In this document: piece after piece, positions 1 through 64,000 of the stretch
Position numbering within the stretch: position 1 is the stretch's first letter
Layout: each line of letters opens with the position of its first letter
IMG/VR virus record: IMGVR_UViG_3300006226_001703
Span: 1 to 64,000 of that record
Source: a virus
Lineage: Duplodnaviria > Caudoviricetes
Reading direction: 5' to 3' (one strand)
Length of the DNA stretch: 64,000 bases
Notes under the pieces: model-generated
Database searches by the model: none
Seen by the model: only the letters and a program-made list of their open reading frames with translations
Told to the model about the DNA's origin: nothing
Program-made: the position numbers and the translations under genes

Positions 1-306
1 TTAGTCAAACAATTCGCTAAGCCTGTACTCTTCATAATCAATTTCTCTTAGTTCTTTGTCATATGACGGTAAGTTTTTAATTGCATTTGAAGCATTATAT
101 TTACTATATTTGTACTTAATTATTGGTAATTCACGAATATCTACATAATGTAATTCAACTTTAATATCAGCTTCATATTCATTATGATTTTTATTGATTA
201 TTTCATTTGACACTTTTGGATGGTCATACATATCACTAGTAATGAAAGTTGTGCCAATCATTCTTTTAACTACATAATCATAAACTTCTTGGTCATTTAA
301 TTTCAT
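1..306 (-). CDS. hypothetical protein, C-terminus ...SELFD
   Basis: 101-aa ORF in a tightly packed - strand run; stop at 1-3. Confidence 0.7.
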   Translation of the reverse strand: MKLNDQEVYDYVVKRMIGTTFITSDMYDHPKVSNEIINKNHNEYEADIKVELHYVDIRELPIIKYKYSKYNASNAIKNLPSYDKELREIDYEEYRLSELFD

Positions 307-488
307 TCGAATAACTCATAATTATCAAACCATTTGTTCGTCTTAAAGATGAGCTCATTTCCAATATAATAATAAAGAAAAGCATCATCAACTTCAATTC
401 GTTCATTAGATTTTAGATAATATTGCTTTTTGTTTTGAGGTTTCATTATATTCTCATAAGTTGCCCTAACGGACATTTTAGTCATCAT
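303..488 (-). CDS. hypothetical protein, C-terminus ...YELFE
   Basis: 61-aa ORF with 4-bp overlap to neighbour. Confidence 0.6.
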   Translation of the reverse strand: MMTKMSVRATYENIMKPQNKKQYYLKSNERIEVDDAFLYYYIGNELIFKTNKWFDNYELFE

Positions 489-708
489 ATAATTCAGAAC
501 TCTCTTCTTCTAATTCAGCTTCAAGAATATCCAACATTCTGTGATACTTACCAACGGCATCTCTATATGAAACATCTTTTGGCCTAATGCCATATCCTTC
601 ATGAGGCCCATAATTGAGATAGCTAATTGGGCTATTATAGATGTTTTCAACCTTTCTAATTTCTGATAAGATTTCTAACTGTTTTTCAGTTCTTTCAATA
701 ATAGCCAT
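478..708 (-). CDS. hypothetical protein
   Basis: 76-aa ORF, start/stop overlaps with neighbours. Confidence 0.65.
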   Translation of the reverse strand: MAIIERTEKQLEILSEIRKVENIYNSPISYLNYGPHEGYGIRPKDVSYRDAVGKYHRMLDILEAELEEESSELYDD

Positions 709-1571
709 TAGTCGCCAACCTTTGAATAATCTTCATTTAACAATTCACTTGGACTAAAAGTTTCAGGTCTCATTTCTTGTGTGATATCCTCTTTGTTCAA
801 TACAATAACTGGAATGCCATATTGAAAAGTTCCAGGGAGTGGGCACATATTATTGTCGTTCTTGACTACTTCTTTCAAGTTTGAGACTATCTTCTTAACC
901 CCATCTATCACAATAGCTGGGTTCATCTTGTAAACTTCTTTACGAATTAGACAATGAATACCACCAACAGTTTTAACGAAGATGACATTTCCTAATCCAA
1001 ATAATGAATGAAAATACTCTCTTAAGCATCTATAGATATGAATATCAAATGCACCATCAATATCAATGTCAAAATCAATCCATGCCTTTTCGCCAAAGTT
1101 ACGAGCAAATAATGACTGACAAGTATCAAATGATTTTCTCACTTTATAGTAAGCTTGTTCAATTCCGCCTTGTGAGTTTTTGAGAGCACTATCTGTTAGC
1201 GTAGTCATTATTTCAGTTAAGTGATTCATTTGGTCTTTCATTGCAGCATAACAATCAATTGGGCAAATATTCCAATAACAAACAAGCGCACTATTTATGA
1301 AACTTTCAGCTTCGTGGGGAAAATAACTATCAACCCTAACTTCCATTCTACGGATATGTTTAACGAATGATTCCCAGCCTTGATGCCTAATTTGTGTTTT
1401 GTTCCACATTTCATTATGAGGAAGAATCTTTCTCTGTTCTGGGTCTAATCTTTTCTTTCGAAGGGACATTGAGACAAAATAGATTTCATTTGGTTTAAGT
1501 GATGGGACGACATATTTGTACCACCATTTAAGTTCTGCTTCATCAGCAATAACTTTTATGTACTCAGGCAT
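708..1571 (-). CDS. hypothetical protein, possible AEP/primase-polymerase-like fold
   Basis: WIDFDID followed by KTVGGIH resembles AEP motifs I and II; unverified. Confidence 0.35.
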   Translation of the reverse strand: MPEYIKVIADEAELKWWYKYVVPSLKPNEIYFVSMSLRKKRLDPEQRKILPHNEMWNKTQIRHQGWESFVKHIRRMEVRVDSYFPHEAESFINSALVCYWNICPIDCYAAMKDQMNHLTEIMTTLTDSALKNSQGGIEQAYYKVRKSFDTCQSLFARNFGEKAWIDFDIDIDGAFDIHIYRCLREYFHSLFGLGNVIFVKTVGGIHCLIRKEVYKMNPAIVIDGVKKIVSNLKEVVKNDNNMCPLPGTFQYGIPVIVLNKEDITQEMRPETFSPSELLNEDYSKVGD

Positions 1572-1572
1572 A

Positions 1573-2106
1573 TTAGTACTCCTCTTCGAATTTTATAGAG
1601 CCAATCTGTTCAGCATTGATGCTCTGTTCCTCCACTTCGACTTCGGGTTTTGGCCTATTCTTAAGATTAGGCATTTTTCTTCTTATCTGTTTTTCTGCTA
1701 TTTTCAATGCACTATAATATGCTCTACCAATAGCATCAATTTCTTCTGGTTTTAATGTGTTCATTCTCACAATACTGATGGCTTCATTTAGAAAGTAATT
1801 CATCAGTGCCGGGGATATCATATAGTCTTCATACAAGTTCTGTGCAATTTCTGGGCTATATTTTTCTTGTCTCACTTGCTGAATACAATCTTGAAGAATT
1901 AGAAAATACATTTCATTTGGAATGCTGCTTAATTGAAAAATTGGGTCTTTCCAAATTTTCTCATTTCCTCCAAGCAGTTTATATAACATATTATCATAAG
2001 ATTCAAATTCCTCATGTGGAAGTTGCAACTTTTTAAGTTCATCTTTTGCTTCAGGGTAAGTTATGCTCTTGTCAATAGCCGCAGCTAATATGTCCTTAAG
2101 CTTCAT
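1573..2106 (-). CDS. hypothetical protein
   Basis: 177-aa ORF, operon packing. Confidence 0.7.
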   Translation of the reverse strand: MKLKDILAAAIDKSITYPEAKDELKKLQLPHEEFESYDNMLYKLLGGNEKIWKDPIFQLSSIPNEMYFLILQDCIQQVRQEKYSPEIAQNLYEDYMISPALMNYFLNEAISIVRMNTLKPEEIDAIGRAYYSALKIAEKQIRRKMPNLKNRPKPEVEVEEQSINAEQIGSIKFEEEY

Positions 2107-2425
2107 ATAAATTAGTAGTCCTTCCTATGATTTCGTCATCATCAAATAAATCCCAAGGATCAACTATTACTTCTTTTGCGAATTTGTCAGGGTCCATACC
2201 AATTATTTCAGACCAATGTTGAATGAACTTTTCTCTGTCATCTTGATAAGCCATTCTAAATGGCACCTTTTCAATTTTGTTATGTACTGGGTTACCAACA
2301 CATTCAGTTCTGTTCATTAAAAGATGACCATACTTATCACACCATTTTAATCCGGCACCATTCACTGGATCCATCTTAATGAGCTGATTATTATAATGAG
2401 CACATCTTTTATCACATTTTTCCAT
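2096..2425 (-). CDS. hypothetical protein (Cys/His N-terminus)
   Basis: 109-aa ORF, operon packing. Confidence 0.65.
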   Translation of the reverse strand: MEKCDKRCAHYNNQLIKMDPVNGAGLKWCDKYGHLLMNRTECVGNPVHNKIEKVPFRMAYQDDREKFIQHWSEIIGMDPDKFAKEVIVDPWDLFDDDEIIGRTTNLYEA

Positions 2426-2892
2426 TAGTCAAATAACTCCCAATCATCTCCAAGTTCATCCATCAGTCTTTGGAAAAACTCTGTCGTATCACCAAACCGT
2501 TTGAAACTTTTGATGCTATATCCCTTTTCTAATTTTGATAACATCTGTTCAAAAAAGTTCCCCTCAGCATATCTAGCAATATCATATTTCTTACTTTGAG
2601 GTTTAGCCCCAATTCTTCCCCATTGAGCTGTAAAAGTTTTCCCGTTACGAATTGTGTCAGCCTCAGTTTGAGAAAGGATGTAGAATTTGTTGTGATTTTT
2701 TGCTTTGTCAACACATTCTAAAACTACCTTTTCAACCTTTTCGTGTACAAATGAGACATTTCTTAACTGAGCAAACTCTTCTGGAATTGCTCTTTCAACT
2801 TTTACCATATCAATACTCCTAAGTTTGGCTTTTATAGTTACTGTTCTAAATATGGGGATCAGTGTTCCACAAACTATCCGTACGTCGTCCAT
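2425..2892 (-). CDS. WGR-domain protein
   Basis: NKFYILSQ...FTAQWGRIG...KLEKGY matches the WGR domain pattern; ends ...WELFD. Confidence 0.75.
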   Translation of the reverse strand: MDDVRIVCGTLIPIFRTVTIKAKLRSIDMVKVERAIPEEFAQLRNVSFVHEKVEKVVLECVDKAKNHNKFYILSQTEADTIRNGKTFTAQWGRIGAKPQSKKYDIARYAEGNFFEQMLSKLEKGYSIKSFKRFGDTTEFFQRLMDELGDDWELFD

Positions 2893-3382
2893 TGATTAGT
2901 AGATTAACTTCCAATGAGAAAGGTTCATTCAACATATCAATAGCCTTCTGTTTAGTTGGTTCAGTTAGTCCCACTTGGTTCGGTGTCCAAACGTGCCAAG
3001 GTTTCAACATCTCCATATCGTCATCATCATCTAAAATACAAAGTCCAGTTACAGTATGCCTTTTCAAGATGTACTGCTCTTTGAATATCCAATGGAATAT
3101 CTCATAACCACGAGCAATTCTTAAAATTGGAGTCGCCCCAATACAGACTGGCTCAATTCCAACGGCTTCAAAAAACATATCAATTCCAACCCAGTTACAA
3201 TTAAAGTCTTGTCTCCAAGTTGAAGACAAGACTATTTTGCAATCAGTTGCTGCTATGATTTCGTTTAATAGCTTAACTTTTTCTGGCATCAAATCGTAAG
3301 TCCGATTAGTCATACCTGGTCGTCTGTTGTCAGAACAGTTCAACACACCATCGATGTCGAGCGCTAAGATTTTTGTTGACAT
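2846..3382 (-). CDS. HAD-family phosphatase (Swiss-army-knife RNA repair-like HAD_SAK)
   Basis: LDIDGVLN, IVLSSTWR, ILDDDDDM motifs; adjacent to RNA ligase. Confidence 0.8.
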   Translation of the reverse strand: MSTKILALDIDGVLNCSDNRRPGMTNRTYDLMPEKVKLLNEIIAATDCKIVLSSTWRQDFNCNWVGIDMFFEAVGIEPVCIGATPILRIARGYEIFHWIFKEQYILKRHTVTGLCILDDDDDMEMLKPWHVWTPNQVGLTEPTKQKAIDMLNEPFSLEVNLLINGRRTDSLWNTDPHI

Positions 3383-4614
3383 AATTTCTCCATTTGTTCA
3401 TAATCAAGTTTAGCTAAAAACTTGTTTTTAATCGTTTCACTATCAGTTCCCTTATACACTTCGAAATAAAGTTTTGCTAATGGCTTATCTTTCACAGCCA
3501 AAGCGAAAGTCTTTTTATTAGCAGCCGCATCATTTGTGCTTTGTGCAAACAGCTTAATCGAATAAGCATCTGCCAAAGTTTCGTGCACTAACGTTTCAAC
3601 TGTCTTGTACTTTTCAACAACCTTATCAATTATTTCAGCATATTCTGGGAATATTCCCATCACATCGTCTATTGTTCCAGCCTGAATGCACTTCAAAAGA
3701 TGCTCAACAGAAAGCTGGCCATTATTGTCTTTCATACGATGAATTGACAGATACTGCTCGCTCTTAACTTTCACTCGATTAAAGTGCTCATCTTGAATTA
3801 TAATGCCCTCATGATTTGAATCGAGCGATGCAACTATTTCAACAACTTCGTCAAGTGATTTTGCTGTCAACTCATAAACTTTTGGAGTCTTGAATTGTGG
3901 AAAGTTTTCATGTTCAGCAAGAAACTCTTCAATGTTTATTTCGTTCTGTGAGTTGTTATCTCTTATTCCAATTAAAGTTAACTCAGTTTCTTTATAAGGA
4001 ACAACAATTCTATTGTAAGGCGAAGTCAACTCAAAAATGAAAGTTGCAGCTGTTCCAAACATTTGCATTATGCTTTTTTCTTCCTTAGTGAAATTATCCA
4101 TTGCTAAATCAATTAGGTCCTTAAACGTATCAATTCCATCAACGAAGTCATTTAAATCACATGGAAGATTAGCATCAGCATTAAAGCCATTATTCGTCAT
4201 CCACAAGTCTTCACCATTTTCAACAGTATACTTGATTATTGAGCCATCTAACTTTTCACGAGCAAAAATCTTTCCATTCCAGTCAATAGCTGCAGCATTA
4301 CCTTCGCCATAATTGAAAAACTTGTCAAAAGCTCTTGCCACTATTTTAGTCATAAAAATAGGACGAAAGATTTCATCACCAGAAAAATCCCATCTTTCTA
4401 ATCTCGTATCAAGCACATCAATCACAATACCCCGAGCTATTTTCACTATTTCATCACTCATTAAAGAATGAATCATATCGTATGTGAAAATATAGCGATG
4501 TTTAATTGTTGGGTGTTGTCTGATTTTAAGATTATATGGGTCTGACGAAAGACGATCATGCCAATCGTCAGGATATTTTTCGATAAAATCTTGTAATTTG
4601 TTAGTTATTCTCAT
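3364..4614 (-). CDS. RNA ligase, T4 Rnl1-like
   Basis: REKLDGS (motif I), FELTSPYNRIVV, EGII, RVKVKS nucleotidyltransferase motifs. Confidence 0.85.
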   Translation of the reverse strand: MRITNKLQDFIEKYPDDWHDRLSSDPYNLKIRQHPTIKHRYIFTYDMIHSLMSDEIVKIARGIVIDVLDTRLERWDFSGDEIFRPIFMTKIVARAFDKFFNYGEGNAAAIDWNGKIFAREKLDGSIIKYTVENGEDLWMTNNGFNADANLPCDLNDFVDGIDTFKDLIDLAMDNFTKEEKSIMQMFGTAATFIFELTSPYNRIVVPYKETELTLIGIRDNNSQNEINIEEFLAEHENFPQFKTPKVYELTAKSLDEVVEIVASLDSNHEGIIIQDEHFNRVKVKSEQYLSIHRMKDNNGQLSVEHLLKCIQAGTIDDVMGIFPEYAEIIDKVVEKYKTVETLVHETLADAYSIKLFAQSTNDAAANKKTFALAVKDKPLAKLYFEVYKGTDSETIKNKFLAKLDYEQMEKLCQQKS

Positions 4615-4631
4615 ATTTGTTATATAAGAAC

Positions 4632-5102
4632 TTATATGTAATTGTTCAACTGTTCTAATAGTTGTTTTCGATATTCTGGTGTTATGCCCTTTGGTAAATT
4701 GTTTTCAGTAAATCTATCAATCACATTATAGATAATCTCAGCAAACAGTTTCTCACCATTTCCTTCTTTATATTCTGTTTTTAGATAGCCATCAATGAGG
4801 CCGGAAGTTTTGTGGTTGATATTTTCTCTGTTGAATGAAAGAGTCCAAAAAGCATGGTTGGCTGGCCCATCTAACCAAAAAGTTCCATTATAAACAAGCA
4901 CCATTTTATCGAACTGTTTGTAATATTCAATAAAGTCATCTAAACAATAGCCAATTGAATCTCTGTTCGTTATGATCTTGAAGTCCAATATGTTTTGTGC
5001 TATTTGATAAGCTGTTGCTAAGGGCTCATCTGTGTGTGGCATTTTAATGATGTTTTGTGCGTCATGAATAAATATGCACCATTTCATCTTACTCTCCTCC
5101 AA
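4632..5102 (-). CDS. hypothetical protein
   Basis: 156-aa ORF with GGAG RBS. Confidence 0.7.
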   Translation of the reverse strand: MEESKMKWCIFIHDAQNIIKMPHTDEPLATAYQIAQNILDFKIITNRDSIGYCLDDFIEYYKQFDKMVLVYNGTFWLDGPANHAFWTLSFNRENINHKTSGLIDGYLKTEYKEGNGEKLFAEIIYNVIDRFTENNLPKGITPEYRKQLLEQLNNYI

Positions 5103-5277
5103 TCTTAATTATGAACTTTCCATTTTCTTCTTTTAATTGTAGATCTAAATCTCTAATTGTCCAATTCTTTTGTCTTACCATTACCTTTGCGAGTTCATCC
5201 GCTAGCATTCTTTTATCTTGTAATGCTAAAATTCCAGCTAAAGTCTCAATAGCGTCCTGACTCTCATAAGTTTTCAT
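5089..5277 (-). CDS. hypothetical protein
   Basis: 62-aa ORF, AAGGAG upstream. Confidence 0.6.
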   Translation of the reverse strand: MKTYESQDAIETLAGILALQDKRMLADELAKVMVRQKNWTIRDLDLQLKEENGKFIIKIGGE

Positions 5278-5307
5278 TGAATTGTTTTATTCTCCTTTGA
5301 ATATAAA

Positions 5308-5556
5308 TTAACTATCCCTCATTGGGTTCACTAAGATTAGTAGTACAGCAAACTCTGCATGATGATCAGATTTAGCCCATGATGTTGTGTTGTTATTACC
5401 AGCATAACCATTTGCAAATCCGTATGCAACTCCTCTCATTTGATGTACTTCTTTTATTTCCCAACCGCTTGTAAAAAGGGCGTTTAATTCATTTTCATTA
5501 GTTTTCCAGTTTCCGCCATCCCAAAAAGAATGTAAGATATATGCCTTAGTTTTCAT
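5308..5556 (-). CDS. hypothetical protein
   Basis: 82-aa ORF, operon packing. Confidence 0.6.
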   Translation of the reverse strand: MKTKAYILHSFWDGGNWKTNENELNALFTSGWEIKEVHQMRGVAYGFANGYAGNNNTTSWAKSDHHAEFAVLLILVNPMRDS

Positions 5557-5989
5557 TTTTCATATCCCATGGAATCATATTAACTACCTCATAATACAAT
5601 TCCTCATCGAAGGCGCCATCTTCCACTAATCCATTTAGAATATGAAGCATTGCTTCATCACCTAATTCTTTGTGAAGAAGAACCCATCTCGCTTTTTCCA
5701 TTGCTGCTAAATTGAGACACATCTCAGAAAAGTCATCTGAATTCTCTTTGATATTTTCTTGAGCATTATCAACTTGAGCGAGAATTGTGAAACAGTTTTT
5801 GATAGTTTTTTCCAAAGTCTTCTGTCTCTTTTTTGCTTGTTTCATTAAGAATTTGTTTATAGCATTCACAGCTAATTCCATTTGTTCGGGTGTTCTATTT
5901 TCAATTTGTTCCTCAGTCCAACCAGAATTACGAAGTAACTCTAAAATGTAAGCTTCTGATTTTTCGTCATTCCAAGTTACTATATTCAT
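5546..5989 (-). CDS. hypothetical protein
   Basis: 147-aa ORF. Confidence 0.7.
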   Translation of the reverse strand: MNIVTWNDEKSEAYILELLRNSGWTEEQIENRTPEQMELAVNAINKFLMKQAKKRQKTLEKTIKNCFTILAQVDNAQENIKENSDDFSEMCLNLAAMEKARWVLLHKELGDEAMLHILNGLVEDGAFDEELYYEVVNMIPWDMKNEN

Positions 5990-5998
5990 TTAATATCC

Positions 5999-6190
5999 TT
6001 AATCAAATAATTCATGACAATTACATTGTTTTCTATTAAGTGAATCTATTTGTTTTTTCATTTCAGTTAACACATCTAAAACATCATGTTCAAATTCATT
6101 TCGTCCGGGTGGACGAATTGAAAGCATATATTTCATGTGGTCAAGACATCTTTCTATATTATCTTTCATATTATCCTTCAAGTGAGGCAA
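5999..6190 (-). CDS. hypothetical protein, C-terminus ...CNCHELFD
   Basis: 63-aa ORF. Confidence 0.6.
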   Translation of the reverse strand: MPHLKDNMKDNIERCLDHMKYMLSIRPPGRNEFEHDVLDVLTEMKKQIDSLNRKQCNCHELFD

Positions 6191-6956
6191 CTAACTCAGA
6201 ATAGTTCATATCCGCCCCATGCTTTTTAGAAGTTGACTGAATGATGAGATCAAGTTGCCCATTTATTCTGTCAAGATTTTCTTTGAGAATTCTACCATTG
6301 ATTTGAAGTGTACTCATAATTTCTCTGTTCTTTTTTCCTTGAACTTTCATATTTAAGAGCTGCTTTTCTTTTTGTGATAATTTGTTTTTCAAGATGTCAA
6401 AAGATTCCCAAAGAATAGTTTGACTTTTTGATATGTGAAGATTATGATCTACTAAATCTCCATGTCTAGCGATTTCTTTGTCAAGATTAGAGAAAGTTTC
6501 ATTATTCTCATTTGAGATAAAAATTGGAGTTGTGTTATTTTTCCAATCAAACCATCTCTTGAGAATGTTTCTGTTCATTGATCTCCAATATCCCCAAAGA
6601 CGAATATAAATAGACCAGTTTGGAAGATGTTCTACATCCTCTAAACGAACTCCTGGCATCTGTTTTATAAATTCCTGCCATGCTTCTGAGTCATATTCTT
6701 CAATATCCTCTTGCATGTAGATATTATTTCGTTGACAAAGTGCGATAAGTTGATGTTTCATTTTCATACGAAGTTTGAAATACTTATCCCATAATTCGTA
6801 TGCTGCAAGATTTGCTTTATTCTGATGAGCAAGTTTAGTCTCTTTTTTGAGAGCCTTTGATGCTTTTAAAGTGTACTCTTGCCATTGAGAAACAAGTTCT
6901 CTATCAGTCCTAAATTCTTTGCCAGTTGATTCTCTTACCTTCTTAGGTCTTCCCAT
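6171..6956 (-). CDS. putative phage RNA polymerase sigma factor-like protein
   Basis: C-terminal LSQKEKQLLNMKVQGKKNREIMSTLQIN resembles the sigma-70 region 4 HTH; size typical of ECF/SigH-type factors. Confidence 0.55.
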   Translation of the reverse strand: MGRPKKVRESTGKEFRTDRELVSQWQEYTLKASKALKKETKLAHQNKANLAAYELWDKYFKLRMKMKHQLIALCQRNNIYMQEDIEEYDSEAWQEFIKQMPGVRLEDVEHLPNWSIYIRLWGYWRSMNRNILKRWFDWKNNTTPIFISNENNETFSNLDKEIARHGDLVDHNLHISKSQTILWESFDILKNKLSQKEKQLLNMKVQGKKNREIMSTLQINGRILKENLDRINGQLDLIIQSTSKKHGADMNYSELVASLEG

Positions 6957-7272
6957 TTAGAATAGCCTCCTCAGCTTTCTTCATTTTTGTAAATCTTTCG
7001 ATCCAACTTTTCTTTTCTTTTTGGTTTAATTCTTCACTATTAGTAATATCATCAACCCAAAAAGAATACCAATCTGGATTATTATTATGTTGTTCTATTA
7101 AATCATCAGTAAAATCATAATTTTCAACATAATTTTCTGCTGCTTCTAAAGAACAAAATTTCTTTACTGGACTACTATGACTCTTTTTTAATTGACCTTT
7201 TTCTGGATTCTTTTTTGATGGATTCCATGTCCAATAAAAACCAAATTTATCCTCAATATAACATCCTGCCAT
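6943..7272 (-). CDS. hypothetical protein
   Basis: 109-aa ORF, AAGGAG RBS. Confidence 0.7.
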   Translation of the reverse strand: MAGCYIEDKFGFYWTWNPSKKNPEKGQLKKSHSSPVKKFCSLEAAENYVENYDFTDDLIEQHNNNPDWYSFWVDDITNSEELNQKEKKSWIERFTKMKKAEEAILNGKT

Positions 7273-7304
7273 TTTTATCTCCTTAATATATAATATAAGA
7301 AAAT

Positions 7305-7658
7305 TTAATCTGGGAGTTCATACTCATCTTCTATTTCTTTCTGTTTTGCCTCAATGGCTTTCTCGAAGTTTTCTTTTTTCTGTTCTTGTGCTGTTTTCTT
7401 TGGTGGGTTTTTCGCCAATTTTGCTTTGGCAGCTTTTGCTTGTGCTTTCTCTTCTAAGATTTTTCTCTTTTGAGCGCCTTCAACCTTAGCTATTAGATTA
7501 GCTACATACTTGTCATTCATTGTGTCAATGTGAAGAATAGTATGAGCAATATCAAACACGCTATGATTTTTAGCGATATAGTCGATAAACGACTCCTGAT
7601 TTTCTTCCAGCCACTTAACGTTTGCTGGGTCCGTAATGTAGGGATTGCAGATTTTCAT
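7305..7658 (-). CDS. hypothetical protein
   Basis: 117-aa ORF, GGAG RBS. Confidence 0.7.
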   Translation of the reverse strand: MKICNPYITDPANVKWLEENQESFIDYIAKNHSVFDIAHTILHIDTMNDKYVANLIAKVEGAQKRKILEEKAQAKAAKAKLAKNPPKKTAQEQKKENFEKAIEAKQKEIEDEYELPD

Positions 7659-7659
7659 T

Positions 7660-8211
7660 TTAACTCCAATATTTTGCTTGTTCTTTTATTTTCTTAATAT
7701 AATATAAGAAAACGTTAACTTCCATTTTATTTAATATCGTAGTTATCTCACCCTTATAGTAGTTTCCAATTTTTTGGCCCATAAGAGGATGTATGTTTAA
7801 GTTGATTTCTTTGTGTTCATCATAAATTAAATAAATGCCTTTCATATTACTGATAACTTCGTTAATCATTCTCATTTGTAACTTACCAGTAGTTGCATGT
7901 CTAAAATAAGTTTGTTTTTCTCTTGGTTTGTAAGCTAATCCAGATTTCTCACTGTATCTATAATGTTCTAAAACATTGATTAGTTGATTAAGGATTTCTT
8001 CATTTAGAATTAAGCCGAAAAAGTCCCGCTTATCTCCCATTGAGAATTCAAATCTCTCTCTTCTTATTTTAATCCAAAATGAGATTTTCTGCCACAATGA
8101 GAAAGGTTGTTCTTTTTGTAGAAAATGAAGATTATCTTGATTGTCCATCCACAATTCAATAATATGAGAATCTCCACAACAGGCACATTCAATAGTATGT
8201 ATTTTTACCAT
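7660..8211 (-). CDS. hypothetical protein
   Basis: 183-aa ORF. Confidence 0.7.
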   Translation of the reverse strand: MVKIHTIECACCGDSHIIELWMDNQDNLHFLQKEQPFSLWQKISFWIKIRRERFEFSMGDKRDFFGLILNEEILNQLINVLEHYRYSEKSGLAYKPREKQTYFRHATTGKLQMRMINEVISNMKGIYLIYDEHKEINLNIHPLMGQKIGNYYKGEITTILNKMEVNVFLYYIKKIKEQAKYWS

Positions 8212-8229
8212 AATTATATATAAGATTTT

Positions 8230-8682
8230 CTAATCAAATAATTCTGAACTACTCAGAGCTTTCCTTAATCTTTTATTTTCAGCTTCAAGTACTTCTACTT
8301 TCTTTTCTAATTTGTTGCATATTCTGTGAAGTTTATCAACCTCTCCAAAAACTTCTTCCATAACTCTATCTACGTAATGTTCTTGCATTTCTGCAAATAT
8401 ATGTTGAATCACAGCGGCTTTATCCTCATCACCAAACACTTTCATTAAGTCGTCCATCTCTGGAACATATTTTAAGTCATTGAAATTCTTTTTCTTTTTG
8501 CTTTTTTTCGTATCGGCAGGGCCAAAATCTTCGCCATCATCATCTCCTGGACCTATCGCTGTAAGAAGCTGGTCTATCTCATCCTGAGAAAGCACTTCGG
8601 TGAAAACTATTTGATTCTTACTTTTTAGATGACCTAAATCATAGTCTGTGAGGCTATTCAAATCTATCGTTCTTTTATACAT
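8230..8682 (-). CDS. FliM N-terminal (CheY-binding) peptide-bearing protein with C-terminal coiled coil
   Basis: aa 28-43 TEVLSQDEIDQLLTAI match the FliM N-terminal LSQxEIDxLL motif; remainder is not FliM; ends ...SELFD. Confidence 0.8.
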   Translation of the reverse strand: MYKRTIDLNSLTDYDLGHLKSKNQIVFTEVLSQDEIDQLLTAIGPGDDDGEDFGPADTKKSKKKKNFNDLKYVPEMDDLMKVFGDEDKAAVIQHIFAEMQEHYVDRVMEEVFGEVDKLHRICNKLEKKVEVLEAENKRLRKALSSSELFD

Positions 8683-8707
8683 AATAGTTAGTAGCTATAT
8701 TAACCAA

Positions 8708-8733
8708 TAAAAAAGCCCCTCAAATGAGGGGCT
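8708..8733 (-). terminator. Rho-independent terminator after the 8741..9298 gene
   Basis: GCCCCTC/GAGGGGC stem (8715-8732) followed by a T-run on - strand. Confidence 0.75.
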
Positions 8734-8740
8734 GTAGTTT

Positions 8741-9298
8741 TTACTTATCAAATAAGGCTGGATTGCTACTATAATCCTGGTCACTTTGTGTGACTTGGGA
8801 TGTAGCTCCCTTACTTAATTTTGGATTGTGTCCATTTGGCACGCCGTCAGGTTTTGGGCCTGCTGATTTTCCACTGTCATAGTGTCCACCAGGTGGGATG
8901 CCATTTGCCTCTCTAAAAATCTTTTCAAAGAGTTTTGGGTTTGTGTCATAATCTTGTCCACTTTGTGTTACCTGTGATGTTGCACCTTTGCTAAGTGGAG
9001 GATTGTGCCCGGCTGGAACACCATCGTTCTTATTGTCAAGTCCACCTGTCCATTGATTTCCACCATATTTAACATCGGCTTCTCTTAGTCGCTTTTTTGG
9101 TGCTGGTCTTAAATTACCAGACTCGTCGTAAATACTTTCAAAAAGCTTTCTAAATTTTGGGTCGATTAAGTCGTCTACATTCTCGAATAAGTCTTCCCTA
9201 CCCTTGTAGATTTCATTAAAAGACCTACTGTCACCTGAGTCATAAAGTTGAATCGCTTCTTCTCTTAAATGTGTAGGTCTTGCCATCATACCCTCCAA
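8741..9298 (-). CDS. putative head/core protein with internal duplication
   Basis: two copies of GVPxGHNPxLSKGATSQVTQSxQDY; LRE sites. Confidence 0.55.
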   Translation of the reverse strand: MEGMMARPTHLREEAIQLYDSGDSRSFNEIYKGREDLFENVDDLIDPKFRKLFESIYDESGNLRPAPKKRLREADVKYGGNQWTGGLDNKNDGVPAGHNPPLSKGATSQVTQSGQDYDTNPKLFEKIFREANGIPPGGHYDSGKSAGPKPDGVPNGHNPKLSKGATSQVTQSDQDYSSNPALFDK

Positions 9299-10573
9299 TT
9301 AACCTAAAAGGCCTTTTTTCATAGAATTCTTGATACTATCAAAGTTAAGCTTTGGCTCCATGAATTGTTCTACATAAACATCAGTTACAGTTTTAACACT
9401 TTCCTTAACTTTGGTTTGTGTTGCGCCTGCACCTTGTAATGCTCCGCCTGCTTCTTTTCCAGTTGCTTTTGTTGGCCAAGTTTTACCTGGTTTTGTTTCA
9501 CCAGCTGCTCTACCTGAAGAATAACCCCCGGCTAATTGCTGTGGTGATGGAACTGGGATTGGATCTGGGCTAGTTGCATTGTCAGGATTATCTGAATTTG
9601 ATGGAGTTGCCTTTGTTGTTAAAGTTCCCATTTCTGCTGTTGATGGAATATCGAGAAAGCCTTCTTGAAGTGCAGCAATTTTTGCTTGTCTTTCAGCTAT
9701 TCTTGATTTGATTTCTTCATACTTAGAAAGTTTCTGTTTTGGAGCTCTCTTTGCAGCTTCTTCTTTGAGCATTGTGAATTCAGCTTCAGTTAGTTTGCTT
9801 GTTCCTTTGTTCTCTTGTTTCCACTGTTTGTAGTTGTTGATCATTTCCATCATTGGTGCTCCGCCCATTGCTGCTGGGTCTCCGCCTGCCATTGCTGGGT
9901 CAGGTGGCATACCATCTACAGGAGGTTGTCCTGCCATTGGGTCAGCACCCATTGGGTTTGCGCCTGCTTGTGTGAATGGTTGTAATGCAGCTGCTGCTTG
10001 TTCGATTGCGCCTTGCATTGCCATTGGGTCAGCTGCTGGGTCCATACCACCAGCCATTGCATTTGGATCAGCACCCATTGCGTTAGGATCCATTCCGCCT
10101 GCCATTGCATTTGGGTCACCTGCCATTGGGGCACCACCCATTGCTGCTGGGTCAAAACCTGCATCTGCTTCTCGAAGTCGTATGCCATTCTGTGTTGCTT
10201 CATTAAAGTTTTCTTTGAGCATTTTGATTTCTTTATAAGTTATCTTTGCTCCAGGTCCTTCAACTGCCTCTTTGAACTTCTTGTAGTTGCTAATATAAAC
10301 GTCAATTCCGTTTTCTGTTTTAGCTGGCTTAAGAGACTCTTTGATTCTCTGAAGTTCTTTTTCTGTTAGCTTGTCAGTTCCTTTGTTAGCTTTCTTCCAT
10401 TTACGATATTCGTTCACGCGTTCTTTTAATTGACTGTTGTTGGAAGTTTTGCCGCCTTGGGCTCTGAATTGTTCTCTCAAGTTAGCGAGTTCATCTTTCG
10501 TTAACTTGCCGTTGCCTTTTTCTGTGAGTTTCCATGCAGAATACTCACGTACTAAGTCTACAAATGTTTTCAT
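9299..10573 (-). CDS. putative prohead core/scaffold-like protein
   Basis: MKTF start, many L/I-x-E sites, DPxAMxG repeats, repeated YKxWK...KLTE segments; divergent from terminase. Confidence 0.45.
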   Translation of the reverse strand: MKTFVDLVREYSAWKLTEKGNGKLTKDELANLREQFRAQGGKTSNNSQLKERVNEYRKWKKANKGTDKLTEKELQRIKESLKPAKTENGIDVYISNYKKFKEAVEGPGAKITYKEIKMLKENFNEATQNGIRLREADAGFDPAAMGGAPMAGDPNAMAGGMDPNAMGADPNAMAGGMDPAADPMAMQGAIEQAAAALQPFTQAGANPMGADPMAGQPPVDGMPPDPAMAGGDPAAMGGAPMMEMINNYKQWKQENKGTSKLTEAEFTMLKEEAAKRAPKQKLSKYEEIKSRIAERQAKIAALQEGFLDIPSTAEMGTLTTKATPSNSDNPDNATSPDPIPVPSPQQLAGGYSSGRAAGETKPGKTWPTKATGKEAGGALQGAGATQTKVKESVKTVTDVYVEQFMEPKLNFDSIKNSMKKGLLG

Positions 10574-10713
10574 TTTTTTTCTCCTATATAAAGTCTTGCC
10601 ACATTTTACATTTATCGCATTTACGCATTCGTTTAGGTGTGATATTACACAAAGGCCAAAGAGCTGTGACGCAATTCTCTTATTTAATTAGTTATTTATA
10701 ATGACTAATTTAT

Positions 10714-12969
10714 ATGGGTAGAAAAACAGAAGATAATATGCCCGTTGCTTCACAAATAAGCAATCCTTTTACATTGGACTTAAATAAAATCCAAAATACA
10801 AAGATTGATGAAGATGTGTTAAAATACACATTTAAAGATGAAAAGACGTTGCATAATTTGCGTTATATAATAACTGACTTACTACAAGGCGATGGTTCTC
10901 TTGCCAAAAAAGATGAATATGCCTACTTAAACTTTAATCAATTATCTCAAGCATTAAAGTGGTTATTAGAAAATGATTTTGATGAAACTTTTAAAAGCGA
11001 GCTTTTACTTAATCCCCACATGCTTACATTTAAGACTAAACCACCAACACCTGAGGAATTCTTAACTCACAAATATATTGGTAGTATGTGTGAGTTTTTA
11101 TGGGAACCAATGAAGGAAGTTTTTATTGACTTTCTTGACCCATTTAAACCTCACCGTTCTGGAATATGGAACACATCAATTGGTAGCGGTAAATCAACAC
11201 TAACTATCTTAATCCTGTTATACATCGCATTACATTATGCACTAATGAGGAACCCGAGAAAATTCTTCAGCTTTCCAGATAGTGCTGTTTTCGTTGTAGT
11301 ACTTTGTGCTGTTACTCAGTCAAAGGCATCTGAAATTTATACTGAACCAATTCAACAGATGTTAGAATCATCTACATTCTGGAAACAGTGTAGAACAGCC
11401 CAGGAGATGTTATCTGAGGACAGACGTTTAATTGAAAACGATAACGTTGATTATATACCCTGGAGACCAGCCGGTAAAACTGGTAATACAGTAATAACTA
11501 CTGGGAATAATCTAAACTGGAAGCAGATATCTCAAGCAAACGCTCTTTTGGGTATGCAAATCTTAATGGGAGCAATGACTGAAATTACGTTCTTCCTCGA
11601 AGCAGGAAAAGGTTGGACTAATGAGAAACTTCTAACTTTCTTTTCCAAATTACGACAAAGAATTAGCAACCGTTTCAAAAACAACTATTATGCTCGCTTC
11701 ATACTTGACTCTTCACCATCAACATTAGAAGACGCAATTCAGAATTGGGTTACACATGATGCGCCAAAGAATATTGAAAATCTCGTTTGGACTGGTAGTA
11801 GATGGAAACTATACCCATGGGAATTTCCTGACTTTATTGATTATGACAAGAGCACTAAAGAGTCAAAAGAGCATCATAATTTTGATGTTGGTTTTCAACT
11901 CTTCAAAGGTGGCAATGGTAAACCCCCAGTAGTTTGTGAGATGGAATCTGAAGCTGCTCTTTATGAGGATGCCGACAAAGTTTGGTGTCCAATTAAGCAA
12001 GTAGCATCACAGGGTATCACAAACTTTTTAGATAAGGCACGAGAAAATCCAATTGAGTTCATGAAAGACTATGCAGGCATTCCTGCCGGTCAAGCTGATA
12101 GATTATTCTATCAAGGACATTGGATAGAGAATTGTTTTGCAAATGGAATGAAAAATGTTTATGGGTCAATTATAGCATTAGCTGATGAAGAGCCTGAACA
12201 TCTTATTTGGAACCAAGTTCATCATATGTTCTTCAATAAGATTCTAAACAAATACTACTATTACTATGAGCCCGACATTCCTCGCGTAATATCTGTTGAC
12301 CAATCAAAATCAAAAGACTGTACTTGTATCGCTATGAGTCACATTGAAAGAGACCCAACTAGAATTGACCCTTATACTAACCAACCAATTATCGTTTATG
12401 TTACTGACTTTACTATTGTGTTAGTCCCAAAAGGCGGGCTTATCAATTTAGATGCAGTTAAGTTCTTCATTTATGACTTGAGAAGAATTGGCGGACTAAA
12501 CATCAAACATGTTTCCTTTGACGGTTATCAATCTGAACCAACTAAACAGTTCCTCAAGAGAATTGGCTTCACAGTTGATTATGTTTCAGTTGATATGAAT
12601 AACGAACCATACCATAACTTCTTTGATCTCGTCATTCATAATCGTTGGCATTGTGGTAAGAACATATTTGTCAAGAACAATATGAAAAGTCTACATCAAA
12701 CTAAAAAGAGAAGTGGCGCAACTAAAATTGATCACTTTCCTGGAGACTTGAATTATGACTGGCAAAATGGAAACTGGGAGACATGTCAAGCTGGTGTTAA
12801 TGCAAAAGATACAACTGACGCAATAGCAGCAAATATTCAACTCATTGACACTTATGCAACTGAGTTTGTTCCTTCAAAAATTTGGAGAAGTGATGCTGTG
12901 TTTGAAAGGTCATACGATAACTTGAAAGAGAAAAATCAAGCAGTAATGGACAAATACAACTTCATTTAA
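10714..12969 (+). CDS. terL: terminase large subunit
   Basis: Walker A SIGSGKST, ILDSS coupling motif, RNase H-like acidic motifs SVDQSKSKD, SFDGYQS, KDTTDAIA. Confidence 0.85.
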   Translation: MGRKTEDNMPVASQISNPFTLDLNKIQNTKIDEDVLKYTFKDEKTLHNLRYIITDLLQGDGSLAKKDEYAYLNFNQLSQALKWLLENDFDETFKSELLLNPHMLTFKTKPPTPEEFLTHKYIGSMCEFLWEPMKEVFIDFLDPFKPHRSGIWNTSIGSGKSTLTILILLYIALHYALMRNPRKFFSFPDSAVFVVVLCAVTQSKASEIYTEPIQQMLESSTFWKQCRTAQEMLSEDRRLIENDNVDYIPWRPAGKTGNTVITTGNNLNWKQISQANALLGMQILMGAMTEITFFLEAGKGWTNEKLLTFFSKLRQRISNRFKNNYYARFILDSSPSTLEDAIQNWVTHDAPKNIENLVWTGSRWKLYPWEFPDFIDYDKSTKESKEHHNFDVGFQLFKGGNGKPPVVCEMESEAALYEDADKVWCPIKQVASQGITNFLDKARENPIEFMKDYAGIPAGQADRLFYQGHWIENCFANGMKNVYGSIIALADEEPEHLIWNQVHHMFFNKILNKYYYYYEPDIPRVISVDQSKSKDCTCIAMSHIERDPTRIDPYTNQPIIVYVTDFTIVLVPKGGLINLDAVKFFIYDLRRIGGLNIKHVSFDGYQSEPTKQFLKRIGFTVDYVSVDMNNEPYHNFFDLVIHNRWHCGKNIFVKNNMKSLHQTKKRSGATKIDHFPGDLNYDWQNGNWETCQAGVNAKDTTDAIAANIQLIDTYATEFVPSKIWRSDAVFERSYDNLKEKNQAVMDKYNFI

Positions 12970-12972
12970 AGC

Positions 12973-13012
12973 AAAAAAAGGACCCCGCCATCAACGATGG
13001 ACAGGGCCCCCA
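12973..13012 (-). terminator. terminator between convergent terminase and 13031..13870 genes
   Basis: GC-rich imperfect hairpin around CCATC/GATGG with a T-run on - strand. Confidence 0.6.
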
Positions 13013-13030
13013 AAGGGAGGCTAGTTTAGT

Positions 13031-13870
13031 TTAGAAGTTCCATACCCGGATGTCTTCAATTTTCACATCCTTGTCCCACTTCTGCCTTCTTTCGAATTCC
13101 TTCTGGATGGCAGCCTGGCGAAGAACCTCATGGTTTTCAAGGGTCCGTAAGTGGGCCCAGTCGAACCTTACTGCTTGCTCCGCAGAGACGGAGTTTTTGC
13201 TTGCATCCTCGTGCTCGTAGTGAACTACAAACTTGATGCTCTTGTCATTAATCTTGGTAACAGTTATTTTGGACCAGTTGTTGGAGCGGGCCCTGGCATA
13301 ATTGCCGTTCAAGTCGTACATGTAAGTTCCGCCAACACGGAATCCGATATCAGCTTGTCTCTTCATTTCCTCAAGCTGTTTGATGTCGTCGTTTATCTGC
13401 CACTCGTTCCGGAGGTCAGTGTTCCACGCACCAGGGCTTTCCAGTCCATTAAAAAGTTCCGCAATTTCGTGATTATTCATCTGGATGCTGGAAACTGTCT
13501 GGGCAACTCTTTGGCTCCAGTCGAGGAAGCGGGTGATGTCCTTCTCTCTGTTTGAGGAGTGACTCACTTCAGTTATAGTTGAACCGCCGTCCTTGGCGAC
13601 ATTCAGTTTCATTTCAAATTCGTTGTACCTTTCATCTGGATTAAGGTTGAAAGTTAACCGCCACTGGGTAATCCCGGGCTCGTTTCTCCAACTGTCATTG
13701 TCATAGGAACGAAGGTTTAATGTACCCTCAAGGTTGCTGAAAAAGCCACGAACCTTTTCACTGTTCCGAACGGACATTTCATTTGAAATTGTCTCACGTT
13801 CGAGCTGGTATGCCTTGAGTTCCTCAAGTTCCTTATTAAGTTTTTCAATTCCTCTTTCATAGTTTGTCAT
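13031..13870 (-). CDS. hypothetical early protein (visibly more GC-rich than neighbours)
   Basis: 279-aa ORF with own promoter motif, GGGAGA RBS and terminator. Confidence 0.75.
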   Translation of the reverse strand: MTNYERGIEKLNKELEELKAYQLERETISNEMSVRNSEKVRGFFSNLEGTLNLRSYDNDSWRNEPGITQWRLTFNLNPDERYNEFEMKLNVAKDGGSTITEVSHSSNREKDITRFLDWSQRVAQTVSSIQMNNHEIAELFNGLESPGAWNTDLRNEWQINDDIKQLEEMKRQADIGFRVGGTYMYDLNGNYARARSNNWSKITVTKINDKSIKFVVHYEHEDASKNSVSAEQAVRFDWAHLRTLENHEVLRQAAIQKEFERRQKWDKDVKIEDIRVWNF

Positions 13871-13877
13871 GTTATTC

Positions 13878-13930
13878 TCTCCCTTTAACTTGATAATAAT
13901 ATATAAGATGGATAGAATTGATGTTCAAAA
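13878..13930 (-). promoter_or_regulatory. class I (early-type) promoter/RBS block TTTTGAACA-N14-CTTATATATTA
   Basis: 34 bp (13878-13911) identical to 33397-33430, with the same spacing to TTTTGAACA. Confidence 0.7.
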
Positions 13931-13948
13931 CTTCTACTAATTCTTATA

Positions 13949-14344
13949 ATGAGATTATTTGAAGAAATAGCCGAATCTACAGCAAAAAAGGCCCTCAAGA
14001 AGCTATATAAGGATTTAGGCTTTTATGTGAATATTGATGGAAACTTTGAGTCTGGTTGTGTTGTCAATGTTAGTGACACAGAGAATGAGTTTGACTTTTT
14101 TGATAAGAATTCGTCTGGAATATCATTTGGGATTATTCAAGATGATGGAGATATTACGATAAACTTTTGGTCGATTAGATTAGCGGATCATTACAAAGGG
14201 CATGGATTAGCCCGCAAGTTTATTGATGGTTATGTTGATATTCTTAAGCCAAAGAGAATAATAGCAACTGACGTAGCTCAAGAAGGCTTTTGTCAGTGGT
14301 TAGAAAAAGCTTACCCAAATATTGATGTCGTTATTGAAGATTAA
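13949..14344 (+). CDS. GNAT-like acetyltransferase
   Basis: SIRLADHYKGHGLARKF resembles the GNAT acetyl-CoA-binding motif A. Confidence 0.5.
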   Translation: MRLFEEIAESTAKKALKKLYKDLGFYVNIDGNFESGCVVNVSDTENEFDFFDKNSSGISFGIIQDDGDITINFWSIRLADHYKGHGLARKFIDGYVDILKPKRIIATDVAQEGFCQWLEKAYPNIDVVIED

Positions 14345-14769
14345 AAGCCCTTGAATTCAGGGAGATCCTTTTCTAAAAAAGTCATTTGAAGATCCATAAT
14401 ACCAAGTTGGACTAAACTTTCATCAACTGATTTATCTTCGAGAATAACTTCTTCAGGTAATTTTCCTTCTGAAATTAGCCGCTTAATAAACTGAGGAAAA
14501 AAGTTAGCAGCTTCTTCTGCTAATCCAAAAACTTCTTTACTGTAATATGGAAATATAAAACGTTGTTCTGAAATCCTTTTCGCAACCTTTGGGCATAACA
14601 ACTTAAACTTCAAACTATTAAGTTCATCCACTTCTTCAATAACCGGTTTGCCCAAAAAGACTACACATTGATAGAGTGCAGTTGAAGCTGCTCTTCCACC
14701 TCTTTGTGATTGTTCCTTATCTCGTTGTATCAATTTACTAAAATCTAATTTTTCACTCATATTTGCCAT
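14341..14769 (-). CDS. hypothetical protein
   Basis: 142-aa ORF coupled to GroEL stop. Confidence 0.7.
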   Translation of the reverse strand: MANMSEKLDFSKLIQRDKEQSQRGGRAASTALYQCVVFLGKPVIEEVDELNSLKFKLLCPKVAKRISEQRFIFPYYSKEVFGLAEEAANFFPQFIKRLISEGKLPEEVILEDKSVDESLVQLGIMDLQMTFLEKDLPEFKGF

Positions 14770-16418
14770 TAATTTATACCGTCCTCATTTAATACACTAT
14801 CTAAAGATTCTATATACATATTTGGAGCGTCAGTTACTATTACAGTTTCAACACTCATAAATTGTTCAGTCATATTAGTTGCATATGTTACACTGTTCTT
14901 AATTACTTCATAGGGGTCAATTATCCCAGATGCAACCATATCAGTTAAGTTCCCTTCTTTTGAATTATAACCACTCTTATTATCTAATGCTAAAATTTCC
15001 GGTATGATAGACTCATGATCAGCACCAGAAGAATTGATTAGAATCTTAGCAGGCGCTTTTATCGCATTAAGAAATGCCTTAACAGCTGCAACATGATTTA
15101 AGCCAACGGATAATTCTTTTCCACCTTTGTAAGCAATTCTCAATAATGGAGTTCCACCACCAGGAATAAAACCACCAGTTAAAGCAGCTCTAACTGCATT
15201 GACAGCATCCTCATATCTATCTTTCTTTTCTTCTAATTCAGTTAACGTAATACCACCAACATAAATTGTTGCAATGCCGCCAGTCATTTTAGCAATTCTT
15301 TCTTTTATCGTTTGTAATTGATATCCAGAATAGCCAATTTCAGTTCCTTCATAATCAACTTTAGCTCTTAATTGTTCGATATGTTTGTTGTATCTTTCAT
15401 CATCAAAGTGAGCGCCAATAATTGCTGTCTTATCTTTGTTAATAATAACTTGTGTTGATGTACCAAGATATTCTTCCTTATAATCATTTAACTCAAAATC
15501 ATAATACATAATTTTAGCATTAGTCATAACAGCTAAATCTATCAAATTATCATTTATGTTTTCACGAGACACACCAGGTGCTAAAACTAATGAACCAATT
15601 ACAGTTTTCTTATTTAACATATCACGAAACCAAGCCATTACTTCATGAGAAAAATCTGGTGCAATTATTACGATTGGTTTTTTGTTTAATTGGAGAGGCT
15701 GAATTATCAGTTGTAAATCTTCGACATCATTTAACACTTCAGATGAGAACAGGAAGTTGGGCTCTTCTAAAATGCATTGGTCATGGGATGCATTGATACA
15801 TTCACTTGACAAAAATCCTCTATCAAATTCTAATCCAGATCTCGTTTTAACAGCTGTTTCACCTTTACGAGATAAGCTATCTGCTAGAGTTACAATGCCA
15901 TTATCACCGATGGAGATAAAAGCTTGCTTAACTGTTTCAGCAATTTCTAAATCGTTATTAGCCGAAGTTTTCGCTATATTGAAAATATCATGTTCATTTT
16001 CTATTTCATGTTTATAAGTTACTAATTCATTTAACACATAGTCACTAGCAATTTGAAAACCTTCTTTTAAGTGATTGATGTCAATACCTTTCACTAAAAG
16101 TTTGTAAGCCTCTTTACATAATTCAGCAGTCAAAATAGTTACTGATGTTGAACCATCACCACCCATAAAATTGCTTTTACCAGCAGCCTCTTTGATTAAC
16201 ATTGCTCCAAAGTTTTTGGCCTCATCTGAAAACTTTAATTCCTTTGCAACAGTTATACCATCTTTTGTAGTTCTAAATGAGCCGCCTTTGTCGAATGCTG
16301 CTGTTCTACCTTTTGGTCCATAAGTTGATGCGACAGTTTTTGATACTTCTAATATTCCATCGAGAACTCGTTGTCTACCTTCGTTACCTCTAAATATCTT
16401 TTTTCCATACGTTGCCAT
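14769..16418 (-). CDS. groEL: chaperonin GroEL
   Basis: TYGPKGR, TKDGITVAKE, GDGSTS, FDRG, IKERIAKMTGG, YEDAVNAVRAA, PGGG, GIIDP motifs. Confidence 0.95.
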   Translation of the reverse strand: MATYGKKIFRGNEGRQRVLDGILEVSKTVASTYGPKGRTAAFDKGGSFRTTKDGITVAKELKFSDEAKNFGAMLIKEAAGKSNFMGGDGSTSVTILTAELCKEAYKLLVKGIDINHLKEGFQIASDYVLNELVTYKHEIENEHDIFNIAKTSANNDLEIAETVKQAFISIGDNGIVTLADSLSRKGETAVKTRSGLEFDRGFLSSECINASHDQCILEEPNFLFSSEVLNDVEDLQLIIQPLQLNKKPIVIIAPDFSHEVMAWFRDMLNKKTVIGSLVLAPGVSRENINDNLIDLAVMTNAKIMYYDFELNDYKEEYLGTSTQVIINKDKTAIIGAHFDDERYNKHIEQLRAKVDYEGTEIGYSGYQLQTIKERIAKMTGGIATIYVGGITLTELEEKKDRYEDAVNAVRAALTGGFIPGGGTPLLRIAYKGGKELSVGLNHVAAVKAFLNAIKAPAKILINSSGADHESIIPEILALDNKSGYNSKEGNLTDMVASGIIDPYEVIKNSVTYATNMTEQFMSVETVIVTDAPNMYIESLDSVLNEDGIN

Positions 16419-16420
16419 AT

Positions 16421-16807
16421 TTATACCTCTAATGTTGTTATAGTTTCAATTTCTTTTTTACAGTCCTCATAATCTTGTATGATTGACTTATATAATGATT
16501 CAATAAAGTGTTGTTTGAACTTAGTTAAAGCAAGTTCATTTATATCTTTTTGAATTGTCATAATTTCTGAATCAATATCTTCTTTCTGTTTGAATAAGTG
16601 TGATAATTTACTAAAAATCTCTTGTGATTTATCACATTCACAATACATCTTCCAATTATTTTCAAACTTAGTAACTTGCATTTTTCCCTCACAAAAAGGA
16701 CATAATGCTTCTTCACCTTCCAAATTAATGTAAGTGCTAGAAATTGAATCTTTCTGATGTATGATGCCCCTTTTTATGAGGACTATTAGTTCTTCTCTAT
16801 TAAACAT
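16421..16807 (-). CDS. Zn-ribbon/coiled-coil hypothetical protein
   Basis: CPFC...CEC motif. Confidence 0.65.
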   Translation of the reverse strand: MFNREELIVLIKRGIIHQKDSISSTYINLEGEEALCPFCEGKMQVTKFENNWKMYCECDKSQEIFSKLSHLFKQKEDIDSEIMTIQKDINELALTKFKQHFIESLYKSIIQDYEDCKKEIETITTLEV

Positions 16808-16822
16808 ATACTTTTATATTAA

Positions 16823-18676
16823 CTAATCTTCTACTACTTCAGAAATGTAATTCACTATTTCATCAGCAGAGAAATTTGAAAAATATTCTCCATCATCTTT
16901 ATATATAAGCGGCTTATCTTTAATACTTAACAATGACAAATGCTCCAAGAAAACTTCTTTTGCTTTTCGACTAAACTTTAATTGTCCGCTTGCTTCATCT
17001 GGTGAGTTAACGAACTTACCCTGCTTGTCGATACAAAGTTTAACGAAATTAATTGCCTTTTCAATTATCTCAGGAGTTGCTCTTCCAAAACGATATCTAA
17101 TTGTGTTGCTTCTCACTTGACGGGGTGGAACAATTTGTTGTTGATACTTAATCTCTCTAGTTGGACGTACTGTTACTTCTTCTGGGATATCTACAACTTG
17201 ATCAACAACCGATTCTTTTTCCTCGGTGTATGCCGCCATTTCTTCCATTGTAGTTGGTAATGGTGGAAGTTCTTCTTTTTCCCATTGTGTCAACTTTTCT
17301 TCTATGACTTCCATTGGTTGCGGTTGAGCTTCTGGTGCATCAGCAGGAAAAAGTCTATCAAAATCTTTAATAGTTGATTCAACTGCTTTTTTCATATCTG
17401 GAAAAGGTGGCTGTTCTGGAGCAGGATATTCTTTCTTTTTTCTTGGCTTTCGTTTTTTAACAGGTGGAGGAGGCGGGTCATTCTCAGGTGGCCTATACAA
17501 TGGGTTTGGGTCAGGCTCACCTAATACTAATGGTTCCTCATCTTCATCAATAACTGTCTCTTTAACTTTTGGAGTTGGGTTTTCATTTATTACGTAACCA
17601 ATATCTTCATCAGCATATAGTTCGATAATTTCATTGAATGTTCTATCTTCTGGTAATGAGCGTTTGAAATACTTCAAGATTAAGCCATTTATTCTAACAG
17701 CAGGGGCACATTGGAAAATAGTTAACTCTAATAAAAGTGATGCTAATAACAATATGAAAATCTTAATATGTTCTGGCGGGATTCTTCCACCAGTGTAGTT
17801 ACTAAAACCTTCAAACATATAAGTGAGGCCTTTGTCATGAATGATTTTGATTTCTTCATTCTGAATTTGTTCAGTCAATATGATTAATGCAATATTTCCA
17901 TTTGTTGCTTCAACATCAGCTTGTTCAATTAACATTAAAAGCTCATCATTTAATATTGATATTTGTCCTTCCATATCACTTTTTGATGCTTCAAATGTTG
18001 CTTGAATTCTAGTTCTTTCTGCCTCTGCTCTATTTCTAGTAGCTCTAACTTGAGTTAAATATGTTGACTGTGCTTGAAAGGCTTGATTAGCTGCAACCCA
18101 TTCTTCTGATTCTCTATCCATTATGTTGTCACGATCTAACCTTAATTGTGCAAATCTTGCTTCAGCTGCTCTAACGAGTGAATCTTCTTCCATCCAAATT
18201 TCATTTGCTGTTATCCAAGGTTGAAACTCCATGTATGTTGCAACATTTGCTGATTGACGTATGCTTACTATTTCATCCATTTTGTACTCAATAGCAGCTC
18301 GTCTTGATAATAGGATCTCTAAACCTGAATCTCTAATAGTTTGGGTTCTTGAAGTGATATAAGTTGAAAAACCAAGTGATGCTATAACGGATAATAAGCC
18401 ATAGACTAGATACCAACTGAATAAAGTGCGCGACTTTCTCAATAGTGGCTTGTAATTCAATTTTAGATATAGTGATTTTACGACATTAATAGAAATGACT
18501 GTAGTGAGTTTAGCACCTTCCAACGCAAGGGAAAGCGCTAATAAGAGATATGTCCAACCTGGGTCTAACGCAGTGAACAAAAACACATTGAACATAGCAG
18601 ATGCAATAGCTGCTATAATAAATGCTAGATACCTAGCCCCAATGTAAACATTGGAATCTGATAAAACTTTTTTCAT
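16823..18676 (-). CDS. membrane protein with coiled-coil and Pro-rich regions
   Basis: three N-terminal hydrophobic segments, LEGAKL, coiled coil, a further TM segment, Pro/Glu-rich tail. Confidence 0.7.
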   Translation of the reverse strand: MKKVLSDSNVYIGARYLAFIIAAIASAMFNVFLFTALDPGWTYLLLALSLALEGAKLTTVISINVVKSLYLKLNYKPLLRKSRTLFSWYLVYGLLSVIASLGFSTYITSRTQTIRDSGLEILLSRRAAIEYKMDEIVSIRQSANVATYMEFQPWITANEIWMEEDSLVRAAEARFAQLRLDRDNIMDRESEEWVAANQAFQAQSTYLTQVRATRNRAEAERTRIQATFEASKSDMEGQISILNDELLMLIEQADVEATNGNIALIILTEQIQNEEIKIIHDKGLTYMFEGFSNYTGGRIPPEHIKIFILLLASLLLELTIFQCAPAVRINGLILKYFKRSLPEDRTFNEIIELYADEDIGYVINENPTPKVKETVIDEDEEPLVLGEPDPNPLYRPPENDPPPPPVKKRKPRKKKEYPAPEQPPFPDMKKAVESTIKDFDRLFPADAPEAQPQPMEVIEEKLTQWEKEELPPLPTTMEEMAAYTEEKESVVDQVVDIPEEVTVRPTREIKYQQQIVPPRQVRSNTIRYRFGRATPEIIEKAINFVKLCIDKQGKFVNSPDEASGQLKFSRKAKEVFLEHLSLLSIKDKPLIYKDDGEYFSNFSADEIVNYISEVVED

Positions 18677-18709
18677 TTTTTCTCCATTGACAAAATATTG
18701 TTCTATTAT

Positions 18710-18964
18710 TTAGTCATCTTTTCTTTCGGAAGGAGAAAAAACTTTAGTTACCCTAATTCCATAGTTCTCGTCAATACTTACGACTTCACCTTCTGCGTAC
18801 TTAACGTTATTCACATAAACTGTAACAGGCTCGTCAGCATTTTTATCCAATTCGACAATAGTACCCACGCCAAATTGAAGGATATCTTTCACATTCTTTT
18901 TTACTGAGCCCAACCTTGCTGTTAGTTCAACGTTAACATTCTGTATGTTTTGATAATTATCCAT
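18710..18964 (-). CDS. fliN: FliN/FliY C-terminal (SpoA/FliMN_C) domain protein
   Basis: VELTARLG..KKNVKDILQFGVGTIVELDKNADEPVTVYVNNVKYAEGEVVSIDENYGIRVT is a textbook FliN domain. Confidence 0.9.
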   Translation of the reverse strand: MDNYQNIQNVNVELTARLGSVKKNVKDILQFGVGTIVELDKNADEPVTVYVNNVKYAEGEVVSIDENYGIRVTKVFSPSERKDD

Positions 18965-19007
18965 TATTTTAGATTAACTTAAGCTGCCCCAGCTCAACTT
19001 TTAGTTT

Positions 19008-19496
19008 TTAGTCCTTTTTCTCTATTTGAAGTCCACCAAAGATTGGGATCTTTTTAGGTGCTACCTCTTCTCGAGGAGGAATTGTGATAGTTAACAAACC
19101 ATTGTCGAATGTTACTTTGACTTGTTCTCTATCGAAATATCGAGGATCTACTTTCCAATTGGTTTCGACTCTCTCGATTCTCTTGAGTCCAAGTTGTAGA
19201 TAATAGTTGTTACTATCCTCTTTTCTGTCGTCTACTTTGTTTGGCACATCTACAACCAACTTAAGATTATCTCCGTCAAATGCGAGATTAATCCAGTCCT
19301 CGTGAATACCTGCCAATGCGGCTTGAATTGTTAGAGTCTTACTCTTTTGGTCAATTATGATATTAGTTGGTGGAAATGGTTGTGAAGCTATTTGCTTGTT
19401 AAACCTTGATGGTTGTAATGCAGATTGAAATGCAAAAACGTCGTTGAACATATCGTCGAAAATGTCGAATATGTCCCTATAGTACTTATTACTCAT
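19008..19496 (-). CDS. small heat-shock protein Hsp20
   Basis: FPPTNI...QAALAGI...VKVTFDNGLLTITIP alpha-crystallin pattern. Confidence 0.85.
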   Translation of the reverse strand: MSNKYYRDIFDIFDDMFNDVFAFQSALQPSRFNKQIASQPFPPTNIIIDQKSKTLTIQAALAGIHEDWINLAFDGDNLKLVVDVPNKVDDRKEDSNNYYLQLGLKRIERVETNWKVDPRYFDREQVKVTFDNGLLTITIPPREEVAPKKIPIFGGLQIEKKD

Positions 19497-19579
19497 AGTT
19501 ACTCTCCTTGAGATACATCTTTAATAAGTCCGTGCTGGGGTTTTACGGCACTTTTATGATGTTCTCTATAAATTATATT

Positions 19580-19599
19580 AACTGCCCTTTCGGGCAGTT
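19580..19599 (-). terminator. hairpin terminator
   Basis: perfect 8-bp stem AACTGCCC/GGGCAGTT, GAAA loop on - strand. Confidence 0.6.
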
Positions 19600-19604
19600 T
19601 ATTT

Positions 19605-19862
19605 TTAGTCAGCTACAATATTGTCATTCATGAAAGCCTTAAGTCCTGACTTGTCATCAACTTTAGGCACATAACCTGAAATGTCTCTCTTAACGTGTCT
19701 TTCTCTAGGAGCGAGTTCAGCAGGAATAGTCACGATGCCTTCTTTACCAGCAACAACTCTGCCTTCCCAATCATATATCCTATAAAAGTGCGGGTTGTTA
19801 CCATTCTGATCTGTAACTCCACGCCAAGTGTTCTCTCTCATTTTCTTAATGCTATTTCCCAT
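19605..19862 (-). CDS. hypothetical protein
   Basis: 85-aa ORF, AAGGAG RBS. Confidence 0.7.
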   Translation of the reverse strand: MGNSIKKMRENTWRGVTDQNGNNPHFYRIYDWEGRVVAGKEGIVTIPAELAPRERHVKRDISGYVPKVDDKSGLKAFMNDNIVAD

Positions 19863-19896
19863 TGAGATATCTCCTTAATAAATAGTTAGTTTCTTT

Positions 19897-20145
19897 TTAA
19901 GGAAAGAGTTCACAGGATTTTAATTTACAATTTTCACACTTATCTGGAACTTTTGGAATAGCATTCATAGAAAAAACTAATCCTTCGAGGGCTCTTAATC
20001 TTAATTCAGTTTGCTCTAATTTAGTTTCTAAGCCGTCAACATTCCCATGAGCCCAATTTATTCTACCCTCAAAGTCTCTGTTCATTTGATTCTGTTTGTC
20101 AATGAGTTCTTTTATAGAATAATTGTCATCAAGTTCAGTTATCAT
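19897..20145 (-). CDS. coiled-coil protein with Cys tail, ends ...CELFP
   Basis: 82-aa ORF. Confidence 0.6.
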   Translation of the reverse strand: MITELDDNYSIKELIDKQNQMNRDFEGRINWAHGNVDGLETKLEQTELRLRALEGLVFSMNAIPKVPDKCENCKLKSCELFP

Positions 20146-20251
20146 CTTTATCTTCGCCTGCTATCTTTTTAACGTACTCACAAATGTTTACTAAACAGAC
20201 CCATATCATTCCCAATAAGATGATGACTACAATTTCAGTGCCCACACTCAT
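20135..20251 (-). CDS. small membrane protein (38 aa, not in ORF track)
   Basis: hand translation MSVGTEIVVIILLGMIWVCLVNICEYVKKIAGEDKDDN; fills the gap with overlaps at both ends. Confidence 0.5.
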   Translation of the reverse strand: MSVGTEIVVIILLGMIWVCLVNICEYVKKIAGEDKDDN

Positions 20252-20496
20252 GTTATATTCTTTTTTAGAAAATTACGATAAGTTTTATGTAACTCTTTGA
20301 GTTTCTTATACTCTTCTTTTGCCTGTTCTTCAGTCATTTGTGAAAAGTCAATATCTTTCGTTTTAACTCTCATTGCTTCGCGTACTGTATCATCTGGTAA
20401 ATAAGTTACGTCAAAACCCTCAATGTGAGTTGCTGTCTCACGGCATACAAGCACTTCTCTTGGTTTATCCTTGTAAGTGAAATTCTTTATGACCAT
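20248..20496 (-). CDS. hypothetical protein
   Basis: 82-aa ORF, GGAGGA RBS. Confidence 0.7.
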   Translation of the reverse strand: MVIKNFTYKDKPREVLVCRETATHIEGFDVTYLPDDTVREAMRVKTKDIDFSQMTEEQAKEEYKKLKELHKTYRNFLKKNIT

Positions 20497-20540
20497 ATTA
20501 AGTCCTCCATTACGATTTATTTCTATATTAACTAAATAAT

Positions 20541-21902
20541 ATGAACAATTTAATCACGACTATTGACAAAATTAGTGAAGTTTTAGAAAGCAAACTAAAA
20601 TTTAACGATAAACAACTAGTCTATTGTAGAGAAGATAATCGGCTTTACATGAAGGATAATGAGAATTTGATCGACATCCTTCTTGAACTTAGAGAACTCG
20701 TTAGTAGACCAATTGAATTTAGAACGCTAATTCCAGATTATGAAAACATAGGCTCAGAAAACATATTTACACAGAACTATAATGATAGCTTGCCTGACGG
20801 ACATCCAATCATACCATGGAATGCAAACCCACTTTCATATAAGGCTAATCATAATGGATATGTCCTCATTACTATTGAAGGCTTAACTAATTTTAGAATT
20901 TGCCACAATGGAACGAAAATAATTGAAAAAGAAGTTGACAAGAAAAAACCAAATACTTCAATTCTTTATGCCCAAACTTTTGAAATGGCAAAAGATGACG
21001 TTATTGAAGTGCATCGATTAAATGGTGTTGATAATATTGCTGATGAAGATGACACAGCAAAATATAGCTGCTATTGGGTGCCACCTCGTGTAATGCACAT
21101 GGAAAGCGGCTACATTAGAGATGAGAAAAAGTTAGTAGATTTAGTTTATCCAATTGGCTCAATTTATATCACAGTTAACCCAATCAATCCACATTATCTT
21201 TTTGGCGGTGTTTGGAAAATGTTTAGTCAAGGAAGAACACTCCTTGGTTTTAATGACAACATTGAAGAATGGGATGTTAAAAGAGATGGTAGTTTACAAA
21301 CTAGAAGATTATTAGATACTGGTGGTCGTGAAAGAGTTAAATTAGAGAAGCCACATATGCCAAACCATGACCATGATTTTAGAGAACATAACCCAGAAGA
21401 TACTCACACTGATTTTAGATATCACAAACATACTTTTGATGCGCATGAATATGAGACAACTAAAGTCAATGTTGTTCATACTTGGGAAAATGCAGCATCA
21501 GTAGAAGTTGTCAGTAATATTGATAAAAAAGAAAATTATGGACTAACTAAAGAAATGTGGCGAGTTAGTGAAAATCAAGATTTTACAGTAGATTCTAATA
21601 ATAAATTAATGGCATTTGGTGATGATGTTACAAGAAATACAGTTCACCGTGTTAAGGGTGATAATTTAGCTCATAGAGACTCCTTTGATTTGGAAACAGG
21701 AACTTGGGCTGATGATATTAAATTGGTTAGAGACAACTATTATGCTGGTGGTGATGAACCAAGGGCTGAATATGAAACTGAAAATACAAGAACATCTGAT
21801 TACTCACATATACCACACAATTTCAAAGCTGATGGTGGTGATAGACCACATGAAAATATGATGCCTTATGTAGTAACTTATATTTGGGAGAGGAAGGAAT
21901 AA
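20541..21902 (+). CDS. baseplate/tail-collar protein (T4 gp10 C-terminal-like)
   Basis: YPIGSIYIT..NP..LFGGVW...QGRTLLG and HENMMPYVVTYIWER. Confidence 0.75.
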   Translation: MNNLITTIDKISEVLESKLKFNDKQLVYCREDNRLYMKDNENLIDILLELRELVSRPIEFRTLIPDYENIGSENIFTQNYNDSLPDGHPIIPWNANPLSYKANHNGYVLITIEGLTNFRICHNGTKIIEKEVDKKKPNTSILYAQTFEMAKDDVIEVHRLNGVDNIADEDDTAKYSCYWVPPRVMHMESGYIRDEKKLVDLVYPIGSIYITVNPINPHYLFGGVWKMFSQGRTLLGFNDNIEEWDVKRDGSLQTRRLLDTGGRERVKLEKPHMPNHDHDFREHNPEDTHTDFRYHKHTFDAHEYETTKVNVVHTWENAASVEVVSNIDKKENYGLTKEMWRVSENQDFTVDSNNKLMAFGDDVTRNTVHRVKGDNLAHRDSFDLETGTWADDIKLVRDNYYAGGDEPRAEYETENTRTSDYSHIPHNFKADGGDRPHENMMPYVVTYIWERKE

Positions 21903-24900
21903 TGATATCAATTATACAACTAATAAATGACGAACAATCTCTTATAGAGGGTGATGTAGTTCTTAAAAATGGCCAATTAGCTTGGACAACTCAACCAAAT
22001 AATGAAGGTGAACTTTTCATTGGAACAGAAGACGGCTATGTTAAAGTAGCTGTTAGTGTTGCTTTTAGTTTAAGATTAGAACAACTCATTGGCGAATTAC
22101 AAGATGTAGTTGAAATTATTGGCGATGATATTGAATTAAAAGTTGAACAAGCTAAATTGTTACTTCAAAAAATTAAAGAAGCTAGAGATTTTATATTAGA
22201 AACAATTGAAACAGAAATAACAAATGTAGAAGCTAGATCTAAGACTTATACAGAAACTTATGTAGATGCTAAAACAGCTGATAACATTTACATGAATTCT
22301 AACAAAGACATAACTATAACAACTTATATAAACAACATCAGAGATAATTTACAGGGACAAATAGATAATTTAATTACTGATTTTGCTAGTTTAGATGATA
22401 ACATTGATGAAAGAATTAGAGTTGCTAAAAAGTCAGTTGATGATAGAATTGATGCATTAAATGGTGAGACATTACCAGCTAATGACACAGATGAAGATTA
22501 TAGTGTTAATGATTTTATTAGAGATTCAATATCTGGTTCAAATACTTATACAAATACTAGACTTTTAGAGTTTACTAAAATTCCTTTAAGAAAAGATTTT
22601 GAATCTGAACTTCGTGGAAATATAGCACAAGGTTATGAACCAGTTAGACACTGGAAAGAAGGCAAGGCCGGGGATTTCTATTTTGTTAAAGAATTAGATA
22701 TTAGATATCCTGGTTTCAAAGGAATAATGTGGTGGAATCCAAATGGTGGTGGTGATGGAGATGGAGATTGGGAAACTGAAATGGACCAGTCACTTATCCC
22801 AGATGGTGTTACACTTTTAGTTGGTGATGACGAAAAAATAAAAATAAATCCAAACTCACAGATATTTATTGATATTAAAAATTATAATGATACAACTAAT
22901 ACAACAACACTTACTCAAGCAAAAGCATATGTAGATAATTTATTATTACAAAATCTTAAATTACCTGGATTTGTAAATTTTGAATCTGATTTAATAGGTA
23001 TGGGTTGGGACCATGAGGGCACACCAAAAGGTGGTGTAGCTTTTGAAGAAGGAAATCCTGGCGATAATTATTATATTAGAGAGCTTGATTATACTGATAG
23101 AGAAATTAAAGATTTAACTAAAAGAAGACAAGGTAGAGCTTGGTGGAATCCTAAAAAACCAAGAACAGATACGATTGATGGTAATTGGGAAATTGTTCCT
23201 GATAAACAACTTTTTCCAGATAGTATTACAACTAAATTAGACGGTAATGGACAAATTGCTGTTATTGAAGATGCTGAATATCTTGAAACAATAAGAGGAA
23301 GTATAACTAGCGTAGATAGTAAATTTGTTACTATAACAACAAACTTAAATACTAAAATTGATACAAGAGAAGCAGCTATTCGTTCAGATGCAGCTTTAAT
23401 GAAAACTAATCTTGAAAATCGAATGGACGGTCTTGATTTAGCAACAAATGAAAAATTTGAAGGGGAAATTGATAGAGTTGAAACTGAAAGTAAGACTCGT
23501 GATGGAAATCTAAATACAAAAATTGAAAATGTAGATATTGCACTTAGAACTTTTGCAACACAACATATAACTAGAATCAATGGAGAAATTGCAGAATCAA
23601 ATGGTAGAATAGATGATGCTGAAGATGAAATAGACAGAGTTGAAACTGAAAGCAAAGAACGCGACACTGCTCTTGATAATAAAATATTAGCATTAAGTGG
23701 CGAAAATATTCCTGGCTGTTTAGATGAAGATACTATACAAGATGCTAAGGATATGACAATCAATGAATATACTAGAAGTTTATTCGAAGAAGCAAAAGAA
23801 CATGCTGATGAAATTGTTCTAAATAACTTAAGAATTCCTGGAAAAATAGATAGAGAATCTAGATTAAGAAATAAAGATGCAATTACAGGTATCTATTATA
23901 ATATGCATCAACAAACAGGTTACACAGGAGAACCACCAAAACATGGTGAAAATTATATTGTTGAAGATTTAGACATTACATATCCTGTTCATGGAGATGA
24001 AAGAAAACATCAAGGTAAAATGTGGTGGAACCCAGATAAAAAATATACTGGTAGTGATATTGAAGGTAAATGGGAACTCGTAAGGGACGAAAAAATATTT
24101 GCAGACGATGACACAATAATAACAAATGACACAACTGGTCTCATTGAAGTCAACATAGAGGCTGAATATCTAGGGAATATTAGAAGTTCTATAAGTGACA
24201 CAAACACAAGAATAGACGAACTTCATGGTAGTAACTTAAATATTGATGATGAAGATGAAACTAAAACTATTAAAGAATATGTTGATGATTCTATAGAAAA
24301 TTTTGATATTGATTTAACAGAAAGATTTTTATCATTCACTAAAGTTCTAAAACGAACTGATTTAGAATCTAATTTCAGAGGTGATGGGGGAACTAAACCT
24401 TTTAAAGATGGGGAAATTGGTGATATTTATATTGTTAAAAACTTAGATGTATCTCATCCAGGATTTAAAGGAATAATGTGGTGGAGATCTGGTACTGATT
24501 TAGGACCAAACGGAAAAGGCCTTTGGGAAATTGAAAAAGATGAAACTTTATTACCTGATGAAGATGAGCTTATTTATAAAGCTGATGGCACAATTACTTT
24601 AAATCCAGATTCTGAATTATTACAAGCAATATATGCACAAATTACTACAGAAGTTGGAGAATTAAAAACTGAAATAGAAGAAGAAATAATTGAACCTATT
24701 ACTACAGATATTACAACATTAGAAGGACGAGCTAATGATTTAGATGAAGCTATTGAAAGAATAGACGAAACTATTGAAGAATTAGATGGTAATAAAATAA
24801 AAGCAACATTTGAGCTTGATGAAGATAGAGAAGATGCTTATGGTAAAACTATAAATGAATATATTGAATCATTGTATCAGGCAGCTCTTGATCATACTAA

Positions 24901-26683
24901 TGGCATAATTTTGCAGAATCTTAAAATTCCAAAGTTTATTGATAGAGAATCTCTATTAAGAAGAATTGATGATAATACTGAAGAATATTATGACCTTCAT
25001 ACAACTCCAACATTTGATGGAGATATGCCAGAACCTGGCGATAATTATATCGTTGGCCACCTTGATATAACTTATACAGATAATCCTTATAAAGGACTCA
25101 TGTGGTGGAACCCAGATGATTCTTATCCAAAAACACCAAATATAAAGGGAAGATGGGAAGCAGTAAAAGATGAAAGATTATTTCCAGATGGATTTACAAC
25201 TAAGTTAGACAATGGAAGAATAGCAGTTGATTTTAGTCATACTTATTTTACTGAATTGGAATCAGAACTTGAAGGATTACATGAAGATGTAGAAAGAATT
25301 GATGAAAAATTAAATGATATAGATGAAGATATAGGTGAAATCAACGGAAGAATTGATGGTGTCGAGGAAGATATAGAGACACGTGAAAGTACACTACGCG
25401 GAGAAATAACAGAGCATGTTAGTACTCTTGACGGAAGAATTACTACTGAAGTTTCTACTATCAACGGAAGAATTGATGGTGTCGAGGAAGATATAGAGAC
25501 ACGTGAAAGTACACTACGCGGAGAAATAACAGAGCATGTTAGTACTCTTGAAGGGGAAATTAGTAGACTTGATGGAGATATAGATCGAATTGATAATGAT
25601 ATTGACGGAATAAATCAACGAATAACTTCAGAAGTTACAAATGGTGTTAACAGAAATAATACTACTAACACAAAGTTTGATACAATAACAGATACAATTA
25701 TTTCAAATGCTAATCTTGATAAACAAAATAGATTCCGCATTGTAGAAGATAATACTGAATTAAATGCAGCTACACCAAAACAAAACAAAGACTTGTTTTA
25801 TAAGAGAGATACATCAAGATTATTTGTACAAGATGATGACAAATTAGTTGAATTATATCATCCAATAAAAGCATTCGATGATGTTAGTGAAATAACTACT
25901 GACACATTACATCGAAAAGAATTGGGCTATAATAAAGATAACAGAAGACTTTATTTACATGATAGAGACAAAATTGAAGAATTATATACTCCAAGAATTC
26001 CAAATAGAGCTTCACATGTTATTAGCTATGGTTTTAGTCACACATTTACTGGTAGAAATCAATTATTTGGCGGACAAAATCAACCAATAAACTTAAGTGA
26101 AGGTCATGTCCAAGCAAGATTTGAAGGACCAGAGGCTGGTTCATTCTTTACTTTAAACTTTCCGCAAGATCATTTTTGGATTAGATTCATTTGGTCTAAC
26201 TTAGTAACTGAAACTGAATACACACCTTTTAGAATGGCTTTAGCTTGTAAAAACTTTGATCAAGGAGAACATGCTGAAGTTATAATTAACACAGTTACTT
26301 ACAACTGGAATACTCAAACATCTAATCCTCCTGGATATTTAGAGCAGGGGATTGATGGTGGTATCGGTAACTTTATGACAACTTATTTGAGAAGAATTCA
26401 AGCTACACCAACTACTGATAGTGCATGGCAGTCAATTAAAGCTAATAATATTTTCTCAGTACTTTATGATATGATTGATATTAAGATTAGATTTATTAGA
26501 TCAAATATGTTCTATTATTTCAGATGTTTCCCAGATGTAATAAGTTATAAACCTGATGCTGTGTTACCTGATGAAGTTAGAGTGCCAAGGTTAAACTTCT
26601 ATGTAGATTGTTACAAACCAAATGCATTGCCACAGGCTGACCCATTTATTGATATCGTTTATAACGTTCAAGATTTTAATTAA
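21884..26683 (+). CDS. long modular tail fibre-like protein (start probably 21902)
   Basis: follows baseplate gene; five WW(N/R)-containing repeat modules separated by acidic coiled coils; distinct C-terminal domain. Confidence 0.65.
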   Translation: MGEEGIMISIIQLINDEQSLIEGDVVLKNGQLAWTTQPNNEGELFIGTEDGYVKVAVSVAFSLRLEQLIGELQDVVEIIGDDIELKVEQAKLLLQKIKEARDFILETIETEITNVEARSKTYTETYVDAKTADNIYMNSNKDITITTYINNIRDNLQGQIDNLITDFASLDDNIDERIRVAKKSVDDRIDALNGETLPANDTDEDYSVNDFIRDSISGSNTYTNTRLLEFTKIPLRKDFESELRGNIAQGYEPVRHWKEGKAGDFYFVKELDIRYPGFKGIMWWNPNGGGDGDGDWETEMDQSLIPDGVTLLVGDDEKIKINPNSQIFIDIKNYNDTTNTTTLTQAKAYVDNLLLQNLKLPGFVNFESDLIGMGWDHEGTPKGGVAFEEGNPGDNYYIRELDYTDREIKDLTKRRQGRAWWNPKKPRTDTIDGNWEIVPDKQLFPDSITTKLDGNGQIAVIEDAEYLETIRGSITSVDSKFVTITTNLNTKIDTREAAIRSDAALMKTNLENRMDGLDLATNEKFEGEIDRVETESKTRDGNLNTKIENVDIALRTFATQHITRINGEIAESNGRIDDAEDEIDRVETESKERDTALDNKILALSGENIPGCLDEDTIQDAKDMTINEYTRSLFEEAKEHADEIVLNNLRIPGKIDRESRLRNKDAITGIYYNMHQQTGYTGEPPKHGENYIVEDLDITYPVHGDERKHQGKMWWNPDKKYTGSDIEGKWELVRDEKIFADDDTIITNDTTGLIEVNIEAEYLGNIRSSISDTNTRIDELHGSNLNIDDEDETKTIKEYVDDSIENFDIDLTERFLSFTKVLKRTDLESNFRGDGGTKPFKDGEIGDIYIVKNLDVSHPGFKGIMWWRSGTDLGPNGKGLWEIEKDETLLPDEDELIYKADGTITLNPDSELLQAIYAQITTEVGELKTEIEEEIIEPITTDITTLEGRANDLDEAIERIDETIEELDGNKIKATFELDEDREDAYGKTINEYIESLYQAALDHTNGIILQNLKIPKFIDRESLLRRIDDNTEEYYDLHTTPTFDGDMPEPGDNYIVGHLDITYTDNPYKGLMWWNPDDSYPKTPNIKGRWEAVKDERLFPDGFTTKLDNGRIAVDFSHTYFTELESELEGLHEDVERIDEKLNDIDEDIGEINGRIDGVEEDIETRESTLRGEITEHVSTLDGRITTEVSTINGRIDGVEEDIETRESTLRGEITEHVSTLEGEISRLDGDIDRIDNDIDGINQRITSEVTNGVNRNNTTNTKFDTITDTIISNANLDKQNRFRIVEDNTELNAATPKQNKDLFYKRDTSRLFVQDDDKLVELYHPIKAFDDVSEITTDTLHRKELGYNKDNRRLYLHDRDKIEELYTPRIPNRASHVISYGFSHTFTGRNQLFGGQNQPINLSEGHVQARFEGPEAGSFFTLNFPQDHFWIRFIWSNLVTETEYTPFRMALACKNFDQGEHAEVIINTVTYNWNTQTSNPPGYLEQGIDGGIGNFMTTYLRRIQATPTTDSAWQSIKANNIFSVLYDMIDIKIRFIRSNMFYYFRCFPDVISYKPDAVLPDEVRVPRLNFYVDCYKPNALPQADPFIDIVYNVQDFN
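25340..25551 (+). repeat. 92-bp perfect direct repeat, 120-bp period
   Basis: 25340-25431 identical to 25460-25551; encodes INGRIDGVEEDIETRESTLRGEITEHVSTL twice. Confidence 0.9.
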
Positions 26684-27375
26684 GATTTTTTGGGGTCTAG
26701 TAATAGACCCCATTTTTTTGTTTCAGTATCTAATTCAATTATTTTATCGTGCTTTCCAGTATCAATAAAAATCAAACTATCTTTATTGTCACTTAATCTT
26801 TCACGAGGATTATCATCACTTTCAGTATGCCCAACAACTTGATTATAACCTTTAATAGCAGTACGAATTAAAGCACCAGGTCTAATCCAAAGAGGGCCTT
26901 CATTTAAGTTGTTGCCATACCCGTCTGGTCCAACCCATCTGAAGAAGTTGGGCCTTTCCTTAAAGAGTTGATTGATTTCTTGAGGCTCTTTAATGCCTGC
27001 TGAACGCATCCACTTATATGAGACACCACCGTGGCTAAAAATATAGCTATCAAAAATAAAGCAAACATCAAATACATTTTTATTTTCATCAAAAAATTCC
27101 TTAATATCTATAGCATGAGTAGGTTGATATCCACTGCATCTTTCATCGAGATAATATGATGTGTCATGATTAGCCCAACATAAACAAACTTTTTCTGGAT
27201 TTGATCTCTTGAACTTAATTATCTCTTTTGCATTGCCCATTTGTTTTGGCCATTGATTTGTCCAAGTGTCAAAAATATCTCCGAGGAAAACTATCTTGTC
27301 ATAAGAGTTAATGAGTTTAATTGTTTTTTTCCAGTGTTCAGATTGATGAATATCTGGGATTGCTATTATTTTCAA
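26680..27375 (-). CDS. calcineurin-like metallophosphoesterase
   Basis: PDIH, LGDIFD, WANHD, SHGG, VVGHT motifs. Confidence 0.85.
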   Translation of the reverse strand: MKIIAIPDIHQSEHWKKTIKLINSYDKIVFLGDIFDTWTNQWPKQMGNAKEIIKFKRSNPEKVCLCWANHDTSYYLDERCSGYQPTHAIDIKEFFDENKNVFDVCFIFDSYIFSHGGVSYKWMRSAGIKEPQEINQLFKERPNFFRWVGPDGYGNNLNEGPLWIRPGALIRTAIKGYNQVVGHTESDDNPRERLSDNKDSLIFIDTGKHDKIIELDTETKKWGLLLDPKKS

Positions 27376-27737
27376 AGTGTCTCCAATAATTTTAATTGTT
27401 CTCTTAATCTATTAGTTAATTCTCTCTCATGAGCAATTTCTTGTTCATATTCATTAATCATTTTACTCATAGCATCTTCTAAAGCTTTGTACTTTAAAGT
27501 TATCATTGTCATTTCAACTCTCATTCTAGAAGCATCTTGTGAAGCCTCACCACCATTAGTAAACACAGCGAATCTGTCTGGTCCACCACCAGTAAAGCCT
27601 CCGCTTTCATGTTCTTTAAATGCTCTAATATGTGCAATTTCTTGTAAGTCTTCAACTGGGATATCTATAATCTTATCTAATCTATCATCAATGAGCGAGT
27701 TATCTTTTAATGCAATTGACAACGCATATTTAGCCAC
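27372..27737 (-). CDS. hypothetical coiled-coil protein
   Basis: 121-aa ORF, GTG start. Confidence 0.65.
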   Translation of the reverse strand: MAKYALSIALKDNSLIDDRLDKIIDIPVEDLQEIAHIRAFKEHESGGFTGGGPDRFAVFTNGGEASQDASRMRVEMTMITLKYKALEDAMSKMINEYEQEIAHERELTNRLREQLKLLETL

Positions 27738-27891
27738 TTAATTTTTCCAATATGAAAACAAAGGCAACAATTACAGCAAATACTAAAACTATATGATACA
27801 ACATAATACTGCCCAAATTAAGCATGTCTCTTAAAGTCCACTTAATTTTTCCGCTCCAAGTTACTTTGTAATTTCCTTTGTCAATAGTCAT
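27730..27891 (-). CDS. small membrane protein (53 aa, not in ORF track)
   Basis: hand translation MTIDKGNYKV...LYHIVLVFAVIVAFVFILEKLSG; fills the gap with overlaps. Confidence 0.5.
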   Translation of the reverse strand: MTIDKGNYKVTWSGKIKWTLRDMLNLGSIMLYHIVLVFAVIVAFVFILEKLSG

Positions 27892-28115
27892 TTCTTTTCT
27901 CCCACAATTAGTCTATCGCTTTTTCTTTTATTTCCATATTTGTCAGCATCTTCTTCATATGCTTTTAATCTGTTCTCTATCTCTTTTTGAATTGCCAAAG
28001 TTAGTGTGTCTTGTCTAGACTCTTCTAATGTTTGGCTAGCTATTTTTATCGTGTACCATTCTACTAAAGTGCGGACGCTATATCTGTGTAAATACTTGAT
28101 ATCCGTTATGTCCAT
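27888..28115 (-). CDS. hypothetical protein
   Basis: 75-aa ORF. Confidence 0.65.
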   Translation of the reverse strand: MDITDIKYLHRYSVRTLVEWYTIKIASQTLEESRQDTLTLAIQKEIENRLKAYEEDADKYGNKRKSDRLIVGEKK

Positions 28116-28119
28116 AATC

Positions 28120-28410
28120 TTAATAAGAAACTCTTAACCAAAGGTCTTTGTCTTCTGACTCCTCTTCATCTACTTTGTAATTAGCTTTTTCTAATTCATC
28201 TTTTACAATATCAAATGCCAAATCTGTTATTTTGTTGACTGTAATTCTAACAACTAATTCATTATTTGATCTGGCCAATTTAAGTTTTTCATTTAGTAAG
28301 CAAATTATGTCACTTGCTTCCTTAATAGCTCGCTTATCATAATTGTCAGTTGGAAGTTGTAAAAGTTCATCTCTACTTACAAGTTTTGGCCCACCATATT
28401 TTAGCGTCAT
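28120..28410 (-). CDS. hypothetical protein, paralog of 30923 and 31317 ORFs
   Basis: shared LVSRDEL...NEKLKLAR...ELEKANYKV pattern. Confidence 0.65.
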   Translation of the reverse strand: MTLKYGGPKLVSRDELLQLPTDNYDKRAIKEASDIICLLNEKLKLARSNNELVVRITVNKITDLAFDIVKDELEKANYKVDEEESEDKDLWLRVSY

Positions 28411-28718
28411 TTTATTCTCCTTACTTGACTTATTGGAATCGGTGTAAAGACTTTAAATTCTTGAATTACATCATTAGGCCCAGCTTCTTTTTGCTCTTTT
28501 AAGAAATTAACATCAAACTGGTCAAATGGTCTACCTTTAAATTCGTAATCAACTTCTAAAAGCACATCAGTTTTCCAACCATTGAAAGAAAAGTTTTCTC
28601 CCCAATCAACTTCGGATAACGAAATAAACCCATAATTCCCGCCAAGCCACCCATCTAGACAACCTGACATTTGAATTTTTCTCCAATTTTCTTCTGTAGT
28701 TCTATGTAATAATTTCAT
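28407..28718 (-). CDS. possible ADP-ribosyltransferase-fold protein
   Basis: LLHRT...ISLS...QEFKVFTPIP matches the H-x-T / S / E layout of small ART-fold proteins. Confidence 0.4.
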   Translation of the reverse strand: MKLLHRTTEENWRKIQMSGCLDGWLGGNYGFISLSEVDWGENFSFNGWKTDVLLEVDYEFKGRPFDQFDVNFLKEQKEAGPNDVIQEFKVFTPIPISQVRRIK

Positions 28719-29119
28719 CTTATCTCAAATTGTAAATCATTATAATGGTTGTCATACTTCAGAATATTATGAAGTTGGTCTAACCATTTTTTATCGCCAA
28801 TCATTAATGGAGTTATTTCCCAAGCATTTTTATTTTGAACTAAATCTTTAGCTTCTTTTAAGCCAAATTCTTTTACTTCTAAATTGCTATATTTTTCTCC
28901 AAACTCTTTGTGTAAGTTTCTAATAGTTTTAATAACAGATATTGTGTACTCTTCATTAAATGATTTTAAGAATAAAGCTGCTTTTTGAGATTTAGTTTTT
29001 TCAAGTTTTCTGTTAACTTTTAATTCGTAACCTCTGTCAACTAATTGTTGAGATAATTCGTAAAATTCATCACTGTCTAATTCATCAAATAATTCTAATA
29101 TATGTAGAACGTCTTTCAT
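28715..29119 (-). CDS. ribosomal protein bL12 C-terminal-like domain protein
   Basis: ISVIKTIR...GLKEAKDLV resembles bL12 KIxVIKxVR...GLKEAKDLVE, with an insertion. Confidence 0.6.
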   Translation of the reverse strand: MKDVLHILELFDELDSDEFYELSQQLVDRGYELKVNRKLEKTKSQKAALFLKSFNEEYTISVIKTIRNLHKEFGEKYSNLEVKEFGLKEAKDLVQNKNAWEITPLMIGDKKWLDQLHNILKYDNHYNDLQFEIR

Positions 29120-29122
29120 ATT

Positions 29123-29470
29123 TTAATCCAATAAATGTAAAAAATTAGCTCGTAAGTCTTGCCATTCCTTTTTATTTAATAAGCTTCCCAATATATGTAA
29201 AGTCATTCTTGGGTTATTTCCTTTTTGAATTGATAGCACTGCTTCCTTTTTAATTTCGTCAAGCTCACTGTTTATCAAAGGTTTTAATATCTTCTTAACA
29301 TCTTTACTATCAGTTCCATCAATAACAAATCTCAAACCATACCAAAAAATATCTCTATTGTTTACTTCTTCAACATGTTCGTTAGTTTCATCCTCCAAAG
29401 CCAAGAGCCCCTCTCGTCTTGCCTTTTCCGATAGACTTAAAGCCTTAATAATAAAATTTATCTTTTCCAT
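29123..29470 (-). CDS. soluble MotA/PomA cytoplasmic-domain-like protein (no TM helices)
   Basis: SEKARREGLLALED...GLRFVIDG joined directly to AVLSIQKGNNPR, which in MotA are the cytoplasmic loop and C-terminal tail. Confidence 0.8.
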   Translation of the reverse strand: MEKINFIIKALSLSEKARREGLLALEDETNEHVEEVNNRDIFWYGLRFVIDGTDSKDVKKILKPLINSELDEIKKEAVLSIQKGNNPRMTLHILGSLLNKKEWQDLRANFLHLLD

Positions 29471-29475
29471 AGTAA

Positions 29476-30069
29476 TTAGTCCCTTGATTTGAATGAGATT
29501 CCAGCATAGTGTTTTTCAATCGCATGAATTGAAATTGGCTTATAATCTATCTGCTCAACTGAAACGTTATAATAAAGATTCTTATCAGAATCATGTTTGA
29601 ATATCCTGTGTTCTCCAATATGAAGATGTCCATGAATATTGACTCTGCAACTATTTGCTTCGAGGAAAACTGGCTCATGTGAAAGAATCATGTAGTTATT
29701 CCAAATAATTGGATGTCTGCTTGCCCATTCAAAGCCAAGTTGCATGTAATCTGTTGCTCTATAAGCATCATGATTTCCACATATCAACATTTTTCTTCCA
29801 TTTAATTGATAAGCCATATTGGAAACTTTTTCTTTATTGCCCAAACAAAAATCGCCAAGCATGTAAACGATATCATCATGTCCCACTGTGTTATTCCAGT
29901 TTTGAATCAACTTGTAATTCATTTCTTCCACATCTTTAAATGGACGATGACAATACTCGATTATCTTAGCGTGATGAAAATGAGTGTCGGCTATAAAGAA
30001 AACTTTATTGGCCACAATTTCCTCCATAAGCTCCATCGTGACAATCACCAGCTTCGCAACAATCATCAC
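29476..30069 (-). CDS. calcineurin-like metallophosphoesterase (start possibly GTG at 30015)
   Basis: ADTHFHH, LGDF, GNHD, SHEP, HGHLH. Confidence 0.85.
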   Translation of the reverse strand: MMIVAKLVIVTMELMEEIVANKVFFIADTHFHHAKIIEYCHRPFKDVEEMNYKLIQNWNNTVGHDDIVYMLGDFCLGNKEKVSNMAYQLNGRKMLICGNHDAYRATDYMQLGFEWASRHPIIWNNYMILSHEPVFLEANSCRVNIHGHLHIGEHRIFKHDSDKNLYYNVSVEQIDYKPISIHAIEKHYAGISFKSRD

Positions 30070-30232
30070 AAGGATAACTTTTATCTAATTCTTTTTCACC
30101 CTCAGAAAATTTTTGCATTAAATCTGTGTGAAAATCATTTAATTGCATTCCAGTTCTCATATTGATTATAATCCATTCAAGATAAATTATATGTAATAAC
30201 TTGAATTCATCTTCAGTTAAATCTAAAGTCAT
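30005..30232 (-). CDS. hypothetical protein, Cys-rich tail
   Basis: 75-aa ORF. Confidence 0.55.
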   Translation of the reverse strand: MTLDLTEDEFKLLHIIYLEWIIINMRTGMQLNDFHTDLMQKFSEGEKELDKSYPCDDCCEAGDCHDGAYGGNCGQ

Positions 30233-30498
30233 GCTTTATAATCTCCACATTTATGGCAATGAGGACAATCAAATTCACAACAACAATCTGGGCAAGCAGG
30301 CCTATGAACTTTTGGAGTTGGGGCTCGTGGTGGTTCTGGTGGCCTTGGTGCACGAGGGTCATGTGAAAATCTTAAAATTCTTTCTTCCATCTCTTTTTCT
30401 TTTTGGAGCTTATTAAACAATTCTTTGAAATAACCTTCTTGCTCTAATTCTTTAAAAGCTTGTTTGAAAATAGATTTTATTTCAGCTTCACTTTTCAT
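30229..30498 (-). CDS. hypothetical protein, Pro- and Cys-rich tail
   Basis: CPDCCCEFDCPHCHKC. Confidence 0.55.
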   Translation of the reverse strand: MKSEAEIKSIFKQAFKELEQEGYFKELFNKLQKEKEMEERILRFSHDPRAPRPPEPPRAPTPKVHRPACPDCCCEFDCPHCHKCGDYKA

Positions 30499-30913
30499 TA
30501 TTATTTTTCGTTTCCTTTGGTTGTGGCTTCTTTTCTTTCTTAAACTCTCTACAAGGCTTTTCTACCATAGTTTTATTTGGCGCTTTTTTATCTTCCTGCA
30601 TTATCTCTCTGAGCATTGTTTTCACTTCCTCACGAGGGAGTTGAATCTTTGTAGAAGACCATTGATGGAAACCATGGGGATTAGAGTTTTGTCTCGTTTC
30701 AATTTCAAATTGTCTTTCAGCCTCAGCCCAAACTATGTCTGCCACTTCTTGAATAGCATTCATACTTAATTTAATAAGCTTTTTTCTGTCAACAATATCT
30801 GAGTCAACTCCATCTAAACATAAAGTGTCCGCTGCAAAAATGCTCACTTGTTGTTCTAACAAGCGAATTACATTTTTTGAAAATGGACCTTTAATGTGAT
30901 TTTTTCCAAACAT
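30488..30913 (-). CDS. hypothetical protein
   Basis: 141-aa ORF, AGGAG RBS. Confidence 0.7.
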   Translation of the reverse strand: MFGKNHIKGPFSKNVIRLLEQQVSIFAADTLCLDGVDSDIVDRKKLIKLSMNAIQEVADIVWAEAERQFEIETRQNSNPHGFHQWSSTKIQLPREEVKTMLREIMQEDKKAPNKTMVEKPCREFKKEKKPQPKETKNNNEK

Positions 30914-30922
30914 TTTAATCTC

Positions 30923-31339
30923 CTATTTAAAAAATGATATTATCCAATCTTTTCCTTCTAGAGGACCAGTCTTACTAAATGATTTAGCTGAACTTATTTC
31001 ATAACCTGCACTTGATAATACGTCAGCAACTTTAAGCAATTGTTGTTCATCAATACTTAAATGTTTTCTAATATCATCAACACAAATTTGCCACCTACCA
31101 GCCTTCCTAGCTTCTATTAGTTTTTCATTTACAAAGTTAACAAAATCATTAAACTGTTTAACCCATAATTCTTTACAATTATATTTTTCTTTTAATTCTT
31201 CCTTAGTAATAAATCTTGGTATATCACCACCAAACATTTCTTCATGATATTTTTCTTTAGCTAAACCCATTAAAACTTCTGATGCGAAATTATAGATTTC
31301 ATTATCATCATGATTGTCACTCATTGTCTTCTTCCTCAA
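30923..31339 (-). CDS. hypothetical protein, paralog family
   Basis: FITKEEL...NEKLIEARKAG...VLSSAGYEI. Confidence 0.65.
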   Translation of the reverse strand: MRKKTMSDNHDDNEIYNFASEVLMGLAKEKYHEEMFGGDIPRFITKEELKEKYNCKELWVKQFNDFVNFVNEKLIEARKAGRWQICVDDIRKHLSIDEQQLLKVADVLSSAGYEISSAKSFSKTGPLEGKDWIISFFK

Positions 31340-31589
31340 ACTTTATATGAATATGCATTCCCAACGGAACTATTTTGTAACCCAAATTATATAAGTCATC
31401 TAATAGACGCTTTTTATTTTCTTCATAATGAATCATTTGGTCAATACAAAACATATAAGCATCTTTACCTTCATCACGAGCTTCTTTTAATTCCTTATTC
31501 AAATAGATTTTAATTTTGCTATACTCTGATGCTATTTTTCTTTTTGGAACTCTCTTTAACAATTCATCTTTTGATATTAAATTAAACAT
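31317..31589 (-). CDS. hypothetical protein, paralog family
   Basis: LISKDEL...NKELKEARDEG...DLYNLGYKI. Confidence 0.65.
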   Translation of the reverse strand: MFNLISKDELLKRVPKRKIASEYSKIKIYLNKELKEARDEGKDAYMFCIDQMIHYEENKKRLLDDLYNLGYKIVPLGMHIHIKFEEEDNE

Positions 31590-32293
31590 TATTCATCCCC
31601 ATGTTCGTATGGATTTTTACTTGACACACCTGATGCTTGAGCTTCTGCTCTAGTGTTTGCACTTAATGTGTTTAGCACAAATGAAAAACGTTCCCATCCA
31701 GTCATTAAGTGGTTAATTGTGTTGTACTTGTTTTCAGCAATAATAACATTAGCTTTTAATCTCGCTAAATCTGCCATCCATTGTTTTCTAACATACATCT
31801 CAATCTCACGAGCAGCTGTAAAGTTGGCACTCTTACCCAATGAAACTTGTTGCTGTTTAACTTCAACATATTTCTGTGCATAAAAGTTTTCATACTTTTC
31901 TTCTGCTATAGATTTTTGAATTCTACATTCTTGATGCAAAGTTATTAAGCCAAATAATACGCTTTCATATTGCATTAGTGACTGATTCAATGCATAAAAA
32001 GTTGGCTCAGAACTTCCACCAAAGAGTAAGTTTTGATTCATCAACTCAATCTGTTTTTGAACAAACTTAACAAGCTCTTCCTCTGCCTCTTGATAAGTCA
32101 ATTCAGTTGCAATTTCTGGCGTTGTGTAAGTGCCATCTTTTGTCATAATAAAATTGACTTCACCTCGTTCAGTGTTGTCTTCAATTTGTTTGCCCAATTC
32201 ATTAAGCCCGCGCTCATATTGATTATGCTCTTCAACCGATGCAGGCGGATGCTCGTTTTCAACTGGTTTTCTTCTAACTACTTTTTCAGACAT
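31589..32293 (-). CDS. UvsY-like recombination mediator (tentative)
   Basis: helical C-terminal half EIEMYV...ENKYNTINHLMTGWERFSFVLNTL resembles UvsY. Confidence 0.4.
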   Translation of the reverse strand: MSEKVVRRKPVENEHPPASVEEHNQYERGLNELGKQIEDNTERGEVNFIMTKDGTYTTPEIATELTYQEAEEELVKFVQKQIELMNQNLLFGGSSEPTFYALNQSLMQYESVLFGLITLHQECRIQKSIAEEKYENFYAQKYVEVKQQQVSLGKSANFTAAREIEMYVRKQWMADLARLKANVIIAENKYNTINHLMTGWERFSFVLNTLSANTRAEAQASGVSSKNPYEHGDE

Positions 32294-32663
32294 CAGCTAA
32301 TTCTTTTTCCTTTGCTTTTTCTTCTTTCGTCATCTGCTTTTCAAGTTCACGCTCTCGTTTCTCATCAACTTTAATAGCAGCATTCATATATGCTTCCATT
32401 TGTTTAGCAGATCTTTCCTCTTTGAAATAAAGCCGACATTTACAGAAGCCCTCACTGTCTCGATTTTTGAACTGCTCACACATACAGCGGTTAACTTCTA
32501 AATTACCTTCACGAGAGGGACAATAACCATTGTTGTCTTTCACTCGCTGATAGAGTTCGGCCCGCTTTTCTTGGTCGGAGTTCATAAAAATCTTGTACTT
32601 TGCTTCGATTTCTGTAGTTTCATACTTGTAAAAATTGTCAGCATTAATCTTTTTCTTTGGCAT
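32286..32663 (-). CDS. ferredoxin-thioredoxin reductase catalytic subunit-like protein
   Basis: GYCPSR...CMC...CKCRLY versus canonical CPC/CPC/CHC. Confidence 0.65.
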   Translation of the reverse strand: MPKKKINADNFYKYETTEIEAKYKIFMNSDQEKRAELYQRVKDNNGYCPSREGNLEVNRCMCEQFKNRDSEGFCKCRLYFKEERSAKQMEAYMNAAIKVDEKRERELEKQMTKEEKAKEKELADV

Positions 32664-32673
32664 ATTATCTCTC

Positions 32674-33057
32674 CTACCTTGTTATTAGATTAACTATTGG
32701 CTCATACAAGCCACCAGTGAATTGTAACGCAAATATGATTCCACCAAACATTGTAGTAGCCACAACATTATAGTTTGAGACTTGAACTTTATGTGGATTA
32801 TTTCCAGCATAGACATGATAACAGAGACTGATAAAAGTTAGAATATGCAGAATGTTCATCTGCCAGCAGAATGCGTTGAAGTCAGAATCAACTGACATCA
32901 CGATCATCGCAACAATCCAAATAATCGTTGACAATGATGTCCAATACGGAGAACCTCCGGGCTTCATTTGCCGTCCATGTTTTGCTGCTGAAACTAATAT
33001 GCCCTTCAAAAGCATAAAACCAAAATAGATACTAAAAATGAGCTGAAGCGTAGTCAT
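32674..33057 (-). CDS. membrane protein
   Basis: about four hydrophobic segments. Confidence 0.65.
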   Translation of the reverse strand: MTTLQLIFSIYFGFMLLKGILVSAAKHGRQMKPGGSPYWTSLSTIIWIVAMIVMSVDSDFNAFCWQMNILHILTFISLCYHVYAGNNPHKVQVSNYNVVATTMFGGIIFALQFTGGLYEPIVNLITR

Positions 33058-33084
33058 TTATTTCCTCCTATTTAAATTAACTTT

Positions 33085-33102
33085 GGGCTGCCGAAGCAGC
33101 CC
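33085..33102 (-). terminator. cUUCGg-loop terminator hairpin
   Basis: - strand GGGCTGC TTCG GCAGCCC, perfect 7-bp stem. Confidence 0.7.
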
Positions 33103-33126
33103 TAATTATTTCCGTTTAATTCTCAA

Positions 33127-33447
33127 TTATGCAAGAAGGTCCCTTTCCTTGCCATTAGTCTTCTCAATGGCAGCCTGGATGGTACCGGGGAACGCCGTCA
33201 TAAAATGAGTTGCGGCGTTAAAAGCGTTTTCTCTCCGCTTTCCCTTGATTACGACATCAAGAATCTGGTCATTATCTGACCGGAGAATTGATGCCTCAGT
33301 AGCGAGGCCAAAAGGCAAAGTGCGAATTGCGTTATGCATATCCGTGAAGCCATTCTGTGGCCTGTCAATCTTAATAGTTACTGTAGTCATATCTTGTCTC
33401 CCTTTAACTTGATAATAATATATAAGATGGGCAGAAATAGTGTTCAA
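33127..33447 (-). CDS. hypothetical early protein (true start probably ATG at 33390)
   Basis: class I promoter and GGGAGA RBS lie just upstream of the MTTVTIK start; more GC-rich than neighbours. Confidence 0.65.
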   Translation of the reverse strand: MNTISAHLIYYYQVKGRQDMTTVTIKIDRPQNGFTDMHNAIRTLPFGLATEASILRSDNDQILDVVIKGKRRENAFNAATHFMTAFPGTIQAAIEKTNGKERDLLA

Positions 33448-33449
33448 AA
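33397..33449 (-). promoter_or_regulatory. class I promoter/RBS block, second copy
   Basis: identical 34-bp core to 13878-13911. Confidence 0.7.
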
Positions 33450-33503
33450 TCTAAGTTTGTACTAAATAATAAGAAACAGCAATATGTTAAAGGAGATGCA
33501 AAT

Positions 33504-34112
33504 ATGCTTGCTACCAGTTTTTCAGCGAAGTTCTGGAAAGACAAATTTCAATCAAAATTCGTAAACTTTTGTAAGAAGTCACCCGTACTACTCTCTATGA
33601 TTATGAAAATTCAAGGGGGAGAAGAAGGTGTTCTAATTACACATGTCAACTCAAACTCTAAATACTTTTTTCCATTTAACTATGACCAAGACCCGAAAGA
33701 CTTCATAGCTGATATTAAGAAATTATTGGTGGAAAAACACTACCCAAGAATAATGGAAGAGATTTTAGATAAACATCAATTCTCTACTGATGAATTAGCC
33801 CTCAAAGTTGAAAAGGGAGAATCATTAGACAACCTTGCTAAATATGAAATGAGAGTTGTGGGAACTAGAATGTATCGAATTGATAAGATTCTAGCTTGGA
33901 AAAATATCGCCATTTTAACTTTGGAAGAAAGTTCTTTTGATGAGGATAAACTTAACTCAAATTATAGATATAAATATAATGGCGGAAGTTTAGTGATATT
34001 TTTGAAGAATTATAGAAGTGGAAAGTTTAAGTCACTTGAAAGTGCGTCTGAACATTTCTTGTCAAATAGTTTATTGATAGATGAAATTGTTAAAAAAGGA
34101 GAAGACGATTAA
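33504..34112 (+). CDS. hypothetical protein
   Basis: 202-aa ORF, ACTAAATA motif at 33461 and AAGGAG RBS. Confidence 0.7.
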   Translation: MLATSFSAKFWKDKFQSKFVNFCKKSPVLLSMIMKIQGGEEGVLITHVNSNSKYFFPFNYDQDPKDFIADIKKLLVEKHYPRIMEEILDKHQFSTDELALKVEKGESLDNLAKYEMRVVGTRMYRIDKILAWKNIAILTLEESSFDEDKLNSNYRYKYNGGSLVIFLKNYRSGKFKSLESASEHFLSNSLLIDEIVKKGEDD

Positions 34113-34396
34113 TGCCAGTTCTTAAAGTTAAAGACCCATACTTAATTGTTCTTGATGAACATACTGATGATAATTGGGTTTTTCAAACTAAAACAGATAC
34201 ACAAGGTGGATGTTGTTGGCATGCTTATATGCATAAAGATGAAGACAAATTTTCAGGCTGGTCAAGAAGAGTTGACTGTAATATGAGACCTGGCTACATT
34301 AGAATTATTGCAACAAAAGAAAATTATGAAGATAGCAACCAAATAATTTATACATTATTTGAAAATACGATTAAAAAAGGATATCATAAATTATGA
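34112..34396 (+). CDS. hypothetical protein
   Basis: 94-aa ORF, coupled start. Confidence 0.65.
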   Translation: MPVLKVKDPYLIVLDEHTDDNWVFQTKTDTQGGCCWHAYMHKDEDKFSGWSRRVDCNMRPGYIRIIATKENYEDSNQIIYTLFENTIKKGYHKL

Positions 34397-34722
34397 AAAT
34401 CTTTATATCACAGGGGATGAAAGATAAGACCCCAGAAGAAATTAAAACAGAAATAAATAAAGGAATTGACTACATTAAAAGTCTCTTTCCAGAAGATAAT
34501 GTCGAAATACTTAGTACTTACTTTGAAGATTTTGAACCAGAAGCAGCAAAAGGAAGTCCACAATATCGAATTGCTTTCTTAGGTAAATCAGTTATTGAAG
34601 GACTTGCTAAATGTCACATTGCTTTATTCTTAGGTGAATGGGAACAATTTATTGGTTGTCAATGTGAACATTTTATTGCTCAAAGATATGGAATCCCAAT
34701 ATTCTTTTTTAAGGATTTGTAG
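34393..34722 (+). CDS. DUF4406/nucleoside deoxyribosyltransferase-like protein
   Basis: MKIFISQGM...GCQCEHFIAQRYGIPI pattern. Confidence 0.5.
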   Translation: MKIFISQGMKDKTPEEIKTEINKGIDYIKSLFPEDNVEILSTYFEDFEPEAAKGSPQYRIAFLGKSVIEGLAKCHIALFLGEWEQFIGCQCEHFIAQRYGIPIFFFKDL

Positions 34723-36115
34723 GAGCTTGTTCTTCAGGTAAAGCTGACACATCAAAATAAGCACCATTAAATAGTCCCTTGGCAGTTTTACCAATTCTTC
34801 CATTACTTATTTTAACAGCTTGAACTTCAATGATATCTAACAGTGTATCATATTGGTCAGGCTGTAAATAAAGTTCAGCATACATTTTTTCTCTAAAAGT
34901 CGTTAACACATATCTTGATCTTTCAACCCAAGCAGATGCATTTTTGATCTGTGCTCTATTTGGACGAAATCGTTGCAAATCTTTTACATCATGACATTTA
35001 ACATCTGATTCAGTTGTTCTATTTAATTGTAATACACCAATTATATGTACACCAAGTTCTTTTGCTATTGCAGATAATTTGTTCATTCCCAATTCGACAC
35101 TTTGAGCGAAATTAGTACCACCAGAAACTTTAGTGAAGTCAGAAACCATCGATAACAAGTCAAGAACAACTATACAGTAACGTTGTCCCATTTCAGACTG
35201 GAATTTCTTGATATATTTTCTTAATTCATTTAAAGTCATGCTTGCATCTTCTGAGAATCTAAAAGTCTTATTTTTAGATAAATGTAATTTTTCTTTTTCA
35301 AGCATATCACATATATCTTCAAATTGCCCTTGCTCTCTTGGGTTTATAATATCAGAATAAAGAATCTCTAATCTCTTGGACATTAATCTATCCATTGTTG
35401 CAATTGATGACATCTCTAAACTGAAATACATGCTTGGAATTTGAGCTTCAATTAATGAGTTGATTAAGTTTAATGAGAGTGTGCTTTTACCAGAACCGGA
35501 TGATGAAGCAATTATTCCAATTTCTCCAGGTCGAGGTCCATCAGGAATAAGCTCGTCAAATATGAAATTATAGAAATAGAATTGTTTTCCTTTTTTACGA
35601 AGGTTTAATTCCTTATTATATTGTTCTGCCCATTCTTCAAAGTCCATAACTTTTTTAATTGAATGGTCTTCCAAAAATAATTCTTCTTCACCAGCTCCAA
35701 TTAAATCTTTAATATCAATTATGTTATGTTCATTTAAGTGAGTTTGTTCTTCTATTTTTAGTGCTGCTGCTTTTAAGTTGGCTGCTGCTTTTCTTCTCTT
35801 TTTAGCATCCTGTAATTGTTTTACGATATCTTTTATTGATGTTAGAGGTTGATTTTGTTTTGCTGTAATTATATCAATAACATTAGGTGAGCCATCTATA
35901 TCTATTTTCGCATATTCTTGTAATAATGCATCTCTTGTGAAAGGAATTGAATGCTCTTTTAGATATTGAACTGCTTTATAAACGTTACGAGTTGCTGATG
36001 AAGAAAAAATCCCATCATCAATACTTGGGTCCTCTAAAAACTCAGGCTGATAAAATAACGTCTGTAAAAGCCTTCTCTCTGTAAAATTATCTACATCTGA
36101 TTTCTTTTCTGCCAT
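34709..36115 (-). CDS. dnaB: replicative DNA helicase (DnaB/gp41-like)
   Basis: GEIGIIASSSGSGKST Walker A, YFSLEMS, VVLD, QLNR. Confidence 0.9.
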   Translation of the reverse strand: MAEKKSDVDNFTERRLLQTLFYQPEFLEDPSIDDGIFSSSATRNVYKAVQYLKEHSIPFTRDALLQEYAKIDIDGSPNVIDIITAKQNQPLTSIKDIVKQLQDAKKRRKAAANLKAAALKIEEQTHLNEHNIIDIKDLIGAGEEELFLEDHSIKKVMDFEEWAEQYNKELNLRKKGKQFYFYNFIFDELIPDGPRPGEIGIIASSSGSGKSTLSLNLINSLIEAQIPSMYFSLEMSSIATMDRLMSKRLEILYSDIINPREQGQFEDICDMLEKEKLHLSKNKTFRFSEDASMTLNELRKYIKKFQSEMGQRYCIVVLDLLSMVSDFTKVSGGTNFAQSVELGMNKLSAIAKELGVHIIGVLQLNRTTESDVKCHDVKDLQRFRPNRAQIKNASAWVERSRYVLTTFREKMYAELYLQPDQYDTLLDIIEVQAVKISNGRIGKTAKGLFNGAYFDVSALPEEQAPTNP

Positions 36116-36888
36116 TAAAATAATTCCTCTGGGATATCATTAACTATATCTGTAAATACAAATTCGGTGTTTCTCTTTTTGATTTTATCACTAATCAAAT
36201 CTTTTAAGTTGTTTGGCAATGTTGTATATGAATTTAATGAACAAAAAATGATTCCCTTATTATTTAATATTCTTTCTTTTAGAAATCTTTCAAATAATCC
36301 CAACTGTTTATCAGAATAAAGTGTGTACTTTCCATTTGTGTTTATATTAAAATTTCCAATTATCAATAAGTCACAATTACTATATTTATCAATAATATAG
36401 TTTATCTCTGGGTCAGCATTTTTTGAGCCATCTGGATTCCATAAACTATGAATGAACTTATCAAATAATGTAGAAAAATCTACAAAATGTACTTCATATT
36501 TTCTAATAAGTTTATTACCAATCCAATTTACTGTCTCTTTTATTTGTGTGTCAGGCGGGCCATAAAAGAATAATAATGATGCTCTAACTTTTTCATCTTC
36601 AAAAAAGTTATCAATATATTTACTTAATCTTGTTATGTTTCCAATTGATTTAACACCAACATAATCTCCATTAGAAAGATTTATATCAAACATATCTGGG
36701 TCAAAACCATTTCTAACAAAATTATTTATTGCTTCAGTTTCTAATCTCCAATTTTTATGACAAAGACATTCTTTCACAATGGGATATTCGACGCCATTTC
36801 TTACTTCTATTGATTTGTAAAATCCAGGAGGAGAAGTCTTACTCTGTTTAGATTTACATCTATTACATTGCTTATATTCTTTTTTCAT
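36115..36888 (-). CDS. DnaC/IstB-like helicase loader with degenerate Walker A
   Basis: N-terminal CxxC...CxC, YGPPDTQIKE in Walker A position, CDLLII; directly upstream of helicase; ends ...PEELF. Confidence 0.6.
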   Translation of the reverse strand: MKKEYKQCNRCKSKQSKTSPPGFYKSIEVRNGVEYPIVKECLCHKNWRLETEAINNFVRNGFDPDMFDINLSNGDYVGVKSIGNITRLSKYIDNFFEDEKVRASLLFFYGPPDTQIKETVNWIGNKLIRKYEVHFVDFSTLFDKFIHSLWNPDGSKNADPEINYIIDKYSNCDLLIIGNFNINTNGKYTLYSDKQLGLFERFLKERILNNKGIIFCSLNSYTTLPNNLKDLISDKIKKRNTEFVFTDIVNDIPEELF

Positions 36889-37058
36889 AAGTTTAAATTA
36901 ACTATTCAGCTTCTTTAGTTTTTGGCCAAGGACCATCTAGTTTGAAAGGTGGCGTTATAGTATGTTCTCCAATTTTAATAGACGCATTTCCAGTGTCATG
37001 ATCATAAATGAATGAAATACCTTCATCCATAATATGAAACATTAACTTTTTAGCATCC

Positions 37059-37265
37059 TCAGCTGTAAACTTCATCTTGTCTTTCTTCCTTTTTAGTTTT
37101 CTTTTCTAAAAGGCGCCAATTTATTTTACGAGATATGTTTTCAGCCATTCTCATGTAATACTCTTGTTCAATTTTGGGCGCATCAGCTCGTGTACCATAT
37201 TTAACATGCCTATCATATTCTTTCTTTAGGCCCAATGCTTCTCTTGTGTCCTTGTCAATTTTCAT
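37059..37265 (-). CDS. hypothetical protein
   Basis: 68-aa ORF, AGAGGAG RBS. Confidence 0.6.
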   Translation of the reverse strand: MKIDKDTREALGLKKEYDRHVKYGTRADAPKIEQEYYMRMAENISRKINWRLLEKKTKKEERQDEVYS

Positions 37266-37284
37266 ATTATCTCCTCTTGATATA

Positions 37285-39033
37285 TTAACGAGTTCCGAAG
37301 CCGATAGTTATCTGCTTTTCTAAAGAATTCTCGTCTTCACAATACTTTCTGATAGTTTCCATATCATAATTATTACCATATAGAATCTCATTTACTTCTT
37401 TCTTTCTAAAGATGTTTTCTATTTGAGCACCAGTAAACTCATCATATTTTTTAGCCAGTTCTCTTGCATCATCTTCTTCAAGTTTAAGCATGTGCTGCCA
37501 AATCTTAGTTCTGTTTTCCAAGTTTGGTTTTTCAAATTCAATTTTATATAGGAATCTACGTTCAAATGCAGAATCCATATTTTCAGTTAAGTTTGTTGTT
37601 GCAATTAAGATGCCTTCAAATGTTTCTAATTCATCTAATATAATATTTTGTGTCGCATTGATGGAGGTAATAATAGCTCCGTTATTACCAGTAACATCCA
37701 ATCTTTTACCAATGATAGCATCAGCTTCGTTGAGTAAAAGAATAGGCTCAATCTTTGCCTCTTGGAGAGCTGATTTGTAATTGCTAAATACTGCTTTAAT
37801 GTTCTTCTCATCTTCACCCCACCACTTACTTCTAATTGAAGACATATCAACTTTAATGATATCTCTTCCAGTTTTCTTTGCTATTTGATATACAGTTTCA
37901 GTTTTACCAGTTCCAGCATATCCGCTAAATAGACAAGCAAATCCTCTTCTAGTTCCAGATGATTTTAGTCTATCATTTATTTCGTTAAACTTTTCTCGCT
38001 CTAATAATGTTGATAATTCATTAATGCTAGCTTCATTATCTTCATTAAAGAATAGTGTTTTTTCTACAATTTTATCAGTTTCAATTAAGTCTTCTTTTTT
38101 CTTTTCTCTAATAACATCTTGTAGATATTTTCGTTTAAATTCTGAGTTTATTTCAACAACATTTTTGTCAGCCTTTCCTGACTCATCAATTGCTCTATCA
38201 AAAATCTTGTTAGTAAAAAATGGATTATTATCATCATTAAAAAGAAAGTTTATAACATTTTCTCTTTTCTTATCAGCAGCAATCCACATGTCAATATATT
38301 CTGAATCTCTATGAAAGTGTGGTCTACCTGAAAGAATTAAATGTCCCATTATATAATATGGGAGTTGATATAAATAATCGAACCTTTCATTTTCACTAAG
38401 TTCATACATAAACTTACAAAACTCATAATGAGAATTTTCATGAAAGATTTTAATTATCTGTAAATTGGCAAGATTTGAAATTTGGTCAAAGTTATTATAA
38501 AGATTAGCAATTTTATCAACTTCAGCAATTACTTGTTTTAACGTTTTTTCTCTTGGCTTTTCTAAATCAGTATCAAATAAAATGAATCCTCTTAATCTAG
38601 CTGATAATGAAAAACAAATATCACCTTCAGCACTATTTACTTGCAAATAATCCTTATCATATAATTTGAAAAAACTTCTATATAAGTCCAACAATATTGA
38701 ACTATCACCATTAGCTATTTTCTTTGCATAAAAGCCTGGGTTCATTGACTGTTGATATTTACAAATAAAAGGAGTTAACATTAGATATTCAATATCACTT
38801 AATTGTAATACGCTTCTTAATTCAACATTTAAGTGTTGTGTTAACTTTTGAGTCTTTTTTGAAAAACCATTTTTTGCTAAAATTTCAAATGTTTTTGCTG
38901 CTTCTTTTTGATAATTCTTTTTGTTAGCTTCAGGTCTGATGAGTTCATTATTATGAAACTTAAATGATGTTCTATATTCATCAGCATCTTCACTCTTACC
39001 AAAAATTTCTGCAATTGATCTAGGTCTTGCCAT
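37285..39033 (-). CDS. AAA+ ATPase
   Basis: LFSGYAGTGKT, SKWWGEDEKN, ILLLNEADAI, TTNL, DSAFERR, C-terminal IGF. Confidence 0.9.
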   Translation of the reverse strand: MARPRSIAEIFGKSEDADEYRTSFKFHNNELIRPEANKKNYQKEAAKTFEILAKNGFSKKTQKLTQHLNVELRSVLQLSDIEYLMLTPFICKYQQSMNPGFYAKKIANGDSSILLDLYRSFFKLYDKDYLQVNSAEGDICFSLSARLRGFILFDTDLEKPREKTLKQVIAEVDKIANLYNNFDQISNLANLQIIKIFHENSHYEFCKFMYELSENERFDYLYQLPYYIMGHLILSGRPHFHRDSEYIDMWIAADKKRENVINFLFNDDNNPFFTNKIFDRAIDESGKADKNVVEINSEFKRKYLQDVIREKKKEDLIETDKIVEKTLFFNEDNEASINELSTLLEREKFNEINDRLKSSGTRRGFACLFSGYAGTGKTETVYQIAKKTGRDIIKVDMSSIRSKWWGEDEKNIKAVFSNYKSALQEAKIEPILLLNEADAIIGKRLDVTGNNGAIITSINATQNIILDELETFEGILIATTNLTENMDSAFERRFLYKIEFEKPNLENRTKIWQHMLKLEEDDARELAKKYDEFTGAQIENIFRKKEVNEILYGNNYDMETIRKYCEDENSLEKQITIGFGTR

Positions 39034-39054
39034 ATTATGTTTCCTAAATAATTA

Positions 39055-39074
39055 GTCCCGCATTTCTGCGGGAC
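39055..39074 (-). terminator. hairpin downstream of SSB-like gene
   Basis: GTCCCGCA/TGCGGGAC perfect 8-bp stem. Confidence 0.6.
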
Positions 39075-39082
39075 GAAAGTCA

Positions 39083-40432
39083 TTAAATAAAACTTGCTCC
39101 ACAAACTGGGCAGGATTCCAATGCCTCTGGAGAAGCAATACCACAATCACAAGCTAAAAGATTTGCTGTTTCATCTCCTTCAGCCCAAATTATGTCTTTC
39201 ACTTTGTCACCATCGACTTTGATATCTTTAATCAATGCTCTATGAGCTTCAGGTAATTTAGCCCAACCTTTTAATAATGCAATTTTCTCATCTGAAAGAT
39301 GTTGCACTGGACCAACTGCAGTTCTTTTTCTTGGTGCTGCTGTTTCAGTTGCAACTGCTTCATTTATTGCTGTGTTTTCAGCAGCTGCTTGTGTTTGTTC
39401 AGCTTCGGCATTTCCATCACCATAAATGCGTGCCCATTCTTCTTTTTCTTTTGCTGAAAGGCCTTCTAATTCCTCATAAAACTTCGTACCAAGATAGGCA
39501 TCACAAAGTTTGAAAATAGATGGGATTCTTTTTAGAAGCTTAGTGAATGATGTTGGCTGATATAATTTGTCAAGGTCATACTTTTCATATGCTCTTTCCT
39601 CATCAGTGAGTCTACCAATTATGATAAACTTTTCATCTGGAATTGTGCCATCAGCATTTTTAAGTTCAACCATCATATCTTTATCTTTGAGGATAGATGC
39701 ATTCTTAATTTCAAATGGATTTTCCTTATCACCAGTTCTCTTTAATGCGATGTCGAAGTTTTGCAAATCACCATATTTACCAACTAGGTCAGCAATTCGT
39801 TTCACATAACCAAAAGACTTTAATCCAATTTTTGGCCACACTGTTCCCTTACTATCCACATTGACTTCCCGGCAAAGAATCTTAGTGTGAGCATTATCTA
39901 CACACCATGGGTCTTCTCTGTCAATTACGTTTTGTACTGTGAATGTAGTTGATTTGTAACCACCAGCGTAAGAAAATTGCTGGCCGTCTTCAGGTTTGAA
40001 ACCGCCCTTAGTTAAGAGCAACCAAAGTTCAGGATGCTTTGATTCGTTGATGTTAACTTTCTTTTTGTTAATCCAAGTTACTTCAGCAACCTTATCGTAA
40101 AGACGATGTAAAATGTGGTTATGTGCTGGAATGTCTTCTCTTAATGGAAGACGAATGGTGAATTTCTTTCCTTCATCATCCTTAACTTCGCACATCATGA
40201 TTTGTTTTGGGTCAAAGTTCTTTCTAACATAACCCTGTGTTTCAGCTCCAGGCGGAGCTCCGATAAGCCTCAAAATCTTGTTTGTTCCAGATTCTAACCC
40301 AACATAAGCTATTTCTTCAAATTCTCTTGGGGCAAAATTAGTGTTTGTTGATTTTTTAGAATCCGCTGCTACTTTGTTTGCATAGGCTTGGAAGTCAAAA
40401 GACTCCAAGTCATTTCCGACTTGTTCACTCAT
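39083..40432 (-). CDS. putative ssDNA-binding protein (gp32-like) with C-terminal Zn ribbon
   Basis: KILRLIGAPP, aromatic/Gly-rich core, TKILC; located in replication cluster; CDCG...CPVCG tail. Confidence 0.45.
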   Translation of the reverse strand: MSEQVGNDLESFDFQAYANKVAADSKKSTNTNFAPREFEEIAYVGLESGTNKILRLIGAPPGAETQGYVRKNFDPKQIMMCEVKDDEGKKFTIRLPLREDIPAHNHILHRLYDKVAEVTWINKKKVNINESKHPELWLLLTKGGFKPEDGQQFSYAGGYKSTTFTVQNVIDREDPWCVDNAHTKILCREVNVDSKGTVWPKIGLKSFGYVKRIADLVGKYGDLQNFDIALKRTGDKENPFEIKNASILKDKDMMVELKNADGTIPDEKFIIIGRLTDEERAYEKYDLDKLYQPTSFTKLLKRIPSIFKLCDAYLGTKFYEELEGLSAKEKEEWARIYGDGNAEAEQTQAAAENTAINEAVATETAAPRKRTAVGPVQHLSDEKIALLKGWAKLPEAHRALIKDIKVDGDKVKDIIWAEGDETANLLACDCGIASPEALESCPVCGASFI

Positions 40433-40519
40433 AATTTCTCCTTAACACACTCGTGTTTTCTTTTTTATTTGGCTACTATCCTTCGCCTTAGATATACTAA
40501 TATCTATTATTTAGTTATA

Positions 40520-40774
40520 TTAACTGTACTCTTTAGTCTTAATTAAAGCTTCTAAATATCCTAAAAATTGTTCGTCATATTTTTCTTTAGTTTCATCATT
40601 AAATGGATAATCTAAAATGAAAAGAGCTTCTTTATTTAGTCCACTTAAAGTTGCGCCGTTAATCATCGCATCGTAAGATTTTTGTACATCCTCTCGTTTG
40701 CCAATATGATGTACCATTGAATAAGGTGGGGCTTTCTTTTTGTCATGCACGCCCATTATGCTAATATCTTTCAT
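40520..40774 (-). CDS. hypothetical protein
   Basis: 84-aa ORF. Confidence 0.6.
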   Translation of the reverse strand: MKDISIMGVHDKKKAPPYSMVHHIGKREDVQKSYDAMINGATLSGLNKEALFILDYPFNDETKEKYDEQFLGYLEALIKTKEYS

Positions 40775-40944
40775 ATTTTTAGATTAACTTTCAACCTAAT
40801 ATGATCAATAATAATGAAACCTAATAATCCAACTGTAAAAAATACTTGAAATAATGGGAAAATAGATAAATAGAGAAACAATGGAACTCCAATACAAATT
40901 CCAAAAACGATAGCAGTCATTTTAATAAACTCATTCCAACTCAT
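40771..40944 (-). CDS. small membrane protein (57 aa, not in ORF track)
   Basis: hand translation MSWNEFIKMTAIVFGICIGVPLFLYLSIFPLFQVFFTVGLLGFIIIDHIRLKVNLKI. Confidence 0.5.
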   Translation of the reverse strand: MSWNEFIKMTAIVFGICIGVPLFLYLSIFPLFQVFFTVGLLGFIIIDHIRLKVNLKI

Positions 40945-40953
40945 GGATTTATA

Positions 40954-41460
40954 TTAACCACTTACTAACTGAGAATTTCCAATTGGTGATGCATTATGAC
41001 CAGCACCACAACAAGAATGCGGGGAAGTTCCACTTAATAATTCATTACAGATTGGACAACATGGAGGAGGTGGTGGTTCCGGTTCTGGTGGTAGAGGTAA
41101 TGGAGGCATTGGGACAATTTCATCTAAAATGAGATAAACTTTATAGTCAAAATCTTCGTCTCTTCTTAAAAGATAAACTTTCAAAAAGTCAGTAACGAGT
41201 CCTTCTATTCTTAAAAATTTCTGATTATTAAAACGAGATATGTAATATCTACTAGCATTCTCATAATCGTCTAACCATCTTTGAAAAAGAGGTTTAAAGT
41301 CAGACTTTTGTCGAATCATTAGTTCGTGCCATCTGTCTACTTTTGCTAATAATTTAGCTCTATCGTAAACATATTCACAAAACCCAACGTCGAGATTGCA
41401 TGTATGTTGATATGGTGTTAAATGCACAGTTCTTGCCATATTATTTAGTAAATATGGCAA
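40954..41460 (-). CDS. hypothetical protein with Pro/Cys tail
   Basis: 168-aa ORF. Confidence 0.6.
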   Translation of the reverse strand: MPYLLNNMARTVHLTPYQHTCNLDVGFCEYVYDRAKLLAKVDRWHELMIRQKSDFKPLFQRWLDDYENASRYYISRFNNQKFLRIEGLVTDFLKVYLLRRDEDFDYKVYLILDEIVPMPPLPLPPEPEPPPPPCCPICNELLSGTSPHSCCGAGHNASPIGNSQLVSG

Positions 41461-41467
41461 GTTTTCT

Positions 41468-43318
41468 TTAGTCTCTGATTCTCTCAGTTATGAACACTGT
41501 TTTGAATGTGTTATTCCATTTCACATTGAACTCATTATCATCTCTGCGGCTGCCTCTGGACATTGTTCTCTCACAATCTTCTTTTGAATGAACATTATAA
41601 CCAATTGCATATTTTATCCCAGGCATTCCTTCAGCTGCTCTAATCCAATGTTGCAAATCGTCCTCAAAGTCAGATATAATGAATAGTTTATCAGTTGCTT
41701 TTCTAAGATAGCCCTTTTCTTTGACATATTTAATGCCCTCAGCAATTTCAGTACCCCCACCTGCATAAACTGATTTAGTTCTGGCACTCATTATCTCATC
41801 ACTAACTACTCTTGTATCACAGAAGATTATATGACTGTTCTTTAAGTCAATCCCCGAGTTCGTATCGACAATAGAGTTGATAACACGCTCGACATAATTA
41901 GTAGGAACGGAACCGCTAACATCAACGATAATGTGACACTCGGTGGGCATCCACTTTTCAATGAAGTGACGCCGGGGTACCACAACCCGAGATGCAAACT
42001 TGCCACGATTACTATTGTAAAGTACGTCACTATTTAACTTCCTATTCTTTTTTCCCAAACAATTCTTTCTGAGGAACTTCGTAAAGTTATCAAAAGTCTC
42101 ACAAGTTTCAAATTCAAGTTGGACATCAGAATGACCAGTGCGACTTCTTCCATCACTACCAGCCGACCTTCCAAAAGATGGTCCATCCTCTTCATCACCA
42201 CTGTCATCAAGCTCTTCACTCTCTGATTCTTCAGCTTTTTCTTGACTTTCCATTTGGTCAGCATATTTGTCGAGCACATCTTGACTCACAGTTTTACCTT
42301 GACCGCTATCACATGGAGAACCATTTTGGCCACAAGCTGCTGCAATCTGTTTCATGACTTGTTCCATAGTTTCATCAATATCTTTCACTAATAAAACCAT
42401 ATAAGTCATCCAATCAAGTTTCTCAGGCCATCCTCTATTTGCAGGATAACAGAATTGGAAGTCCCCTTCCTCACCGTTTATTCTGTCAATTAAGCTCTTC
42501 AATATGAAGTGGAACTTTCCAACTAAAGTCATGTATTCTTTTGATTCAGTTTTTCTTGCCTTAACATTCTTAATTAAACCAGACAAGTCATCAAATTGGT
42601 TTTGAAGATCAATAAACGATATTAAAATGGCAGACCTTGACAAAGTTTTCTTAGCCTTAAACCATTCGCCATTATCAAATAATTTGCTATTTATTTCCAT
42701 ATCTTGTGCAATATTACTGAACTCATGAAATAGCATTTTAACTATTTTATCTTTTGAGTTCTTCATTGTAGTTGCATCAAAGTATTTTGCTAATTTAGTG
42801 TCCCAAATTGGGTCAAGAAGTTTCTTAAATTGGTCAATGTAGATTTTATAGCCCTGAGTGTGATTAAAAATTATATGTCCCTTCTCATGAAGGTCAGCAC
42901 TATCATAAGCCTCATCTTCTACCAATTCATTTATAAAGATTTTGTAAGTATTTCTCCACTCGCGAATTACACAAGCCATTGTGTGAAGCTCTTTGAATTT
43001 TTTCATATCGCGAGGAAGATATTTCACTATAGTCCCCAACCCAATTAAGTCGTCGTCAGTTTCCTGTAATTGGGTGGGAGTATAGTTTGATCTTTTGTAA
43101 ACAGAGTCAATTATTTTTTCAATATAGTCGACATCAGCTTTTGTGAGCAATCTTCCATCAGAAACATTCTCACAGAATAAAGCCTTATCATTAAACTTTA
43201 CGGGTGATTTTGCATCGTACCAAGGAGCTTGTTCGTAAACTTGTTGGGCTGCCTGCCTATCTTTTGGAGTCAAAACATTGAGTGATTTATTTGCAGTTTT
43301 TGTAGTTACCTTCGCCAT
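41468..43318 (-). CDS. VWA-domain protein (DUF2201-like), partner of MoxR ATPase
   Basis: IIVDVSGSV MIDAS, GGGTEI, ISDFE; acidic linker. Confidence 0.8.
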   Translation of the reverse strand: MAKVTTKTANKSLNVLTPKDRQAAQQVYEQAPWYDAKSPVKFNDKALFCENVSDGRLLTKADVDYIEKIIDSVYKRSNYTPTQLQETDDDLIGLGTIVKYLPRDMKKFKELHTMACVIREWRNTYKIFINELVEDEAYDSADLHEKGHIIFNHTQGYKIYIDQFKKLLDPIWDTKLAKYFDATTMKNSKDKIVKMLFHEFSNIAQDMEINSKLFDNGEWFKAKKTLSRSAILISFIDLQNQFDDLSGLIKNVKARKTESKEYMTLVGKFHFILKSLIDRINGEEGDFQFCYPANRGWPEKLDWMTYMVLLVKDIDETMEQVMKQIAAACGQNGSPCDSGQGKTVSQDVLDKYADQMESQEKAEESESEELDDSGDEEDGPSFGRSAGSDGRSRTGHSDVQLEFETCETFDNFTKFLRKNCLGKKNRKLNSDVLYNSNRGKFASRVVVPRRHFIEKWMPTECHIIVDVSGSVPTNYVERVINSIVDTNSGIDLKNSHIIFCDTRVVSDEIMSARTKSVYAGGGTEIAEGIKYVKEKGYLRKATDKLFIISDFEDDLQHWIRAAEGMPGIKYAIGYNVHSKEDCERTMSRGSRRDDNEFNVKWNNTFKTVFITERIRD

Positions 43319-43347
43319 TATTTATCCTCCAATAAGATATAAGACAT

Positions 43348-43569
43348 TTAAGCCGTCAAGTTCCAATAGTTATTTTCATCTGCCATCGTTAGCCATTCTT
43401 TTACTGGAATGTTTTTGATTCCTTCCTTGTCAGGCCAATAAACAGAATCAATTGTTGAAGTCGTCAAGTTTGTCGTTTTCTTATTGAGGTTGTTAGCCTC
43501 GTGAAAAATGTCGTTCCTGACAAAAGCTTTTTTGTTTTCTCCGCTTTTCATTTTAACTAAAACTATCAT
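43348..43569 (-). CDS. hypothetical protein
   Basis: 73-aa ORF, GGAGG RBS. Confidence 0.65.
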   Translation of the reverse strand: MIVLVKMKSGENKKAFVRNDIFHEANNLNKKTTNLTTSTIDSVYWPDKEGIKNIPVKEWLTMADENNYWNLTA

Positions 43570-43580
43570 TCTGTTCCTCC

Positions 43581-44942
43581 TTAAAGGCTATTCAAGATAG
43601 CAGTTTTATAAGCCTCGTATGTGTTGCAGATTAACTCTATTTTGTTAAGCACAGGCTTGAGTTCGAACAATTCCATGTTCTTTAAGTAATTCCGCATTGT
43701 GTCGATTTTGTTCAAGTCCATCAAAATAGTGTTATTGTCCCACTTATTTATGACGGCCTCCATACCTTGGACTGTTGGCGGATAAGTTTTCTCGATGATT
43801 TCAGTTAACCGCTGAATGTTTATGTCGTTCACATTTCCGTTGGACTCATGATAGCGCATCCATTCAGAGATACATTTTTCAACTGATTTCTTCTTGTAGT
43901 TTAATTCCACCGCATTTATTTCGTTTATGTTTTCTTCAACTGCTTTTCTTAAAACTGTCTGGAAACCACGAATGATATAAGTGTGGTAGTCATCTTTTTC
44001 TTGCGGTGTTTTGAAGTTATTAGTTCCAAGCCCAACGAGTCCCAAACAAAATGCGATAATATGGCGCTTGAACTTCTTGCGGATAATTCCAAAGTGAACA
44101 CAAGCAAGAGCAATCTGATACAAGTAGTGAATTGTTCGTCCAGTTATGAATCCATAAATTGGTCCAGGTTGGTCGAAAATATCTGAGAAGTCGGTGTTCT
44201 GAATGTTTATGTAACCATCATTTGGGTTGTATTGCTCAAATAATTTACACATAATCGTCTTGAGGATTTTCCTAACGGAATCTTCAATTGCAGGTGTAAC
44301 ATTCACATAAGCGAAAACTGGGATATTGGCTTCCCTTTCCTCTTTAGTCTGAAGGAACTCTTCAACCAATCCAACACCATCAAAAGGACGAACATTGATG
44401 ATACAGAATCTGTTTAATGTCGGAGCTTGAATTCCACACTGAGGCGGGATATTTCCCTTGTAGTTAGCGGCTGATACAACTAGACAATCTTCTGGAAGAA
44501 AGTTTTCCTTGCCTCCAACTTTTCTGTCAAAAATGAGCTGCAACATGGCACCCTGAACATTGTCAGCTGCCTGTGAAAGCTCATCAATAAAGAGCAAAGT
44601 CTTAAACCCTTGCCGTTTATTTTCCATGATTTCGTCAAACCAGTCGGGTGTGTAAGTTATAAGTCTGCGCTCTGATGTGTCATTTACCATGTAACCGAGA
44701 ATTTCCTCCGCCACTCTCTGTGTACCGATAAGCGTTGTGACTTTGTAACCATACTGTTCCGCCCACATTCTGACGCCAGTAGTTTTTGCAATCCCAGGAT
44801 TACCCAAAAAGAGAAACGGAATCTTTGAGTACTCTGCAACTGAAAGCGAGATATAGATTAAGTCCCTAATCTCGTTAACATTACGTTCCTCATCATCGTC
44901 ATCTTTTGTTGGTCCAGTGGGATCGATTTGATTTTTGGCCAT
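43581..44942 (-). CDS. MoxR-like AAA+ ATPase
   Basis: FLGNPGIAKT, LLFIDELSQA, VVSAANY, LNRF. Confidence 0.85.
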   Translation of the reverse strand: MAKNQIDPTGPTKDDDDEERNVNEIRDLIYISLSVAEYSKIPFLFLGNPGIAKTTGVRMWAEQYGYKVTTLIGTQRVAEEILGYMVNDTSERRLITYTPDWFDEIMENKRQGFKTLLFIDELSQAADNVQGAMLQLIFDRKVGGKENFLPEDCLVVSAANYKGNIPPQCGIQAPTLNRFCIINVRPFDGVGLVEEFLQTKEEREANIPVFAYVNVTPAIEDSVRKILKTIMCKLFEQYNPNDGYINIQNTDFSDIFDQPGPIYGFITGRTIHYLYQIALACVHFGIIRKKFKRHIIAFCLGLVGLGTNNFKTPQEKDDYHTYIIRGFQTVLRKAVEENINEINAVELNYKKKSVEKCISEWMRYHESNGNVNDINIQRLTEIIEKTYPPTVQGMEAVINKWDNNTILMDLNKIDTMRNYLKNMELFELKPVLNKIELICNTYEAYKTAILNSL

Positions 44943-44979
44943 TTATATGCCTCCTAATAATATATAAGAATCACTGATT

Positions 44980-45309
44980 TTATCTAACGACAATGTCGGA
45001 ATTCTTCCTAGAGAATCTGTTGCGGAAATATGCAAGTGCTTCTTCAAATGAGACATGACGGATATGTTTACAACCGTTCTCATTATTCCAAAGAATTGGC
45101 GTGCATGATGTTATGTTGAAATTTCGACCGTAAGGGTCAGGCCTTTTAGTTAAACAGCGGACTACGCCATTTTTGTAAAAGACATAAGTTTTGTGTTTTA
45201 CGCCAAAGTCAAAAGCGAAAGTGCCATTATTAAGTTGTCTCTGAGTTGAGATAAACTTACCGTTACATTCATTGGCCAATTCATTGGCGAGTTTTATTTG
45301 GTTTTCCAT
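44980..45309 (-). CDS. hypothetical early protein
   Basis: 109-aa ORF directly downstream of a class I promoter. Confidence 0.7.
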   Translation of the reverse strand: MENQIKLANELANECNGKFISTQRQLNNGTFAFDFGVKHKTYVFYKNGVVRCLTKRPDPYGRNFNITSCTPILWNNENGCKHIRHVSFEEALAYFRNRFSRKNSDIVVR

Positions 45310-45310
45310 G

Positions 45311-45346
45311 TATAATATATAAGTTTTTGGACTTATATGTTCAAAA
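45311..45346 (-). promoter_or_regulatory. class I promoter, third copy
   Basis: TTTTGAACA-N14-CTTATATATTA with the same spacing as the other two copies. Confidence 0.65.
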
Positions 45347-45351
45347 TCTAA

Positions 45352-45888
45352 TTACCACCAATTAAACACATAATGGCCAATTAAGTAAACTGCTCCAGTT
45401 ATTGCAATGGTTCCAACTCCATAAGAAGTCATTCTAACATCTTGATTAGCAATTCCAGTTCCAAGCATGTAACCACCAGCAGCCATACCGGCTCCAGTTA
45501 TCCCAAAAACTACAGGTTGAAATTTCTCTTTTCTAATTAGACGAGCTGTTTCTCTTGCCCATGCATCTGAAATTGCTCTCTGTTGGTCAAGTAAGCCTTC
45601 CATGTACCACCAATTTTCAAGTGCATCAATTACACCTTCTTCAGCAGAGGCTAATCTCACTCGTAAGGCTTCAATCATTTGTCTTGATTCATTGAGAAGA
45701 GCTTGCATCTCTTCATTGTTTTCAGTTAAAAGTTGGACTCTTTCATTAACTCTTTCCCATGCTTCTTCTATTTCGTCAATTTGAAACATTACTCCATCAA
45801 TAAAACTCTGTAACATTTCTTCATCTTCAAAAGCATATAAGCCAGATGCTAATAATCCAATAAAAACGATAAGTACGATTTTTTTCAT
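45352..45888 (-). CDS. exported/membrane coiled-coil protein
   Basis: signal peptide-like N-terminus, coiled coil, two C-terminal hydrophobic segments. Confidence 0.65.
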   Translation of the reverse strand: MKKIVLIVFIGLLASGLYAFEDEEMLQSFIDGVMFQIDEIEEAWERVNERVQLLTENNEEMQALLNESRQMIEALRVRLASAEEGVIDALENWWYMEGLLDQQRAISDAWARETARLIRKEKFQPVVFGITGAGMAAGGYMLGTGIANQDVRMTSYGVGTIAITGAVYLIGHYVFNWW

Positions 45889-45889
45889 C

Positions 45890-46291
45890 TTAATTCTCCA
45901 ATAATTCTAAAGTGCGTTGGTTGATTCTAAATTGGTGTAATGCGAATTCTCCTAATCTTTGAACTGACACTCTCAAATTATTGATGTTTATTCCACCTAA
46001 AATCTCACTAATCTCACCTAATATCTCATTAGAACTAATAGTCAATAAAATGATTTCTTCATTATTATTATCAACAATGAGAGCATACTCTTGTGATGCT
46101 CTTAAATCTTCTAAAGCTGATTCTAATTGAGATTCCAAAATTTCGCCTTGGGCTTTCAATTCAGCATTTATGGCGTTCATCTCCTGGGCATAAGCGACGG
46201 AACCTGACCTTCCGTAGTAAATAGCAAACCCAGTACTGACAGCGGCTATAACAGCTACGATGATAAATGCTATTTTCCAATTCTTTGTCAA
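45890..46291 (-). CDS. membrane-anchored coiled-coil protein
   Basis: N-terminal TM helix followed by heptads. Confidence 0.65.
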   Translation of the reverse strand: MTKNWKIAFIIVAVIAAVSTGFAIYYGRSGSVAYAQEMNAINAELKAQGEILESQLESALEDLRASQEYALIVDNNNEEIILLTISSNEILGEISEILGGININNLRVSVQRLGEFALHQFRINQRTLELLEN

Positions 46292-46308
46292 TTTATTACT
46301 CCTAATAA

Positions 46309-46617
46309 TTAGTTGGCCAACTCCTGTGTCTCAACTATTACATCTTCTCCATAAGTGTTTACAAGCGTATTCATAATGTCAGAAGGCGGGTAGAAAAGTT
46401 TGACATTTTTGTACTCATCAATTTTTCGAAAGTCCTTCTTTTCTGTGCATTGTGTACAGTAGATATTCCAAATGTTATCCTTTTCAGATTTAAGATACAT
46501 AAACATATCACCATTTAGTTCACAATCACATTGTCCGAGTGGTAGCATATTTTCTACTATTTCCATAGTATTGTTATGTGCTGCAGCTGCTTCTTTCTTC
46601 TTTAGTCTATTACTCAT
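46309..46617 (-). CDS. hypothetical Zn-binding protein
   Basis: CDC...CTQC. Confidence 0.6.
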   Translation of the reverse strand: MSNRLKKKEAAAAHNNTMEIVENMLPLGQCDCELNGDMFMYLKSEKDNIWNIYCTQCTEKKDFRKIDEYKNVKLFYPPSDIMNTLVNTYGEDVIVETQELAN

Positions 46618-46719
46618 AATGATTATATTAACTATGTTAGATATAAAAAATTCTTGACTGGTGAAAACTCTTTCATCTTTAAAGATAAATTTAGCTATGA
46701 AAGAAAACTCGAGGTCAAG

Positions 46720-47427
46720 CTAAACTAAATAGTCCCATCTATATCCATTCATAGTTTTCTTATATTTGATACTTCTTCTAATAGAAGAAATTGATATGTC
46801 TAAATCATTAGCAGCATCTTCAGCACAGAGATAAATCTTTCCAGTAGTTTCGTTTATTATAGATTTACGTTTGGCCTTAGCAATAGACTCATTATGTGAT
46901 TTTGGCCTTTGAGATGCATAAATAGAAATCTTTTCATTTCGTTTCTTAATAGTCAATGGGTCAAGGTTAGACATTGCAAGTGATATTTTCTTCTTAATTA
47001 TAGCCGCTTTTCTTTTTCCAAATTGGGCTTCATAAGTTTCAGGCTTAAAGTACTTCTGATAACATTCTTCTGACTCTTTGTATTCTCTACTAAAAGCATG
47101 TCTAATTTGTGGAAACTTCTTTAATATGCAATATGCTTCAGTAAAATTTCCAATCGCATATTGTTCTTTGTTGGGTGTAAATAGCCATTCTCTTGCTCTT
47201 AGATAGTGGGCTTTAAAATGAATTGAAACTGGTAATTCAATTGTTTCAATCTCATCTAAATCTTTACATTCAAATGCTGGAATTATGTGATGAGTTTGAG
47301 TGAATATGTTATGGTCTTCATAAAACTTTTTATTGAATTGTTTCATGAATGTAATTAGCTCACTATATTCATCTATCTTTTCTGCGTGATAAAATTCTCC
47401 AAAAAAACATACATCAACAATCATCAA
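46720..47427 (-). CDS. putative homing endonuclease (HNH-like N-terminus, NUMOD-type C-terminus)
   Basis: HHIIP...H..AH; C-terminal INETTGKIYLCAEDAANDL.IS.SSIRR NUMOD1-like HTH. Confidence 0.65.
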   Translation of the reverse strand: MMIVDVCFFGEFYHAEKIDEYSELITFMKQFNKKFYEDHNIFTQTHHIIPAFECKDLDEIETIELPVSIHFKAHYLRAREWLFTPNKEQYAIGNFTEAYCILKKFPQIRHAFSREYKESEECYQKYFKPETYEAQFGKRKAAIIKKKISLAMSNLDPLTIKKRNEKISIYASQRPKSHNESIAKAKRKSIINETTGKIYLCAEDAANDLDISISSIRRSIKYKKTMNGYRWDYLV

Positions 47428-47435
47428 AACACCTC

Positions 47436-48136
47436 TGAACTTATTAGTTAGTCAAGTTTTATTTTGATGAAACTTTTAACATTCCCAATTTCTTTGCTAT
47501 TCTTCTATTATTTCTTAATTTAATGATATTTTCTATTTCTTCTCTTTTTCTTTCTTTTCTAACATTATTTATAATTTCTTTTATTATTTTTAATCTTTTA
47601 TTGTCTTCAACTTTTTTTCTATAATCTTCTATTCTTTTTTGATCTTCTAATAATTTCTTTTTATTCTTATATTTTCTTTTTCTAACATTATAAAAATTAT
47701 TATGCCCGCCTTTCATTATGTTTAAGTATAAAGGATCTTTCAATATTTTGTCAATAAATTCTTCCTCTAATTTATTTAATTCATCAAAAGAATCAGCCCA
47801 AGCTAAAACTTCTATTTTGAAATTCTTTGTGCCATATTTTCTTATTATATCTCTTATATATCTTCCTGACCCAAAATAATGAATATCTAAAATAGGACTT
47901 GAATGTTGACCAATATAAAATCTTTCGTATGGATGATTTTCCGTAGGAGGGACGGTTGTTTTATAAACATAACCAAAATATTCTTTTTCCATTTGTTTAA
48001 TTCCTTTTAAGTGGTTACCACGCCACTATAATAATTAGTAAAAAAGTTAGGCGGAACCAAATGTAATTCCGCCAAATAAAGGTGGTAACTTTATCTGTCC
48101 TTTTATATTTAGTTTAAATATGAACTTATTAGTTAG
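47436..48136. repeat. 16-bp perfect direct repeats flanking the GIY-YIG cassette
   Basis: TGAACTTATTAGTTAG at 47436-47451 and 48121-48136. Confidence 0.85.
47459..47992 (-). CDS. GIY-YIG (Seg-like) homing endonuclease
   Basis: GYVYKT...FYIGQH...YFGSG...LEEEFI...YLN. Confidence 0.85.
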   Translation of the reverse strand: MEKEYFGYVYKTTVPPTENHPYERFYIGQHSSPILDIHYFGSGRYIRDIIRKYGTKNFKIEVLAWADSFDELNKLEEEFIDKILKDPLYLNIMKGGHNNFYNVRKRKYKNKKKLLEDQKRIEDYRKKVEDNKRLKIIKEIINNVRKERKREEIENIIKLRNNRRIAKKLGMLKVSSK

Positions 48137-48199
48137 CCTTAAATTTAGCAATATTTTGTGAAAATTTTAAACTCACTATATAATCAAGGAGAATAAAGA

Positions 48200-48952
48200 A
48201 TGTCTTATAACAGAGGAAGAACAACCTCTCCAATTAGAGGTTTAGTAAATGCAGGTGCTGACTTATTAACGCACATGTATGATGTACGTATATTTTTTCC
48301 ATCAACAAGTGGGCAACCAGAAGAATCATCTTTTAGTGCTTATCCAATAACAGTTAGAGCAGATGGCTTCAAAATTCCTGACGTAAAAATTGAAACTTAT
48401 GAGATCAAGTACCATGGCGTACATATTGATCGACCTAAGGCAACTTTAACAATGGATAGAAAGTTTGATATGCAATTCAGAGAAGATGCTGCATTTGACT
48501 TAAGAAGAAGATTCACAGCTTGGTTAATGGCTATTGTTGATCCAGTAACTGGCGGTGTTTCAAATGCAACCCAGTTCTTTGGAAGAATAGAAGTAGCAAC
48601 AATTGCTGGTGCATATTTTGCAACAACAATTAACAGTCCAGTCGGTGACGGCGGAAAAACAGCAAGTAGAGGACCAACTGACGTCGAAGATACATTTGGT
48701 CATATCACATCTAGAAATGATGTTAACCCATTAGCAATGTGGAAATTCTACAATGTTTGGGTATCAGGTGTTTCTGGTATTGATTTCAAAACTGAATCAG
48801 GGGACCCAAATAAGTTCACTGTTAACTTTCACTTTATGGATTGTGATTATCCACAATATGGTGGTAACACATTATCACTTAGCAAATCAACAATCGATGA
48901 CTGGAAAGAAGTCGTTGGTAGTCCTGGTTGGACATCTGTATTGGATAGATAA
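48200..48952 (+). CDS. tail tube protein (T4 gp19-like)
   Basis: ADGFKIPDVKIETYEIKYHG...FREDAAFDLRRRFTAW...KFYNVW...FTVNFHF layout. Confidence 0.7.
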   Translation: MSYNRGRTTSPIRGLVNAGADLLTHMYDVRIFFPSTSGQPEESSFSAYPITVRADGFKIPDVKIETYEIKYHGVHIDRPKATLTMDRKFDMQFREDAAFDLRRRFTAWLMAIVDPVTGGVSNATQFFGRIEVATIAGAYFATTINSPVGDGGKTASRGPTDVEDTFGHITSRNDVNPLAMWKFYNVWVSGVSGIDFKTESGDPNKFTVNFHFMDCDYPQYGGNTLSLSKSTIDDWKEVVGSPGWTSVLDR

Positions 48953-48954
48953 TT

Positions 48955-49137
48955 ATGAAAGATGAAGATGTAATCGAGAGATTAGAAGAAATAATCGACA
49001 CAATTAGAGCCGGTAACAGAGAACAAGCTGAAACTGATCTTGCTGACTTATATGATGAAATATCAGAAGAGTATGAAGATTGGGATGATGTTGATGAAGA
49101 TGAATATGACGAAGAAGAGGAAGAAGAAAACGAATGA
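48955..49137 (+). CDS. small acidic protein
   Basis: 60 aa, D/E-rich tail. Confidence 0.6.
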   Translation: MKDEDVIERLEEIIDTIRAGNREQAETDLADLYDEISEEYEDWDDVDEDEYDEEEEEENE

Positions 49138-49400
49138 AAGTGAGTCAACTTAAACGCATTTTAGAGTATGCACTTGAAAGATTAGAAGATTATGAAGGTG
49201 ATGAAAAAATTGAAATGCAGTCAAACACTTATTTCGTTAAAAATGCAAAAATGTTTGTTGGTTGTAACGAAGGCTATTTTGATTTAGAAAACATCGAAGT
49301 TGAATTTGATGATGATAGATGTGAATCATGTAAGGGACAAATTGAGTGGAACGAAGATGGAACTGCAGGTATTTGTTCAAGATGTGGTGAAGAATATTAA
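49134..49400 (+). CDS. small acidic protein with Zn ribbon
   Basis: CESC...CSRCG. Confidence 0.6.
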   Translation: MKVSQLKRILEYALERLEDYEGDEKIEMQSNTYFVKNAKMFVGCNEGYFDLENIEVEFDDDRCESCKGQIEWNEDGTAGICSRCGEEY

Positions 49401-49411
49401 GGAGGTTAGCT

Positions 49412-49501
49412 ATGGGAAATAAGAATAAAGCTAAGGCAAAAGGTAACCCCCAGCCAGTTGCAAAAAACAAGCCAAAACAGAAAACTAAAAAGAAAAAGTA
49501 A
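49412..49501 (+). CDS. 29-aa lysine-rich peptide (not in ORF track)
   Basis: AAGGAGG RBS; MGNKNKAKAKGNPQPVAKNKPKQKTKKKK; followed by a terminator. Confidence 0.55.
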   Translation: MGNKNKAKAKGNPQPVAKNKPKQKTKKKK

Positions 49502-49507
49502 TAAAAT

Positions 49508-49533
49508 AGGGCACTATTTTAAGTGCCCTTTTT
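49508..49533 (+). terminator. Rho-independent terminator
   Basis: AGGGCACT/AGTGCCCT stem plus T-run. Confidence 0.7.
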
Positions 49534-49563
49534 ATTTATATTGTTCAATTAAACTAAATAATT

Positions 49564-50703
49564 ATGAAAGAGAAAGCAATTTTAAATCAAATATATGAAG
49601 AAGTGTATGACACTAAAATTCCAGAAAAAGAGAAATTTCTTGAAAATTACGATAGAAATGAAGACCAACTTTCAGAAATGCAATGTGCAGGAGATGGTGG
49701 ACCATCATCAATAACACAATGCGCACCAGAAGGCGGCACTCCAAAAAGATTAGATGAAGCTAATAGAGCTGAATACACTAAAGATTGGGATGAAGAAAGA
49801 TTCAATGATGAAATGATGCCAGGTTTTACTGGTTTCTGCCCAGATTGTGGTGATGAAATGTATCATGGAAAATGTGATGCATGTGAGTCAATGAATGGTG
49901 TTGAGTGTGATAGTTGTGGCGCGTGGATTCATGGTGATGGTGAAATCTGGGGACCAGGTGAAAATGGTGAAGGACCAGCCTACTGTGAAGATTGTTGGAA
50001 ACAACAAGAAGTTTGGAAAGACGCAGGTTTAGATGATGACTCATTAGATGAAATGGGTAACATCGTTGGTAAACCTGACCACAAAAGAAGCCCATCAAAA
50101 ACTGGTAGAAGGTCATTAACTGATTTAACTTTAGACGAAGTTGAAATGTATAATGATGATGAAACGGATTCATTGGATGATTTAGAAGATGATTATGTTG
50201 ATGAAGACGATTGGGAAACTCAAGAAATGATGGGCTTTGATCCTGGTGATGAATATTTTGATGTTGATGATGACTGGGATGAAGAAGATGATGATGACTT
50301 ATTAGAAGAGCACATTAAACAACGATTAGCCCATCGTAAAACTCAATTAAACAATAAACTAACTGAGGCCGTTAAAGACGGAACCTTAGATGAAAAGAAT
50401 GACTTATATGTTAGGTATCAGTTGCAAGATTGGGACATACCAAACCCAAAAGGTACCCCTGAAGAATATGCCAGTTACAATTACCATAGAGAATATCAGA
50501 ACAAACGAATTAAAGCAAGAGAAAAAAGACATAGACAAGAAAAAGAAGAAAGATTTAGCTCATTTGCCTCACCTCGACATACGACAAGTTCTGGTAATCT
50601 ATTAGATGGACAAAATGACGAATTCTTAGAGCAATGGATGTCAGACAAAAAACAAGCAATGACTTTGAATGAACGCATTGATTCGTTTTTGAAGGGAATT
50701 TAA
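49564..50703 (+). CDS. highly acidic putative internal head protein with Zn ribbons
   Basis: ACTAAATA motif upstream; repeated LDE/LEE/LTE/LNE; CxxC pairs. Confidence 0.55.
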   Translation: MKEKAILNQIYEEVYDTKIPEKEKFLENYDRNEDQLSEMQCAGDGGPSSITQCAPEGGTPKRLDEANRAEYTKDWDEERFNDEMMPGFTGFCPDCGDEMYHGKCDACESMNGVECDSCGAWIHGDGEIWGPGENGEGPAYCEDCWKQQEVWKDAGLDDDSLDEMGNIVGKPDHKRSPSKTGRRSLTDLTLDEVEMYNDDETDSLDDLEDDYVDEDDWETQEMMGFDPGDEYFDVDDDWDEEDDDDLLEEHIKQRLAHRKTQLNNKLTEAVKDGTLDEKNDLYVRYQLQDWDIPNPKGTPEEYASYNYHREYQNKRIKAREKRHRQEKEERFSSFASPRHTTSSGNLLDGQNDEFLEQWMSDKKQAMTLNERIDSFLKGI

Positions 50704-51416
50704 TGCTCAAGATATTGTGGGAAAAGTTCATTAATTGGATTTTGGGTATTTCCAAAACTCCAGTAGAGGACCCTTATGTGCCAGAAGTAAAAGAAGAATT
50801 ACCAGTTACAGAAAATGTTGAAAAACCAACTATGGAGGAAAAAGAAGTGAGTTTACAAATTACTGAGAATTTGTTAGTAAAAGGATCCACTAACAGACGT
50901 GGAGACGCAATGCGTGACTTACGCGGTATTGTGTTACATTGGGTTGGAGCAGTCAATCAGACATCCCTTCAGACCCGCAATTTTATTGCAAACAGAACCG
51001 ACTTTGGAAGTTACAATTATCTAATCAATCATGATGGAGAGATTATGAGATTGATTCCAGAAAATGAAGTCGCTTGGCATGTTGGTACATCTCAACCAGA
51101 CCCAGTGTCAAAGTTGATTTACACACCACGAGCTAGGGAGATTATTGGTGACCAAGTTGCTAATGCAAAAACAGCAAATTGGCATACTATTGGAATTGGT
51201 ATGAACCATAAAACATGGAATGAGTTTACACCTGAAACTTTGAACTCATGTATTTCGCTTTGTGCAGATATATGTAGAAGAACAGGTTTAGATCCTTCAA
51301 GAATAAGCAACCATTGGGAAATGGTGGGATGGAAAAGGTGCCCAGAATTTTGGGCTAAAGATCCAGCTCAGTTTGAGTTCTTCAAAGATCAAGTTAGAAA
51401 AGCAATAGGAGTATAA
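50703..51416 (+). CDS. N-acetylmuramoyl-L-alanine amidase (Amidase_2), putative endolysin
   Basis: IVLHW, YLI, AWHVG, TIGI, NHWE, KRCP zinc-amidase motifs. Confidence 0.85.
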   Translation: MLKILWEKFINWILGISKTPVEDPYVPEVKEELPVTENVEKPTMEEKEVSLQITENLLVKGSTNRRGDAMRDLRGIVLHWVGAVNQTSLQTRNFIANRTDFGSYNYLINHDGEIMRLIPENEVAWHVGTSQPDPVSKLIYTPRAREIIGDQVANAKTANWHTIGIGMNHKTWNEFTPETLNSCISLCADICRRTGLDPSRISNHWEMVGWKRCPEFWAKDPAQFEFFKDQVRKAIGV

Positions 51417-51418
51417 AT

Positions 51419-51577
51419 ATGAGTGATGTATATGAAACAGCAACACAATGTGAATGTGAAGGCGAATGTGAAATCAAGTGCACAAAAGGTTGCACACCTG
51501 AAAAACCAGAAGATGAAGTAAATGTCGACAACGACTTACAGAATGACCCTGCATTAGCTTACGGGGAAGATGCATAG
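51419..51577 (+). CDS. small Cys-rich acidic protein (52 aa, not in ORF track)
   Basis: hand translation MSDVYETATQCECEGECEIKCTKGC...YGEDA. Confidence 0.45.
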   Translation: MSDVYETATQCECEGECEIKCTKGCTPEKPEDEVNVDNDLQNDPALAYGEDA

Positions 51578-51584
51578 GAAATAA

Positions 51585-52979
51585 ATGAAGACTTTTCAAC
51601 AGATTTATGAAAATTCGTTAGTCCCAAATGGCCAGGGTGGAGCATTAAGACCGCAAGGATTAATGATCCACCATTCTGGAGGAAGAGGAACTGTTCAAGG
51701 TGTTATCAACGTTTTGAAACAGAGAGGATTAGCTTATCACTACATAATTGATAGAGAAGGAAAAGTCAACAGAATTGGAGATATAAACAGACAAGCATGG
51801 CATGCGGGTGTAGTTGAAAAGCTACCCCGCTTTAATAACCAAACTACTATTGGTATTTCATTAATTGCAAATGATGAAAATGATGTTTTACCAGAACAGA
51901 GACAAGCTTGTCAACAATTAGCTCAGCAGTTGGGGCAGCAATATGGTTTTGACCCAACTAAAACTACAGTTGGACATGGAGAAGCAACTTCCAGAAAACA
52001 ACCAACTGAAGGTGCAACAGCTAAAATGATTAGAGGTGAAGCAACACCTGAAATGCTAAATGCGCAATCAGCTCAAGGACAACAAAGTGGAAGAAGTGGT
52101 GGAGGTAACATAATTACTAGAGCCATAGACAGAGTAAAAGGTGCATTCAAAAAGAAAAACATACCAGACTTAGTCAAAGATGTTATTGCTGGCAAATATG
52201 GTAATGGAAATCAAAGAAAACAAAAGCTAGACTCAGAATTTGGGCCTGGCACTTATCAAGAGGTACAAGCAGCTGTGAATAAGGAATTACAAGAGAACTT
52301 AAATAGTTTTATAGAGTATTCTAATAACTATAAACAAGTAACAGAACAAATGAGAGAAGAGCAACAAAATGCTCGTTTCGTTAAACATATTAGAGAAGGT
52401 AAATGGACCCCAACTGAAAAATTTACAGAAGCTTATGTTGAGTTAATTCCCCATATTAGTAAAGATGAATGGCCACTATTAAGAGAAACTCTAATGTTGC
52501 TTGCTTATCAAGAATCAAGAATCTTTAACCCATCATTTGCCTTAAGAGAAAATAAGTCAAACTTATTAGAAGACTATTTCTTAACAGCTGCATTTTCTAA
52601 TCCATTAATTGAAAAGTTCTCATTAGATGAACGATTTGATGACACTAGAGAAAAACTTAATGAATTTCTTGGTGGATTAGTTGGTGGACTTGCCAAAAAA
52701 GCAGGTGGTGCTCTTTTGGGCAAAGTTGCTGGAGGCGGAGGAGGTGGTGGTCTTCTCGGTGGACTTAAATCAAAAATCGGCGGTCTCCTTGGAGGAGGAG
52801 GCGGACAAGGCGGGGGAGGTCTTGGCGGAATTATTAAGAATATGCTTGCAGGCGGGAAAATTGACAAAGGTCAAATTACTAATATTGCCAAAGGTGTCTC
52901 AAAACAATTAGGAGACGGTATTAAACAGAATGTATTGCAAACGTTAGTTCAATCATTCGCAGGTGGTGGAGCAGCATAA
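51585..52979 (+). CDS. amidase + CW_7 + shared pro-domain + Gly-rich tail; putative virion-internal lysin
   Basis: IHHSG, YHYII, AWHAG, GHGE; VIAGKYGNG CW_7 motif; GKWTP...LRET...IFNP paralog domain. Confidence 0.75.
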   Translation: MKTFQQIYENSLVPNGQGGALRPQGLMIHHSGGRGTVQGVINVLKQRGLAYHYIIDREGKVNRIGDINRQAWHAGVVEKLPRFNNQTTIGISLIANDENDVLPEQRQACQQLAQQLGQQYGFDPTKTTVGHGEATSRKQPTEGATAKMIRGEATPEMLNAQSAQGQQSGRSGGGNIITRAIDRVKGAFKKKNIPDLVKDVIAGKYGNGNQRKQKLDSEFGPGTYQEVQAAVNKELQENLNSFIEYSNNYKQVTEQMREEQQNARFVKHIREGKWTPTEKFTEAYVELIPHISKDEWPLLRETLMLLAYQESRIFNPSFALRENKSNLLEDYFLTAAFSNPLIEKFSLDERFDDTREKLNEFLGGLVGGLAKKAGGALLGKVAGGGGGGGLLGGLKSKIGGLLGGGGGQGGGGLGGIIKNMLAGGKIDKGQITNIAKGVSKQLGDGIKQNVLQTLVQSFAGGGAA

Positions 52980-53908
52980 TGGAATTGGATTCCTTCATTG
53001 AATATGCAGATAATTACTCATCAATAAAAGAGCGAAATAAAAGATTTCGTTTTTTTGAATCAGTTCAAAAAGGTGAATGGATTCCAGAAGAAAAAATATC
53101 AGAAGCATACATACCATTGGCTAAATATATGCTTCCAGATGAGTGGCCAATTTTAAGAGAAACTATCATTGAGTTGGAAAAAATGGAGGAAAGAATCTTC
53201 AATCCAACTTTTAATGTATTAAAAGAGAATAAAATAATTGAAAGTTACTATTTAACTTCAATTTTTAAGAATAGACATATAAGAGAAAGTGCAGATGATC
53301 GTTATAGTGAAAGATCATTTGAACTTGACCAAATGAGAGAAGAACAGTTAGAAGAATTCCTCAAAAAAGCATTTAACAAAGTTAAGGGTGCAATTGGCGG
53401 ATTAGCTGGTGCAGCAGGTAGTATGGGCGGAGCCAAAATTGGCGGTATGTTAGGCGGCGCCATTGGCAGTATCATACCTGGAGCAGGAACTGCTATTGGT
53501 GCCGGATTAGGTTCAGCATTAGGCGGTGCCATCGGTGGTAAAATTGGAAATAAAGCCGGTAGTGCTATTGGTGGAGATAAGAAAACTTCTGGCATATTTG
53601 GTAAGATTGGAAATGTAGCAAGTATGGCAGTGGGTGGAGGCGGAGCCGCTGGTGGTGGAATTGGAAAGGCTTTAGGATCCGTTTTTGGCGGAGGACAAAG
53701 TGGTGGAATGGTTGGAACATTCATGGGCGTAGCTGATAAGCTTGCTCAAGGAAATATTCAACCAAATCAAATTTTACAGCAGTTTGGCGGCAACGCTGGA
53801 AATGCTATAACTCAACTTGGTAGTCAATTAGGTGTTAACTTAAATGATATGGTTCAGAATGCAATAAATCAAGGAGTTACACAAGCAATGCATGGATCGG
53901 CGGCATAA
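52979..53908 (+). CDS. paralog-family virion protein with glycine-zipper cargo
   Basis: GEWIP...LRET...IFNP domain then GxxxG repeats. Confidence 0.7.
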   Translation: MELDSFIEYADNYSSIKERNKRFRFFESVQKGEWIPEEKISEAYIPLAKYMLPDEWPILRETIIELEKMEERIFNPTFNVLKENKIIESYYLTSIFKNRHIRESADDRYSERSFELDQMREEQLEEFLKKAFNKVKGAIGGLAGAAGSMGGAKIGGMLGGAIGSIIPGAGTAIGAGLGSALGGAIGGKIGNKAGSAIGGDKKTSGIFGKIGNVASMAVGGGGAAGGGIGKALGSVFGGGQSGGMVGTFMGVADKLAQGNIQPNQILQQFGGNAGNAITQLGSQLGVNLNDMVQNAINQGVTQAMHGSAA

Positions 53909-54123
53909 TGGCAGACTTAAAAGCAGCATGTGCTGCAGTAGTAGAATATTTTGATGAAATGTTAAATAAAACTTATTCAGGTCCTGCAACAGCAATGTTA
54001 CAGGCTGAATTAAATAATCCGCAAACTAGTGAAATGACTAAGAATGCGATAGATATAGTAGAAGACACTTTAAAAGACGAAATGGTAGATGACGTTGTAG
54101 GTGTACCAGAGGAGCAACAATAA
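53908..54123 (+). CDS. hypothetical protein
   Basis: 71-aa ORF coupled at both ends. Confidence 0.6.
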   Translation: MADLKAACAAVVEYFDEMLNKTYSGPATAMLQAELNNPQTSEMTKNAIDIVEDTLKDEMVDDVVGVPEEQQ

Positions 54124-55871
54124 TGAATGATTTTGAAAAAATATTTAATGAAAGTAACAAAGAGTTTGTAAAAACTTATTCACAAATATATGAACACATA
54201 AGAGAAGAGCAAGAAGCTTTAAGTGAAAATCAAATAATTATTGAAGCTGCAGCTGGTGGCTATTGGATTCCTGAGTTTAAATTATCAGAATTCTATAAAG
54301 AAACAATGCACACTTTTCATGATAATGATTGGTCTATTTTAAGAGAAGCTATCCCAGAAATGGAAAGATTAGAACAAAAAATATTCCATAAATCATTTGA
54401 ACATAAGAGTGATAATTATAAAAATAAATTATTAGAAAGTTATGCTAGAACTTCTTTATTTACTAACACACAACAATTAAGAGAAAGTAATAGCACATAT
54501 AAAAATAGATTAGATAATAATAGAAAACGCTTAATTGAAAACACATCTTTTATTGTATTAAGAGAAGATGAAAGATTCAAAGATCGTTTAGCTCAATTTT
54601 TAATAGACCATATTGAAGCAGGTAATCTTGATGTTGATACTGCTAAAACAGTACAGTCACTATATATGACAAATCCACAACAAGCTGCTGCACAATATAG
54701 TAATATTATAACAGCATTTAAAAATGGTTTAGCTCCAACTGAACAAGCAACTTTTGAAGCAACACTAGGCGGCCCCGCAAGAGATCAACATGAGGGTGGT
54801 TTAAGAAGATTTGGTGGTGGATTAGCAAAATTAGCAAGCGGTGTTTTAGGTGCTGTAATGATGATTCCACAAGCATTAAAATTTACAGCAATTTTTACTC
54901 CAATTTGTGTTTTCGCTGGGCCGGCAGCTCCTGTAGTTGCATTTATTTTAGCTATTATTACTGTAATGTTATTAAATGCAGTTGCAAAATATGCAGCAGA
55001 AAAATTAACGGCATGGCTTGTACCAAAAATTATGGCTGCATGTAAAAAAGCCCCATTTAAGTTTATTAGAAATATTGCAAATAATGCCCCTAATGCATTA
55101 GAAAGATTTTTAACTATAGTTATTTCAGCTTTAGTAACAATAGTTGTAATGATAGCAGGGGGGAAAATGGTAGCAGGTGGGGCTGGTAGATTAGCAGCTG
55201 GAATAGATGCAGCTAAAAGTTCAGGTGGTGGAATTGTTAATCAAGGAAGATCATTTACACAGGGATTATTTAGTAGAGATGCTGGAAGAACTGGAAGAGA
55301 TATCTTTAAAACAGCAATGAAACCTGGTGAAGTTTCTATTAATCCAAATACAGGAAATCCGCTATCACTTACAGATCTTCCAGGTGTAAGTAGGTTAACC
55401 AATATTCCAGGAGCAAATAATGTAATTGGTGGATTAAATCAAATGGCAACAGCAGGCGGACGTTCATTGGCTGCCGGCATGGGTGCAGCAAATGGAATGA
55501 GTAATCTTGCAACCCAAGATATGAATTATCGTCCAAATGATAATCCAATGATGAATAGATATTATAGTCAATTACAAAACTCTTCATTATATGATTTCAG
55601 TGATATTTATATGAGATCAAAATTAAATGAAGGAGAAAAATTAGATGAAGGTCTAATTCAAAAAATTAAACAAATAGTTGAAGCTTTAAAAGCTAAAATT
55701 GGAGAAATAAAACAAGCTTGGCAACAATTACTAGCAGCAGCTAAGGGTGAATCACCTGAAGCAGCAGCTGAAGTAGAGAACTCTGGTGCTGATGAACAAA
55801 GCTCATCTGAAACAAATGAATCAGCAACATCAGAACAATCAGAGGAAAATGAAACTGAGGAACTAACATGA
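54123..55871 (+). CDS. paralog-family virion protein with transmembrane cargo
   Basis: GYWIP...LREA...IFH domain; two long hydrophobic segments. Confidence 0.7.
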   Translation: MNDFEKIFNESNKEFVKTYSQIYEHIREEQEALSENQIIIEAAAGGYWIPEFKLSEFYKETMHTFHDNDWSILREAIPEMERLEQKIFHKSFEHKSDNYKNKLLESYARTSLFTNTQQLRESNSTYKNRLDNNRKRLIENTSFIVLREDERFKDRLAQFLIDHIEAGNLDVDTAKTVQSLYMTNPQQAAAQYSNIITAFKNGLAPTEQATFEATLGGPARDQHEGGLRRFGGGLAKLASGVLGAVMMIPQALKFTAIFTPICVFAGPAAPVVAFILAIITVMLLNAVAKYAAEKLTAWLVPKIMAACKKAPFKFIRNIANNAPNALERFLTIVISALVTIVVMIAGGKMVAGGAGRLAAGIDAAKSSGGGIVNQGRSFTQGLFSRDAGRTGRDIFKTAMKPGEVSINPNTGNPLSLTDLPGVSRLTNIPGANNVIGGLNQMATAGGRSLAAGMGAANGMSNLATQDMNYRPNDNPMMNRYYSQLQNSSLYDFSDIYMRSKLNEGEKLDEGLIQKIKQIVEALKAKIGEIKQAWQQLLAAAKGESPEAAAEVENSGADEQSSSETNESATSEQSEENETEELT

Positions 55872-57550
55872 AATTAGAAGAAAAAGTAAATGACATAATA
55901 TCATTTGTAAACAATTATGTGCCTCTTAAAGAGAGAGAATTACAAGAAAGAAGTGACAGACTTTTTAACAGAAAATTAAGAGAAGGAAGATGGATTCCAA
56001 AAGAAAAATTATCCGTTATTTTTAAGTCAAGAATGCCAAAAACAGATGATAACTTTTTCAATTTAGTTTTAGAAGAAAGCTTAGATACTTTAATTAGATT
56101 AGAAGAAAAGATATTTAGTCCTGCTTTTTATAAAAATAAAAATAAAATACAACTATTAGAAACTTATTATAAAACGGCTATTTTAGAAAATGAAGATATA
56201 ATTTTCCCATTAGCAGCATTAAGAGAAGCTGATCAACAGCAACAACCAATGGGAAGACATCAACAAAGAGGCATGCAAAGAGATATGCGTGCACAACAAC
56301 GACAACAGAACCGTCAAAATGCTTGGAATAAAGTTAAAAACTTTGGTAAGGGAATTATTGGTGGAATAAAAGGAGCTGTTCAAGGAGCTAGACAAGGTTT
56401 TCAACAACAACAGCAACCTCAGAATGACGGAAATCAACAACAAGATGACCAACAGAATCAAGACCAACAACAGCAGGACCAAAGTCAAGATCAAAATCAA
56501 GACCAACAGCAAGATCAGCAACAACCTCAAATGAGTAGAGAAGAAGCAATTCAAGCCGTTATTGATGGTAAGTTTGGAAATGGAGCTGCTAGACAGCAAG
56601 CATTACAAGATGCTGGCTTTGACCCAAAAGATATTCAACAAGGTGTTAACCAACAATTACAGGGACAGAATAACAATCAACAGCAACAACAAACTCAACA
56701 GCAACCACAAGAACAGAATAATAATCAACAAGCGCCTGAACAAAATAATCAGCAGCAACAAAATCAAGATAGTGGAAATAATCAACAATCTAATAATGAC
56801 CAACAGCAACAAGATCAGGGAAATAACAACCAACAACAATCAAATGATGATGGCGGAGATAATCAACAACAATCTGATGGTAATAATGAACAACAGTCAA
56901 ATGACCAACAACAACAAGATTCAGGCGGGAATGACCAGCAGCAACAAGATGACCAGTCAGGTGGTGACCAACAACAAGATAATGGTGGACAACAAAACCA
57001 GGGAAATGACCAACAATCTCAAGATGGCGAAGAATTACAAGGAGAAGAACCGCAAGATACAACAGGTCAAAATAATGATGAAGATTTGAATGCTATTACT
57101 CCAGAAGGTTCACCCCCAGCTCCACAAAATGAACAAGCACCACCACCCCAACAACAGGGTAATGTAGTTGCAACATTAAAAGATTCTGGAAGAGAAGTAA
57201 CCGATAGAACACCTGTTGGTATGGCAATGCAAGCAGGTAAGAGTGGTATTTATCCTCCAGGCGGAAATAATATGATTGTTTTAGATGATGATTCATATGA
57301 TGGTTTTTATACAGCAGCCAGATATAATATAAGTGAATTTAAAGATTATCAAATGGTAGATAAAAATCAAAATCCAATACAAAATAGTAATAATTATTTT
57401 GTAAGAGCTCCTCATATAATTGATGAACAAATAAATAAATATCGTTTTACAGCAATGAATGGTGGAGCAGGTAATAGAAAAATTATAGTTGATATAGATA
57501 CTGGTGGTGGAAATAATAGTTCTTCTAATAATAATAGAAATAGAAGATAA
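55868..57550 (+). CDS. paralog-family virion protein with CW_7 and Q/N-rich region
   Basis: GRWIP...LEES...IFSP domain; VIDGKFGNG CW_7; poly-Q/N/D tract. Confidence 0.7.
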   Translation: MKLEEKVNDIISFVNNYVPLKERELQERSDRLFNRKLREGRWIPKEKLSVIFKSRMPKTDDNFFNLVLEESLDTLIRLEEKIFSPAFYKNKNKIQLLETYYKTAILENEDIIFPLAALREADQQQQPMGRHQQRGMQRDMRAQQRQQNRQNAWNKVKNFGKGIIGGIKGAVQGARQGFQQQQQPQNDGNQQQDDQQNQDQQQQDQSQDQNQDQQQDQQQPQMSREEAIQAVIDGKFGNGAARQQALQDAGFDPKDIQQGVNQQLQGQNNNQQQQQTQQQPQEQNNNQQAPEQNNQQQQNQDSGNNQQSNNDQQQQDQGNNNQQQSNDDGGDNQQQSDGNNEQQSNDQQQQDSGGNDQQQQDDQSGGDQQQDNGGQQNQGNDQQSQDGEELQGEEPQDTTGQNNDEDLNAITPEGSPPAPQNEQAPPPQQQGNVVATLKDSGREVTDRTPVGMAMQAGKSGIYPPGGNNMIVLDDDSYDGFYTAARYNISEFKDYQMVDKNQNPIQNSNNYFVRAPHIIDEQINKYRFTAMNGGAGNRKIIVDIDTGGGNNSSSNNNRNRR

Positions 57551-57575
57551 ACTAAATATAAAGAGGAAATAATAG

Positions 57576-59597
57576 ATGAATTTTGAAAAATTGTACCGAC
57601 AATCTAATCCAAAAGATGCTAAATTAGCGGCTATAAGAGAAGCTAATAATGAAGTTAAGGAAAGATTACAAGAATATGAAAATAAAAATTTCTTAAAAGA
57701 ATTAAGAAATGGTAGATGGTTTCCTCACTGTAGATTTTCAGAAGCTTATCTTGGTTTAATTCCTTTTACTAATAAAAAAGACTGGCCAACTTTAAGAGAA
57801 ACTATAATTAGATTAGAAAAAATAGAAGAAAAGATATTTAATCCAACTTTTAAAAGAAAAAATTTTAGAAGTAAAATTATCTTATTAGAACAATATTATA
57901 AAACTGGCACATTTGAAAGAATGAATACTATTAGAGAATCATTTAATAATGATAATTTAATAAAGAGAAGATTACAATTAAATGAACAAGCTAAAATTAT
58001 TAAAGAAAACTTTGAAGAATTAAATGAAGCCTTTTTCTTACCAGCATTAGGTTTAGGAGCCGGCGCACTTTGGGCTGGAAATAAAATCAGAAATTGGTGG
58101 CAAAATAGAAGAAATAGAAATCAACCTCAGAACCAACAATCTCCAGCTGATGCAGCATTTAATCCACAAGGAAATGCAACACCTCAAGAAGAGGCAGCAG
58201 CAGCAGCGGGAGCACCACCTGATCAAGCACAAGCAGCAGCAGTAGCAGCACAAACATCAACTGGTAATCAAGTTGAAAATACAATGGCAGCTCAAGCAGC
58301 AGCACAACCTGGTGACTATATGATTAGATCAGATGGTACTAGAGTTGTTCTAAATCAGGGCGATATAACTTGGGCACAACAGAGAATCCAACAAGGTGCA
58401 AGTAGTGGTGGAGGAAGCTCTGGTGGTTCATCACAACAAGTACAACAACAGATAACTAGACTAGAAGCAAGAGCTGAAGAAGCAAGGGAAAGTGATAGCC
58501 CACGAGCTGAAGCAGAAGTTGAGAAGATAGAAAACGAAATTGAAGAGTTACAGGATGAAGCTGAAGAAGGTGGTGAAGCAAGCCCAGGAGAAGCAGCAGC
58601 AATAAGTGAAATGCCACCTGAACAAGTAGCAGCTGAAGATCCACAAGCACCAGAACCACAAGTAGCACCTCCAGCCGGAGCTGAACAACAAGGTCATGCT
58701 TATCAGATTCCAGCAGGCCCTTATGCTGGAACAACAGTTTACATTCCATATCGACAACCATTAAGCAACACAGGTACACCAGCATTTAAAGATGCAACTA
58801 TGCAAGAACAAATTGGACACATAATGAAAACTGGTAACCAAATTACATTCTCGCCAACTCAAGGCGCAATGGCAGATCTTCATGGACAGCAAGCGATGTC
58901 TCAAGCAACTCAACAAGCTGAAGCTCAAAGAGATCAAGCAATGTTAGATGCTTTCAAACAATCACCAAATTACACACAACTTGTTAGAATGTTTGGTGAT
59001 GAACAAGCTGCATTACAACAATGGTTACAAACTCCGGAAGGACAGCAAGTTGCACAACAGGCAGAAGCTCAAGCTGAACAATCAGTAGCAGCGGCACAAC
59101 AAACGGTTCAAAGAGATACAAACAACTTTAATGCAGCTCAAGCAATTACAACTCAACAAGTTAACATTGGTGGTGTAAATGTTCCTGTAACTCCAATTCC
59201 AGGAGCAAGTGGTCAACAGGGAACTTTTGGTCAAGACTCTGGTGTAATTGGTCAAACACCTTCAGGAATCCCATTCTTTATGGTTCCAGAGCAACATAAT
59301 ATTCCACCTGAGCCAGCAGGCATTCAGGACTTACAAAGAGCAAAACAGAATGGTATGGTAAATGATGAAATGTTAAGAAGATGGACTGCACAAGGTTCAC
59401 AAGCTGTTCAATCAATAATTATTAAGACAATACAAAATGGACAGAATTTTAGACAAGAACAAATGACTGACCCACAAATTAGAAACTTTATAAATCAATT
59501 ACACCCACAAGCTAGAATAACATCTGACAGACAATTAAGAAATTGGACAGGTTTAACTGACCAAGAATTTGCATCAAAATTAGGTAGTAGATATTAA
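57576..59597 (+). CDS. paralog-family virion protein, Q/A/P-rich
   Basis: GRWFP...LRET...IFNP domain; ACTAAATA upstream. Confidence 0.7.
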   Translation: MNFEKLYRQSNPKDAKLAAIREANNEVKERLQEYENKNFLKELRNGRWFPHCRFSEAYLGLIPFTNKKDWPTLRETIIRLEKIEEKIFNPTFKRKNFRSKIILLEQYYKTGTFERMNTIRESFNNDNLIKRRLQLNEQAKIIKENFEELNEAFFLPALGLGAGALWAGNKIRNWWQNRRNRNQPQNQQSPADAAFNPQGNATPQEEAAAAAGAPPDQAQAAAVAAQTSTGNQVENTMAAQAAAQPGDYMIRSDGTRVVLNQGDITWAQQRIQQGASSGGGSSGGSSQQVQQQITRLEARAEEARESDSPRAEAEVEKIENEIEELQDEAEEGGEASPGEAAAISEMPPEQVAAEDPQAPEPQVAPPAGAEQQGHAYQIPAGPYAGTTVYIPYRQPLSNTGTPAFKDATMQEQIGHIMKTGNQITFSPTQGAMADLHGQQAMSQATQQAEAQRDQAMLDAFKQSPNYTQLVRMFGDEQAALQQWLQTPEGQQVAQQAEAQAEQSVAAAQQTVQRDTNNFNAAQAITTQQVNIGGVNVPVTPIPGASGQQGTFGQDSGVIGQTPSGIPFFMVPEQHNIPPEPAGIQDLQRAKQNGMVNDEMLRRWTAQGSQAVQSIIIKTIQNGQNFRQEQMTDPQIRNFINQLHPQARITSDRQLRNWTGLTDQEFASKLGSRY

Positions 59598-59609
59598 GAG
59601 GAGAAATAA

Positions 59610-60335
59610 ATGAAATCATTTGAGCATATATTTGTAAAAGCAAATTATCCACAACACTTACAGGAGTATATCCAGCTTTTTGAAGCTGACCAAGCATATG
59701 CTAATTATCAACAAGCAAATCAGCCAAATGATTTATATGCTAGATCACAAAACTTAGCACAACAGGGCGCACAGAACTTTACACAAGGTCAAGGAATTGG
59801 CGGTGTAATGCAAGGTGCTGGACAAATGATGTTGGGTAATGCTGGAAAGAAACTTGGTTTTTTAAGTAGATTAGGAAAAGGACTTGCGGGGTTAACACCC
59901 ATTGGTGCCTTAATGAATCAGAAAAAAGCTAAACAAGAAAAAGAAGCTGCATTCAAAGCTGGTTATGAGCAGGGTCAAACTGATGCTGCACAGGGACAGA
60001 ATAATGCAGATCAGGCTGCTGCACAAGCTGGTGGTGAACAAGCTGCACAAGGCGAAAAAACAGATGCTGATTATCAGCAAGCTGCAAGAGATGTTTGGGC
60101 TGGCAGATATGGTAATGGCCAAGAGAGAGTTCAAGCTCTTCAAGCTGCTGGGTTTGACCCACAAAGAGTACAACAATTAGTACAACAAAGTCAAGGTGGC
60201 GGTGGAAACAGCGGTGGCGGTAATAGTGGAGGCGGACAACAACAGCAAGCTGCTCCAGCACAACCTGAACAAACACAAGAACCAGAACCAGTTCAAGAAT
60301 CTTTTATGAGGATCTATCGAGCTTCAAGGAGATAA
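59610..60335 (+). CDS. Q/G-rich virion protein with CW_7 motif
   Basis: MKSF start; VWAGRYGNGQERVQALQAAGFDP CW_7. Confidence 0.7.
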   Translation: MKSFEHIFVKANYPQHLQEYIQLFEADQAYANYQQANQPNDLYARSQNLAQQGAQNFTQGQGIGGVMQGAGQMMLGNAGKKLGFLSRLGKGLAGLTPIGALMNQKKAKQEKEAAFKAGYEQGQTDAAQGQNNADQAAAQAGGEQAAQGEKTDADYQQAARDVWAGRYGNGQERVQALQAAGFDPQRVQQLVQQSQGGGGNSGGGNSGGGQQQQAAPAQPEQTQEPEPVQESFMRIYRASRR

Positions 60336-60337
60336 CT

Positions 60338-61069
60338 TTGAAGACATTTGCACAAATTCATGAAGACTGTCAACAACCACAAATAAAAAGCTTCTCACAA
60401 ATTCATGAAAGTTGTCGTATCAAATCTTTCGAAGAAATCTATCAACTAAATGAAGCAGCATCTCTTGAAAGTATCAGCGCAATTAGCGACGCAATCTCAA
60501 ATGGTCGAGCTTCAATGGCCAACAGTATCACAAATGCAACATCTGGCAAAGGACAAGCTGCTTCCAACATTGGTCAAATAGCAGCAGGCGCAGTTACTGG
60601 TGGTAGAGCCGGGGCTTTAGGAGCTGCTGCTGGCATCGCACAAAACGCTCTTAGCAATGTACAAACTTCATCAACATTTGGGGCAACAGCCAAAGGCGCA
60701 TTGAGTGGTGCTTTAGATGGTTTTGCTTCTGGTGCAGGAAAAGGTGGAGGAATCGGTGGAGCAATTGGTGCTGTAGTTGGTGGTATTCAAGGAGCCATAG
60801 CCGCATTCCAAGATGCAAAAGCAGATGCGAAGGCAGCAGCAGAACAGGAAGACGCAGAAGATGCTGAAGCCGAAGATGCAGACGCAGAAGCTGATGCTGA
60901 AAGTGATGCCGACTCTGATGCAGATGCTGGAGACAGTGATGCTGGAAGTGATAGCGATAGCGGTGGAGATTCTGGCGGAGATAGTGGAGGCAGTGATTCA
61001 GGTGGCGGTGGAGACTCTGGAGGAGGCGACTCAGGCGGGGGCGGCGATTCCGGTGGAGGAGGAGAGTAG
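60338..61069 (+). CDS. Gly-zipper protein with triple N-terminal repeat and D/G/S tail (start GTG/TTG-type)
   Basis: KTFAQIHE / KSFSQIHE / KSFEEIYQLNE; GxxxG repeats. Confidence 0.65.
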   Translation: MKTFAQIHEDCQQPQIKSFSQIHESCRIKSFEEIYQLNEAASLESISAISDAISNGRASMANSITNATSGKGQAASNIGQIAAGAVTGGRAGALGAAAGIAQNALSNVQTSSTFGATAKGALSGALDGFASGAGKGGGIGGAIGAVVGGIQGAIAAFQDAKADAKAAAEQEDAEDAEAEDADAEADAESDADSDADAGDSDAGSDSDSGGDSGGDSGGSDSGGGGDSGGGDSGGGGDSGGGGE

Positions 61070-61618
61070 ATTCACAGGTGTCTTTTTCCAATTGACGCCT
61101 TCGAGATTTCTTTCCATTGCTTTTAATAAGTCAGGTGTATGAAGTTCCGTTACGACAGTGTTAACTATTAAGCGATCTTTTGGGACTATTCCAATTGATT
61201 CTAACGTTCTATTATCAACCGTATGTCCATCAGTCATAACTTTGTCAAGTTTATAGTCAATATGAAATGAATCAACATAATCTAAAAGCTTTTCTATTTT
61301 GTTGGGTAAGCAACCAGTCGTATAAATTGTCGTTTTTAATCCACAACTTTTTGCTGTTGAAAATATCATTTTAAGTTCATCAATATCTTTGAACAGAGGT
61401 TCTCCACCCGATACAGTTAGCCAGTCAATATTTTTTGGATTTATTGCATAGATTCTCGTAACGATATCATCAACAGTTAAGTCCTCTTCTTCTGGCTCGA
61501 AAGTTTTGAGACTTGGGTTGTGGCAATAGAAACATGAAAAGTAACACCCCTTTGCAAATGCAACTGCTGCAATTCCATTGGGGCTATCAACTAGCGAAAA
61601 TGGTATCCATCGGTACAC
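61031..61618 (-). CDS. nrdG: anaerobic ribonucleotide reductase activating protein-like radical SAM
   Basis: SLVDSPNGIAAVAFAKGCYFSCFYCHN (CxxxCxxC), VSGGEP. Confidence 0.75.
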   Translation of the reverse strand: MYRWIPFSLVDSPNGIAAVAFAKGCYFSCFYCHNPSLKTFEPEEEDLTVDDIVTRIYAINPKNIDWLTVSGGEPLFKDIDELKMIFSTAKSCGLKTTIYTTGCLPNKIEKLLDYVDSFHIDYKLDKVMTDGHTVDNRTLESIGIVPKDRLIVNTVVTELHTPDLLKAMERNLEGVNWKKTPVNLLSSSTGIAAPA

Positions 61619-62429
61619 CTAATTCCTCCAACTTTCTCGAAAAACTTTCTATCATTGTTATCTTGTCAGTGAATGATTTGATTCTCTCGAGGCCATAATG
61701 TTTACCCAAGAAAGATTCAAGCTCATCAGTAATCTCTCTGTTAACTACCAAATCATGAAGTTCAATTAAACTGTCTGATATTCCAACGTATGTTCCTTTT
61801 AAGAATGGCTTAACTTTATGAAGTCCACCCATTATAGTTCCAATAACATGATATTCACTGTAACAAATATTGTCATCATCATCTCTAAAAAGATATTTTG
61901 GCTCGATAACTATATAGTTGTACAATGCATAATCATCATTTTGTAATCTTCTATTTCTAATATAATGTCCTGGAACTTCAGTTTTACTTTCACCACTTTT
62001 GACAGTTACAATGTTACCATCAGATGTGAATGAAAAGCCCTGCTCAAATAATGAGGACAATAAATAGTTAAATGGAATTCTAGCATCAAGAAGTTTTTTG
62101 ATAAACTTAACACCATATTCAATTCTAAATCCATCATCCATTTCGAGAAGAGTTTTAATCTCTAATGCTAATCTATTATCCAATGTGAAGTATTTTCCAT
62201 TGTAGAAGACTTCAATTTCATCAGAGCCTTTTTCTTGTGTAAATGATATCTCATCATCTTCATAATTAAATGATCGATTTATAATTATCATTATTTCACT
62301 TAATGTAGTTTTTTCTCTGTGTAAAATTTCAGCAATTCTGTTGAATCTTTTATCCCCTCTCGAGACTTGTAATATCTCTTTGCCAGTTGGGATAACTATT
62401 GCTTCATCAGTCAAAATATAGTTTAACAT
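61587..62429 (-). CDS. rIIB: rIIB-like protein
   Basis: immediately downstream of rIIA-like gene; GFSFTSDGNIV resembles the rIIB core; divergent. Confidence 0.5.
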   Translation of the reverse strand: MLNYILTDEAIVIPTGKEILQVSRGDKRFNRIAEILHREKTTLSEIMIIINRSFNYEDDEISFTQEKGSDEIEVFYNGKYFTLDNRLALEIKTLLEMDDGFRIEYGVKFIKKLLDARIPFNYLLSSLFEQGFSFTSDGNIVTVKSGESKTEVPGHYIRNRRLQNDDYALYNYIVIEPKYLFRDDDDNICYSEYHVIGTIMGGLHKVKPFLKGTYVGISDSLIELHDLVVNREITDELESFLGKHYGLERIKSFTDKITMIESFSRKLEELGVPMDTIFAS

Positions 62430-64000
62430 AATTTCTCCACATTTGCTACATAATCCACCACTATTTGGAAAGCTTCCTTAGTTTCAAAAGCTCTTCCAGA
62501 AAAGTTTTGAGTCACTTTTAACATTGGGTACTTGTTGAACATATCAGTTATGTAATCTGTTCTTGCTGAGTTGTCAAAATTCTTAATTATGATATCAAGT
62601 CCAACAAGTTTTTTCATTATGTCCTTGTGGACTTTTGTATCATAAAAAGTTCTGTAGGTGTTATTCAGCATTTTAGTTAAAGTATTCCACACAGATAATT
62701 GTCTGGCTGAACCAGTTTCCTGAGTTTTGATTTCCTCTAATCTTCTAATTGCTTCCTTTCCAAAAGCTGTGTCATTAAAACCAACATATTTGCTACCAAG
62801 TTCAAGAACATATTCTGCTGACTTAGTGTAATCAAATATTGAATAACCATACAAGATATGGGTAGTCATATAAGTGACTATCTTATCAATATTTGCGCTC
62901 ACTTGCTTAATGAAGTAATCATCAATGTAAGTCCAGTTTTTGTTTTTCATTATGTTCGCATTCTTGAAATAGTTGTAACTGATCATTAAGTGATGAGCTG
63001 GTTGCTGAATAAAGTCACGAATATAAGTATTCTTCAACATTGAGTGCTTGTTGTACTCGGAGTTTATCATCACACCTTTTTGCTCGATTGTGAATGCCTT
63101 ATTTCTGGGCAGTTTTGGATTGGCTTTCAGATCCTTAAAGTTTGGGTTTATCCAATATCCTCTCTGGTCAACCTTTCCCTCGAATAACTCGTACGTAGTA
63201 TTAGTCAGCTTGAGGGCGTCTACTGGGTCAATATATTTACCGGATATTGCATCATAGACTGTGTAGCTGTCCTTGTCATCCGCCAGAGTGGCTGATTTAG
63301 GCACCCTGGGCTTCGGAACTTTAATTGGGACGAATGATGAAGTTTTCTTTGAGACAAACTCTGGGAACATTTTAGTTATGATTTCAGAAGTCTTTTCATC
63401 TACGAAAATTGATTCCCTAATGTTTATGTCGTTCATTAATTGGAACTTATTCTCTAAAATAGCGGGAATTAAAGTCCAGTACTTCTTTTTTGCTGCTGCC
63501 TTACCAAAAAATGCGTCGAGCCTTTCCTTAACTAATGGTTCATCAATAATAAGTAAAGTGTTATATTCACCCTTCATTATTGCTTTGCCCAAGTCATAAA
63601 CATAATCTTCGCCTTTTGTGTTGCTTGCACAGTAAACTGGAATGTTAGTAACTTCAAAGCGATTATTACGACGGGCTCTGGGCTTATACATATAAGTACC
63701 AGTTATGAGTTTATTAGTTATATGCTGCTCAAATTGCTTGTTTATTTGCTTGAACTCTTCAATTTCGTCAAACTCACCAACTAATATTCTGGGAAGGTGG
63801 GGAATGTTATTTCTGTTCTTGATGAAATTATTTGGAGTTGAAGCCTTCTTAACAAAGTCAGCCTTAAACTCATTGAAGTCCTTGTGGAAAATATCCTTCA
63901 GATATTCAATTGTAGTTTTGCTATAATTTAAGCTTTCTCTTGAAGGCTGGATTGAAACTGCTCCAATTGGAATGTGAATGAGCTTCTTAAACTCTGTGTC
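62423..64000 (-). CDS. rIIA: rIIA-like protein, N-terminus outside window
   Basis: frame stays open from 63691 to the window end (hand translation) and contains IPIGAVSIQPSRESLNYSKTTI, the rIIA PSRE-L-Y motif. Confidence 0.7.
   Translation of the reverse strand, partial: DTEFKKLIHIPIGAVSIQPSRESLNYSKTTIEYLKDIFHKDFNEFKADFVKKASTPNNFIKNRNNIPHLPRILVGEFDEIEEFKQINKQFEQHITNKLITGTYMYKPRARRNNRFEVTNIPVYCASNTKGEDYVYDLGKAIMKGEYNTLLIIDEPLVKERLDAFFGKAAAKKKYWTLIPAILENKFQLMNDINIRESIFVDEKTSEIITKMFPEFVSKKTSSFVPIKVPKPRVPKSATLADDKDSYTVYDAISGKYIDPVDALKLTNTTYELFEGKVDQRGYWINPNFKDLKANPKLPRNKAFTIEQKGVMINSEYNKHSMLKNTYIRDFIQQPAHHLMISYNYFKNANIMKNKNWTYIDDYFIKQVSANIDKIVTYMTTHILYGYSIFDYTKSAEYVLELGSKYVGFNDTAFGKEAIRRLEEIKTQETGSARQLSVWNTLTKMLNNTYRTFYDTKVHKDIMKKLVGLDIIIKNFDNSARTDYITDMFNKYPMLKVTQNFSGRAFETKEAFQIVVDYVANVEKLC

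Follow-up and report, generated by a model that had tools for sequence, protein, structure and literature searches.

Small soluble proteins that act as brakes or clutches on the flagellar motor are well known. EpsE of B. subtilis and the PilZ proteins YcgR and MotI engage the FliG-MotA interface or the C-ring and thereby stop or bias rotation. These proteins are host-encoded and signal-controlled, whereas the phage proteins considered here are unrelated to them in sequence and fold and replicate surfaces of the motor itself, even though two of them (P0002 and P0003) may, by analogy, act in a like manner. In the motor of E. coli, the charged MotA residues R90 and E98 touch the torque helix of FliG, and a hydrophobic patch of FliN (L68, A93, and V111-V113) binds CheY-P and FliH, with Val-113 as a contact residue for both (PMC6700473).

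The window analyzed is a 64,000-nucleotide stretch, positions 1 to 64,000 of IMG/VR record IMGVR_UViG_3300006226_001703, and its parent contig measures 86.6 kb. Three minus-strand ORFs are present in it exactly where the first-pass annotation had placed them:

8230..8682, minus strand: P0001, 150 aa; FliM N-terminal CheY-docking peptide, tether, and long helix; member of a small phage family
18710..18964, minus strand: P0002, 84 aa; stand-alone FliN/SpoA domain of a phage-specific FliN clade
29123..29470, minus strand: P0003, 115 aa; MotA loop and C-terminal tail, no membrane helices

Each ORF was proposed to carry only one interaction surface of the flagellar switch or stator, and the profile, alignment, and fold matches bear this out, identifying the three as host-derived, single-surface pieces of FliM, FliN/FliY, and MotA. 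Likewise, we found no paper that describes such flagellar-fragment genes in a phage, in keeping with the initial impression that no system of this kind had been reported, nor did we find a published account of phage-borne full-length switch genes. The homology, architecture, host origin, phage context, and conservation of the three genes are documented below. Each protein appears to keep one motor-binding surface without the parts required for the normal job of its parent and, with those parts missing, would be able only to compete. We believe that the virus probably tampers with the swimming and steering of its host and, from sequence comparison, favor with modest confidence the view that the three proteins are expressed, host-derived decoys directed against chemotaxis signal input, the C-ring, and the interface of rotor and stator.

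Phage identity of the contig

The contig is a fragment of a T4-like jumbo phage of approximately 330 kb. It is collinear with G007, a complete, terminally repeated 329-kb T4-like jumbo phage genome matched by 70 of the 111 contig ORFs, and besides this collinearity it displays the hallmarks of such phages in its replication, structural, and lysis-control genes. RIIA, the clamp loader, Dda helicase, RNA ligase 1, a gp10-type baseplate protein, GroEL, and DnaB are all encoded, the coding share is 97%, and the completeness of the 86.6 kb as estimated with CheckV is 26%. The three genes have phage genes as neighbors, as had been claimed for them. That the contig could be a host chromosome or a chimera, a concern raised at the outset, is excluded by the collinearity with G007 and by the occurrence of the same DNA at 100% identity in other assemblies (JGI and ENA). 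Judging from sequence, the phage host would be a termite-gut Treponema-type spirochaete.

Domain and profile searches revealed no further flagellar family within the 86.6-kb contig, and full-length FliG or FliM in particular is absent from this fragment. The earlier statement that no other flagellar genes are present is consequently correct for the 26% of the genome at hand but not for the related phages, in which other genomic regions encode full-length FliG and FliM.

Conservation among related phages

Across four related phages, the genes for the P0001-type protein and for the small FliN hold syntenic positions. Homologues of P0002 with 64 to 76% identity occupy the syntenic place in G001, G007, and G008; between the contig studied here (G000) and G007 the small FliN is 65% identical, compared to a median of 50% and an upper quartile of 57% for 62 orthologue pairs. 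P0001 homologues, in which the peptide and the C-terminal LFD are kept, are found in the same three phages and in about 10 further clusters, and the long contexts of G001, G007, G008, P0123, and P0128 show phage synteny, either with RNA ligase/HAD/WGR genes or with G000. In contrast, the MotA-like gene is absent from G001, G008, and the complete G007, where its two flanking genes abut. It is a lineage-specific insertion that, outside this lineage, was encountered in just one small related contig. The anticipated co-occurrence in related phages is thus observed for the FliM-peptide protein and the small FliN but not for the MotA-like gene, and the three genes cannot be upheld as one conserved set, let alone an obligate one. 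Another phage copy of the MotA domain, P0016, is present in L096.

The relatives also encode more complete switch proteins. G007 carries FliG and a FliM-FliN fusion, and G009 carries a fliM-fliN-fliG cassette. The full-length FliG and FliM of the relatives, with or without FliN, are found at a phage-like GC content, which for the switch genes of the GC-richer G009 is 41 to 50%; the three genes described here have 31 to 36% in a contig of 34%. G007 and G009 belong to the same or a related jumbo-phage clade and draw on the same host-derived gene pool, and their switch proteins presumably have the same target. However, these proteins are whole or near-whole and able to assemble, whereas the three genes studied here encode single-surface fragments.

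P0001 carries a FliM CheY-docking peptide

Two segments of P0001 are relevant here:

8497..8601, minus strand: FliM-derived segment, P0001 residues 28-62, beginning TEVLSQDEIDQLLTAI (alignment A3)
8233..8427, minus strand: long C-terminal helix, residues 86-150, predicted by AlphaFold2 and ending in a family-invariant LFD

Upon alignment with FliM from three Treponema/Spirochaetaceae genomes (alignment A3), residues 28-62 of P0001 pair with residues 2-35 of termite-gut Treponema FliM, and TEVLSQDEIDQLLTAI is identical to residues 2-17 of the latter at 16 of 16 positions. The docking motif LSQDEIDQLL, which fits LSQxEIDxLL, is the same in both proteins. The NCBIfam FliM profile (TIGR01397) is matched over its positions 1-29 by residues 29-60 (E, 1e-3), and searching with a profile of the P0001 family recovers the N-termini of FliM proteins (E, about 1e-10 to 1e-4).

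P0001 was rejected as a FliM proper. It scores 18.3 bits against a cut-off of 219.6 and has no PF02154 or PF01052 match, lacking the middle domain with its FliG-binding GGxG as well as the C-terminal SpoA domain. Unlike in FliM, the peptide is internal, with 27 residues ahead of it and a disordered tether, the long helix, and the LFD behind it. In the AlphaFold2 model, residues 33-42 are helical, residues 46-65 are disordered, and residues 86-149 form another helix with a pLDDT above 90. This last region gives weak leucine-zipper-type Pfam matches and is probably a coiled coil. While overall identity in the family is merely 27 to 36%, the docking peptide and the terminal L148, F149, and D150 (alignment A5) are invariant.

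P0001 would display the host's own FliM docking peptide for CheY-P on the flexible tether of a long, probably oligomerizing helix, and most likely it soaks up or relocates CheY-P, which would uncouple the motor from chemotaxis signaling. This explanation accounts for neither the N-terminal 27 residues of P0001 nor its terminal LFD.

P0003 is a soluble MotA domain with cellular relatives

The MotA-like features of P0003 are as follows:

29267..29458, minus strand: homologue of the MotA TM2-TM3 loop (alignment A6 with E. coli MotA)
29417-29419, minus strand: R18, aligned with E. coli MotA R90
29393-29395, minus strand: E26, aligned with E. coli MotA E98
29156..29266, minus strand: homologue of the MotA C-terminal tail (after TM4), starting EAVLSIQKGNNPR; second HMMER domain against 8UCS/6YSF 220-254 and alignment A6

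Residues 5-68 of P0003 match positions 77-135 of the 259 in the NCBIfam MotA profile NF005997 (E, 1.5e-10), with 40.5 bits for a cut-off of 340. With HMMER, the family profile matches two separate stretches of the solved MotA chains 8UCS (from the MotAB stator in complex with FliG) and 6YSF, namely, the loop (78-140) and the tail (220-254). The AlphaFold2 model has a pLDDT of 93.9, and in the Foldseek check that had been suggested for it, the ten best PDB matches were all MotA or PomA chains (TM, 0.77 to 8UCS_C). The position of R90 is invariant and that of E98 nearly invariant in alignment A6. P0003 therefore resembles the MotA stator in cytoplasmic-domain sequence, predicted fold, and R90/E98 equivalents. 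Unlike MotA, it lacks all four membrane helices and with them an ion channel and a MotB partner: there is no PF01618 or PF20560 match, TM1-2 and TM3-4 are missing in the alignment, and a maximum Kyte-Doolittle 19-residue score of 0.40 indicates no membrane helix.

The soluble MotA domain is no phage invention, as P0003 nests in a large cellular family of spirochaetes that comprises more than 100 clusters. Its relatives (n = 111) are 95 to 199 aa long, most of them 112 to 166 aa, and it is up to 59% identical to Spirochaetia/Treponema proteins. In the tree, the soluble family is split from MotA with a support of 98, and P0003 falls inside a clade with a support of 97. The loop-plus-tail architecture without membrane helices is shared, but P0003 is shortened at the N terminus and by a 7-residue deletion. 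The cellular domain normally has a FliG C-domain protein as its fusion or cotranscription partner, the two genes overlapping by 4 nt where they are separate, and this arrangement is independent evidence, at the genomic level, for a joint function of the domain with partners of the FliG_C type. In contrast, the phage copy has no such partner gene; the upstream ORF (29476-30069) is unrelated, and there is no PF01706 match anywhere in the contig.

Having kept both charged FliG-contact residues, P0003 most likely binds a FliG C-terminal-type domain. This could be that of the rotor FliG, resulting in competition with the stators. As stators are pentamers, a lone MotA cytoplasmic domain may have only a weak affinity for FliG. 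The target could also be the soluble FliG_C partner of the host's MotA-domain family rather than the motor. A rival view is that P0003 is directed solely at the soluble FliG_C/MotA-domain module of the host and not at the motor: the phage would carry one half of this two-part cellular system to neutralize or hijack the other half, and P0003 would have no more than a chance association with P0001 and P0002. Such a role would fit the grouping of P0003 with the soluble family rather than with true MotA, its lineage-specific insertion, and the fact that the FliG_C protein that always adjoins or is fused to the cellular domain is missing for both P0003 and P0016. We nevertheless regard it as doubtful, given that PADLOC returned no credible defense-system match for the cellular FliG_C/MotA-domain pair or for any of the three phage proteins, that the cellular module sometimes has a chemoreceptor or additional paralogues of FliM and FliG as neighbors, pointing to motility, and that the retained R90/E98 equivalents still permit motor FliG as the target.

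P0002 is a complete SpoA domain with substitutions in the presumed contact patch

P0002 matches Pfam FliMN_C (PF01052) at 3.7e-25 over profile positions 2-71 of 73 and is thus a complete SpoA domain. It scores above the curated cut-offs, amply for PF01052 (88.1 bits, cut-off 23.8) and barely for NCBIfam fliN TIGR02480 (85.3 bits, cut-off 84.05). The C-terminal SpoA domain of Treponema FliY is 52 to 53% identical to it. The host-type switch protein is this longer FliY and not a bare FliN, and of FliY (NF005995) positions 298-375 of 376 alone are matched; the N-terminal region with its CheY-binding peptide and CheC-like phosphatase domain is missing in P0002. One position of the remaining domain stands out:

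18776..18778, minus strand: Ser63, aligned with Val-113 of E. coli FliN (alignment A8)

The equivalents of L68, A93, V111, and V112 are kept in P0002, but V113 is replaced by Ser and the neighbors of A93 are polar. This is a consistent feature in alignment A8, where the Val-113 position is S or A in all seven phage stand-alone FliNs and V in all seven host-type SpoA domains; around Ala-93, the phage proteins read K-N-A-D/N (7/7) and every host-type domain L-A-G.

The SpoA fold should still allow P0002 to pair with FliM/FliY in the C-ring. Without the CheY-binding peptide and the phosphatase domain, and with an altered patch for contact with CheY-P and FliH, it most likely swaps FliY subunits for signaling-blind or export-blind ones. 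FliM and FliN are known to exchange in working motors, and this counts for another possibility, namely, that the phage replaces fast-turnover C-ring parts, much as cyanophages do with psbA, so that, once host gene expression has ceased, the cell can go on swimming for the length of a prolonged infection. The small FliN, the SpoA fold of which is complete and well conserved, would then function as a genuine subunit, with P0001 and P0003 tuning the motor, and the full-length FliG and FliM of the relatives, with or without FliN, could build a working switch. Such maintenance seems unlikely to us because P0001 without the FliM middle and C-terminal domains and P0003 without membrane helices and ion channel cannot replace their parents, because the residue needed for CheY-P and FliH binding (PMC6700473) is systematically changed in the phage FliNs, and because the host uses FliY.

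Conceivably, the three proteins have a role internal to the phage, for instance as SpoA or coiled-coil scaffolds in virion or replication-compartment assembly, leaving the host motor untouched. SpoA domains are general dimerization modules, and the P0002 gene is flanked by Hsp20/GroEL chaperone genes on one side and by the gene for a large unknown protein on the other. Yet this would leave unexplained the exact host CheY-docking peptide, the retained FliG-contact residues of MotA, and the whole FliG and FliM in relatives, and we deem it very improbable.

Returning to the three proteins as motor decoys, binding, timing, and net effect on swimming are what we infer. Host immobilization may be one among several possible outcomes: a CheY-P sink would favor steady running, whereas braking would be expected from a MotA decoy that binds the rotor.

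Promoter-like motifs

Motifs upstream of the three genes were located as follows:

8697..8704, minus strand: promoter-like motif GTTAATAT, 22 nt before the P0001 start codon
8714..8733, minus strand: terminator-like hairpin a short distance ahead of the P0001 promoter-like motif
18971..18978, minus strand: promoter-like motif GTTAATCT, 14 nt before the P0002 start codon
29473..29480, minus strand: motif ACTAATTA, 10 nt before the P0003 start codon

P0001 and P0002 are each preceded by the GTTAATNT motif, which is common to replication genes. Of its 27 copies in the 86.6 kb, 19 precede an ORF by no more than 45 nt, among them copies ahead of the clamp loader and Dda helicase ORFs. The hairpin upstream of its promoter motif implies that P0001 opens its own transcription unit.

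That the genes are functionless passengers, either pieces of host DNA acquired recently or the product of a chimeric assembly, as might be read from the 'provirus' label of the IMG/VR record and from the doubtful nature of the only deposited 'phage' records with FliN matches (tiny contigs and a PhiMa05-type genome criticized as cellular [PMC13623518]), is the least probable account of all in view of their promoter motifs, a GC content close to that of the contig and unlike that of the G009 switch genes, the identical DNA in JGI and ENA assemblies, the synteny in four phages with just ~50% protein identity, and the clade-specific substitutions in the phage FliNs.

The ACTAATTA motif before P0003 is related to ACTAANTA motifs that precede the baseplate gene and large plus-strand genes, and motifs of these two types may hint at a temporal class.

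The contig is a phage and carries the three motor-related genes

The 86.6-kb record is 97% coding and contains genes for RIIA, a clamp loader, Dda helicase, a gp46-like nuclease, T4 RNA ligase 1, and a gp10-type baseplate protein, together with an amidase, GroEL, DnaB, and homing endonucleases. Seventy of 111 ORFs match G007, a related phage genome of 329,018 bp from IMG/VR that has terminal repeats and is complete by CheckV; the two are collinear, and orthologue pairs have a median identity of 50%. A quick check of G007 for identical ends did not find the terminal repeat reported by IMG/VR. CheckV puts the completeness of the 86.6-kb record at 26%, consistent with a genome of ~330 kb. This DNA also turns up, 100% identical, in assemblies from JGI and ENA, including one 183-kb contig (ENA ERZ27257348), and all other copies of this phage are likewise 100% identical. 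The three genes of interest have a GC content of 31 to 36%, against 34% for the contig. Given the coding density, the phage genes, the collinearity with G007, the identical assemblies, and the matching GC, the contig is neither host chromosome nor a chimera, and its assignment to a phage in the first-pass annotation is borne out. The three minus-strand ORFs are present as described there:

8230-8682, minus strand: P0001, FliM-peptide protein
18710-18964, minus strand: P0002, small FliN
29123-29470, minus strand: P0003, soluble MotA domain

Elsewhere, within a 1599-aa plus-strand ORF (21884-26683), a 92-nt stretch is duplicated 120 nt apart (25340-25431 and 25460-25551), seen as extra BLAST pieces.

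P0001 joins a FliM docking peptide to a long helix

Residues 28 to 60 of P0001 (150 aa) read TEVLSQDEIDQLLTAIGPGDDDGEDFGPADTKK, and the FliM N terminus in termite-gut Treponema and Spirochaetaceae reads MTEVLSQDEIDQLLTAINAGETEPEDFKPAADTRK. The first 16 residues of this segment are identical to FliM, and the homology extends into the FliM linker. In the structural model, the docking motif forms a short helix, residues 46 to 65 are disordered, and residues 86 to 149 make up a single long, confident helix. A family profile search located homologues in the related phage genomes G001 (69 kb), G007 (329 kb), and G008 (261 kb), while a search of 1.84 billion representative proteins yielded a family of ~15 full-length members (92 to 147 aa), all with the docking peptide, a middle motif, the helix, and a C-terminal (E/D)LF(D/E) or GGGDL(F/L)ED. 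The genes for two members, P0123 and P0128, have the same gene order, upstream of RNA ligase, HAD, and WGR genes. As a separate observation, four metagenome proteins of ~95 to 103 aa (P0129, P0136, P0142, and P0157; L155:298-585) consist solely of three tandem FliM-type CheY-docking peptides, the repeated peptide being L(S/T)QDEI(N/D)QLL; the single contig read for these is 4 kb long.

P0002 is a lone FliN domain with an altered contact region

P0002 (84 aa) corresponds almost exactly to one FliN/SpoA domain. It matches Pfam FliMN_C at 3.7e-25 (profile positions 2 to 71 of 73) and narrowly passes the NCBIfam fliN cutoff (85.3 bits, cutoff 84.05), the top-scoring NCBIfam model being the FliY C terminus; identity to the Treponema FliY SpoA domain is 52 to 53%. 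Seven phage stand-alone FliNs and host-type domains were aligned with E. coli FliN. All seven phage proteins have Ser or Ala at the position of Val-113, and around Ala-93 all seven read K-N-A-D/N, versus (K/G)-L-A-G in host-type domains. Treponema FliY and E. coli FliN keep both the Val and the LAG, as do the FliN of G009 (a more distant phage), the FliN-type end of the G007 FliM, and a cellular paralogue. In FliN, Val-113 and Ala-93 lie within the surface that contacts CheY-P, and FliH is bound by Val-111 to Val-113 (PMC6700473). The phage FliN is a distinct variant. Its identity to the G007 counterpart, 65%, is above that of three quarters of the shared genes. The small-FliN region is flanked by the phage's own GroEL (14769-16418, minus strand; PHROG 4e-104) and an Hsp20-type small heat shock protein (19008-19496, minus strand).

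P0003 is a MotA loop joined to the C-terminal tail

P0003 (115 aa) has no Pfam match. Against NCBIfam it scores 1.5e-10 with MotA models, covering profile positions 77 to 135 of 259. Its family profile picks up the solved stators 8UCS and 6YSF over two separate segments, residues 78 to 140 (the TM2-TM3 loop) and residues 220 to 254 (the tail after TM4). When P0003 is aligned with MotA from E. coli and spirochaetes, TM1-2 and the TM3-4 hairpin are seen to be absent, and no hydrophobic 19-residue window was found in the protein. The AlphaFold2 model (pLDDT 93.9, pTM 0.87) has MotA/PomA chains as all ten of its best Foldseek matches in the PDB, led by the FliG-bound stator 8UCS_C (TM 0.77). On all these grounds, P0003 is correctly described as a loop linked to the C-terminal tail. 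R18 and E26 of P0003 align with E. coli MotA R90 and E98, which contact FliG D289 and R281 (PMC6700473), and a matching E-D pair is retained by the soluble FliG_C partners described below.

The ORF upstream of P0003 was considered as a diverged FliG_C partner and rejected (BLASTP E value of 24, no PF01706 match). The ORF directly downstream (28715-29119, minus strand) has a weak, sub-cutoff match to the ribosomal L7/L12 C-terminal domain (Pfam E value of 2e-4) and is kept in G007 at 43% identity.

The soluble MotA domain has a cellular family

P0003 has 111 relatives of 95 to 199 aa, mostly 112 to 166 aa, several of them called MotA by JGI and two coming from Spirochaetia and Treponema genomes. 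On cellular contigs, a FliG_C-domain gene (product of 170 to 178 aa) ends 4 nt inside the soluble MotA-domain gene; in one of these clusters, genes for a FliM paralogue and a FliG_N/M protein follow. Treponema primitia and another spirochaete combine a FliG_C-like domain, leucine-rich repeats, and two soluble MotA domains in a single protein:

L016:1453-3354: 633-aa protein, Spirochaetia bacterium
L018:937-3354: 805-aa protein, Treponema primitia ZAS-10

T. primitia further encodes, next to a WYL-domain gene, two FliM paralogues of 478 and 498 aa whose C termini are of the FliN type. Phylogenetically, the soluble family is split from true spirochaete MotA with a support of 98. P0003 groups with P0016, a similar protein on a 3-kb contig (support, 91), inside the soluble family and in a clade with a support of 97. 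The phage therefore captured a cellular gene that was already soluble, without its partner, and its copy is now linked to soluble MotA-domain/FliG_C pairs that form a large and unstudied family in cells. We found no support for the cellular pair, or for the phage genes, as a catalogued defence system.

Two of the three genes are shared across the clade

A syntenic stand-alone FliN of 83 to 88 aa, between the Hsp20 gene and a large unknown gene, is present in each of G001, G007, and G008 alongside the P0001 homologue; the pair is thus conserved across the clade. The MotA-like gene is absent from all three. In G007, its two neighbours have homologues that overlap one another, which makes P0003 a lineage-specific insertion. 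The one other copy in a phage context, P0016, likewise lies upstream of a metallophosphatase gene. Neither scans of IMG/VR with the single protein and the family profile nor tblastn against deposited phage genomes turned up relatives of P0003. Hence, co-occurrence in related phages, a check named in the first-pass annotation, holds for the FliM-peptide protein and the small FliN and fails for the MotA-like gene, and there is no support for one conserved three-point set.

The contig has 27 copies of the promoter-like motif GTTAATNT, 19 of them within 45 nt upstream of minus-strand ORFs. Examples are

8697-8704, minus strand: promoter-like motif
18971-18978, minus strand: promoter-like motif
36889-36902, minus strand: promoter-like motif

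It stands at -22 from P0001, just after a terminator hairpin, and at -14 from P0002. Because it also precedes the clamp loader and Dda helicase genes, it suggests that P0001 and P0002 may be expressed together with replication genes. P0003 is preceded by ACTAATTA, and the related motif ACTAANTA is found upstream of 15 ORFs, including the baseplate gene and large plus-strand genes.

Related phages carry whole switch genes

G007 has a FliG gene of full length (product of 404 aa with N, M, and C domains) along with a gene for a FliM of 465 aa that has a FliN-type C-terminal domain. The two lie between homing endonucleases, with a GGDEF gene beside them, and have 26 to 29% GC, like the rest of that genome. 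The GGDEF diguanylate cyclase (L122:8284-9441, plus strand; Pfam 3e-40) lies ~3 kb upstream of these genes and is a possible second route to motility control. G009 has a fliM-fliN-fliG cassette with phage genes on its flanks; its FliG (L147:5516-6730, plus strand) has a hydrophobic, membrane-helix-like start, YYAIIISIAGLLIAFFIASYVIG, ahead of the FliG domains. No FliG or FliM was found in the 86.6-kb fragment, about one quarter of the genome.

DISCUSSION

P0001, P0002, and P0003 each retain a binding surface without the parts that the parent protein needs to work, which makes competition the simplest mechanism. This agrees with the core of the original idea, phage pieces targeting the motor, shorn of the conserved three-point arrangement. 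We lean, by a modest degree, toward the three proteins being decoys: P0001 would be a CheY-P sink, P0002 a ring subunit blind to signalling or to export, and P0003 a binder of FliG_C-type domains, whose target may be a soluble FliG_C partner instead of the rotor. The infected cell could be stopped or could run without steering.

More tentatively, and with the whole rated a little short of an even chance, a clade of ~330-kb jumbo phages of termite-gut spirochaetes may carry a modular toolkit that takes over host swimming. It would comprise a CheY-P sponge, made of the host FliM docking peptide on an oligomerising helix, and a FliN variant that recognises neither CheY-P nor FliH, supplemented in some lineages by a soluble copy of the stator's rotor-contact domain and in others by a diguanylate cyclase together with complete FliG and FliM-FliN proteins. 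If so, a virus reprograms bacterial motility and chemotaxis from within the motor, and the widespread, unstudied soluble MotA-domain/FliG_C proteins of spirochaetes gain a first functional handle. Proteins acting as their architecture suggests would mean that viruses manipulate behaviour (steering and swimming), beyond metabolism, in a gut ecosystem where position and survival hinge on spirochaete motility. The three would also be ready-made, naturally optimised probes of the CheY-P/FliM, FliN/CheY-P plus FliH, and stator/rotor contacts, which are hard to study in spirochaetes.

Pili blocking by phages and the use of flagella as phage receptors are known. In the full-text literature on phage-encoded flagellar and motility genes and on termite-gut phages, we found no account of genes such as these, nor of a phage encoding parts of the motor itself. 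FliN matches in deposited phage records were judged unreliable, coming from contigs of 1.5 to 17 kb and a PhiMa05-type genome. The latter stands alone among "phage" records in having a cluster of motor genes, motA-motB-fliL-fliM-fliY, which has been criticised as cellular (PMC13623518). FliN-like ORFs are present in the deposited "phage" records MW495066.1 and MT835480.1, one a Microcystis record of the PhiMa05 type and one a 75-kb human faecal record.

Follow-up and report, generated by a model that had tools for sequence, protein, structure and literature searches.

A jumbo phage of probable Treponema hosts encodes a conserved free-standing mimic of the FliM N-terminus, a candidate decoy for CheY3-P

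Introduction

The FliY protein of Bacillus-type motors combines a docking peptide with a CheC-like phosphatase and a FliN domain, and CheZ carries a C-terminal CheY-binding peptide. In CheY 'phosphate sink' schemes, such as those with the extra CheY proteins of alpha-proteobacteria, phosphate is drained from CheA. On the viral side, Pseudomonas phages encode inhibitors of the type IV pilus ATPase PilB.

The closest described counterpart of the protein presented here is the N-terminus of FliM (FliM-N), which carries the 'EIDAL' motif and is the docking site of CheY3-P in spirochaetes. In Borrelia, the binding of CheY3-P to FliM-N on the C-ring has been seen in situ; cells without cheY3 run constantly and cells without cheX flex constantly (10.1101/2020.05.18.101634). 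CheY-P binding by FliM-N peptides is weak in E. coli, where K91, Y106 and the basic residue 119 of CheY are the contacts for D3 and D12 of FliM-N (10.1101/781468). In some bacteria the FliM or FliY N-terminus is also the docking site of FlhG (PMC12826062). The jumbo-phage reviews and comparative papers that we consulted are silent on FliM, CheY and any genes for chemotaxis or motility, and we found no published precedent for a gene of the kind described below.

Phage context of the gene

The window, by which we mean the whole stretch of 64,000 nucleotides that was analysed, is part of an 86.6-kb IMG/VR virus record (G000), which is labelled 'provirus' and has a CheckV completeness of ~26%. The window derives from the genome of a jumbo phage. 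Its phage genes include a GroEL (phrog_5725, E 4e-104), a DnaB-type helicase and a tail/baseplate-like protein, and its 751-aa terminase-like protein is 68-78% identical to proteins on three IMG/VR contigs of 329 kb (complete, with direct terminal repeats), 261 kb and 68 kb. The 329-kb relative (IMGVR_UViG_3300010167_000010, here G001) carries P0136, an orthologue of the protein under study, P0001. A protein identical to P0001 was also called on a 183-kb ENA contig. The GC content of the gene (0.347) is close to that of the window (0.345), and a tblastn search against 50,697 GenBank phage records returned zero matches to it. The gene and the signals ahead of it are as follows.

8230..8682, minus strand: gene of the putative FliM-N decoy (P0001, 150 aa, stop codon included), from the ORF list and translation
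8685-8692, minus strand: promoter-like motif ACTAACTA, 2 nt ahead of the ATG
8696-8704, minus strand: promoter-like motif GTTAATATA, 13 nt ahead of the ATG
8714..8733, minus strand: terminator-like hairpin between the upstream gene and the P0001 gene, with 8 pairs, 6 of them G-C, then the T-run TTTTTATT

The original prediction of an upstream terminator and of promoter-like motifs belonging to the gene itself held up, as the hairpin (8733-8714) and GTTAATATA are both present and both conserved in front of the orthologue P0136 in the 329-kb phage. The general form of the latter motif, GTTAAT[ACT]TA, has 19 sites in the 86.6-kb record, 17 of them on the minus strand, and at 15 of the 19 an ORF start follows 5-27 nt on, often without a Shine-Dalgarno sequence in between. 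Judging from this placement, GTTAAT[ACT]TA is a candidate phage promoter class. It also stands ahead of a FliN gene and of a gene for a WGR-domain protein, both described below. Examples are:

window 2908, 8704, 16823, 18978, 36902, 40958 and 46632, minus strand: GTTAAT[ACT]TA sites

The geometry of the second motif, ACTAAYTA placed 2 nt before the ATG, is common to the P0001, MotA-like and tail-like genes. ACTAANTA was found at 25 sites (window 8692, 29480, 20531, 49553, 41449 and 20 more). Five of these lie 2-3 nt before an ATG, in front of the P0001 gene, the MotA-like gene, a tail-like gene (20541) and two more genes; at the remaining sites a ribosome-binding-like sequence comes after the motif. 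We take ACTAANTA to resemble the T4 late-promoter word TATAAATA.

Two neighbouring ORFs gave no family match. The conserved upstream neighbour (window 8741-9298, minus strand) contains two copies of a ~35-aa motif (DGVP.GHNP.LSKGATSQVTQS..DY..NP.LF[ED]K) and ends in ...LFDK. The ORF beyond it (window 9299-10573, minus strand) has a low-complexity core rich in Pro, Ala, Met and Gly.

Similarity to the FliM N-terminus

Translation of 8230-8682 gave residues 28-47 (encoded by 8542-8601), the GEDFGPADTKK that comes next and the C-terminal LEKKVEVLEAENKRLRKAL as they had been read originally. Two segments of P0001 are related to FliM.

8554..8601, minus strand: exact copy of FliM residues 2-17 (the CheY-P/FlhG docking helix) at P0001 residues 28-43, 16/16 identity, modelled as a helix at 33-42
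8410..8601, minus strand: entire FliM-homologous segment, P0001 residues 28-91 against FliM 2-54 with an 8-residue insert, by hhalign

Searching longer proteins with P0001 residues 18-60 gave 709 matches, and all 120 among the matches listed are FliM proteins (PF02154 and PF01052). Wherever these 120 of 709 have a name, it is Treponema, Treponemataceae, Breznakiella or Spirochaetia. Each of the 120 listed (of 709) contains the 16-mer TEVLSQDEIDQLLTAI, straight after the initiator Met or, in a few, after a basic 20-aa extension. Among 185,579 prokaryote species genomes (one genome per species) 494 loci were confirmed, the best 80 of which are full-length fliM genes of Treponema/Spirochaetales. 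Most of these 80 are identical to the P0001 peptide at 16/16 positions, and a few (e.g. L044, L054, L077) have E in place of D at FliM residue 8. The names of many metagenome-assembled genomes (MAGs) among them suggest termite or animal guts. The original prediction had made its case depend on whether the closest relatives of the peptide are FliM N-termini, and this is what both searches returned. The match of P0001 to FliM is far beyond chance, and Treponema spirochaetes are the probable hosts of the giant phage.

The FliM-derived part had been put at 20 residues, which is too short. Aligning the profile of the P0001 family with a Treponema FliM profile (hhalign, probability 98.6%, E 4.7e-16) gave 53 columns, in which family columns 27-82 correspond to FliM 2-54, and profile matches to FliM across Spirochaetia genomes extend to profile positions ~90-100. 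P0001 therefore keeps three elements of FliM, namely its docking helix, its acidic linker and, in much diverged form, its first conserved stretch (KIKIYDFKRPDKFSKEQ region).

Nothing of the FliM body follows. The FliM middle domain PF02154, which holds the FliG-binding GGXG loop, is absent from P0001 even at E 0.1 and was not found anywhere in the 86.6-kb record, and the FliM profile alignment ends at residue 54. P0001 has no C-terminal SpoA/FliN-type domain (PF01052) either; the only PF01052 match of the record is a separate 84-aa gene at 18710-18964. A Pfam scan of P0001 found no FliM and no FliMN_C domain, which agrees with the earlier statement that the rest of the 150-aa protein lacks a FliM middle or SpoA domain. 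By its domain content P0001 is a FliM-N-only derivative and not a FliM.

No gene of this type was found in cellular genomes, where the best 80 of the 494 loci are all full-length fliM. In 301 Spirochaetia genomes, all matches listed (150 of 243) are likewise full-length fliM and none is of the P0001 type.

An internal position of the docking peptide occurs naturally, as in FliM proteins with a 20-aa extension (P0003, P0065, P0075) and in P0251, which has a FliN domain and carries the peptide at residues 83-98. The three extended proteins are cellular-type metagenome FliM of 445-462 aa, ~100 aa above the usual length, and their extension ahead of the docking peptide is highly basic. We also considered the leader of P0001 (residues 1-27) as a degenerate second copy of the motif and ruled this out, with only 2/13 positions matching by eye and a regex scan finding one motif.

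Protein architecture

AlphaFold2, run on the family alignment, gave a model with a mean pLDDT of 68.8 and a pTM of 0.32. It consists of small leader helices, the docking helix at 33-42, disorder at 44-70 and a single long helix at 86-149 with pLDDT values up to 95.

8473..8553, minus strand: disordered linker, acidic and then basic, residues 44-70 (pLDDT <50; composition from the translation)
8236..8427, minus strand: long C-terminal helix, coiled-coil candidate, residues 86-149 (DSSP; pLDDT 83-95 over residues 101-140)

The best heptad register of the long helix has 10 hydrophobic a/d positions, and Pfam gave weak, sub-threshold matches of leucine-zipper type on residues 113-147 (bZIP_1, TSC22, HALZ). 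On the predicted model, oligomerisation through this helix is plausible. A bZIP/leucine-zipper transcription factor was rejected, with bZIP_1 scoring 18.2 bits against a cut-off of 27.6 and with the lysine patch at residues 59-65 lying ~50 residues ahead of the zipper-like part instead of contiguous with it. P0001 has no hydrophobic segment and matches no known fold. A PDB sequence search with P0001 returned designed helical proteins and TACC3 only, and the ESM Atlas gave zero feature matches and structure matches that all had a TM <0.5. Pfam and PHROGs searches of P0001 and its neighbours found nothing beyond the sub-threshold coiled-coil matches.

Motifs of the FliM-N type are also present in two or three tandem copies in small metagenome proteins (P0157, P0203, P0241). 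By their sequence these tandem-motif proteins look built for capture, and multivalent binding would fit them. P0157 (L104 725-1042) lies on a short contig adjoining a PemK toxin gene, and its context may therefore be cellular or plasmid instead of phage. A second family of ~249 aa (P0250, P0254, P0258, P0259, P0243) starts with a FliM-N peptide, continues with a Cys-rich domain and ends in ...GDLLFDEWK. One member is found in a Treponema MAG (L103 349-1098) beside WYL, DNA-ligase and kinase genes. The copy of this family in the 329-kb phage (L107 1468-2466, G001) is 46% identical and has a degenerate motif.

Gene family and selection

Small homologues, 105-150 aa long, came up in exhaustive and word-based searches (P0002, P0123, P0129, P0136, P0148, P0149, P0150, P0151). 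The family comprises at least nine phage or metagenome homologues with a common layout of short leader, FliM N-terminus, disordered charged linker, long helix and C-terminal LF[DE]. P0001 has all the features that define this FliM-N/coiled-coil/LFD family (length ~110-150 aa), as seen from the nine-member alignment, further members and the structure model. Four members are located on large phage contigs (68-329 kb), where the genes around them are conserved: one for an upstream protein sharing an N-terminal block and one for a downstream CxxC protein. The orthologue P0136 of the 329-kb phage has the same neighbouring genes, is 36% identical to P0001 over the aligned part and, like some FliM of Treponema, carries E where P0001 has D at FliM position 8.

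Members of the nine-sequence alignment share 28-34% identity with P0001. No column of this alignment is invariant other than the initiator Met, E29-I43 (not 34 and 41) and L148-F149. Between homologues, 8-12 of the 16 codons of the motif differ synonymously, with 0-2 amino-acid replacements. The closest homologue pair that we compared at the DNA level, P0002 and P0149 (67% identity), has a pS of 0.82 and a pN of 0.21, and outside the motif a pS of 0.87 and a pN of 0.23. With synonymous sites saturated and invariance confined to the docking helix and the LF end, the family indicates long-term purifying selection and not a recent scrap of a gene. The P0001 gene is thus an old, fully domesticated phage gene with a docking helix fixed by selection. 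The match of the peptide to FliM, the missing FliM body, the invariance of the peptide and the saturated synonymous sites together suggest that the docking function is what selection preserves.

Residues 65-101 of P0001 (window 8380-8490) weakly resemble a ~37-aa repeat of long repeat proteins (P0124-P0138). The best E of 7.5e-10 is summed over several repeats, the likeness is present in P0001 alone of the family, and the repeat has no Pfam family. The 1599-aa match P0124 was considered as the window's own 1599-aa ORF, but they are different proteins.

Proposed function

We consider it highly probable that P0001 mimics FliM-N functionally and acts on one or another of the partners of FliM-N. 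That it is more specifically a CheY-P-binding decoy is our main reading, to which, working from sequence, we give a probability of about 0.5. P0001 would be a soluble cytoplasmic protein with an exposed amphipathic helix, a disordered tether and a long helix that probably pairs as a coiled coil. As an exact and exposed copy of the natural ligand, it should bind the CheY3-P of the host and compete with the motor. In a Treponema-type host, P0001 and the C-ring FliM subunits would be competing for phosphorylated CheY3. As a CheY-P-binding protein, P0001 would be expected to contact the alpha4-beta5-alpha5 face of CheY in a phosphorylation-dependent way. Less CheY3-P at the motors would leave them in their default state. 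The infected cell would then run continuously and lose its chemotactic reversals, by analogy with the Borrelia cheY3 mutants.

The partner expected from this reading is present in Breznakiella homolactica, a cultured termite-gut relative of Treponema. It has the same FliM N-terminus (L045) and a CheY3 orthologue (L100, 145 aa, E 2e-48 to Borrelia CheY-3, 3hzh) that keeps, by eye, K91, Y106 and the basic residue 119. E29 and D37 of the phage peptide may be the matching acidic residues for these contacts. The weak affinity of FliM-N implies that a stoichiometric sponge needs high expression or abundance.

In this light, P0001 looks like a known docking module that a virus has redeployed as a free-standing mimic. 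Should it indeed bind CheY3-P, P0001 would be the first interceptor of a bacterial chemotaxis signal known to be encoded by a virus, and phages would manipulate where and how an infected cell swims, beyond its metabolism and defence. It would also offer a natural, genetically encodable clamp on CheY-P activity in spirochaetes, useful for the question of how the motors at the two poles are coordinated.

The C-terminal LF[DE] tag

Besides the docking helix, the family has a second invariant element at its C-terminus, and the same ending is found on other ORFs of the lineage.

8233..8244, minus strand: ELFD-COOH tag, L148 and F149 invariant in the family (alignment)
window 1-306, 303-488, 2425-2892, 5999-6169 and 8230-8682, minus strand: ORFs ending in LF[DE]
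G000 77471-77866: sixth LF[DE]-ending ORF of the record
G001, e.g. 712-996, 144105-144335, 224987-225229, 320902-321282 and 326329-326694: LF[DE]-ending ORFs of the 329-kb relative

The tag thus ends six ORFs of the 86.6-kb record, including five minus-strand ORFs within window 1-8682, and 20 ORFs of the complete 329-kb relative. These 20 are all on one strand, and 9 of them are within 10 kb of the genome ends. LFD is the commonest C-terminal tripeptide of this phage (18 among 674 ORFs, with 6 for the next commonest). The tagged proteins are mostly small and, apart from orthologous pairs, mutually unrelated; one is a WGR-domain protein. The codons of the tag vary synonymously. Its presence on many unrelated proteins makes the tail a lineage-wide short motif, which may be a docking handle, a degron or a sorting signal. 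A literature search for an 'LFD' C-terminal motif returned only the RAD51-binding LFDE module found in the BRC repeats of BRCA2. The spread of the ELFD tag across the phage hints that giant phages may use a signal for sorting or degradation that has so far gone unrecognised.

The tag suggests a second partner for P0001, and this counts against a plain decoy. A tag common to the lineage makes an adaptor possible, so that the stoichiometric sponge is not the sole reading. In such an adaptor the FliM-N head would capture CheY3-P, and the LFD tag and coiled coil would dock on a hub common to the LFD-tagged phage proteins, for example an unfoldase or protease or some other phage assembly, so that CheY is destroyed, relocated or modified catalytically. 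The invariance of the LF[DE] terminus within the family speaks for this, as does the rank of LFD as the commonest C-terminal tripeptide of the lineage on otherwise unrelated proteins with synonymously variable codons. The weak affinity between CheY-P and FliM-N would favour a catalytic mode, and the window has AAA+ proteins with weak protease-like PHROG matches. The receptor of the tag is only hypothetical, however, and it is just as possible that the tag serves as a degron for its own protein, or as a signal for packaging or timing, without any bearing on a captured partner. We regard the adaptor as a serious rival of the plain decoy, with a fairly low probability. Of the CheY-P sponge proposed originally, the docking peptide preserved by selection stands, but a purely stoichiometric action is no longer the only reading, since the LFD tag allows an adaptor.

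A broader version, which we consider speculative and unlikely, would place the tag in a modular system of effectors that giant phages of spirochaetes use. Varied target-binding heads (the FliM-N mimic here, the WGR domain elsewhere and many unknown heads) would share an ELFD-COOH handle that delivers captured targets to one shared phage or host machine, e.g. for degradation. If true, this would be a bacterial-virus counterpart of the adaptor strategy of eukaryotic viruses.

Other motor-like genes of the phage lineage

Two further genes of the window resemble parts of the flagellar motor and are not part of the P0001 gene.

18710..18964, minus strand: stand-alone 84-aa FliN/SpoA domain (PF01052, E 3.7e-25), preceded by GTTAATCTA
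29123..29470, minus strand: 115-aa MotA cytoplasmic domain without transmembrane helices, corresponding to MotA 77-140 of 8ucs and 6ysf

The MotA-like protein matches with a whole-sequence E of 1e-8 (best stretch E ~1e-5) and a weak additional match to the C-terminal tail of MotA, and its gene is present in this record only, among five searched. A stand-alone FliN accompanies the P0001-type gene in all four related phage records, at a distance of 10-13 kb. The 329-kb phage also has a gene of FliG type, a FliM-FliN fusion of 465 aa whose own docking peptide differs slightly, and a protein of 332 aa in which the docking motif is degenerate. On contig L116 the P0001-type gene lies ~700 bp from a phage FliM-FliN gene. 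The phage genes for FliG-type proteins and for FliM-FliN fusions with full FliM middle domains are located at G001 32884-34771 (L011 370-1767), L008 5300-7272 (G004) and L116 5391-6701. The 35-aa N-terminal extension of the G001 fusion resembles a degenerate second docking motif.

No Response_reg domain was found in the 86.6-kb record, and in the 329-kb relative only a hybrid kinase has one. A phage that supplies its own CheY for the peptide is therefore disfavoured, with no stand-alone Response_reg gene in either.

The phage FliN, the MotA fragment and the FliG and FliM-FliN of relatives suggest that the proposed decoy is one piece of a wider motor takeover, in which P0001 would work beside FliN, the MotA cytoplasmic fragment and, in relatives, FliG and FliM-FliN. 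Together these genes point to a complete viral programme of flagellar motor takeover. If the motor is already put out of action by the MotA and FliN mimics, a CheY sponge would duplicate part of their effect.

The same genes bear on the idea of a motor-resident element, in which P0001 joins the phage FliN (or the FliM-FliN and FliG of relatives) or the host C-ring and adds or modifies docking sites for CheY on a switch remodelled by the phage, instead of acting free in the cytoplasm. It would account for the joint presence of the P0001-type gene and the stand-alone FliN in all four related phage records, for the GTTAAT[AC]TA upstream motif that both genes have in common, for the short distance to FliM-FliN on L116, for the FliG and FliM-FliN of the complete relative and for FliM homology that continues beyond the peptide to residue 54. 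But P0001 lacks the FliM middle and SpoA domains, no part of it is known to bind FliN or FliG, and co-occurrence may be mere synteny within one phage lineage. We find this idea improbable.

Other readings of the docking peptide

The second known user of the peptide is FlhG, a MinD-like ATPase that binds FliM/N through the FliM N-terminus in polar flagellates and through FliY in B. subtilis (PMC12826062; EIDAL-motif papers). P0001 might titrate FlhG, which uses this N-terminus in C-ring assembly, and so disturb the number or assembly of new periplasmic flagella. Binding of FlhG to spirochaete FliM-N is not documented in the papers that we consulted, however, stopping new assembly would probably be of little value within one lytic cycle, and proteins with several copies of the motif better suit the capture of a signalling protein. 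An FlhG trap is very improbable, and of the two partners CheY3-P is the more likely target.

An inert remnant, i.e. a captured 5' scrap of a fliM gene that stays open by chance, has a possible source in the whole fliM-type genes of lineage phages but is hardly credible given an architecture kept in at least nine diverged homologues, a pN far below pS also outside the motif, a conserved terminator and promoter-like motif, and a docking helix that is invariant despite saturated synonymous sites.

Comparison with known systems

The proposed CheY3-P decoy can be set against four described systems. Compared with FliM-N, P0001 is identical over FliM 2-17 and homologous over 2-54, and in the predicted model it has the same layout of a helix on a flexible tether. 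It differs from FliM in the absence of the FliG-binding middle domain and SpoA, in the internal position of the peptide after a 27-aa leader and in being phage-encoded, with a coiled-coil-type helix and the LFD tag in place of the FliM body.

In FliY and CheZ, as in P0001, a CheY-P docking peptide serves as a portable module outside FliM. The peptides of FliY and CheZ are joined to a phosphatase or ring domain, whereas no catalytic or ring domain is detectable in P0001. The predicted outcome is the same as that of the CheY phosphate sinks, namely less CheY-P acting on the motor, but P0001 is viral and would bind the activated regulator itself. Like the PilB inhibitors of Pseudomonas phages, P0001 is a small phage protein directed, in our reading, against the motility apparatus of the host. 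The PilB inhibitors, however, target pili and not flagellar signalling, and they are not mimics of a host docking peptide.

Follow-up and report, generated by a model that had tools for sequence, protein, structure and literature searches.

The window analysed here carries, as a gene of its own, a single FliN/SpoA domain (hereafter phage FliN) that is best explained as a phage-adapted copy of the SpoA domain with which FliY ends and would act as an interfering mimic at the base of the host C ring; going by sequence comparison, we give this reading a probability of about one half. That the phage tampers in some way with the flagellar motor of the infected cell is the most likely interpretation of the same comparisons. 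The gene represents a known domain family in a new setting and is part of a wider pattern of switch genes in jumbo phages that is apparently unpublished, a search of the full-text literature, with incomplete coverage, having found no phage-encoded FliN, FliM or FliG.

The window is a stretch of 64,000 nt from the 86.6-kb IMG/VR record IMGVR_UViG_3300006226_001703, which is ~26% complete according to CheckV, a figure that suggests a genome of ~300 kb. GC content is even along the record (0.31-0.38), and phage genes occur all along it, namely those for tail proteins, a T4-type RNA ligase, a DnaB-like helicase, GroEL, an amidase and radical-SAM/NrdG-like proteins. The source is a jumbo phage whose hosts are probably Treponema spirochaetes. 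PF01052 aside, no flagellar Pfam family was matched among the 92 ORFs of at most 420 aa in the 86.6-kb record. The gene and its two neighbours are as follows.

18710..18964, minus strand: stand-alone FliN/SpoA gene, 84 aa (Pfam PF01052, PDB phmmer, alignment with the FliY C-terminus, dN/dS)
19008..19496, minus strand: Hsp20-like gene, the upstream neighbour (Pfam HSP20, 24.5 bits, cut-off 20.8; phrog_432, 2.6e-9)
16823..18676, minus strand: gene for a 617-aa membrane protein with four hydrophobic segments, the downstream neighbour

Domain type and origin of the phage protein

An earlier note on this DNA had described the 84-aa product as essentially one FliN domain with a FliY-like tail, encoded between Hsp20 and membrane-protein genes, and all of this was borne out. 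Residues 6-75 match Pfam FliMN_C (PF01052) with 88.1 bits (E 3.7e-25, cut-off 23.8), covering positions 2-71 of the 73 in the profile (87.5 bits in the genome search), and the terminal VFSPSER is the counterpart, in the alignment, of I[LV]SP[ML]ER at the end of FliY and FliN from cells. Translation starts at the first ATG of an open frame of just 87 codons, from which the N-terminal CheY-binding peptide and the CheC-like middle domain of FliY are absent. With a stop codon and a stem-loop upstream, fliN is a separate gene and no internal-start product of a longer SpoA gene. A PHROGs search returned no family for the protein.

In a phmmer comparison with the PDB, phage FliN aligned end to end with Salmonella FliN (1.6e-17, 3.6e-14) and matched T. 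maritima FliN (~4e-16) as well as H. pylori FliY and FliN. The FliN and FliY matches span 1e-17 to 1e-12, while the injectisome protein HrcQ2 was the weakest of all (9e-4). Because the FliN/FliY scores lie so far above that of HrcQ2, the phage protein is, as judged from these alignments, of the flagellar rather than the injectisome type, and its 45% identity to a solved FliN makes a SpoA fold very likely. The AF2 monomer, built from a 15-row alignment, reached a pLDDT of only 52.7, with its elements in the order strand, helix, four strands, helix, which in this low-confidence model is compatible with a SpoA fold of five strands and flanking helices.

The cellular relatives of the domain point to a particular source. 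A search of 1.84 billion representative proteins recovered 11,582 relatives of phage FliN, the best single-domain protein matches being the C-terminal ends of 330-410-aa proteins at 54-58% identity. In a scan of one genome per species, covering 185,579 species, the top matches came mostly from Treponema and then from other Spirochaetota (53-59% identity); every untruncated match was the extreme C-terminus of an open frame, which measured ~350-430 aa at most loci, and a FliM-like gene lay directly upstream of the matched frame in at least 57 of 80 loci. This C-terminal position and the FliM-like gene upstream identify the cellular matches as FliY, which in spirochaetes is the FliN-type subunit of the C-ring base. 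The FliY of T. bryantii begins with a CheY-type peptide, continues with a middle domain and a long Met/Gly-rich linker and closes with a SpoA domain (host FliY proteins are 401-408 aa long), and phage FliN is 57% identical to its C-terminus over 79 aa (E 4e-26), the phage ORF beginning at the same boundary as the SpoA domain of the host protein. FliM and FliY were present, and a short stand-alone FliN was absent, in the two Treponema genomes checked. Besides FliM and FliY, T. bryantii (G001) has four more frames of ~390-500 aa with SpoA-domain matches (C8:13853-14224, C16:170435-170797, C5:167611-167958 and C5:223553-223693), three of them with two such matches and one with a TAA inside a match.

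Within phages, five close metagenomic homologues of phage FliN (65-76% identity) were found on contigs of up to 174-183 kb, and an IMG/VR profile scan added two more, of 83 aa on a 261-kb contig (L105) and of 92 aa (L109). The stand-alone copies, first six and later eight in number, form one clade (SH-aLRT 100) on a long stem of ~2.6-2.9 substitutions per site, which attaches among Spirochaetota and outside a well-supported Bacillota clade in a tree of 84 columns. The earlier note had allowed that the protein might group with non-flagellar SpoA proteins, or be a decaying fragment. Taken together, the tree, the genome scan and the PDB ranking instead place it with spirochaete flagellar FliY and FliN and not with injectisome SpoA proteins, and the reading frame is intact in all eight stand-alone copies. 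For the window copy and the five homologues, pN is 0.17-0.25 against a pS of 0.55-0.87, at which synonymous sites are saturated, and dN/dS is 0.08-0.26 where dS could be estimated, a signature of purifying selection.

Clade-specific substitutions and companion motor fragments

Across 50 FliY proteins from spirochaetes, the SpoA domain shows almost no variation. The phage copies retain its fold core, comprising L18, G19, L29, G32, G34, E38-L39-D40-K41, A43 and E45-P46, with V51-N52, A57, G59, V61-V62, D65-E66, G69 and T73 further along. At ~15 positions that are invariant, or nearly so, in the 50 FliY proteins, other residues are fixed in the phage copies: L6N, D9N, M12V and M14L; G30Q; L42N, G44D/N and D48T; L50Y/F, H53N, K54V, a change to K at residue 55 and I56Y/F; K58E and V63S/A; and E74K and a change to F at residue 76. 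K58E and E74K reverse the charge at two positions where the sampled spirochaete FliY proteins never vary.

Placed via the Salmonella structures, many of the changes appear to fall at three interfaces, namely the FliH patch, helix alpha-1 and strand 4. Salmonella numbering equals that of the query plus 50 (in PDB 8umd_D, query residues 5-81 pair with FliN 55-131), so that L42, G44 and V63 correspond to Salmonella L92, G94 and V113. The published FliH-binding patch, as given in PMC7505661, which cites McMurry 2006, consists of L68, A93, V111, V113 and Y118, and the T. maritima equivalents are given in PMC6248999. Conservation of this patch, which the earlier note had proposed as a check, turned out to be partial. 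Four of the five residues are kept in the phage clade (L18, A43, V61 and Y/F68), but the equivalent of V113, which is V in 71 of 73 cellular domains, is S or A in 8/8 stand-alone copies, and the residues on either side of A93 are polar or acidic (L92N, G94D/N).

The second group of changes lies in the segment before strand 1, where L6N, M8Q and D9N stand in place of conserved residues. FliN is made up of three helices and five strands (PMC11528121); from the order of these elements and the low-confidence AF2 model, the segment probably corresponds to helix alpha-1, which in the Salmonella C ring inserts in clefts of neighbouring dimers to give a continuous base spiral (PMC11528121). A third cluster occupies the strand 3-4 hairpin and strand 4, whose pairing partner in the ring is the segment of FliM-N from residue 34 to residue 45 (PMC11528121).

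The state of the patch bears directly on the idea of a soluble decoy, in which free dimers of phage FliN bind the N-terminal peptide of FliH, draw FliH-FliI off the C ring and so stop export. FliN is the known docking site of FliH (PMC6248999, PMC4443714), and the four retained patch residues would suit such a role. The replacement of V113 by S or A in all stand-alone copies, L92N and G94D/N, however, fall at positions that are all invariant in cellular FliY, and the FliH peptide prefers the FliM-FliN heterodimer over the FliN homodimer (PMC4443714); we consider a decoy of this kind quite improbable.

Phage FliN has company in the same genome. When all 114 phage ORFs were set against a 40-kb stretch of the flagellar operon of T. 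bryantii, exactly three of them gave significant matches, to FliY, FliM and MotA, respectively. The source genes of the three fragments all belong to the host motA-motB-fliL-fliM-fliY operon; in the phage genome the fragments are scattered, each of them cut to a single interaction module. The two companions of fliN are as follows.

8230..8682, minus strand: FliM-N peptide gene, 150 aa (EVLSQDEIDQLLTAI, then a leucine-zipper-like coiled coil)
29123..29470, minus strand: MotA loop gene, soluble protein of 115 aa (MotA cytoplasmic loop plus MotA C-terminal tail)

Residues 29-67 of the 150-aa protein are 56% identical to residues 3-41 of T. bryantii FliM (39 aa, E 9e-10), and the 15-mer EVLSQDEIDQLLTAI, the CheY-P docking peptide, recurs unchanged at the N-terminus of many FliM proteins of Treponema. 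Homologues of this protein occur in G003, G004 and G005, with short matches to the N-terminal peptide alone in G006 and G008. The 115-aa protein matches PDB MotA (phmmer, 1e-8) over loop residues 77-140 and tail residues 216-253, and the cytoplasmic loop of T. bryantii MotA at 45% over 60 aa (E 5e-10). It has an ARREGLLALE motif in its loop part and no membrane helices, so that it could not conduct ions and only binding or competition would be possible. A weak homologue is present in G007 (L113); none was found in the 68.7-kb G003 or in G004, G005, G006 and G008, an absence that weighs little for fragments. The ORF adjoining the MotA-like gene (28715-29119, minus strand) weakly resembles the ribosomal L7/L12 C-terminal domain, with 22.1 bits against a cut-off of 25.9 that it does not reach.

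In the preferred reading, that of an interfering mimic of the FliY C-terminus, phage FliN, which lacks the CheY-binding peptide, the CheC-like domain and the linker, would have kept the core needed for intertwined SpoA dimers. It would pair with the FliM-C or FliY-C of the host, or join the base spiral as a homodimer. Once incorporated it would fail to dock FliH, and it could serve as a chain-terminating cap that takes a neighbour and cannot plug into the next unit, as a result of which flagellar export and assembly, or switching, would be disturbed. This particular version of the mimic, a cap without a FliH dock, we hold to be possible though doubtful. The FliM-N peptide protein might be a decoy that soaks up CheY-P, and the soluble MotA loop might compete for FliG and block the torque surface; that the three are single-module mimics from one host operon, making up a kit that disarms the spirochaete flagellar motor, is again a tentative proposal. 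That phage FliN binds the switch proteins of the host, no longer docks FliH, caps the spiral and benefits the phage is in each case inferred rather than observed, and the benefit is speculative, be it that energy and export capacity are saved or that the infected cell is held in place.

The earlier note had itself suggested a dominant-negative C-ring subunit or a blocker of flagellar export. In outline this would fit the remodelled patch, the altered N-terminal segment and the companion fragments, while simple sequestration of FliH is disfavoured by the sequence. Over-expression of FliN is said, in work of Tang and colleagues from 1995, to impair flagellation in E. coli. SpoA dimers are intertwined, so the entry of phage FliN into a pre-built ring may be slow, which counts against a mimic.

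Switch genes of related phages and cellular counterparts

Other low-GC jumbo-phage contigs also carry spirochaete-type switch genes, in differing forms. In a complete 329-kb genome with terminal repeats (L107), the gene for a full FliG (N, M and C domains) stands directly before that for a FliM-FliN fusion of 465 aa, the pair spanning L107:1666-4270 on the plus strand; the CheY-binding-like N-terminal peptide of the fusion is duplicated. A full-length FliG and a FliM-FliN fusion of this type look assembly-competent. In the complete 306-kb genome L108, a FliM fragment of 225 aa precedes a protein of 155 aa that has a FliN domain at its end. The split and cut-down forms are located as follows.

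L108, 3111-4249: split FliM/FliN, 225 + 155 aa
L110, 3212-4216: cut-down FliM with a FliN-type C-domain, 334 aa
L112, 420-1235: cut-down FliM with a FliN-type C-domain, 271 aa

Genes in common with the window phage (such as GroEL, the Hsp20-like gene, the FliM-N peptide protein and homologues of single ORFs) were found for L105, L108, L109, L112 and the L107 genome, and the L107 and L110 contigs themselves are linked to it through flagellar genes alone. The fused FliM-FliN forms keep the cellular patch signature (DKLAGEPVD, GEVVVID), which in the stand-alone clade is remodelled to DKNA[DN]EPVT and GEVV[SA]. One further contig, L106, with a 121-aa FliN after a 341-aa FliM, was left uncounted; its GC content is 0.44 and the genes lie near the contig end, so that they look like host flank.

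These relatives bear on the possibility of a working spare part, that is, a minimal FliN that keeps the motor running, or re-tunes its bias by removing the FliY phosphatase domain. The full FliG and FliM-FliN genes in related phages might point to a motor that is rebuilt or kept up and not poisoned, and to that extent they count against a mimic. Their presence in related complete jumbo phages, the strong purifying selection on phage FliN and the use of a short single-domain FliN of this kind in many bacteria would all agree with a spare part. It sits badly, though, with the fixed non-conservative changes, including K58E and E74K at spirochaete-invariant positions, and with the very long phage stem where the host domain barely varies. 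Nor do the companion fragments suit it, as a MotA fragment without membrane helices cannot be a stator and the FliM fragment is the CheY-docking peptide only. We regard a spare part as unlikely.

Matches in GenBank phage records proved to be of a different nature. A megablast search with 10 kb around fliN gave no match to GenBank phages, and tblastn with phage FliN gave seven matches in GenBank 'phages'. As precedents we rejected MW495066.1 (L085, 'Microcystis phage MaAM05'), in which the match belongs to a pomA/ompA/fliM/fliY locus of bacterial style close to fabI and engB, a record that a 2026 comment argues to be a bacterial fragment (PMC13623518); MT835480, in which it falls within a 420-aa ORF after ORFs of 351 and 331 aa, like a bacterial fliM-fliY locus; and Salmonella and Listeria 'phage' records, which are short fragments.

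Such cases raise the question of whether phage FliN is itself a decaying remnant of captured host DNA, or the contig contaminated by its host. The two bacterial-like fliM-fliY contexts among the GenBank 'phage' matches (PMC13623518) and the IMG/VR label of the record, 'provirus', would speak for this. It is nonetheless hardly credible, given that eight of eight copies are intact and six of six tested are under selection, that fliN lies amid genes for tail proteins, RNA ligase, DnaB helicase and GroEL, and that homologues are also present in complete phage genomes that have terminal repeats. The GC content of fliN (0.357) matches that of the phage ORFs (0.340 +/- 0.043), which argues against a recent capture, and the finding of switch genes in jumbo phages related to this one, including two complete genomes with terminal repeats, argues against host contamination.

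Set beside known systems, phage FliN most resembles the FliY C-terminus of Treponema and other Spirochaetota, with which it shares the domain boundary, the SP-x-ER tail and the fold core at 53-59% identity. The cellular protein, however, is ~400 aa long and has a CheY-binding peptide, a CheC-like domain and a Met/Gly-rich linker, none of which is found in phage FliN, and its gene lies beside fliM, whereas phage fliN lies beside an hsp20-like gene. The short FliN of Salmonella, E. coli and T. maritima (PDB 8UMD, 4YXB, 1YAB, 1O6A) is a single SpoA domain like phage FliN, which differs from it in the Ser or Ala at the V113 equivalent, in the Asn and Gln that replace hydrophobic residues before strand 1 and in the lack of a fliM gene beside it. 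The switch genes of related jumbo phages contain spirochaete-type FliN domains too, but these are fused to FliM parts. Among free SpoA-only proteins made by cells, the nearest known likeness is SctQ-C (SpaO-short, Spa33-C, YscQ-C), a product of ~80-100 aa that pairs with a longer SpoA partner and shapes the sorting platform (PMC4443714, PMC4832279, PMC13059759). SctQ-C arises by internal translation of the same gene and is required for function, whereas phage FliN is the product of a separate viral gene.

A functional parallel may lie with EpsE, YcgR and MotI, host-encoded brakes or clutches that act on FliG or MotA and stop or alter the motor; the proposed principle of a small soluble rotor binder would be shared, but in sequence and fold these proteins are unrelated to phage FliN. 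Flagella also serve phages as receptors. Should phage FliN interfere with the C ring, evolution would have produced in it a natural inhibitor of the assembly of the ring's base, and its fixed substitutions would mark the residues that matter for docking FliH and for propagating the spiral in motors of the FliY type; in spirochaetes, such motors are difficult to approach by genetics. If the three fragments do form a kit, motility would be a target of viral takeover in gut spirochaetes, whose swimming decides their position in steep gradients. The phage series, from full FliG and FliM-FliN down to bare domains, offers a natural test of which switch parts suffice.

Gene order and start-proximal signals

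Phage fliN does not lie in a fliM flagellar operon and is flanked by the phage hsp20-like and membrane-protein genes, the latter without a Pfam or PHROG match. The order hsp20-like/fliN/membrane protein occurs in six lineages, namely the window, L003 (= L002), L096, L097 (truncated), L098 and L105. Syntenic homologues of the Hsp20-like gene were found in L003, L096, L097, L098 and L105 (46-73% identical), and homologues of the membrane protein downstream of fliN in L003, L096, L098 and L105. They are not the neighbours of fliN in L095, where nrdD comes before fliN and an HNH-like gene after it. In the 261-kb relative L105, fliN is separated from the membrane-protein gene by an inserted ORF of 139 aa and a complete gene for S-adenosylmethionine synthetase (L105:4617-5777, plus strand).

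The synteny with Hsp20 and membrane-protein genes counts against a mimic, as it could point to a phage-specific role. The SpoA domain would then be a scaffold in non-flagellar use, for example in a complex with the membrane protein or an Hsp20/GroEL module, and the gene order kept in six lineages, the long stem and the many surface changes could all be accommodated. Against this, the L095 gene stands without these neighbours, two genes come between fliN and the membrane-protein gene in L105, the flagellar-type signature and tail are retained, and the two motor-derived fragments located in other parts of the genome suggest that the motor is the target. A scaffold of this sort seems to us improbable.

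Three signals lie at the ends of the gene.

18976..19000, minus strand: stem-loop in the gap between the hsp20-like gene and fliN (MFE -9.6 kcal/mol, z = -2.4)
18970..18978, minus strand: GTTAATCTA motif, 5 nt before the fliN ATG
18704..18714, minus strand: ACTAAATAATA motif across the fliN stop, start-region signal of the downstream membrane-protein gene

A stem-loop of differing sequence is found at the equivalent site in L003, L096, L097 and L098, making five lineages with the window; in three of the other lineages it is followed by a U-run, as in a terminator, with the ATG 10-14 nt on. This conserved stem-loop is the true upstream boundary of fliN. No Shine-Dalgarno sequence precedes the gene in the window or in the syntenic lineages examined; with the terminator-like hairpin upstream, expression of fliN may therefore be low, which is a further point against a mimic.

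The earlier note had pictured a mini-cassette, with an upstream motif of its own and a second motif overlapping the stop. The first of these is real and enriched: GTTAATCTA occurs four times in the window against 0.86 expected (2900-2908, 18970-18978, 32686-32694 and 40780-40788), always on the minus strand, in leftward gene clusters, and 5-22 nt before an ORF start. It is conserved before the L003 homologue, occupies the gap between stem-loop and ATG in both the window and L003, and may be a second class of start-proximal signal. The second motif is present as well, ACTAAATA at 18707-18714 (minus strand) overlapping the TAA stop of fliN (12 copies in the window against 4.7 expected), and variants are conserved past the fliN stop in L003, L096 and L097, but it is not a signal of fliN itself. 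The motif ACTAAATAAT lies 0-3 nt from the ATG of several genes, among which is that for the tail protein at 20541 (sites at 20531, 41449 and 49553 in the window, and at 69518, 81130 and others in G000), and 14-110 nt ahead of further ORF starts. Since it stands at the starts of other genes and its variants are kept after the fliN stop, it belongs to the downstream gene. The cassette thus keeps its upstream boundary, in the form of the conserved stem-loop, and the downstream motif had been over-read. ACTAAATAAT resembles the T4 late promoter, TATAAATA, but lies too near the ATG for an ordinary leader.

Follow-up and report, generated by a model that had tools for sequence, protein, structure and literature searches.

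A phage-borne, membrane-free MotA stator domain from an undescribed family of soluble domains associated with FliG C-terminal domains

Why would a virus carry a piece of a flagellar motor? The question is raised by a small gene in a 64,000-nt stretch of viral DNA (IMGVR_UViG_3300006226_001703:1-64000, hereafter the window), which appears to encode a part of the stator protein MotA without its transmembrane (TM) helices. The window belongs to an 86.6-kb IMG/VR record, which is classed there as a provirus and is estimated by CheckV to be 26% complete. The virus is taken here to be a bacteriophage of spirochaetes, probably those of the termite gut, although its host is inferred rather than identified. 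The preliminary description, made from the sequence alone, reported a soluble MotA with deleted TM helices and proposed it as a motor clutch or brake. The observation itself is confirmed by the analysis, as described below.

The ORF is real, lies on the minus strand and encodes 115 aa. It is the eighth in a run of about 15 small, co-directional genes, which are tightly packed or overlapping and include 2 calcineurin-like phosphoesterases (one assigned to phrog_547 and the other to Pfam Metallophos), the remaining ORFs having no family assignment. An RBS-like AAGGGA is located 9 nt upstream of the start codon. The motif ACTAATTA, which lies directly before the start codon, is not enriched in the window (6 found, 4.6 expected), and a promoter and terminator scan of 26-34 kb gives no more sites than shuffled sequences. 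The sequences KARREGLLALED, GLRFVIDG, and AVLSIQKGNNPR are present at residues 16-27, 45-52, and 77-88, respectively. An identical protein is encoded on contigs from at least 3 metagenome samples. Coordinates of all features are collected in the table.

Table. Position of the gene, its parts, and associated features of the same phage (numbering of the window)
Positions	Strand	Feature
29123..29470	minus	115-aa ORF encoding the soluble MotA cytoplasmic domain (MotA-cyt), stop codon included
29468..29470	minus	Start codon (ATG)
29123..29125	minus	Stop codon
29276..29464	minus	Residues 3-65, segment derived from the MotA TM2-TM3 cytoplasmic loop, carrying the KARREGLLALE helix
29417..29419	minus	Codon of R18, equivalent to E. 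coli MotA R90
29393..29395	minus	Codon of E26, equivalent to E. coli MotA E98
29258..29275	minus	Residues 66-71, short junction at the place of the TM3-TM4 hairpin
29162..29257	minus	Residues 72-103, segment derived from the MotA C-terminal cytoplasmic tail (KEAVLSIQKGNNPR...)
29480..29485	minus	RBS-like AAGGGA, inside the 3' end of the upstream phosphoesterase gene
26680..32293	minus	Run of about 15 tightly packed or overlapping genes
29476..30069	minus	Calcineurin-like phosphoesterase (phrog_547), upstream neighbour
26680..27375	minus	Calcineurin-like phosphoesterase (Pfam Metallophos)
18710..18964	minus	Associated feature, not part of the gene: stand-alone 84-aa FliN/SpoA domain
8230..8682	minus	Associated feature, not part of the gene: 150-aa protein with a FliM N-terminal LSQDEIDQLL peptide followed by a coiled coil

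According to sequence searches, the protein is the cytoplasmic domain of MotA. NCBIfam equivalogs for MotA, MotP, and PomA match residues 5-97 with E-values from 1.5e-10 to 2e-5, the best score, however, being 40.5 bits against a full-length cut-off of 340. A phmmer search of PDB sequences returns only stator A subunits (8UCS, 6YSF, 9LU9, 8GQY, 6YSL, 8BRD, and 6YKM), and the match comes in 2 pieces: residues 3-75 align to MotA 77-140 (the TM2-TM3 loop) and residues 66-103 to MotA 216-253 (the tail after TM4) of 8UCS/6YSF, with E 1e-8. In contrast, Pfam gives only sub-threshold noise (DpnII-MboI and HEAT_2) and no MotA_ExbB (PF01618) hit, PHROGs yields one weak hit to a family of unknown function (phrog_21194, E 0.005), and tblastn and megablast searches of the INPHARED phages return nothing. 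No 19-residue stretch reaches a Kyte-Doolittle value of 1.6, i.e., there is no TM helix. An HMM built from 38 family members matches about 70 genuine multi-TM MotA proteins from many phyla in 2 separate pieces as well (HMM positions 11-70 on MotA ~78-140 and 74-120 on MotA ~215-275), while the phage protein and its relatives match in one piece. This is what excision of the TM3-TM4 hairpin predicts.

Structural comparison supports this conclusion. The AlphaFold2 model built with the family alignment is an all-helical soluble bundle of 8 helices with pLDDT 94.5 and pTM 0.88. Its 10 best Foldseek hits in PDB are all MotA or PomA chains (TM by query 0.67-0.77), and an ESM Atlas structure search likewise returns MotA clusters with TM 0.82-0.83 and hints at FliG_C-containing clusters in Bacillota. 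Re-alignment with VIA-align yields Z 16.7, rmsd 1.9 A over 105 residues, and 39% identity to MotA residues 75-260 (chain 8ucs_G) in the MotAB-FliG complex 8UCS, whereas the first unrelated chain scores Z 4.6. A predicted fold unrelated to the MotA cytoplasmic domain had been named in advance as refuting the identification, and this condition does not hold. As for the charged residues that contact FliG, a profile alignment of the family to E. coli MotA places R18 on R90 and E26 on E98. Taken alone this alignment is weak (E 0.018) and is used for residue mapping only, but it agrees with the much stronger PDB and NCBIfam alignments. R18 is invariant in 38 family members, while K16, A17, E20, G21, L22, and L23 are nearly invariant. 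The pairs R90-D289 and E98-R281 are the published electrostatic contacts between MotA and FliG (PMC7564593).

The gene is not a one-off. A word-indexed search reveals about 106 short (95-166 aa) TM-less homologues with 37-59% identity and E-values from 6e-22 to 1e-9, almost all from metagenomes, with 2 named Spirochaetia or Treponema MAG proteins. An exhaustive search of cluster representatives gives 412 hits (127 with E <= 1e-10), and many of the best are long proteins having 2 to 6 tandem MotA-cyt domains. Among 136 representatives scanned with Pfam, 43 also carry FliG_C, 29 carry LRRs, 7 FliG_M, 3 DnaB_C, 2 TPR, and 2 MORN. According to the HMMs constructed in this study, 53 of 146 have FliG_C in the same chain and 134 of 146 have no TM-like segment. 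Cultured Treponema primitia ZAS-10 has 4 such genes besides its real motA, one of which encodes an 805-aa FliG_C-LRR-2xMotA-cyt protein. The family is, however, patchy: it was detected in 4 of 301 genomes sampled across the phylum and in 26 of 201 genomes (about 13%) sampled from the family of T. primitia.

A tree of single-domain members separates all soluble domains from membrane MotAs with SH-aLRT 98, and the copy from the window lies inside the soluble clade. Since the tree is based on only 122 columns, deeper order within the family is not resolved. The loop of Treponema MotA is strikingly similar to the soluble domains, which makes an origin of the family from a spirochaete motA likely, although this remains an inference. 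The preliminary description had cautioned that similar soluble domains may exist in spirochaete chromosomes and that the gene could thus be a captured host regulator. Its caveat was correct, as such domains do exist there and the phage copy nests among them rather than deriving directly from a membrane MotA.

The usual partner of the family is a FliG C-terminal domain. In 4 of 4 independent metagenomic host contexts the start of the MotA-cyt gene overlaps by 4 bp the end of a 170-178-aa gene whose C-terminal half is FliG_C. Of 20 single-domain loci taken from species genomes, 16 have evaluable flanks, among which 7 have the FliG_C gene immediately upstream, 2 are FliG_C-MotA-cyt fusions, 1 has a FliG_C protein immediately downstream, and 6 are orphans. 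The possibility that these host orphans are prophage genes was rejected, since their neighbours are ordinary chromosomal genes and share nothing with the 2 phages. The FliG_C-only family comprises about 80 clusters, of which at least 15 seem to lie on the same contigs as MotA-cyt genes, judging by records of equal size in the 2 lists. It aligns to E. coli FliG 237-325 with 99.2% probability, keeps R281 and R297, and has an invariant E-D at D288/D289. Its model superposes on FliG_C at about 1 A, while its ~65-residue beta-beta-alpha-beta N-terminal domain found no match in a whole-model Foldseek search, which was dominated by the FliG_C half. Thus, both halves of the torque-generating interface exist as a soluble, translationally coupled pair. 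The torque helix of the flagellar FliG of 2 family genomes (NMSKRAAQMLKEDMEFMGPVR) is almost identical to the FliG_C-only consensus NMSKRAxQMLKEDMEYMGPiR, and a MotA-cyt domain that recognises one should therefore be able to recognise the other.

The phage copy is an orphan. Neither PF01706 nor a profile of the FliG_C-only family matches anywhere in the 86.6-kb record, and the downstream 134-aa gene is not a diverged FliG_C. Given the estimated completeness of 26%, however, a partner could lie in the unseen part, and association with FliG_C is frequent in the family but not universal. The protein forms a clade (SH-aLRT 99) with 2 family members, P0014 and P0145. P0014 lies on a 3.2-kb contig that is syntenic with the window and shares MotA-cyt (47% identity), Metallophos (59%), and 3 further small ORFs (28-47%). 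The gene has thus been kept through substantial divergence of a phage lineage with every family-invariant residue intact. These phage copies share a truncated N-terminus, a shorter junction in place of the TM hairpin, and a distinct C-terminal tail. A second, unrelated virus record (IMGVR_UViG_3300005201_000042, 86 kb) carries a 127-aa copy, which groups with host sequences elsewhere in the tree and whose 12-kb neighbourhood shares only the MotA-cyt gene with the window, as well as another, frameshifted copy. Capture by phages therefore happened at least twice.

The same phage encodes 2 other pieces of the flagellar switch. The stand-alone FliN domain (Pfam FliMN_C, E 3.7e-25) is 53% identical to the C-terminus of the flagellar FliY/FliN of 3 Treponema-family genomes, which lies near motA in those genomes, and only 44-45% identical to non-flagellar FliM/N paralogues. 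The 150-aa protein contains the peptide TEVLSQDEIDQLL, which corresponds to the CheY-binding N-terminus of FliM and, over residues ~21-62, is 62-72% identical to the N-termini of 344-351-aa ORFs (FliM) in the 3 genomes; only weak Pfam hits of the coiled-coil type are reported for the remainder. Both pieces point at the real motor and at CheY-P.

Based on these results, the gene appears best explained as a stator decoy. The analysis establishes the identity of the domain, its fold (from a confident model), retention of the 2 FliG-contacting charges, membership in the soluble family, pairing of that family with FliG_C, and conservation of the gene in related phages. What is inferred, in contrast, is binding and its consequence: in the infected cell the orphan protein would bind the torque helix of a FliG_C domain through the same Arg/Glu surface that a membrane stator uses and would compete with the resident partner. 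The flagellar rotor is considered the most likely target, since its torque helix is almost identical to that of the soluble partners, the co-carried FliN and FliM-N mimics are closest to the flagellar orthologues, and only a minority of the sampled family genomes carry the soluble module, whereas flagella are general in these spirochaetes. In this view, the protein would lower stator-rotor engagement in a brake- or clutch-like manner as part of a phage kit that interferes with motility and chemotaxis. The whole statement is tentative, with a probability of roughly 0.45. The chief argument against an effective brake is that the native MotA-FliG contact is weak, electrostatic, and made by a pentameric, membrane-anchored unit, so that, as inferred from the established 5:2 stator structures, a soluble single domain may bind the rotor poorly unless it is abundant or oligomeric. 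Moreover, the phage copy descends from the soluble family and its specificity may be tuned to the paralogous FliG_C modules, while being an orphan is not specific to phages. The interpretation given in the preliminary description is therefore only partly supported: the TM-less MotA domain and the R90/E98 equivalents hold, clutch or brake activity at FliG is one of at least 2 live readings, since the cognate partners of the family are soluble FliG_C-only or FliG_C-fusion paralogues and not necessarily the rotor, and the suggested competition for stator assembly has no support, because the domain lacks the TM helices that hold MotA5B2 together.

The main rival, which seems unlikely but survives, is a decoy against the host's own soluble modules. 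On this reading FliG_C and MotA-cyt are a heterotypic docking pair, copied from the rotor-stator interface, that assembles soluble multi-domain proteins (LRR, TPR, FliM/FliN paralogues, and nucleases) into a defence or conflict system or a regulatory one, and the phage protein would cap the FliG_C docking surface and block that assembly as an anti-defence or anti-regulator decoy. The position of the phage copy within the soluble family, its full set of family-conserved residues, and the strong coupling of the family to FliG_C and to LRR and TPR domains agree with this possibility. Some loci also look like defence islands: a WYL-WCX regulator lies directly upstream of the pair in one metagenomic context, a PDDEXK_4 nuclease and ORF6N lie downstream in another, and an Exo_endo_phos gene lies upstream in a third. 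One T. primitia contig holds WYL, a DEDDh exonuclease, 2 EEP nucleases, a PtuA/AriA/GajA-like ATPase, 2 FliM+FliN paralogues, a FliG_C ORF, and an LRR-2xMotA-cyt protein in one co-directional cluster. Other loci, however, sit among housekeeping genes (LepA, MFS and ABC transporters in 4 loci), and an MCP gene lies next to the pair in the remaining metagenomic context. None of the FliG_C, MotA-cyt, or FliM/N proteins themselves hit a PADLOC model, no NTPase or effector is consistently linked to the module, and the co-carried mimics are closer to the flagellar proteins than to the paralogues. The most far-reaching form of this reading, in which the pair wires LRR/TPR sensors, FliM/FliN paralogues, and nucleases into a new kind of cytoplasmic anti-phage machine in termite-gut treponemes, is less likely still, although not excluded.

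An adaptor or localisation role, in which the phage would use MotA-cyt to dock itself or a phage complex onto the subpolar flagellar C-ring or onto FliG_C-bearing scaffolds, for example to position replication or assembly, without inhibiting anything, appears improbable. The domain does occur as a modular unit in up to 5-6 tandem copies with very diverse partners, which is how adaptor domains behave, Pfam finds DnaB_C in 3 of the 136 representatives, and BLAST picks out 2 MotA-cyt proteins (P0217 and P0255) carrying such a DnaB-like RecA-fold ATPase domain. The phage protein, however, is a bare single domain with nothing attached to be localised, no phage partner has been identified, and the fusions found are few and of unknown origin. 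Finally, a functionless passenger, i.e., a recently captured host gene fragment, which might be suggested by the surrounding small accessory ORFs without known function and by the frameshifted copy in the second phage, is very unlikely in view of the retention of the gene at only 47% protein identity with invariant residues and a confident predicted fold, the independent acquisition by a second phage, and the identical protein in several samples.

The MotA-FliG contact is where flagellar torque is generated, and it has been hard to study because it is weak and exists only in the assembled membrane machine. Here, soluble, well-folded copies (as judged from models) of both halves are encoded by host genomes as overlapping gene pairs and fusions, and at least 2 phage lineages carry the stator half alone. 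Searches of the literature, whose coverage was incomplete and which are thus no proof of absence, returned no paper on soluble MotA domains, FliG_C-only partners, or phage stator mimics. If the phage protein binds the rotor, it would be, as far as these searches show, the first reported phage-encoded inhibitor acting by stator mimicry, and together with the FliN and FliM-N pieces it would be evidence that phages of spirochaetes actively manipulate host motility and chemotaxis. If it instead targets the soluble FliG_C modules, it points to an unknown cellular system built from recycled flagellar switch parts. In either case the pair offers a minimal, soluble model of the rotor-stator interface for structural and biophysical work and a directly testable hypothesis.

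In comparison with phage-encoded mimics of host interaction surfaces in general, the gene similarly encodes a small, orphan, single-domain copy of one half of a host protein-protein interface carried among early or accessory phage genes, but no described phage decoy copying a flagellar stator domain was found. As for the flagellar brakes and clutches, i.e., EpsE (the B. subtilis glycosyltransferase clutch acting on FliG) and the PilZ brakes YcgR and MotI (DgrA) acting on MotA/FliG, the proposed site of action (the stator-rotor interface) and the proposed outcome (reduced torque transmission) are the same, both being inferred from established knowledge of these proteins and PMC10140304. There is, however, no sequence or fold relationship: no PilZ, YcgR, or glycosyltransferase hit is reported by Pfam at E up to 1, and no c-di-GMP sensing module is present. 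The phage protein would act by mimicry of the stator itself, a mode not described for any known brake, and it is phage-encoded rather than cellular.

With the unnamed soluble family of the T. primitia lineage (for example, hypothetical protein AGMMS49579_07310 and the 805-aa protein of ZAS-10) it shares the domain boundaries of a ~110-125-aa TM-less domain and the motifs KARREGLL, RDIF-YG, DGTD, and KEAVLSIQ-G-NPR at 45-59% identity, all invariant and nearly invariant positions being kept. It differs in lacking the ~10-residue N-terminal extension and 7 linker residues present in most host members (alignment columns 92-98), in its C-terminal tail, and in the absence of a FliG_C gene from the available record. 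Compared with the stator subunits MotA, PomA, and MotP, represented by Pfam PF01618 and by NCBIfam PRK08124 and relatives, it has the cytoplasmic domain built from the TM2-TM3 loop and the C-terminal tail, including the helix with both charges, but none of the 4 TM helices, of which TM3-TM4 form the ion pathway together with MotB, and hence no ion channel, no MotB partner, and no basis for the membrane 5:2 complex. No motB/pomB gene is adjacent, the neighbours being a phosphoesterase and unknown small ORFs. According to these features and its sub-threshold scores, the phage protein is not a member of the functional MotA stator family; it is, however, a clear domain-level homologue.

CheckV estimates the 86.6-kb record at 26% complete, which would imply a very large (jumbo-size) phage genome, although IMG/VR labels it a provirus. 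The block of small genes that contains the MotA-cyt gene is bracketed by two calcineurin-like phosphoesterases, assigned to phrog_547 and Pfam Metallophos, respectively, and the Metallophos gene is 59% identical in the related phage fragment L113. As for the second phage record (IMGVR_UViG_3300005201_000042), it has two MotA-cyt copies, of which one is intact (127 aa), while the other is split over two frames (HMM positions 1-49 and 45-117) and is thus apparently frameshifted.

In Treponema primitia ZAS-10, one co-directional cluster (locus L115) contains a TPR protein, a WYL-WCX regulator, a FliM+FliN paralogue (498 aa), a DEDDh/RNase_T exonuclease, an EEP nuclease, a TPR protein, a second FliM+FliN paralogue (478 aa), a PtuA/AriA/GajA-like ATPase, an EEP nuclease, a 196-aa FliG_C ORF, and an LRR-2xMotA-cyt protein, and it looks like a defence or conflict island built around flagellar-switch paralogues. 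In the metagenomic locus L008, four consecutive genes encode a FliG_C-only protein (170 aa), MotA-cyt (128 aa), a FliM+FliN fusion (420 aa), and a FliG_N/M-only protein (151 aa), with an Exo_endo_phos gene just upstream. Together, these four genes make a complete "soluble switch complex plus stator face" set with FliG split in two.

Coordinates of the features in the phage window, the second phage record, and the loci and proteins compared with them
Sequence	Position	Strand	Feature
Window	8230-8682	-	Protein with FliM N-terminal peptide
Window	18710-18964	-	Stand-alone FliN/SpoA domain
Window	26680-27375	-	Calcineurin-like phosphoesterase (Pfam Metallophos)
Window	29476-30069	-	Calcineurin-like phosphoesterase (phrog_547)
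IMGVR_UViG_3300005201_000042 (G500, record of L092)	28629-28978		MotA-cyt copy
IMGVR_UViG_3300005201_000042 (G500, record of L092)	47458-47805		MotA-cyt copy
L115 (T. primitia ZAS-10, G001:C88)	1-18000		Cluster with flagellar-switch paralogues
L008	4163-6861		Four-gene soluble switch set
FliG_C-only proteins (profile A4, model m535bb2b95223)	residues 1-65		N-terminal beta-beta-alpha-beta domain

In the FliG_C-only proteins, the FliG_C domain is preceded by a conserved N-terminal domain (motif VVTAYGH..TIDKIAVS.F ... YC.TINSLELKGDSW.FAK), for which a Foldseek search with the whole model gave no clear match. Two metagenomic proteins, P0217 (380 aa) and P0255 (379 aa), join an N-terminal MotA-cyt domain to a DnaB_C-type RecA-fold ATPase and are 27% identical to the DnaB-like helicase of this phage. 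Structure neighbours found in the ESM Atlas include a cluster of 309-aa "FliG C-terminal domain-containing" proteins, commonest in Bacillota, and a 108-aa cluster in Thermodesulfobacteriota, which suggests that soluble MotA-cyt-like domains may exist outside Spirochaetota.

Regarding the other two flagellar-switch pieces of the phage, the 150-aa protein carries a FliM N-terminal peptide of the CheY-binding type (TEVLSQDEIDQLLTAIG...), followed by an acidic/lysine-rich linker and a C-terminal coiled coil, and, judging from sequence alone, it could be an oligomeric CheY-P sponge. The peptide is 62-72% identical to the N-termini of the FliM genes of three Treponema-family genomes. The 84-aa FliN/SpoA domain (Pfam FliMN_C, E 3.7e-25) is 53% identical to the C-terminus of flagellar FliY/FliN in three Treponema-family genomes, in comparison with 44-45% for non-flagellar FliM/N paralogues.
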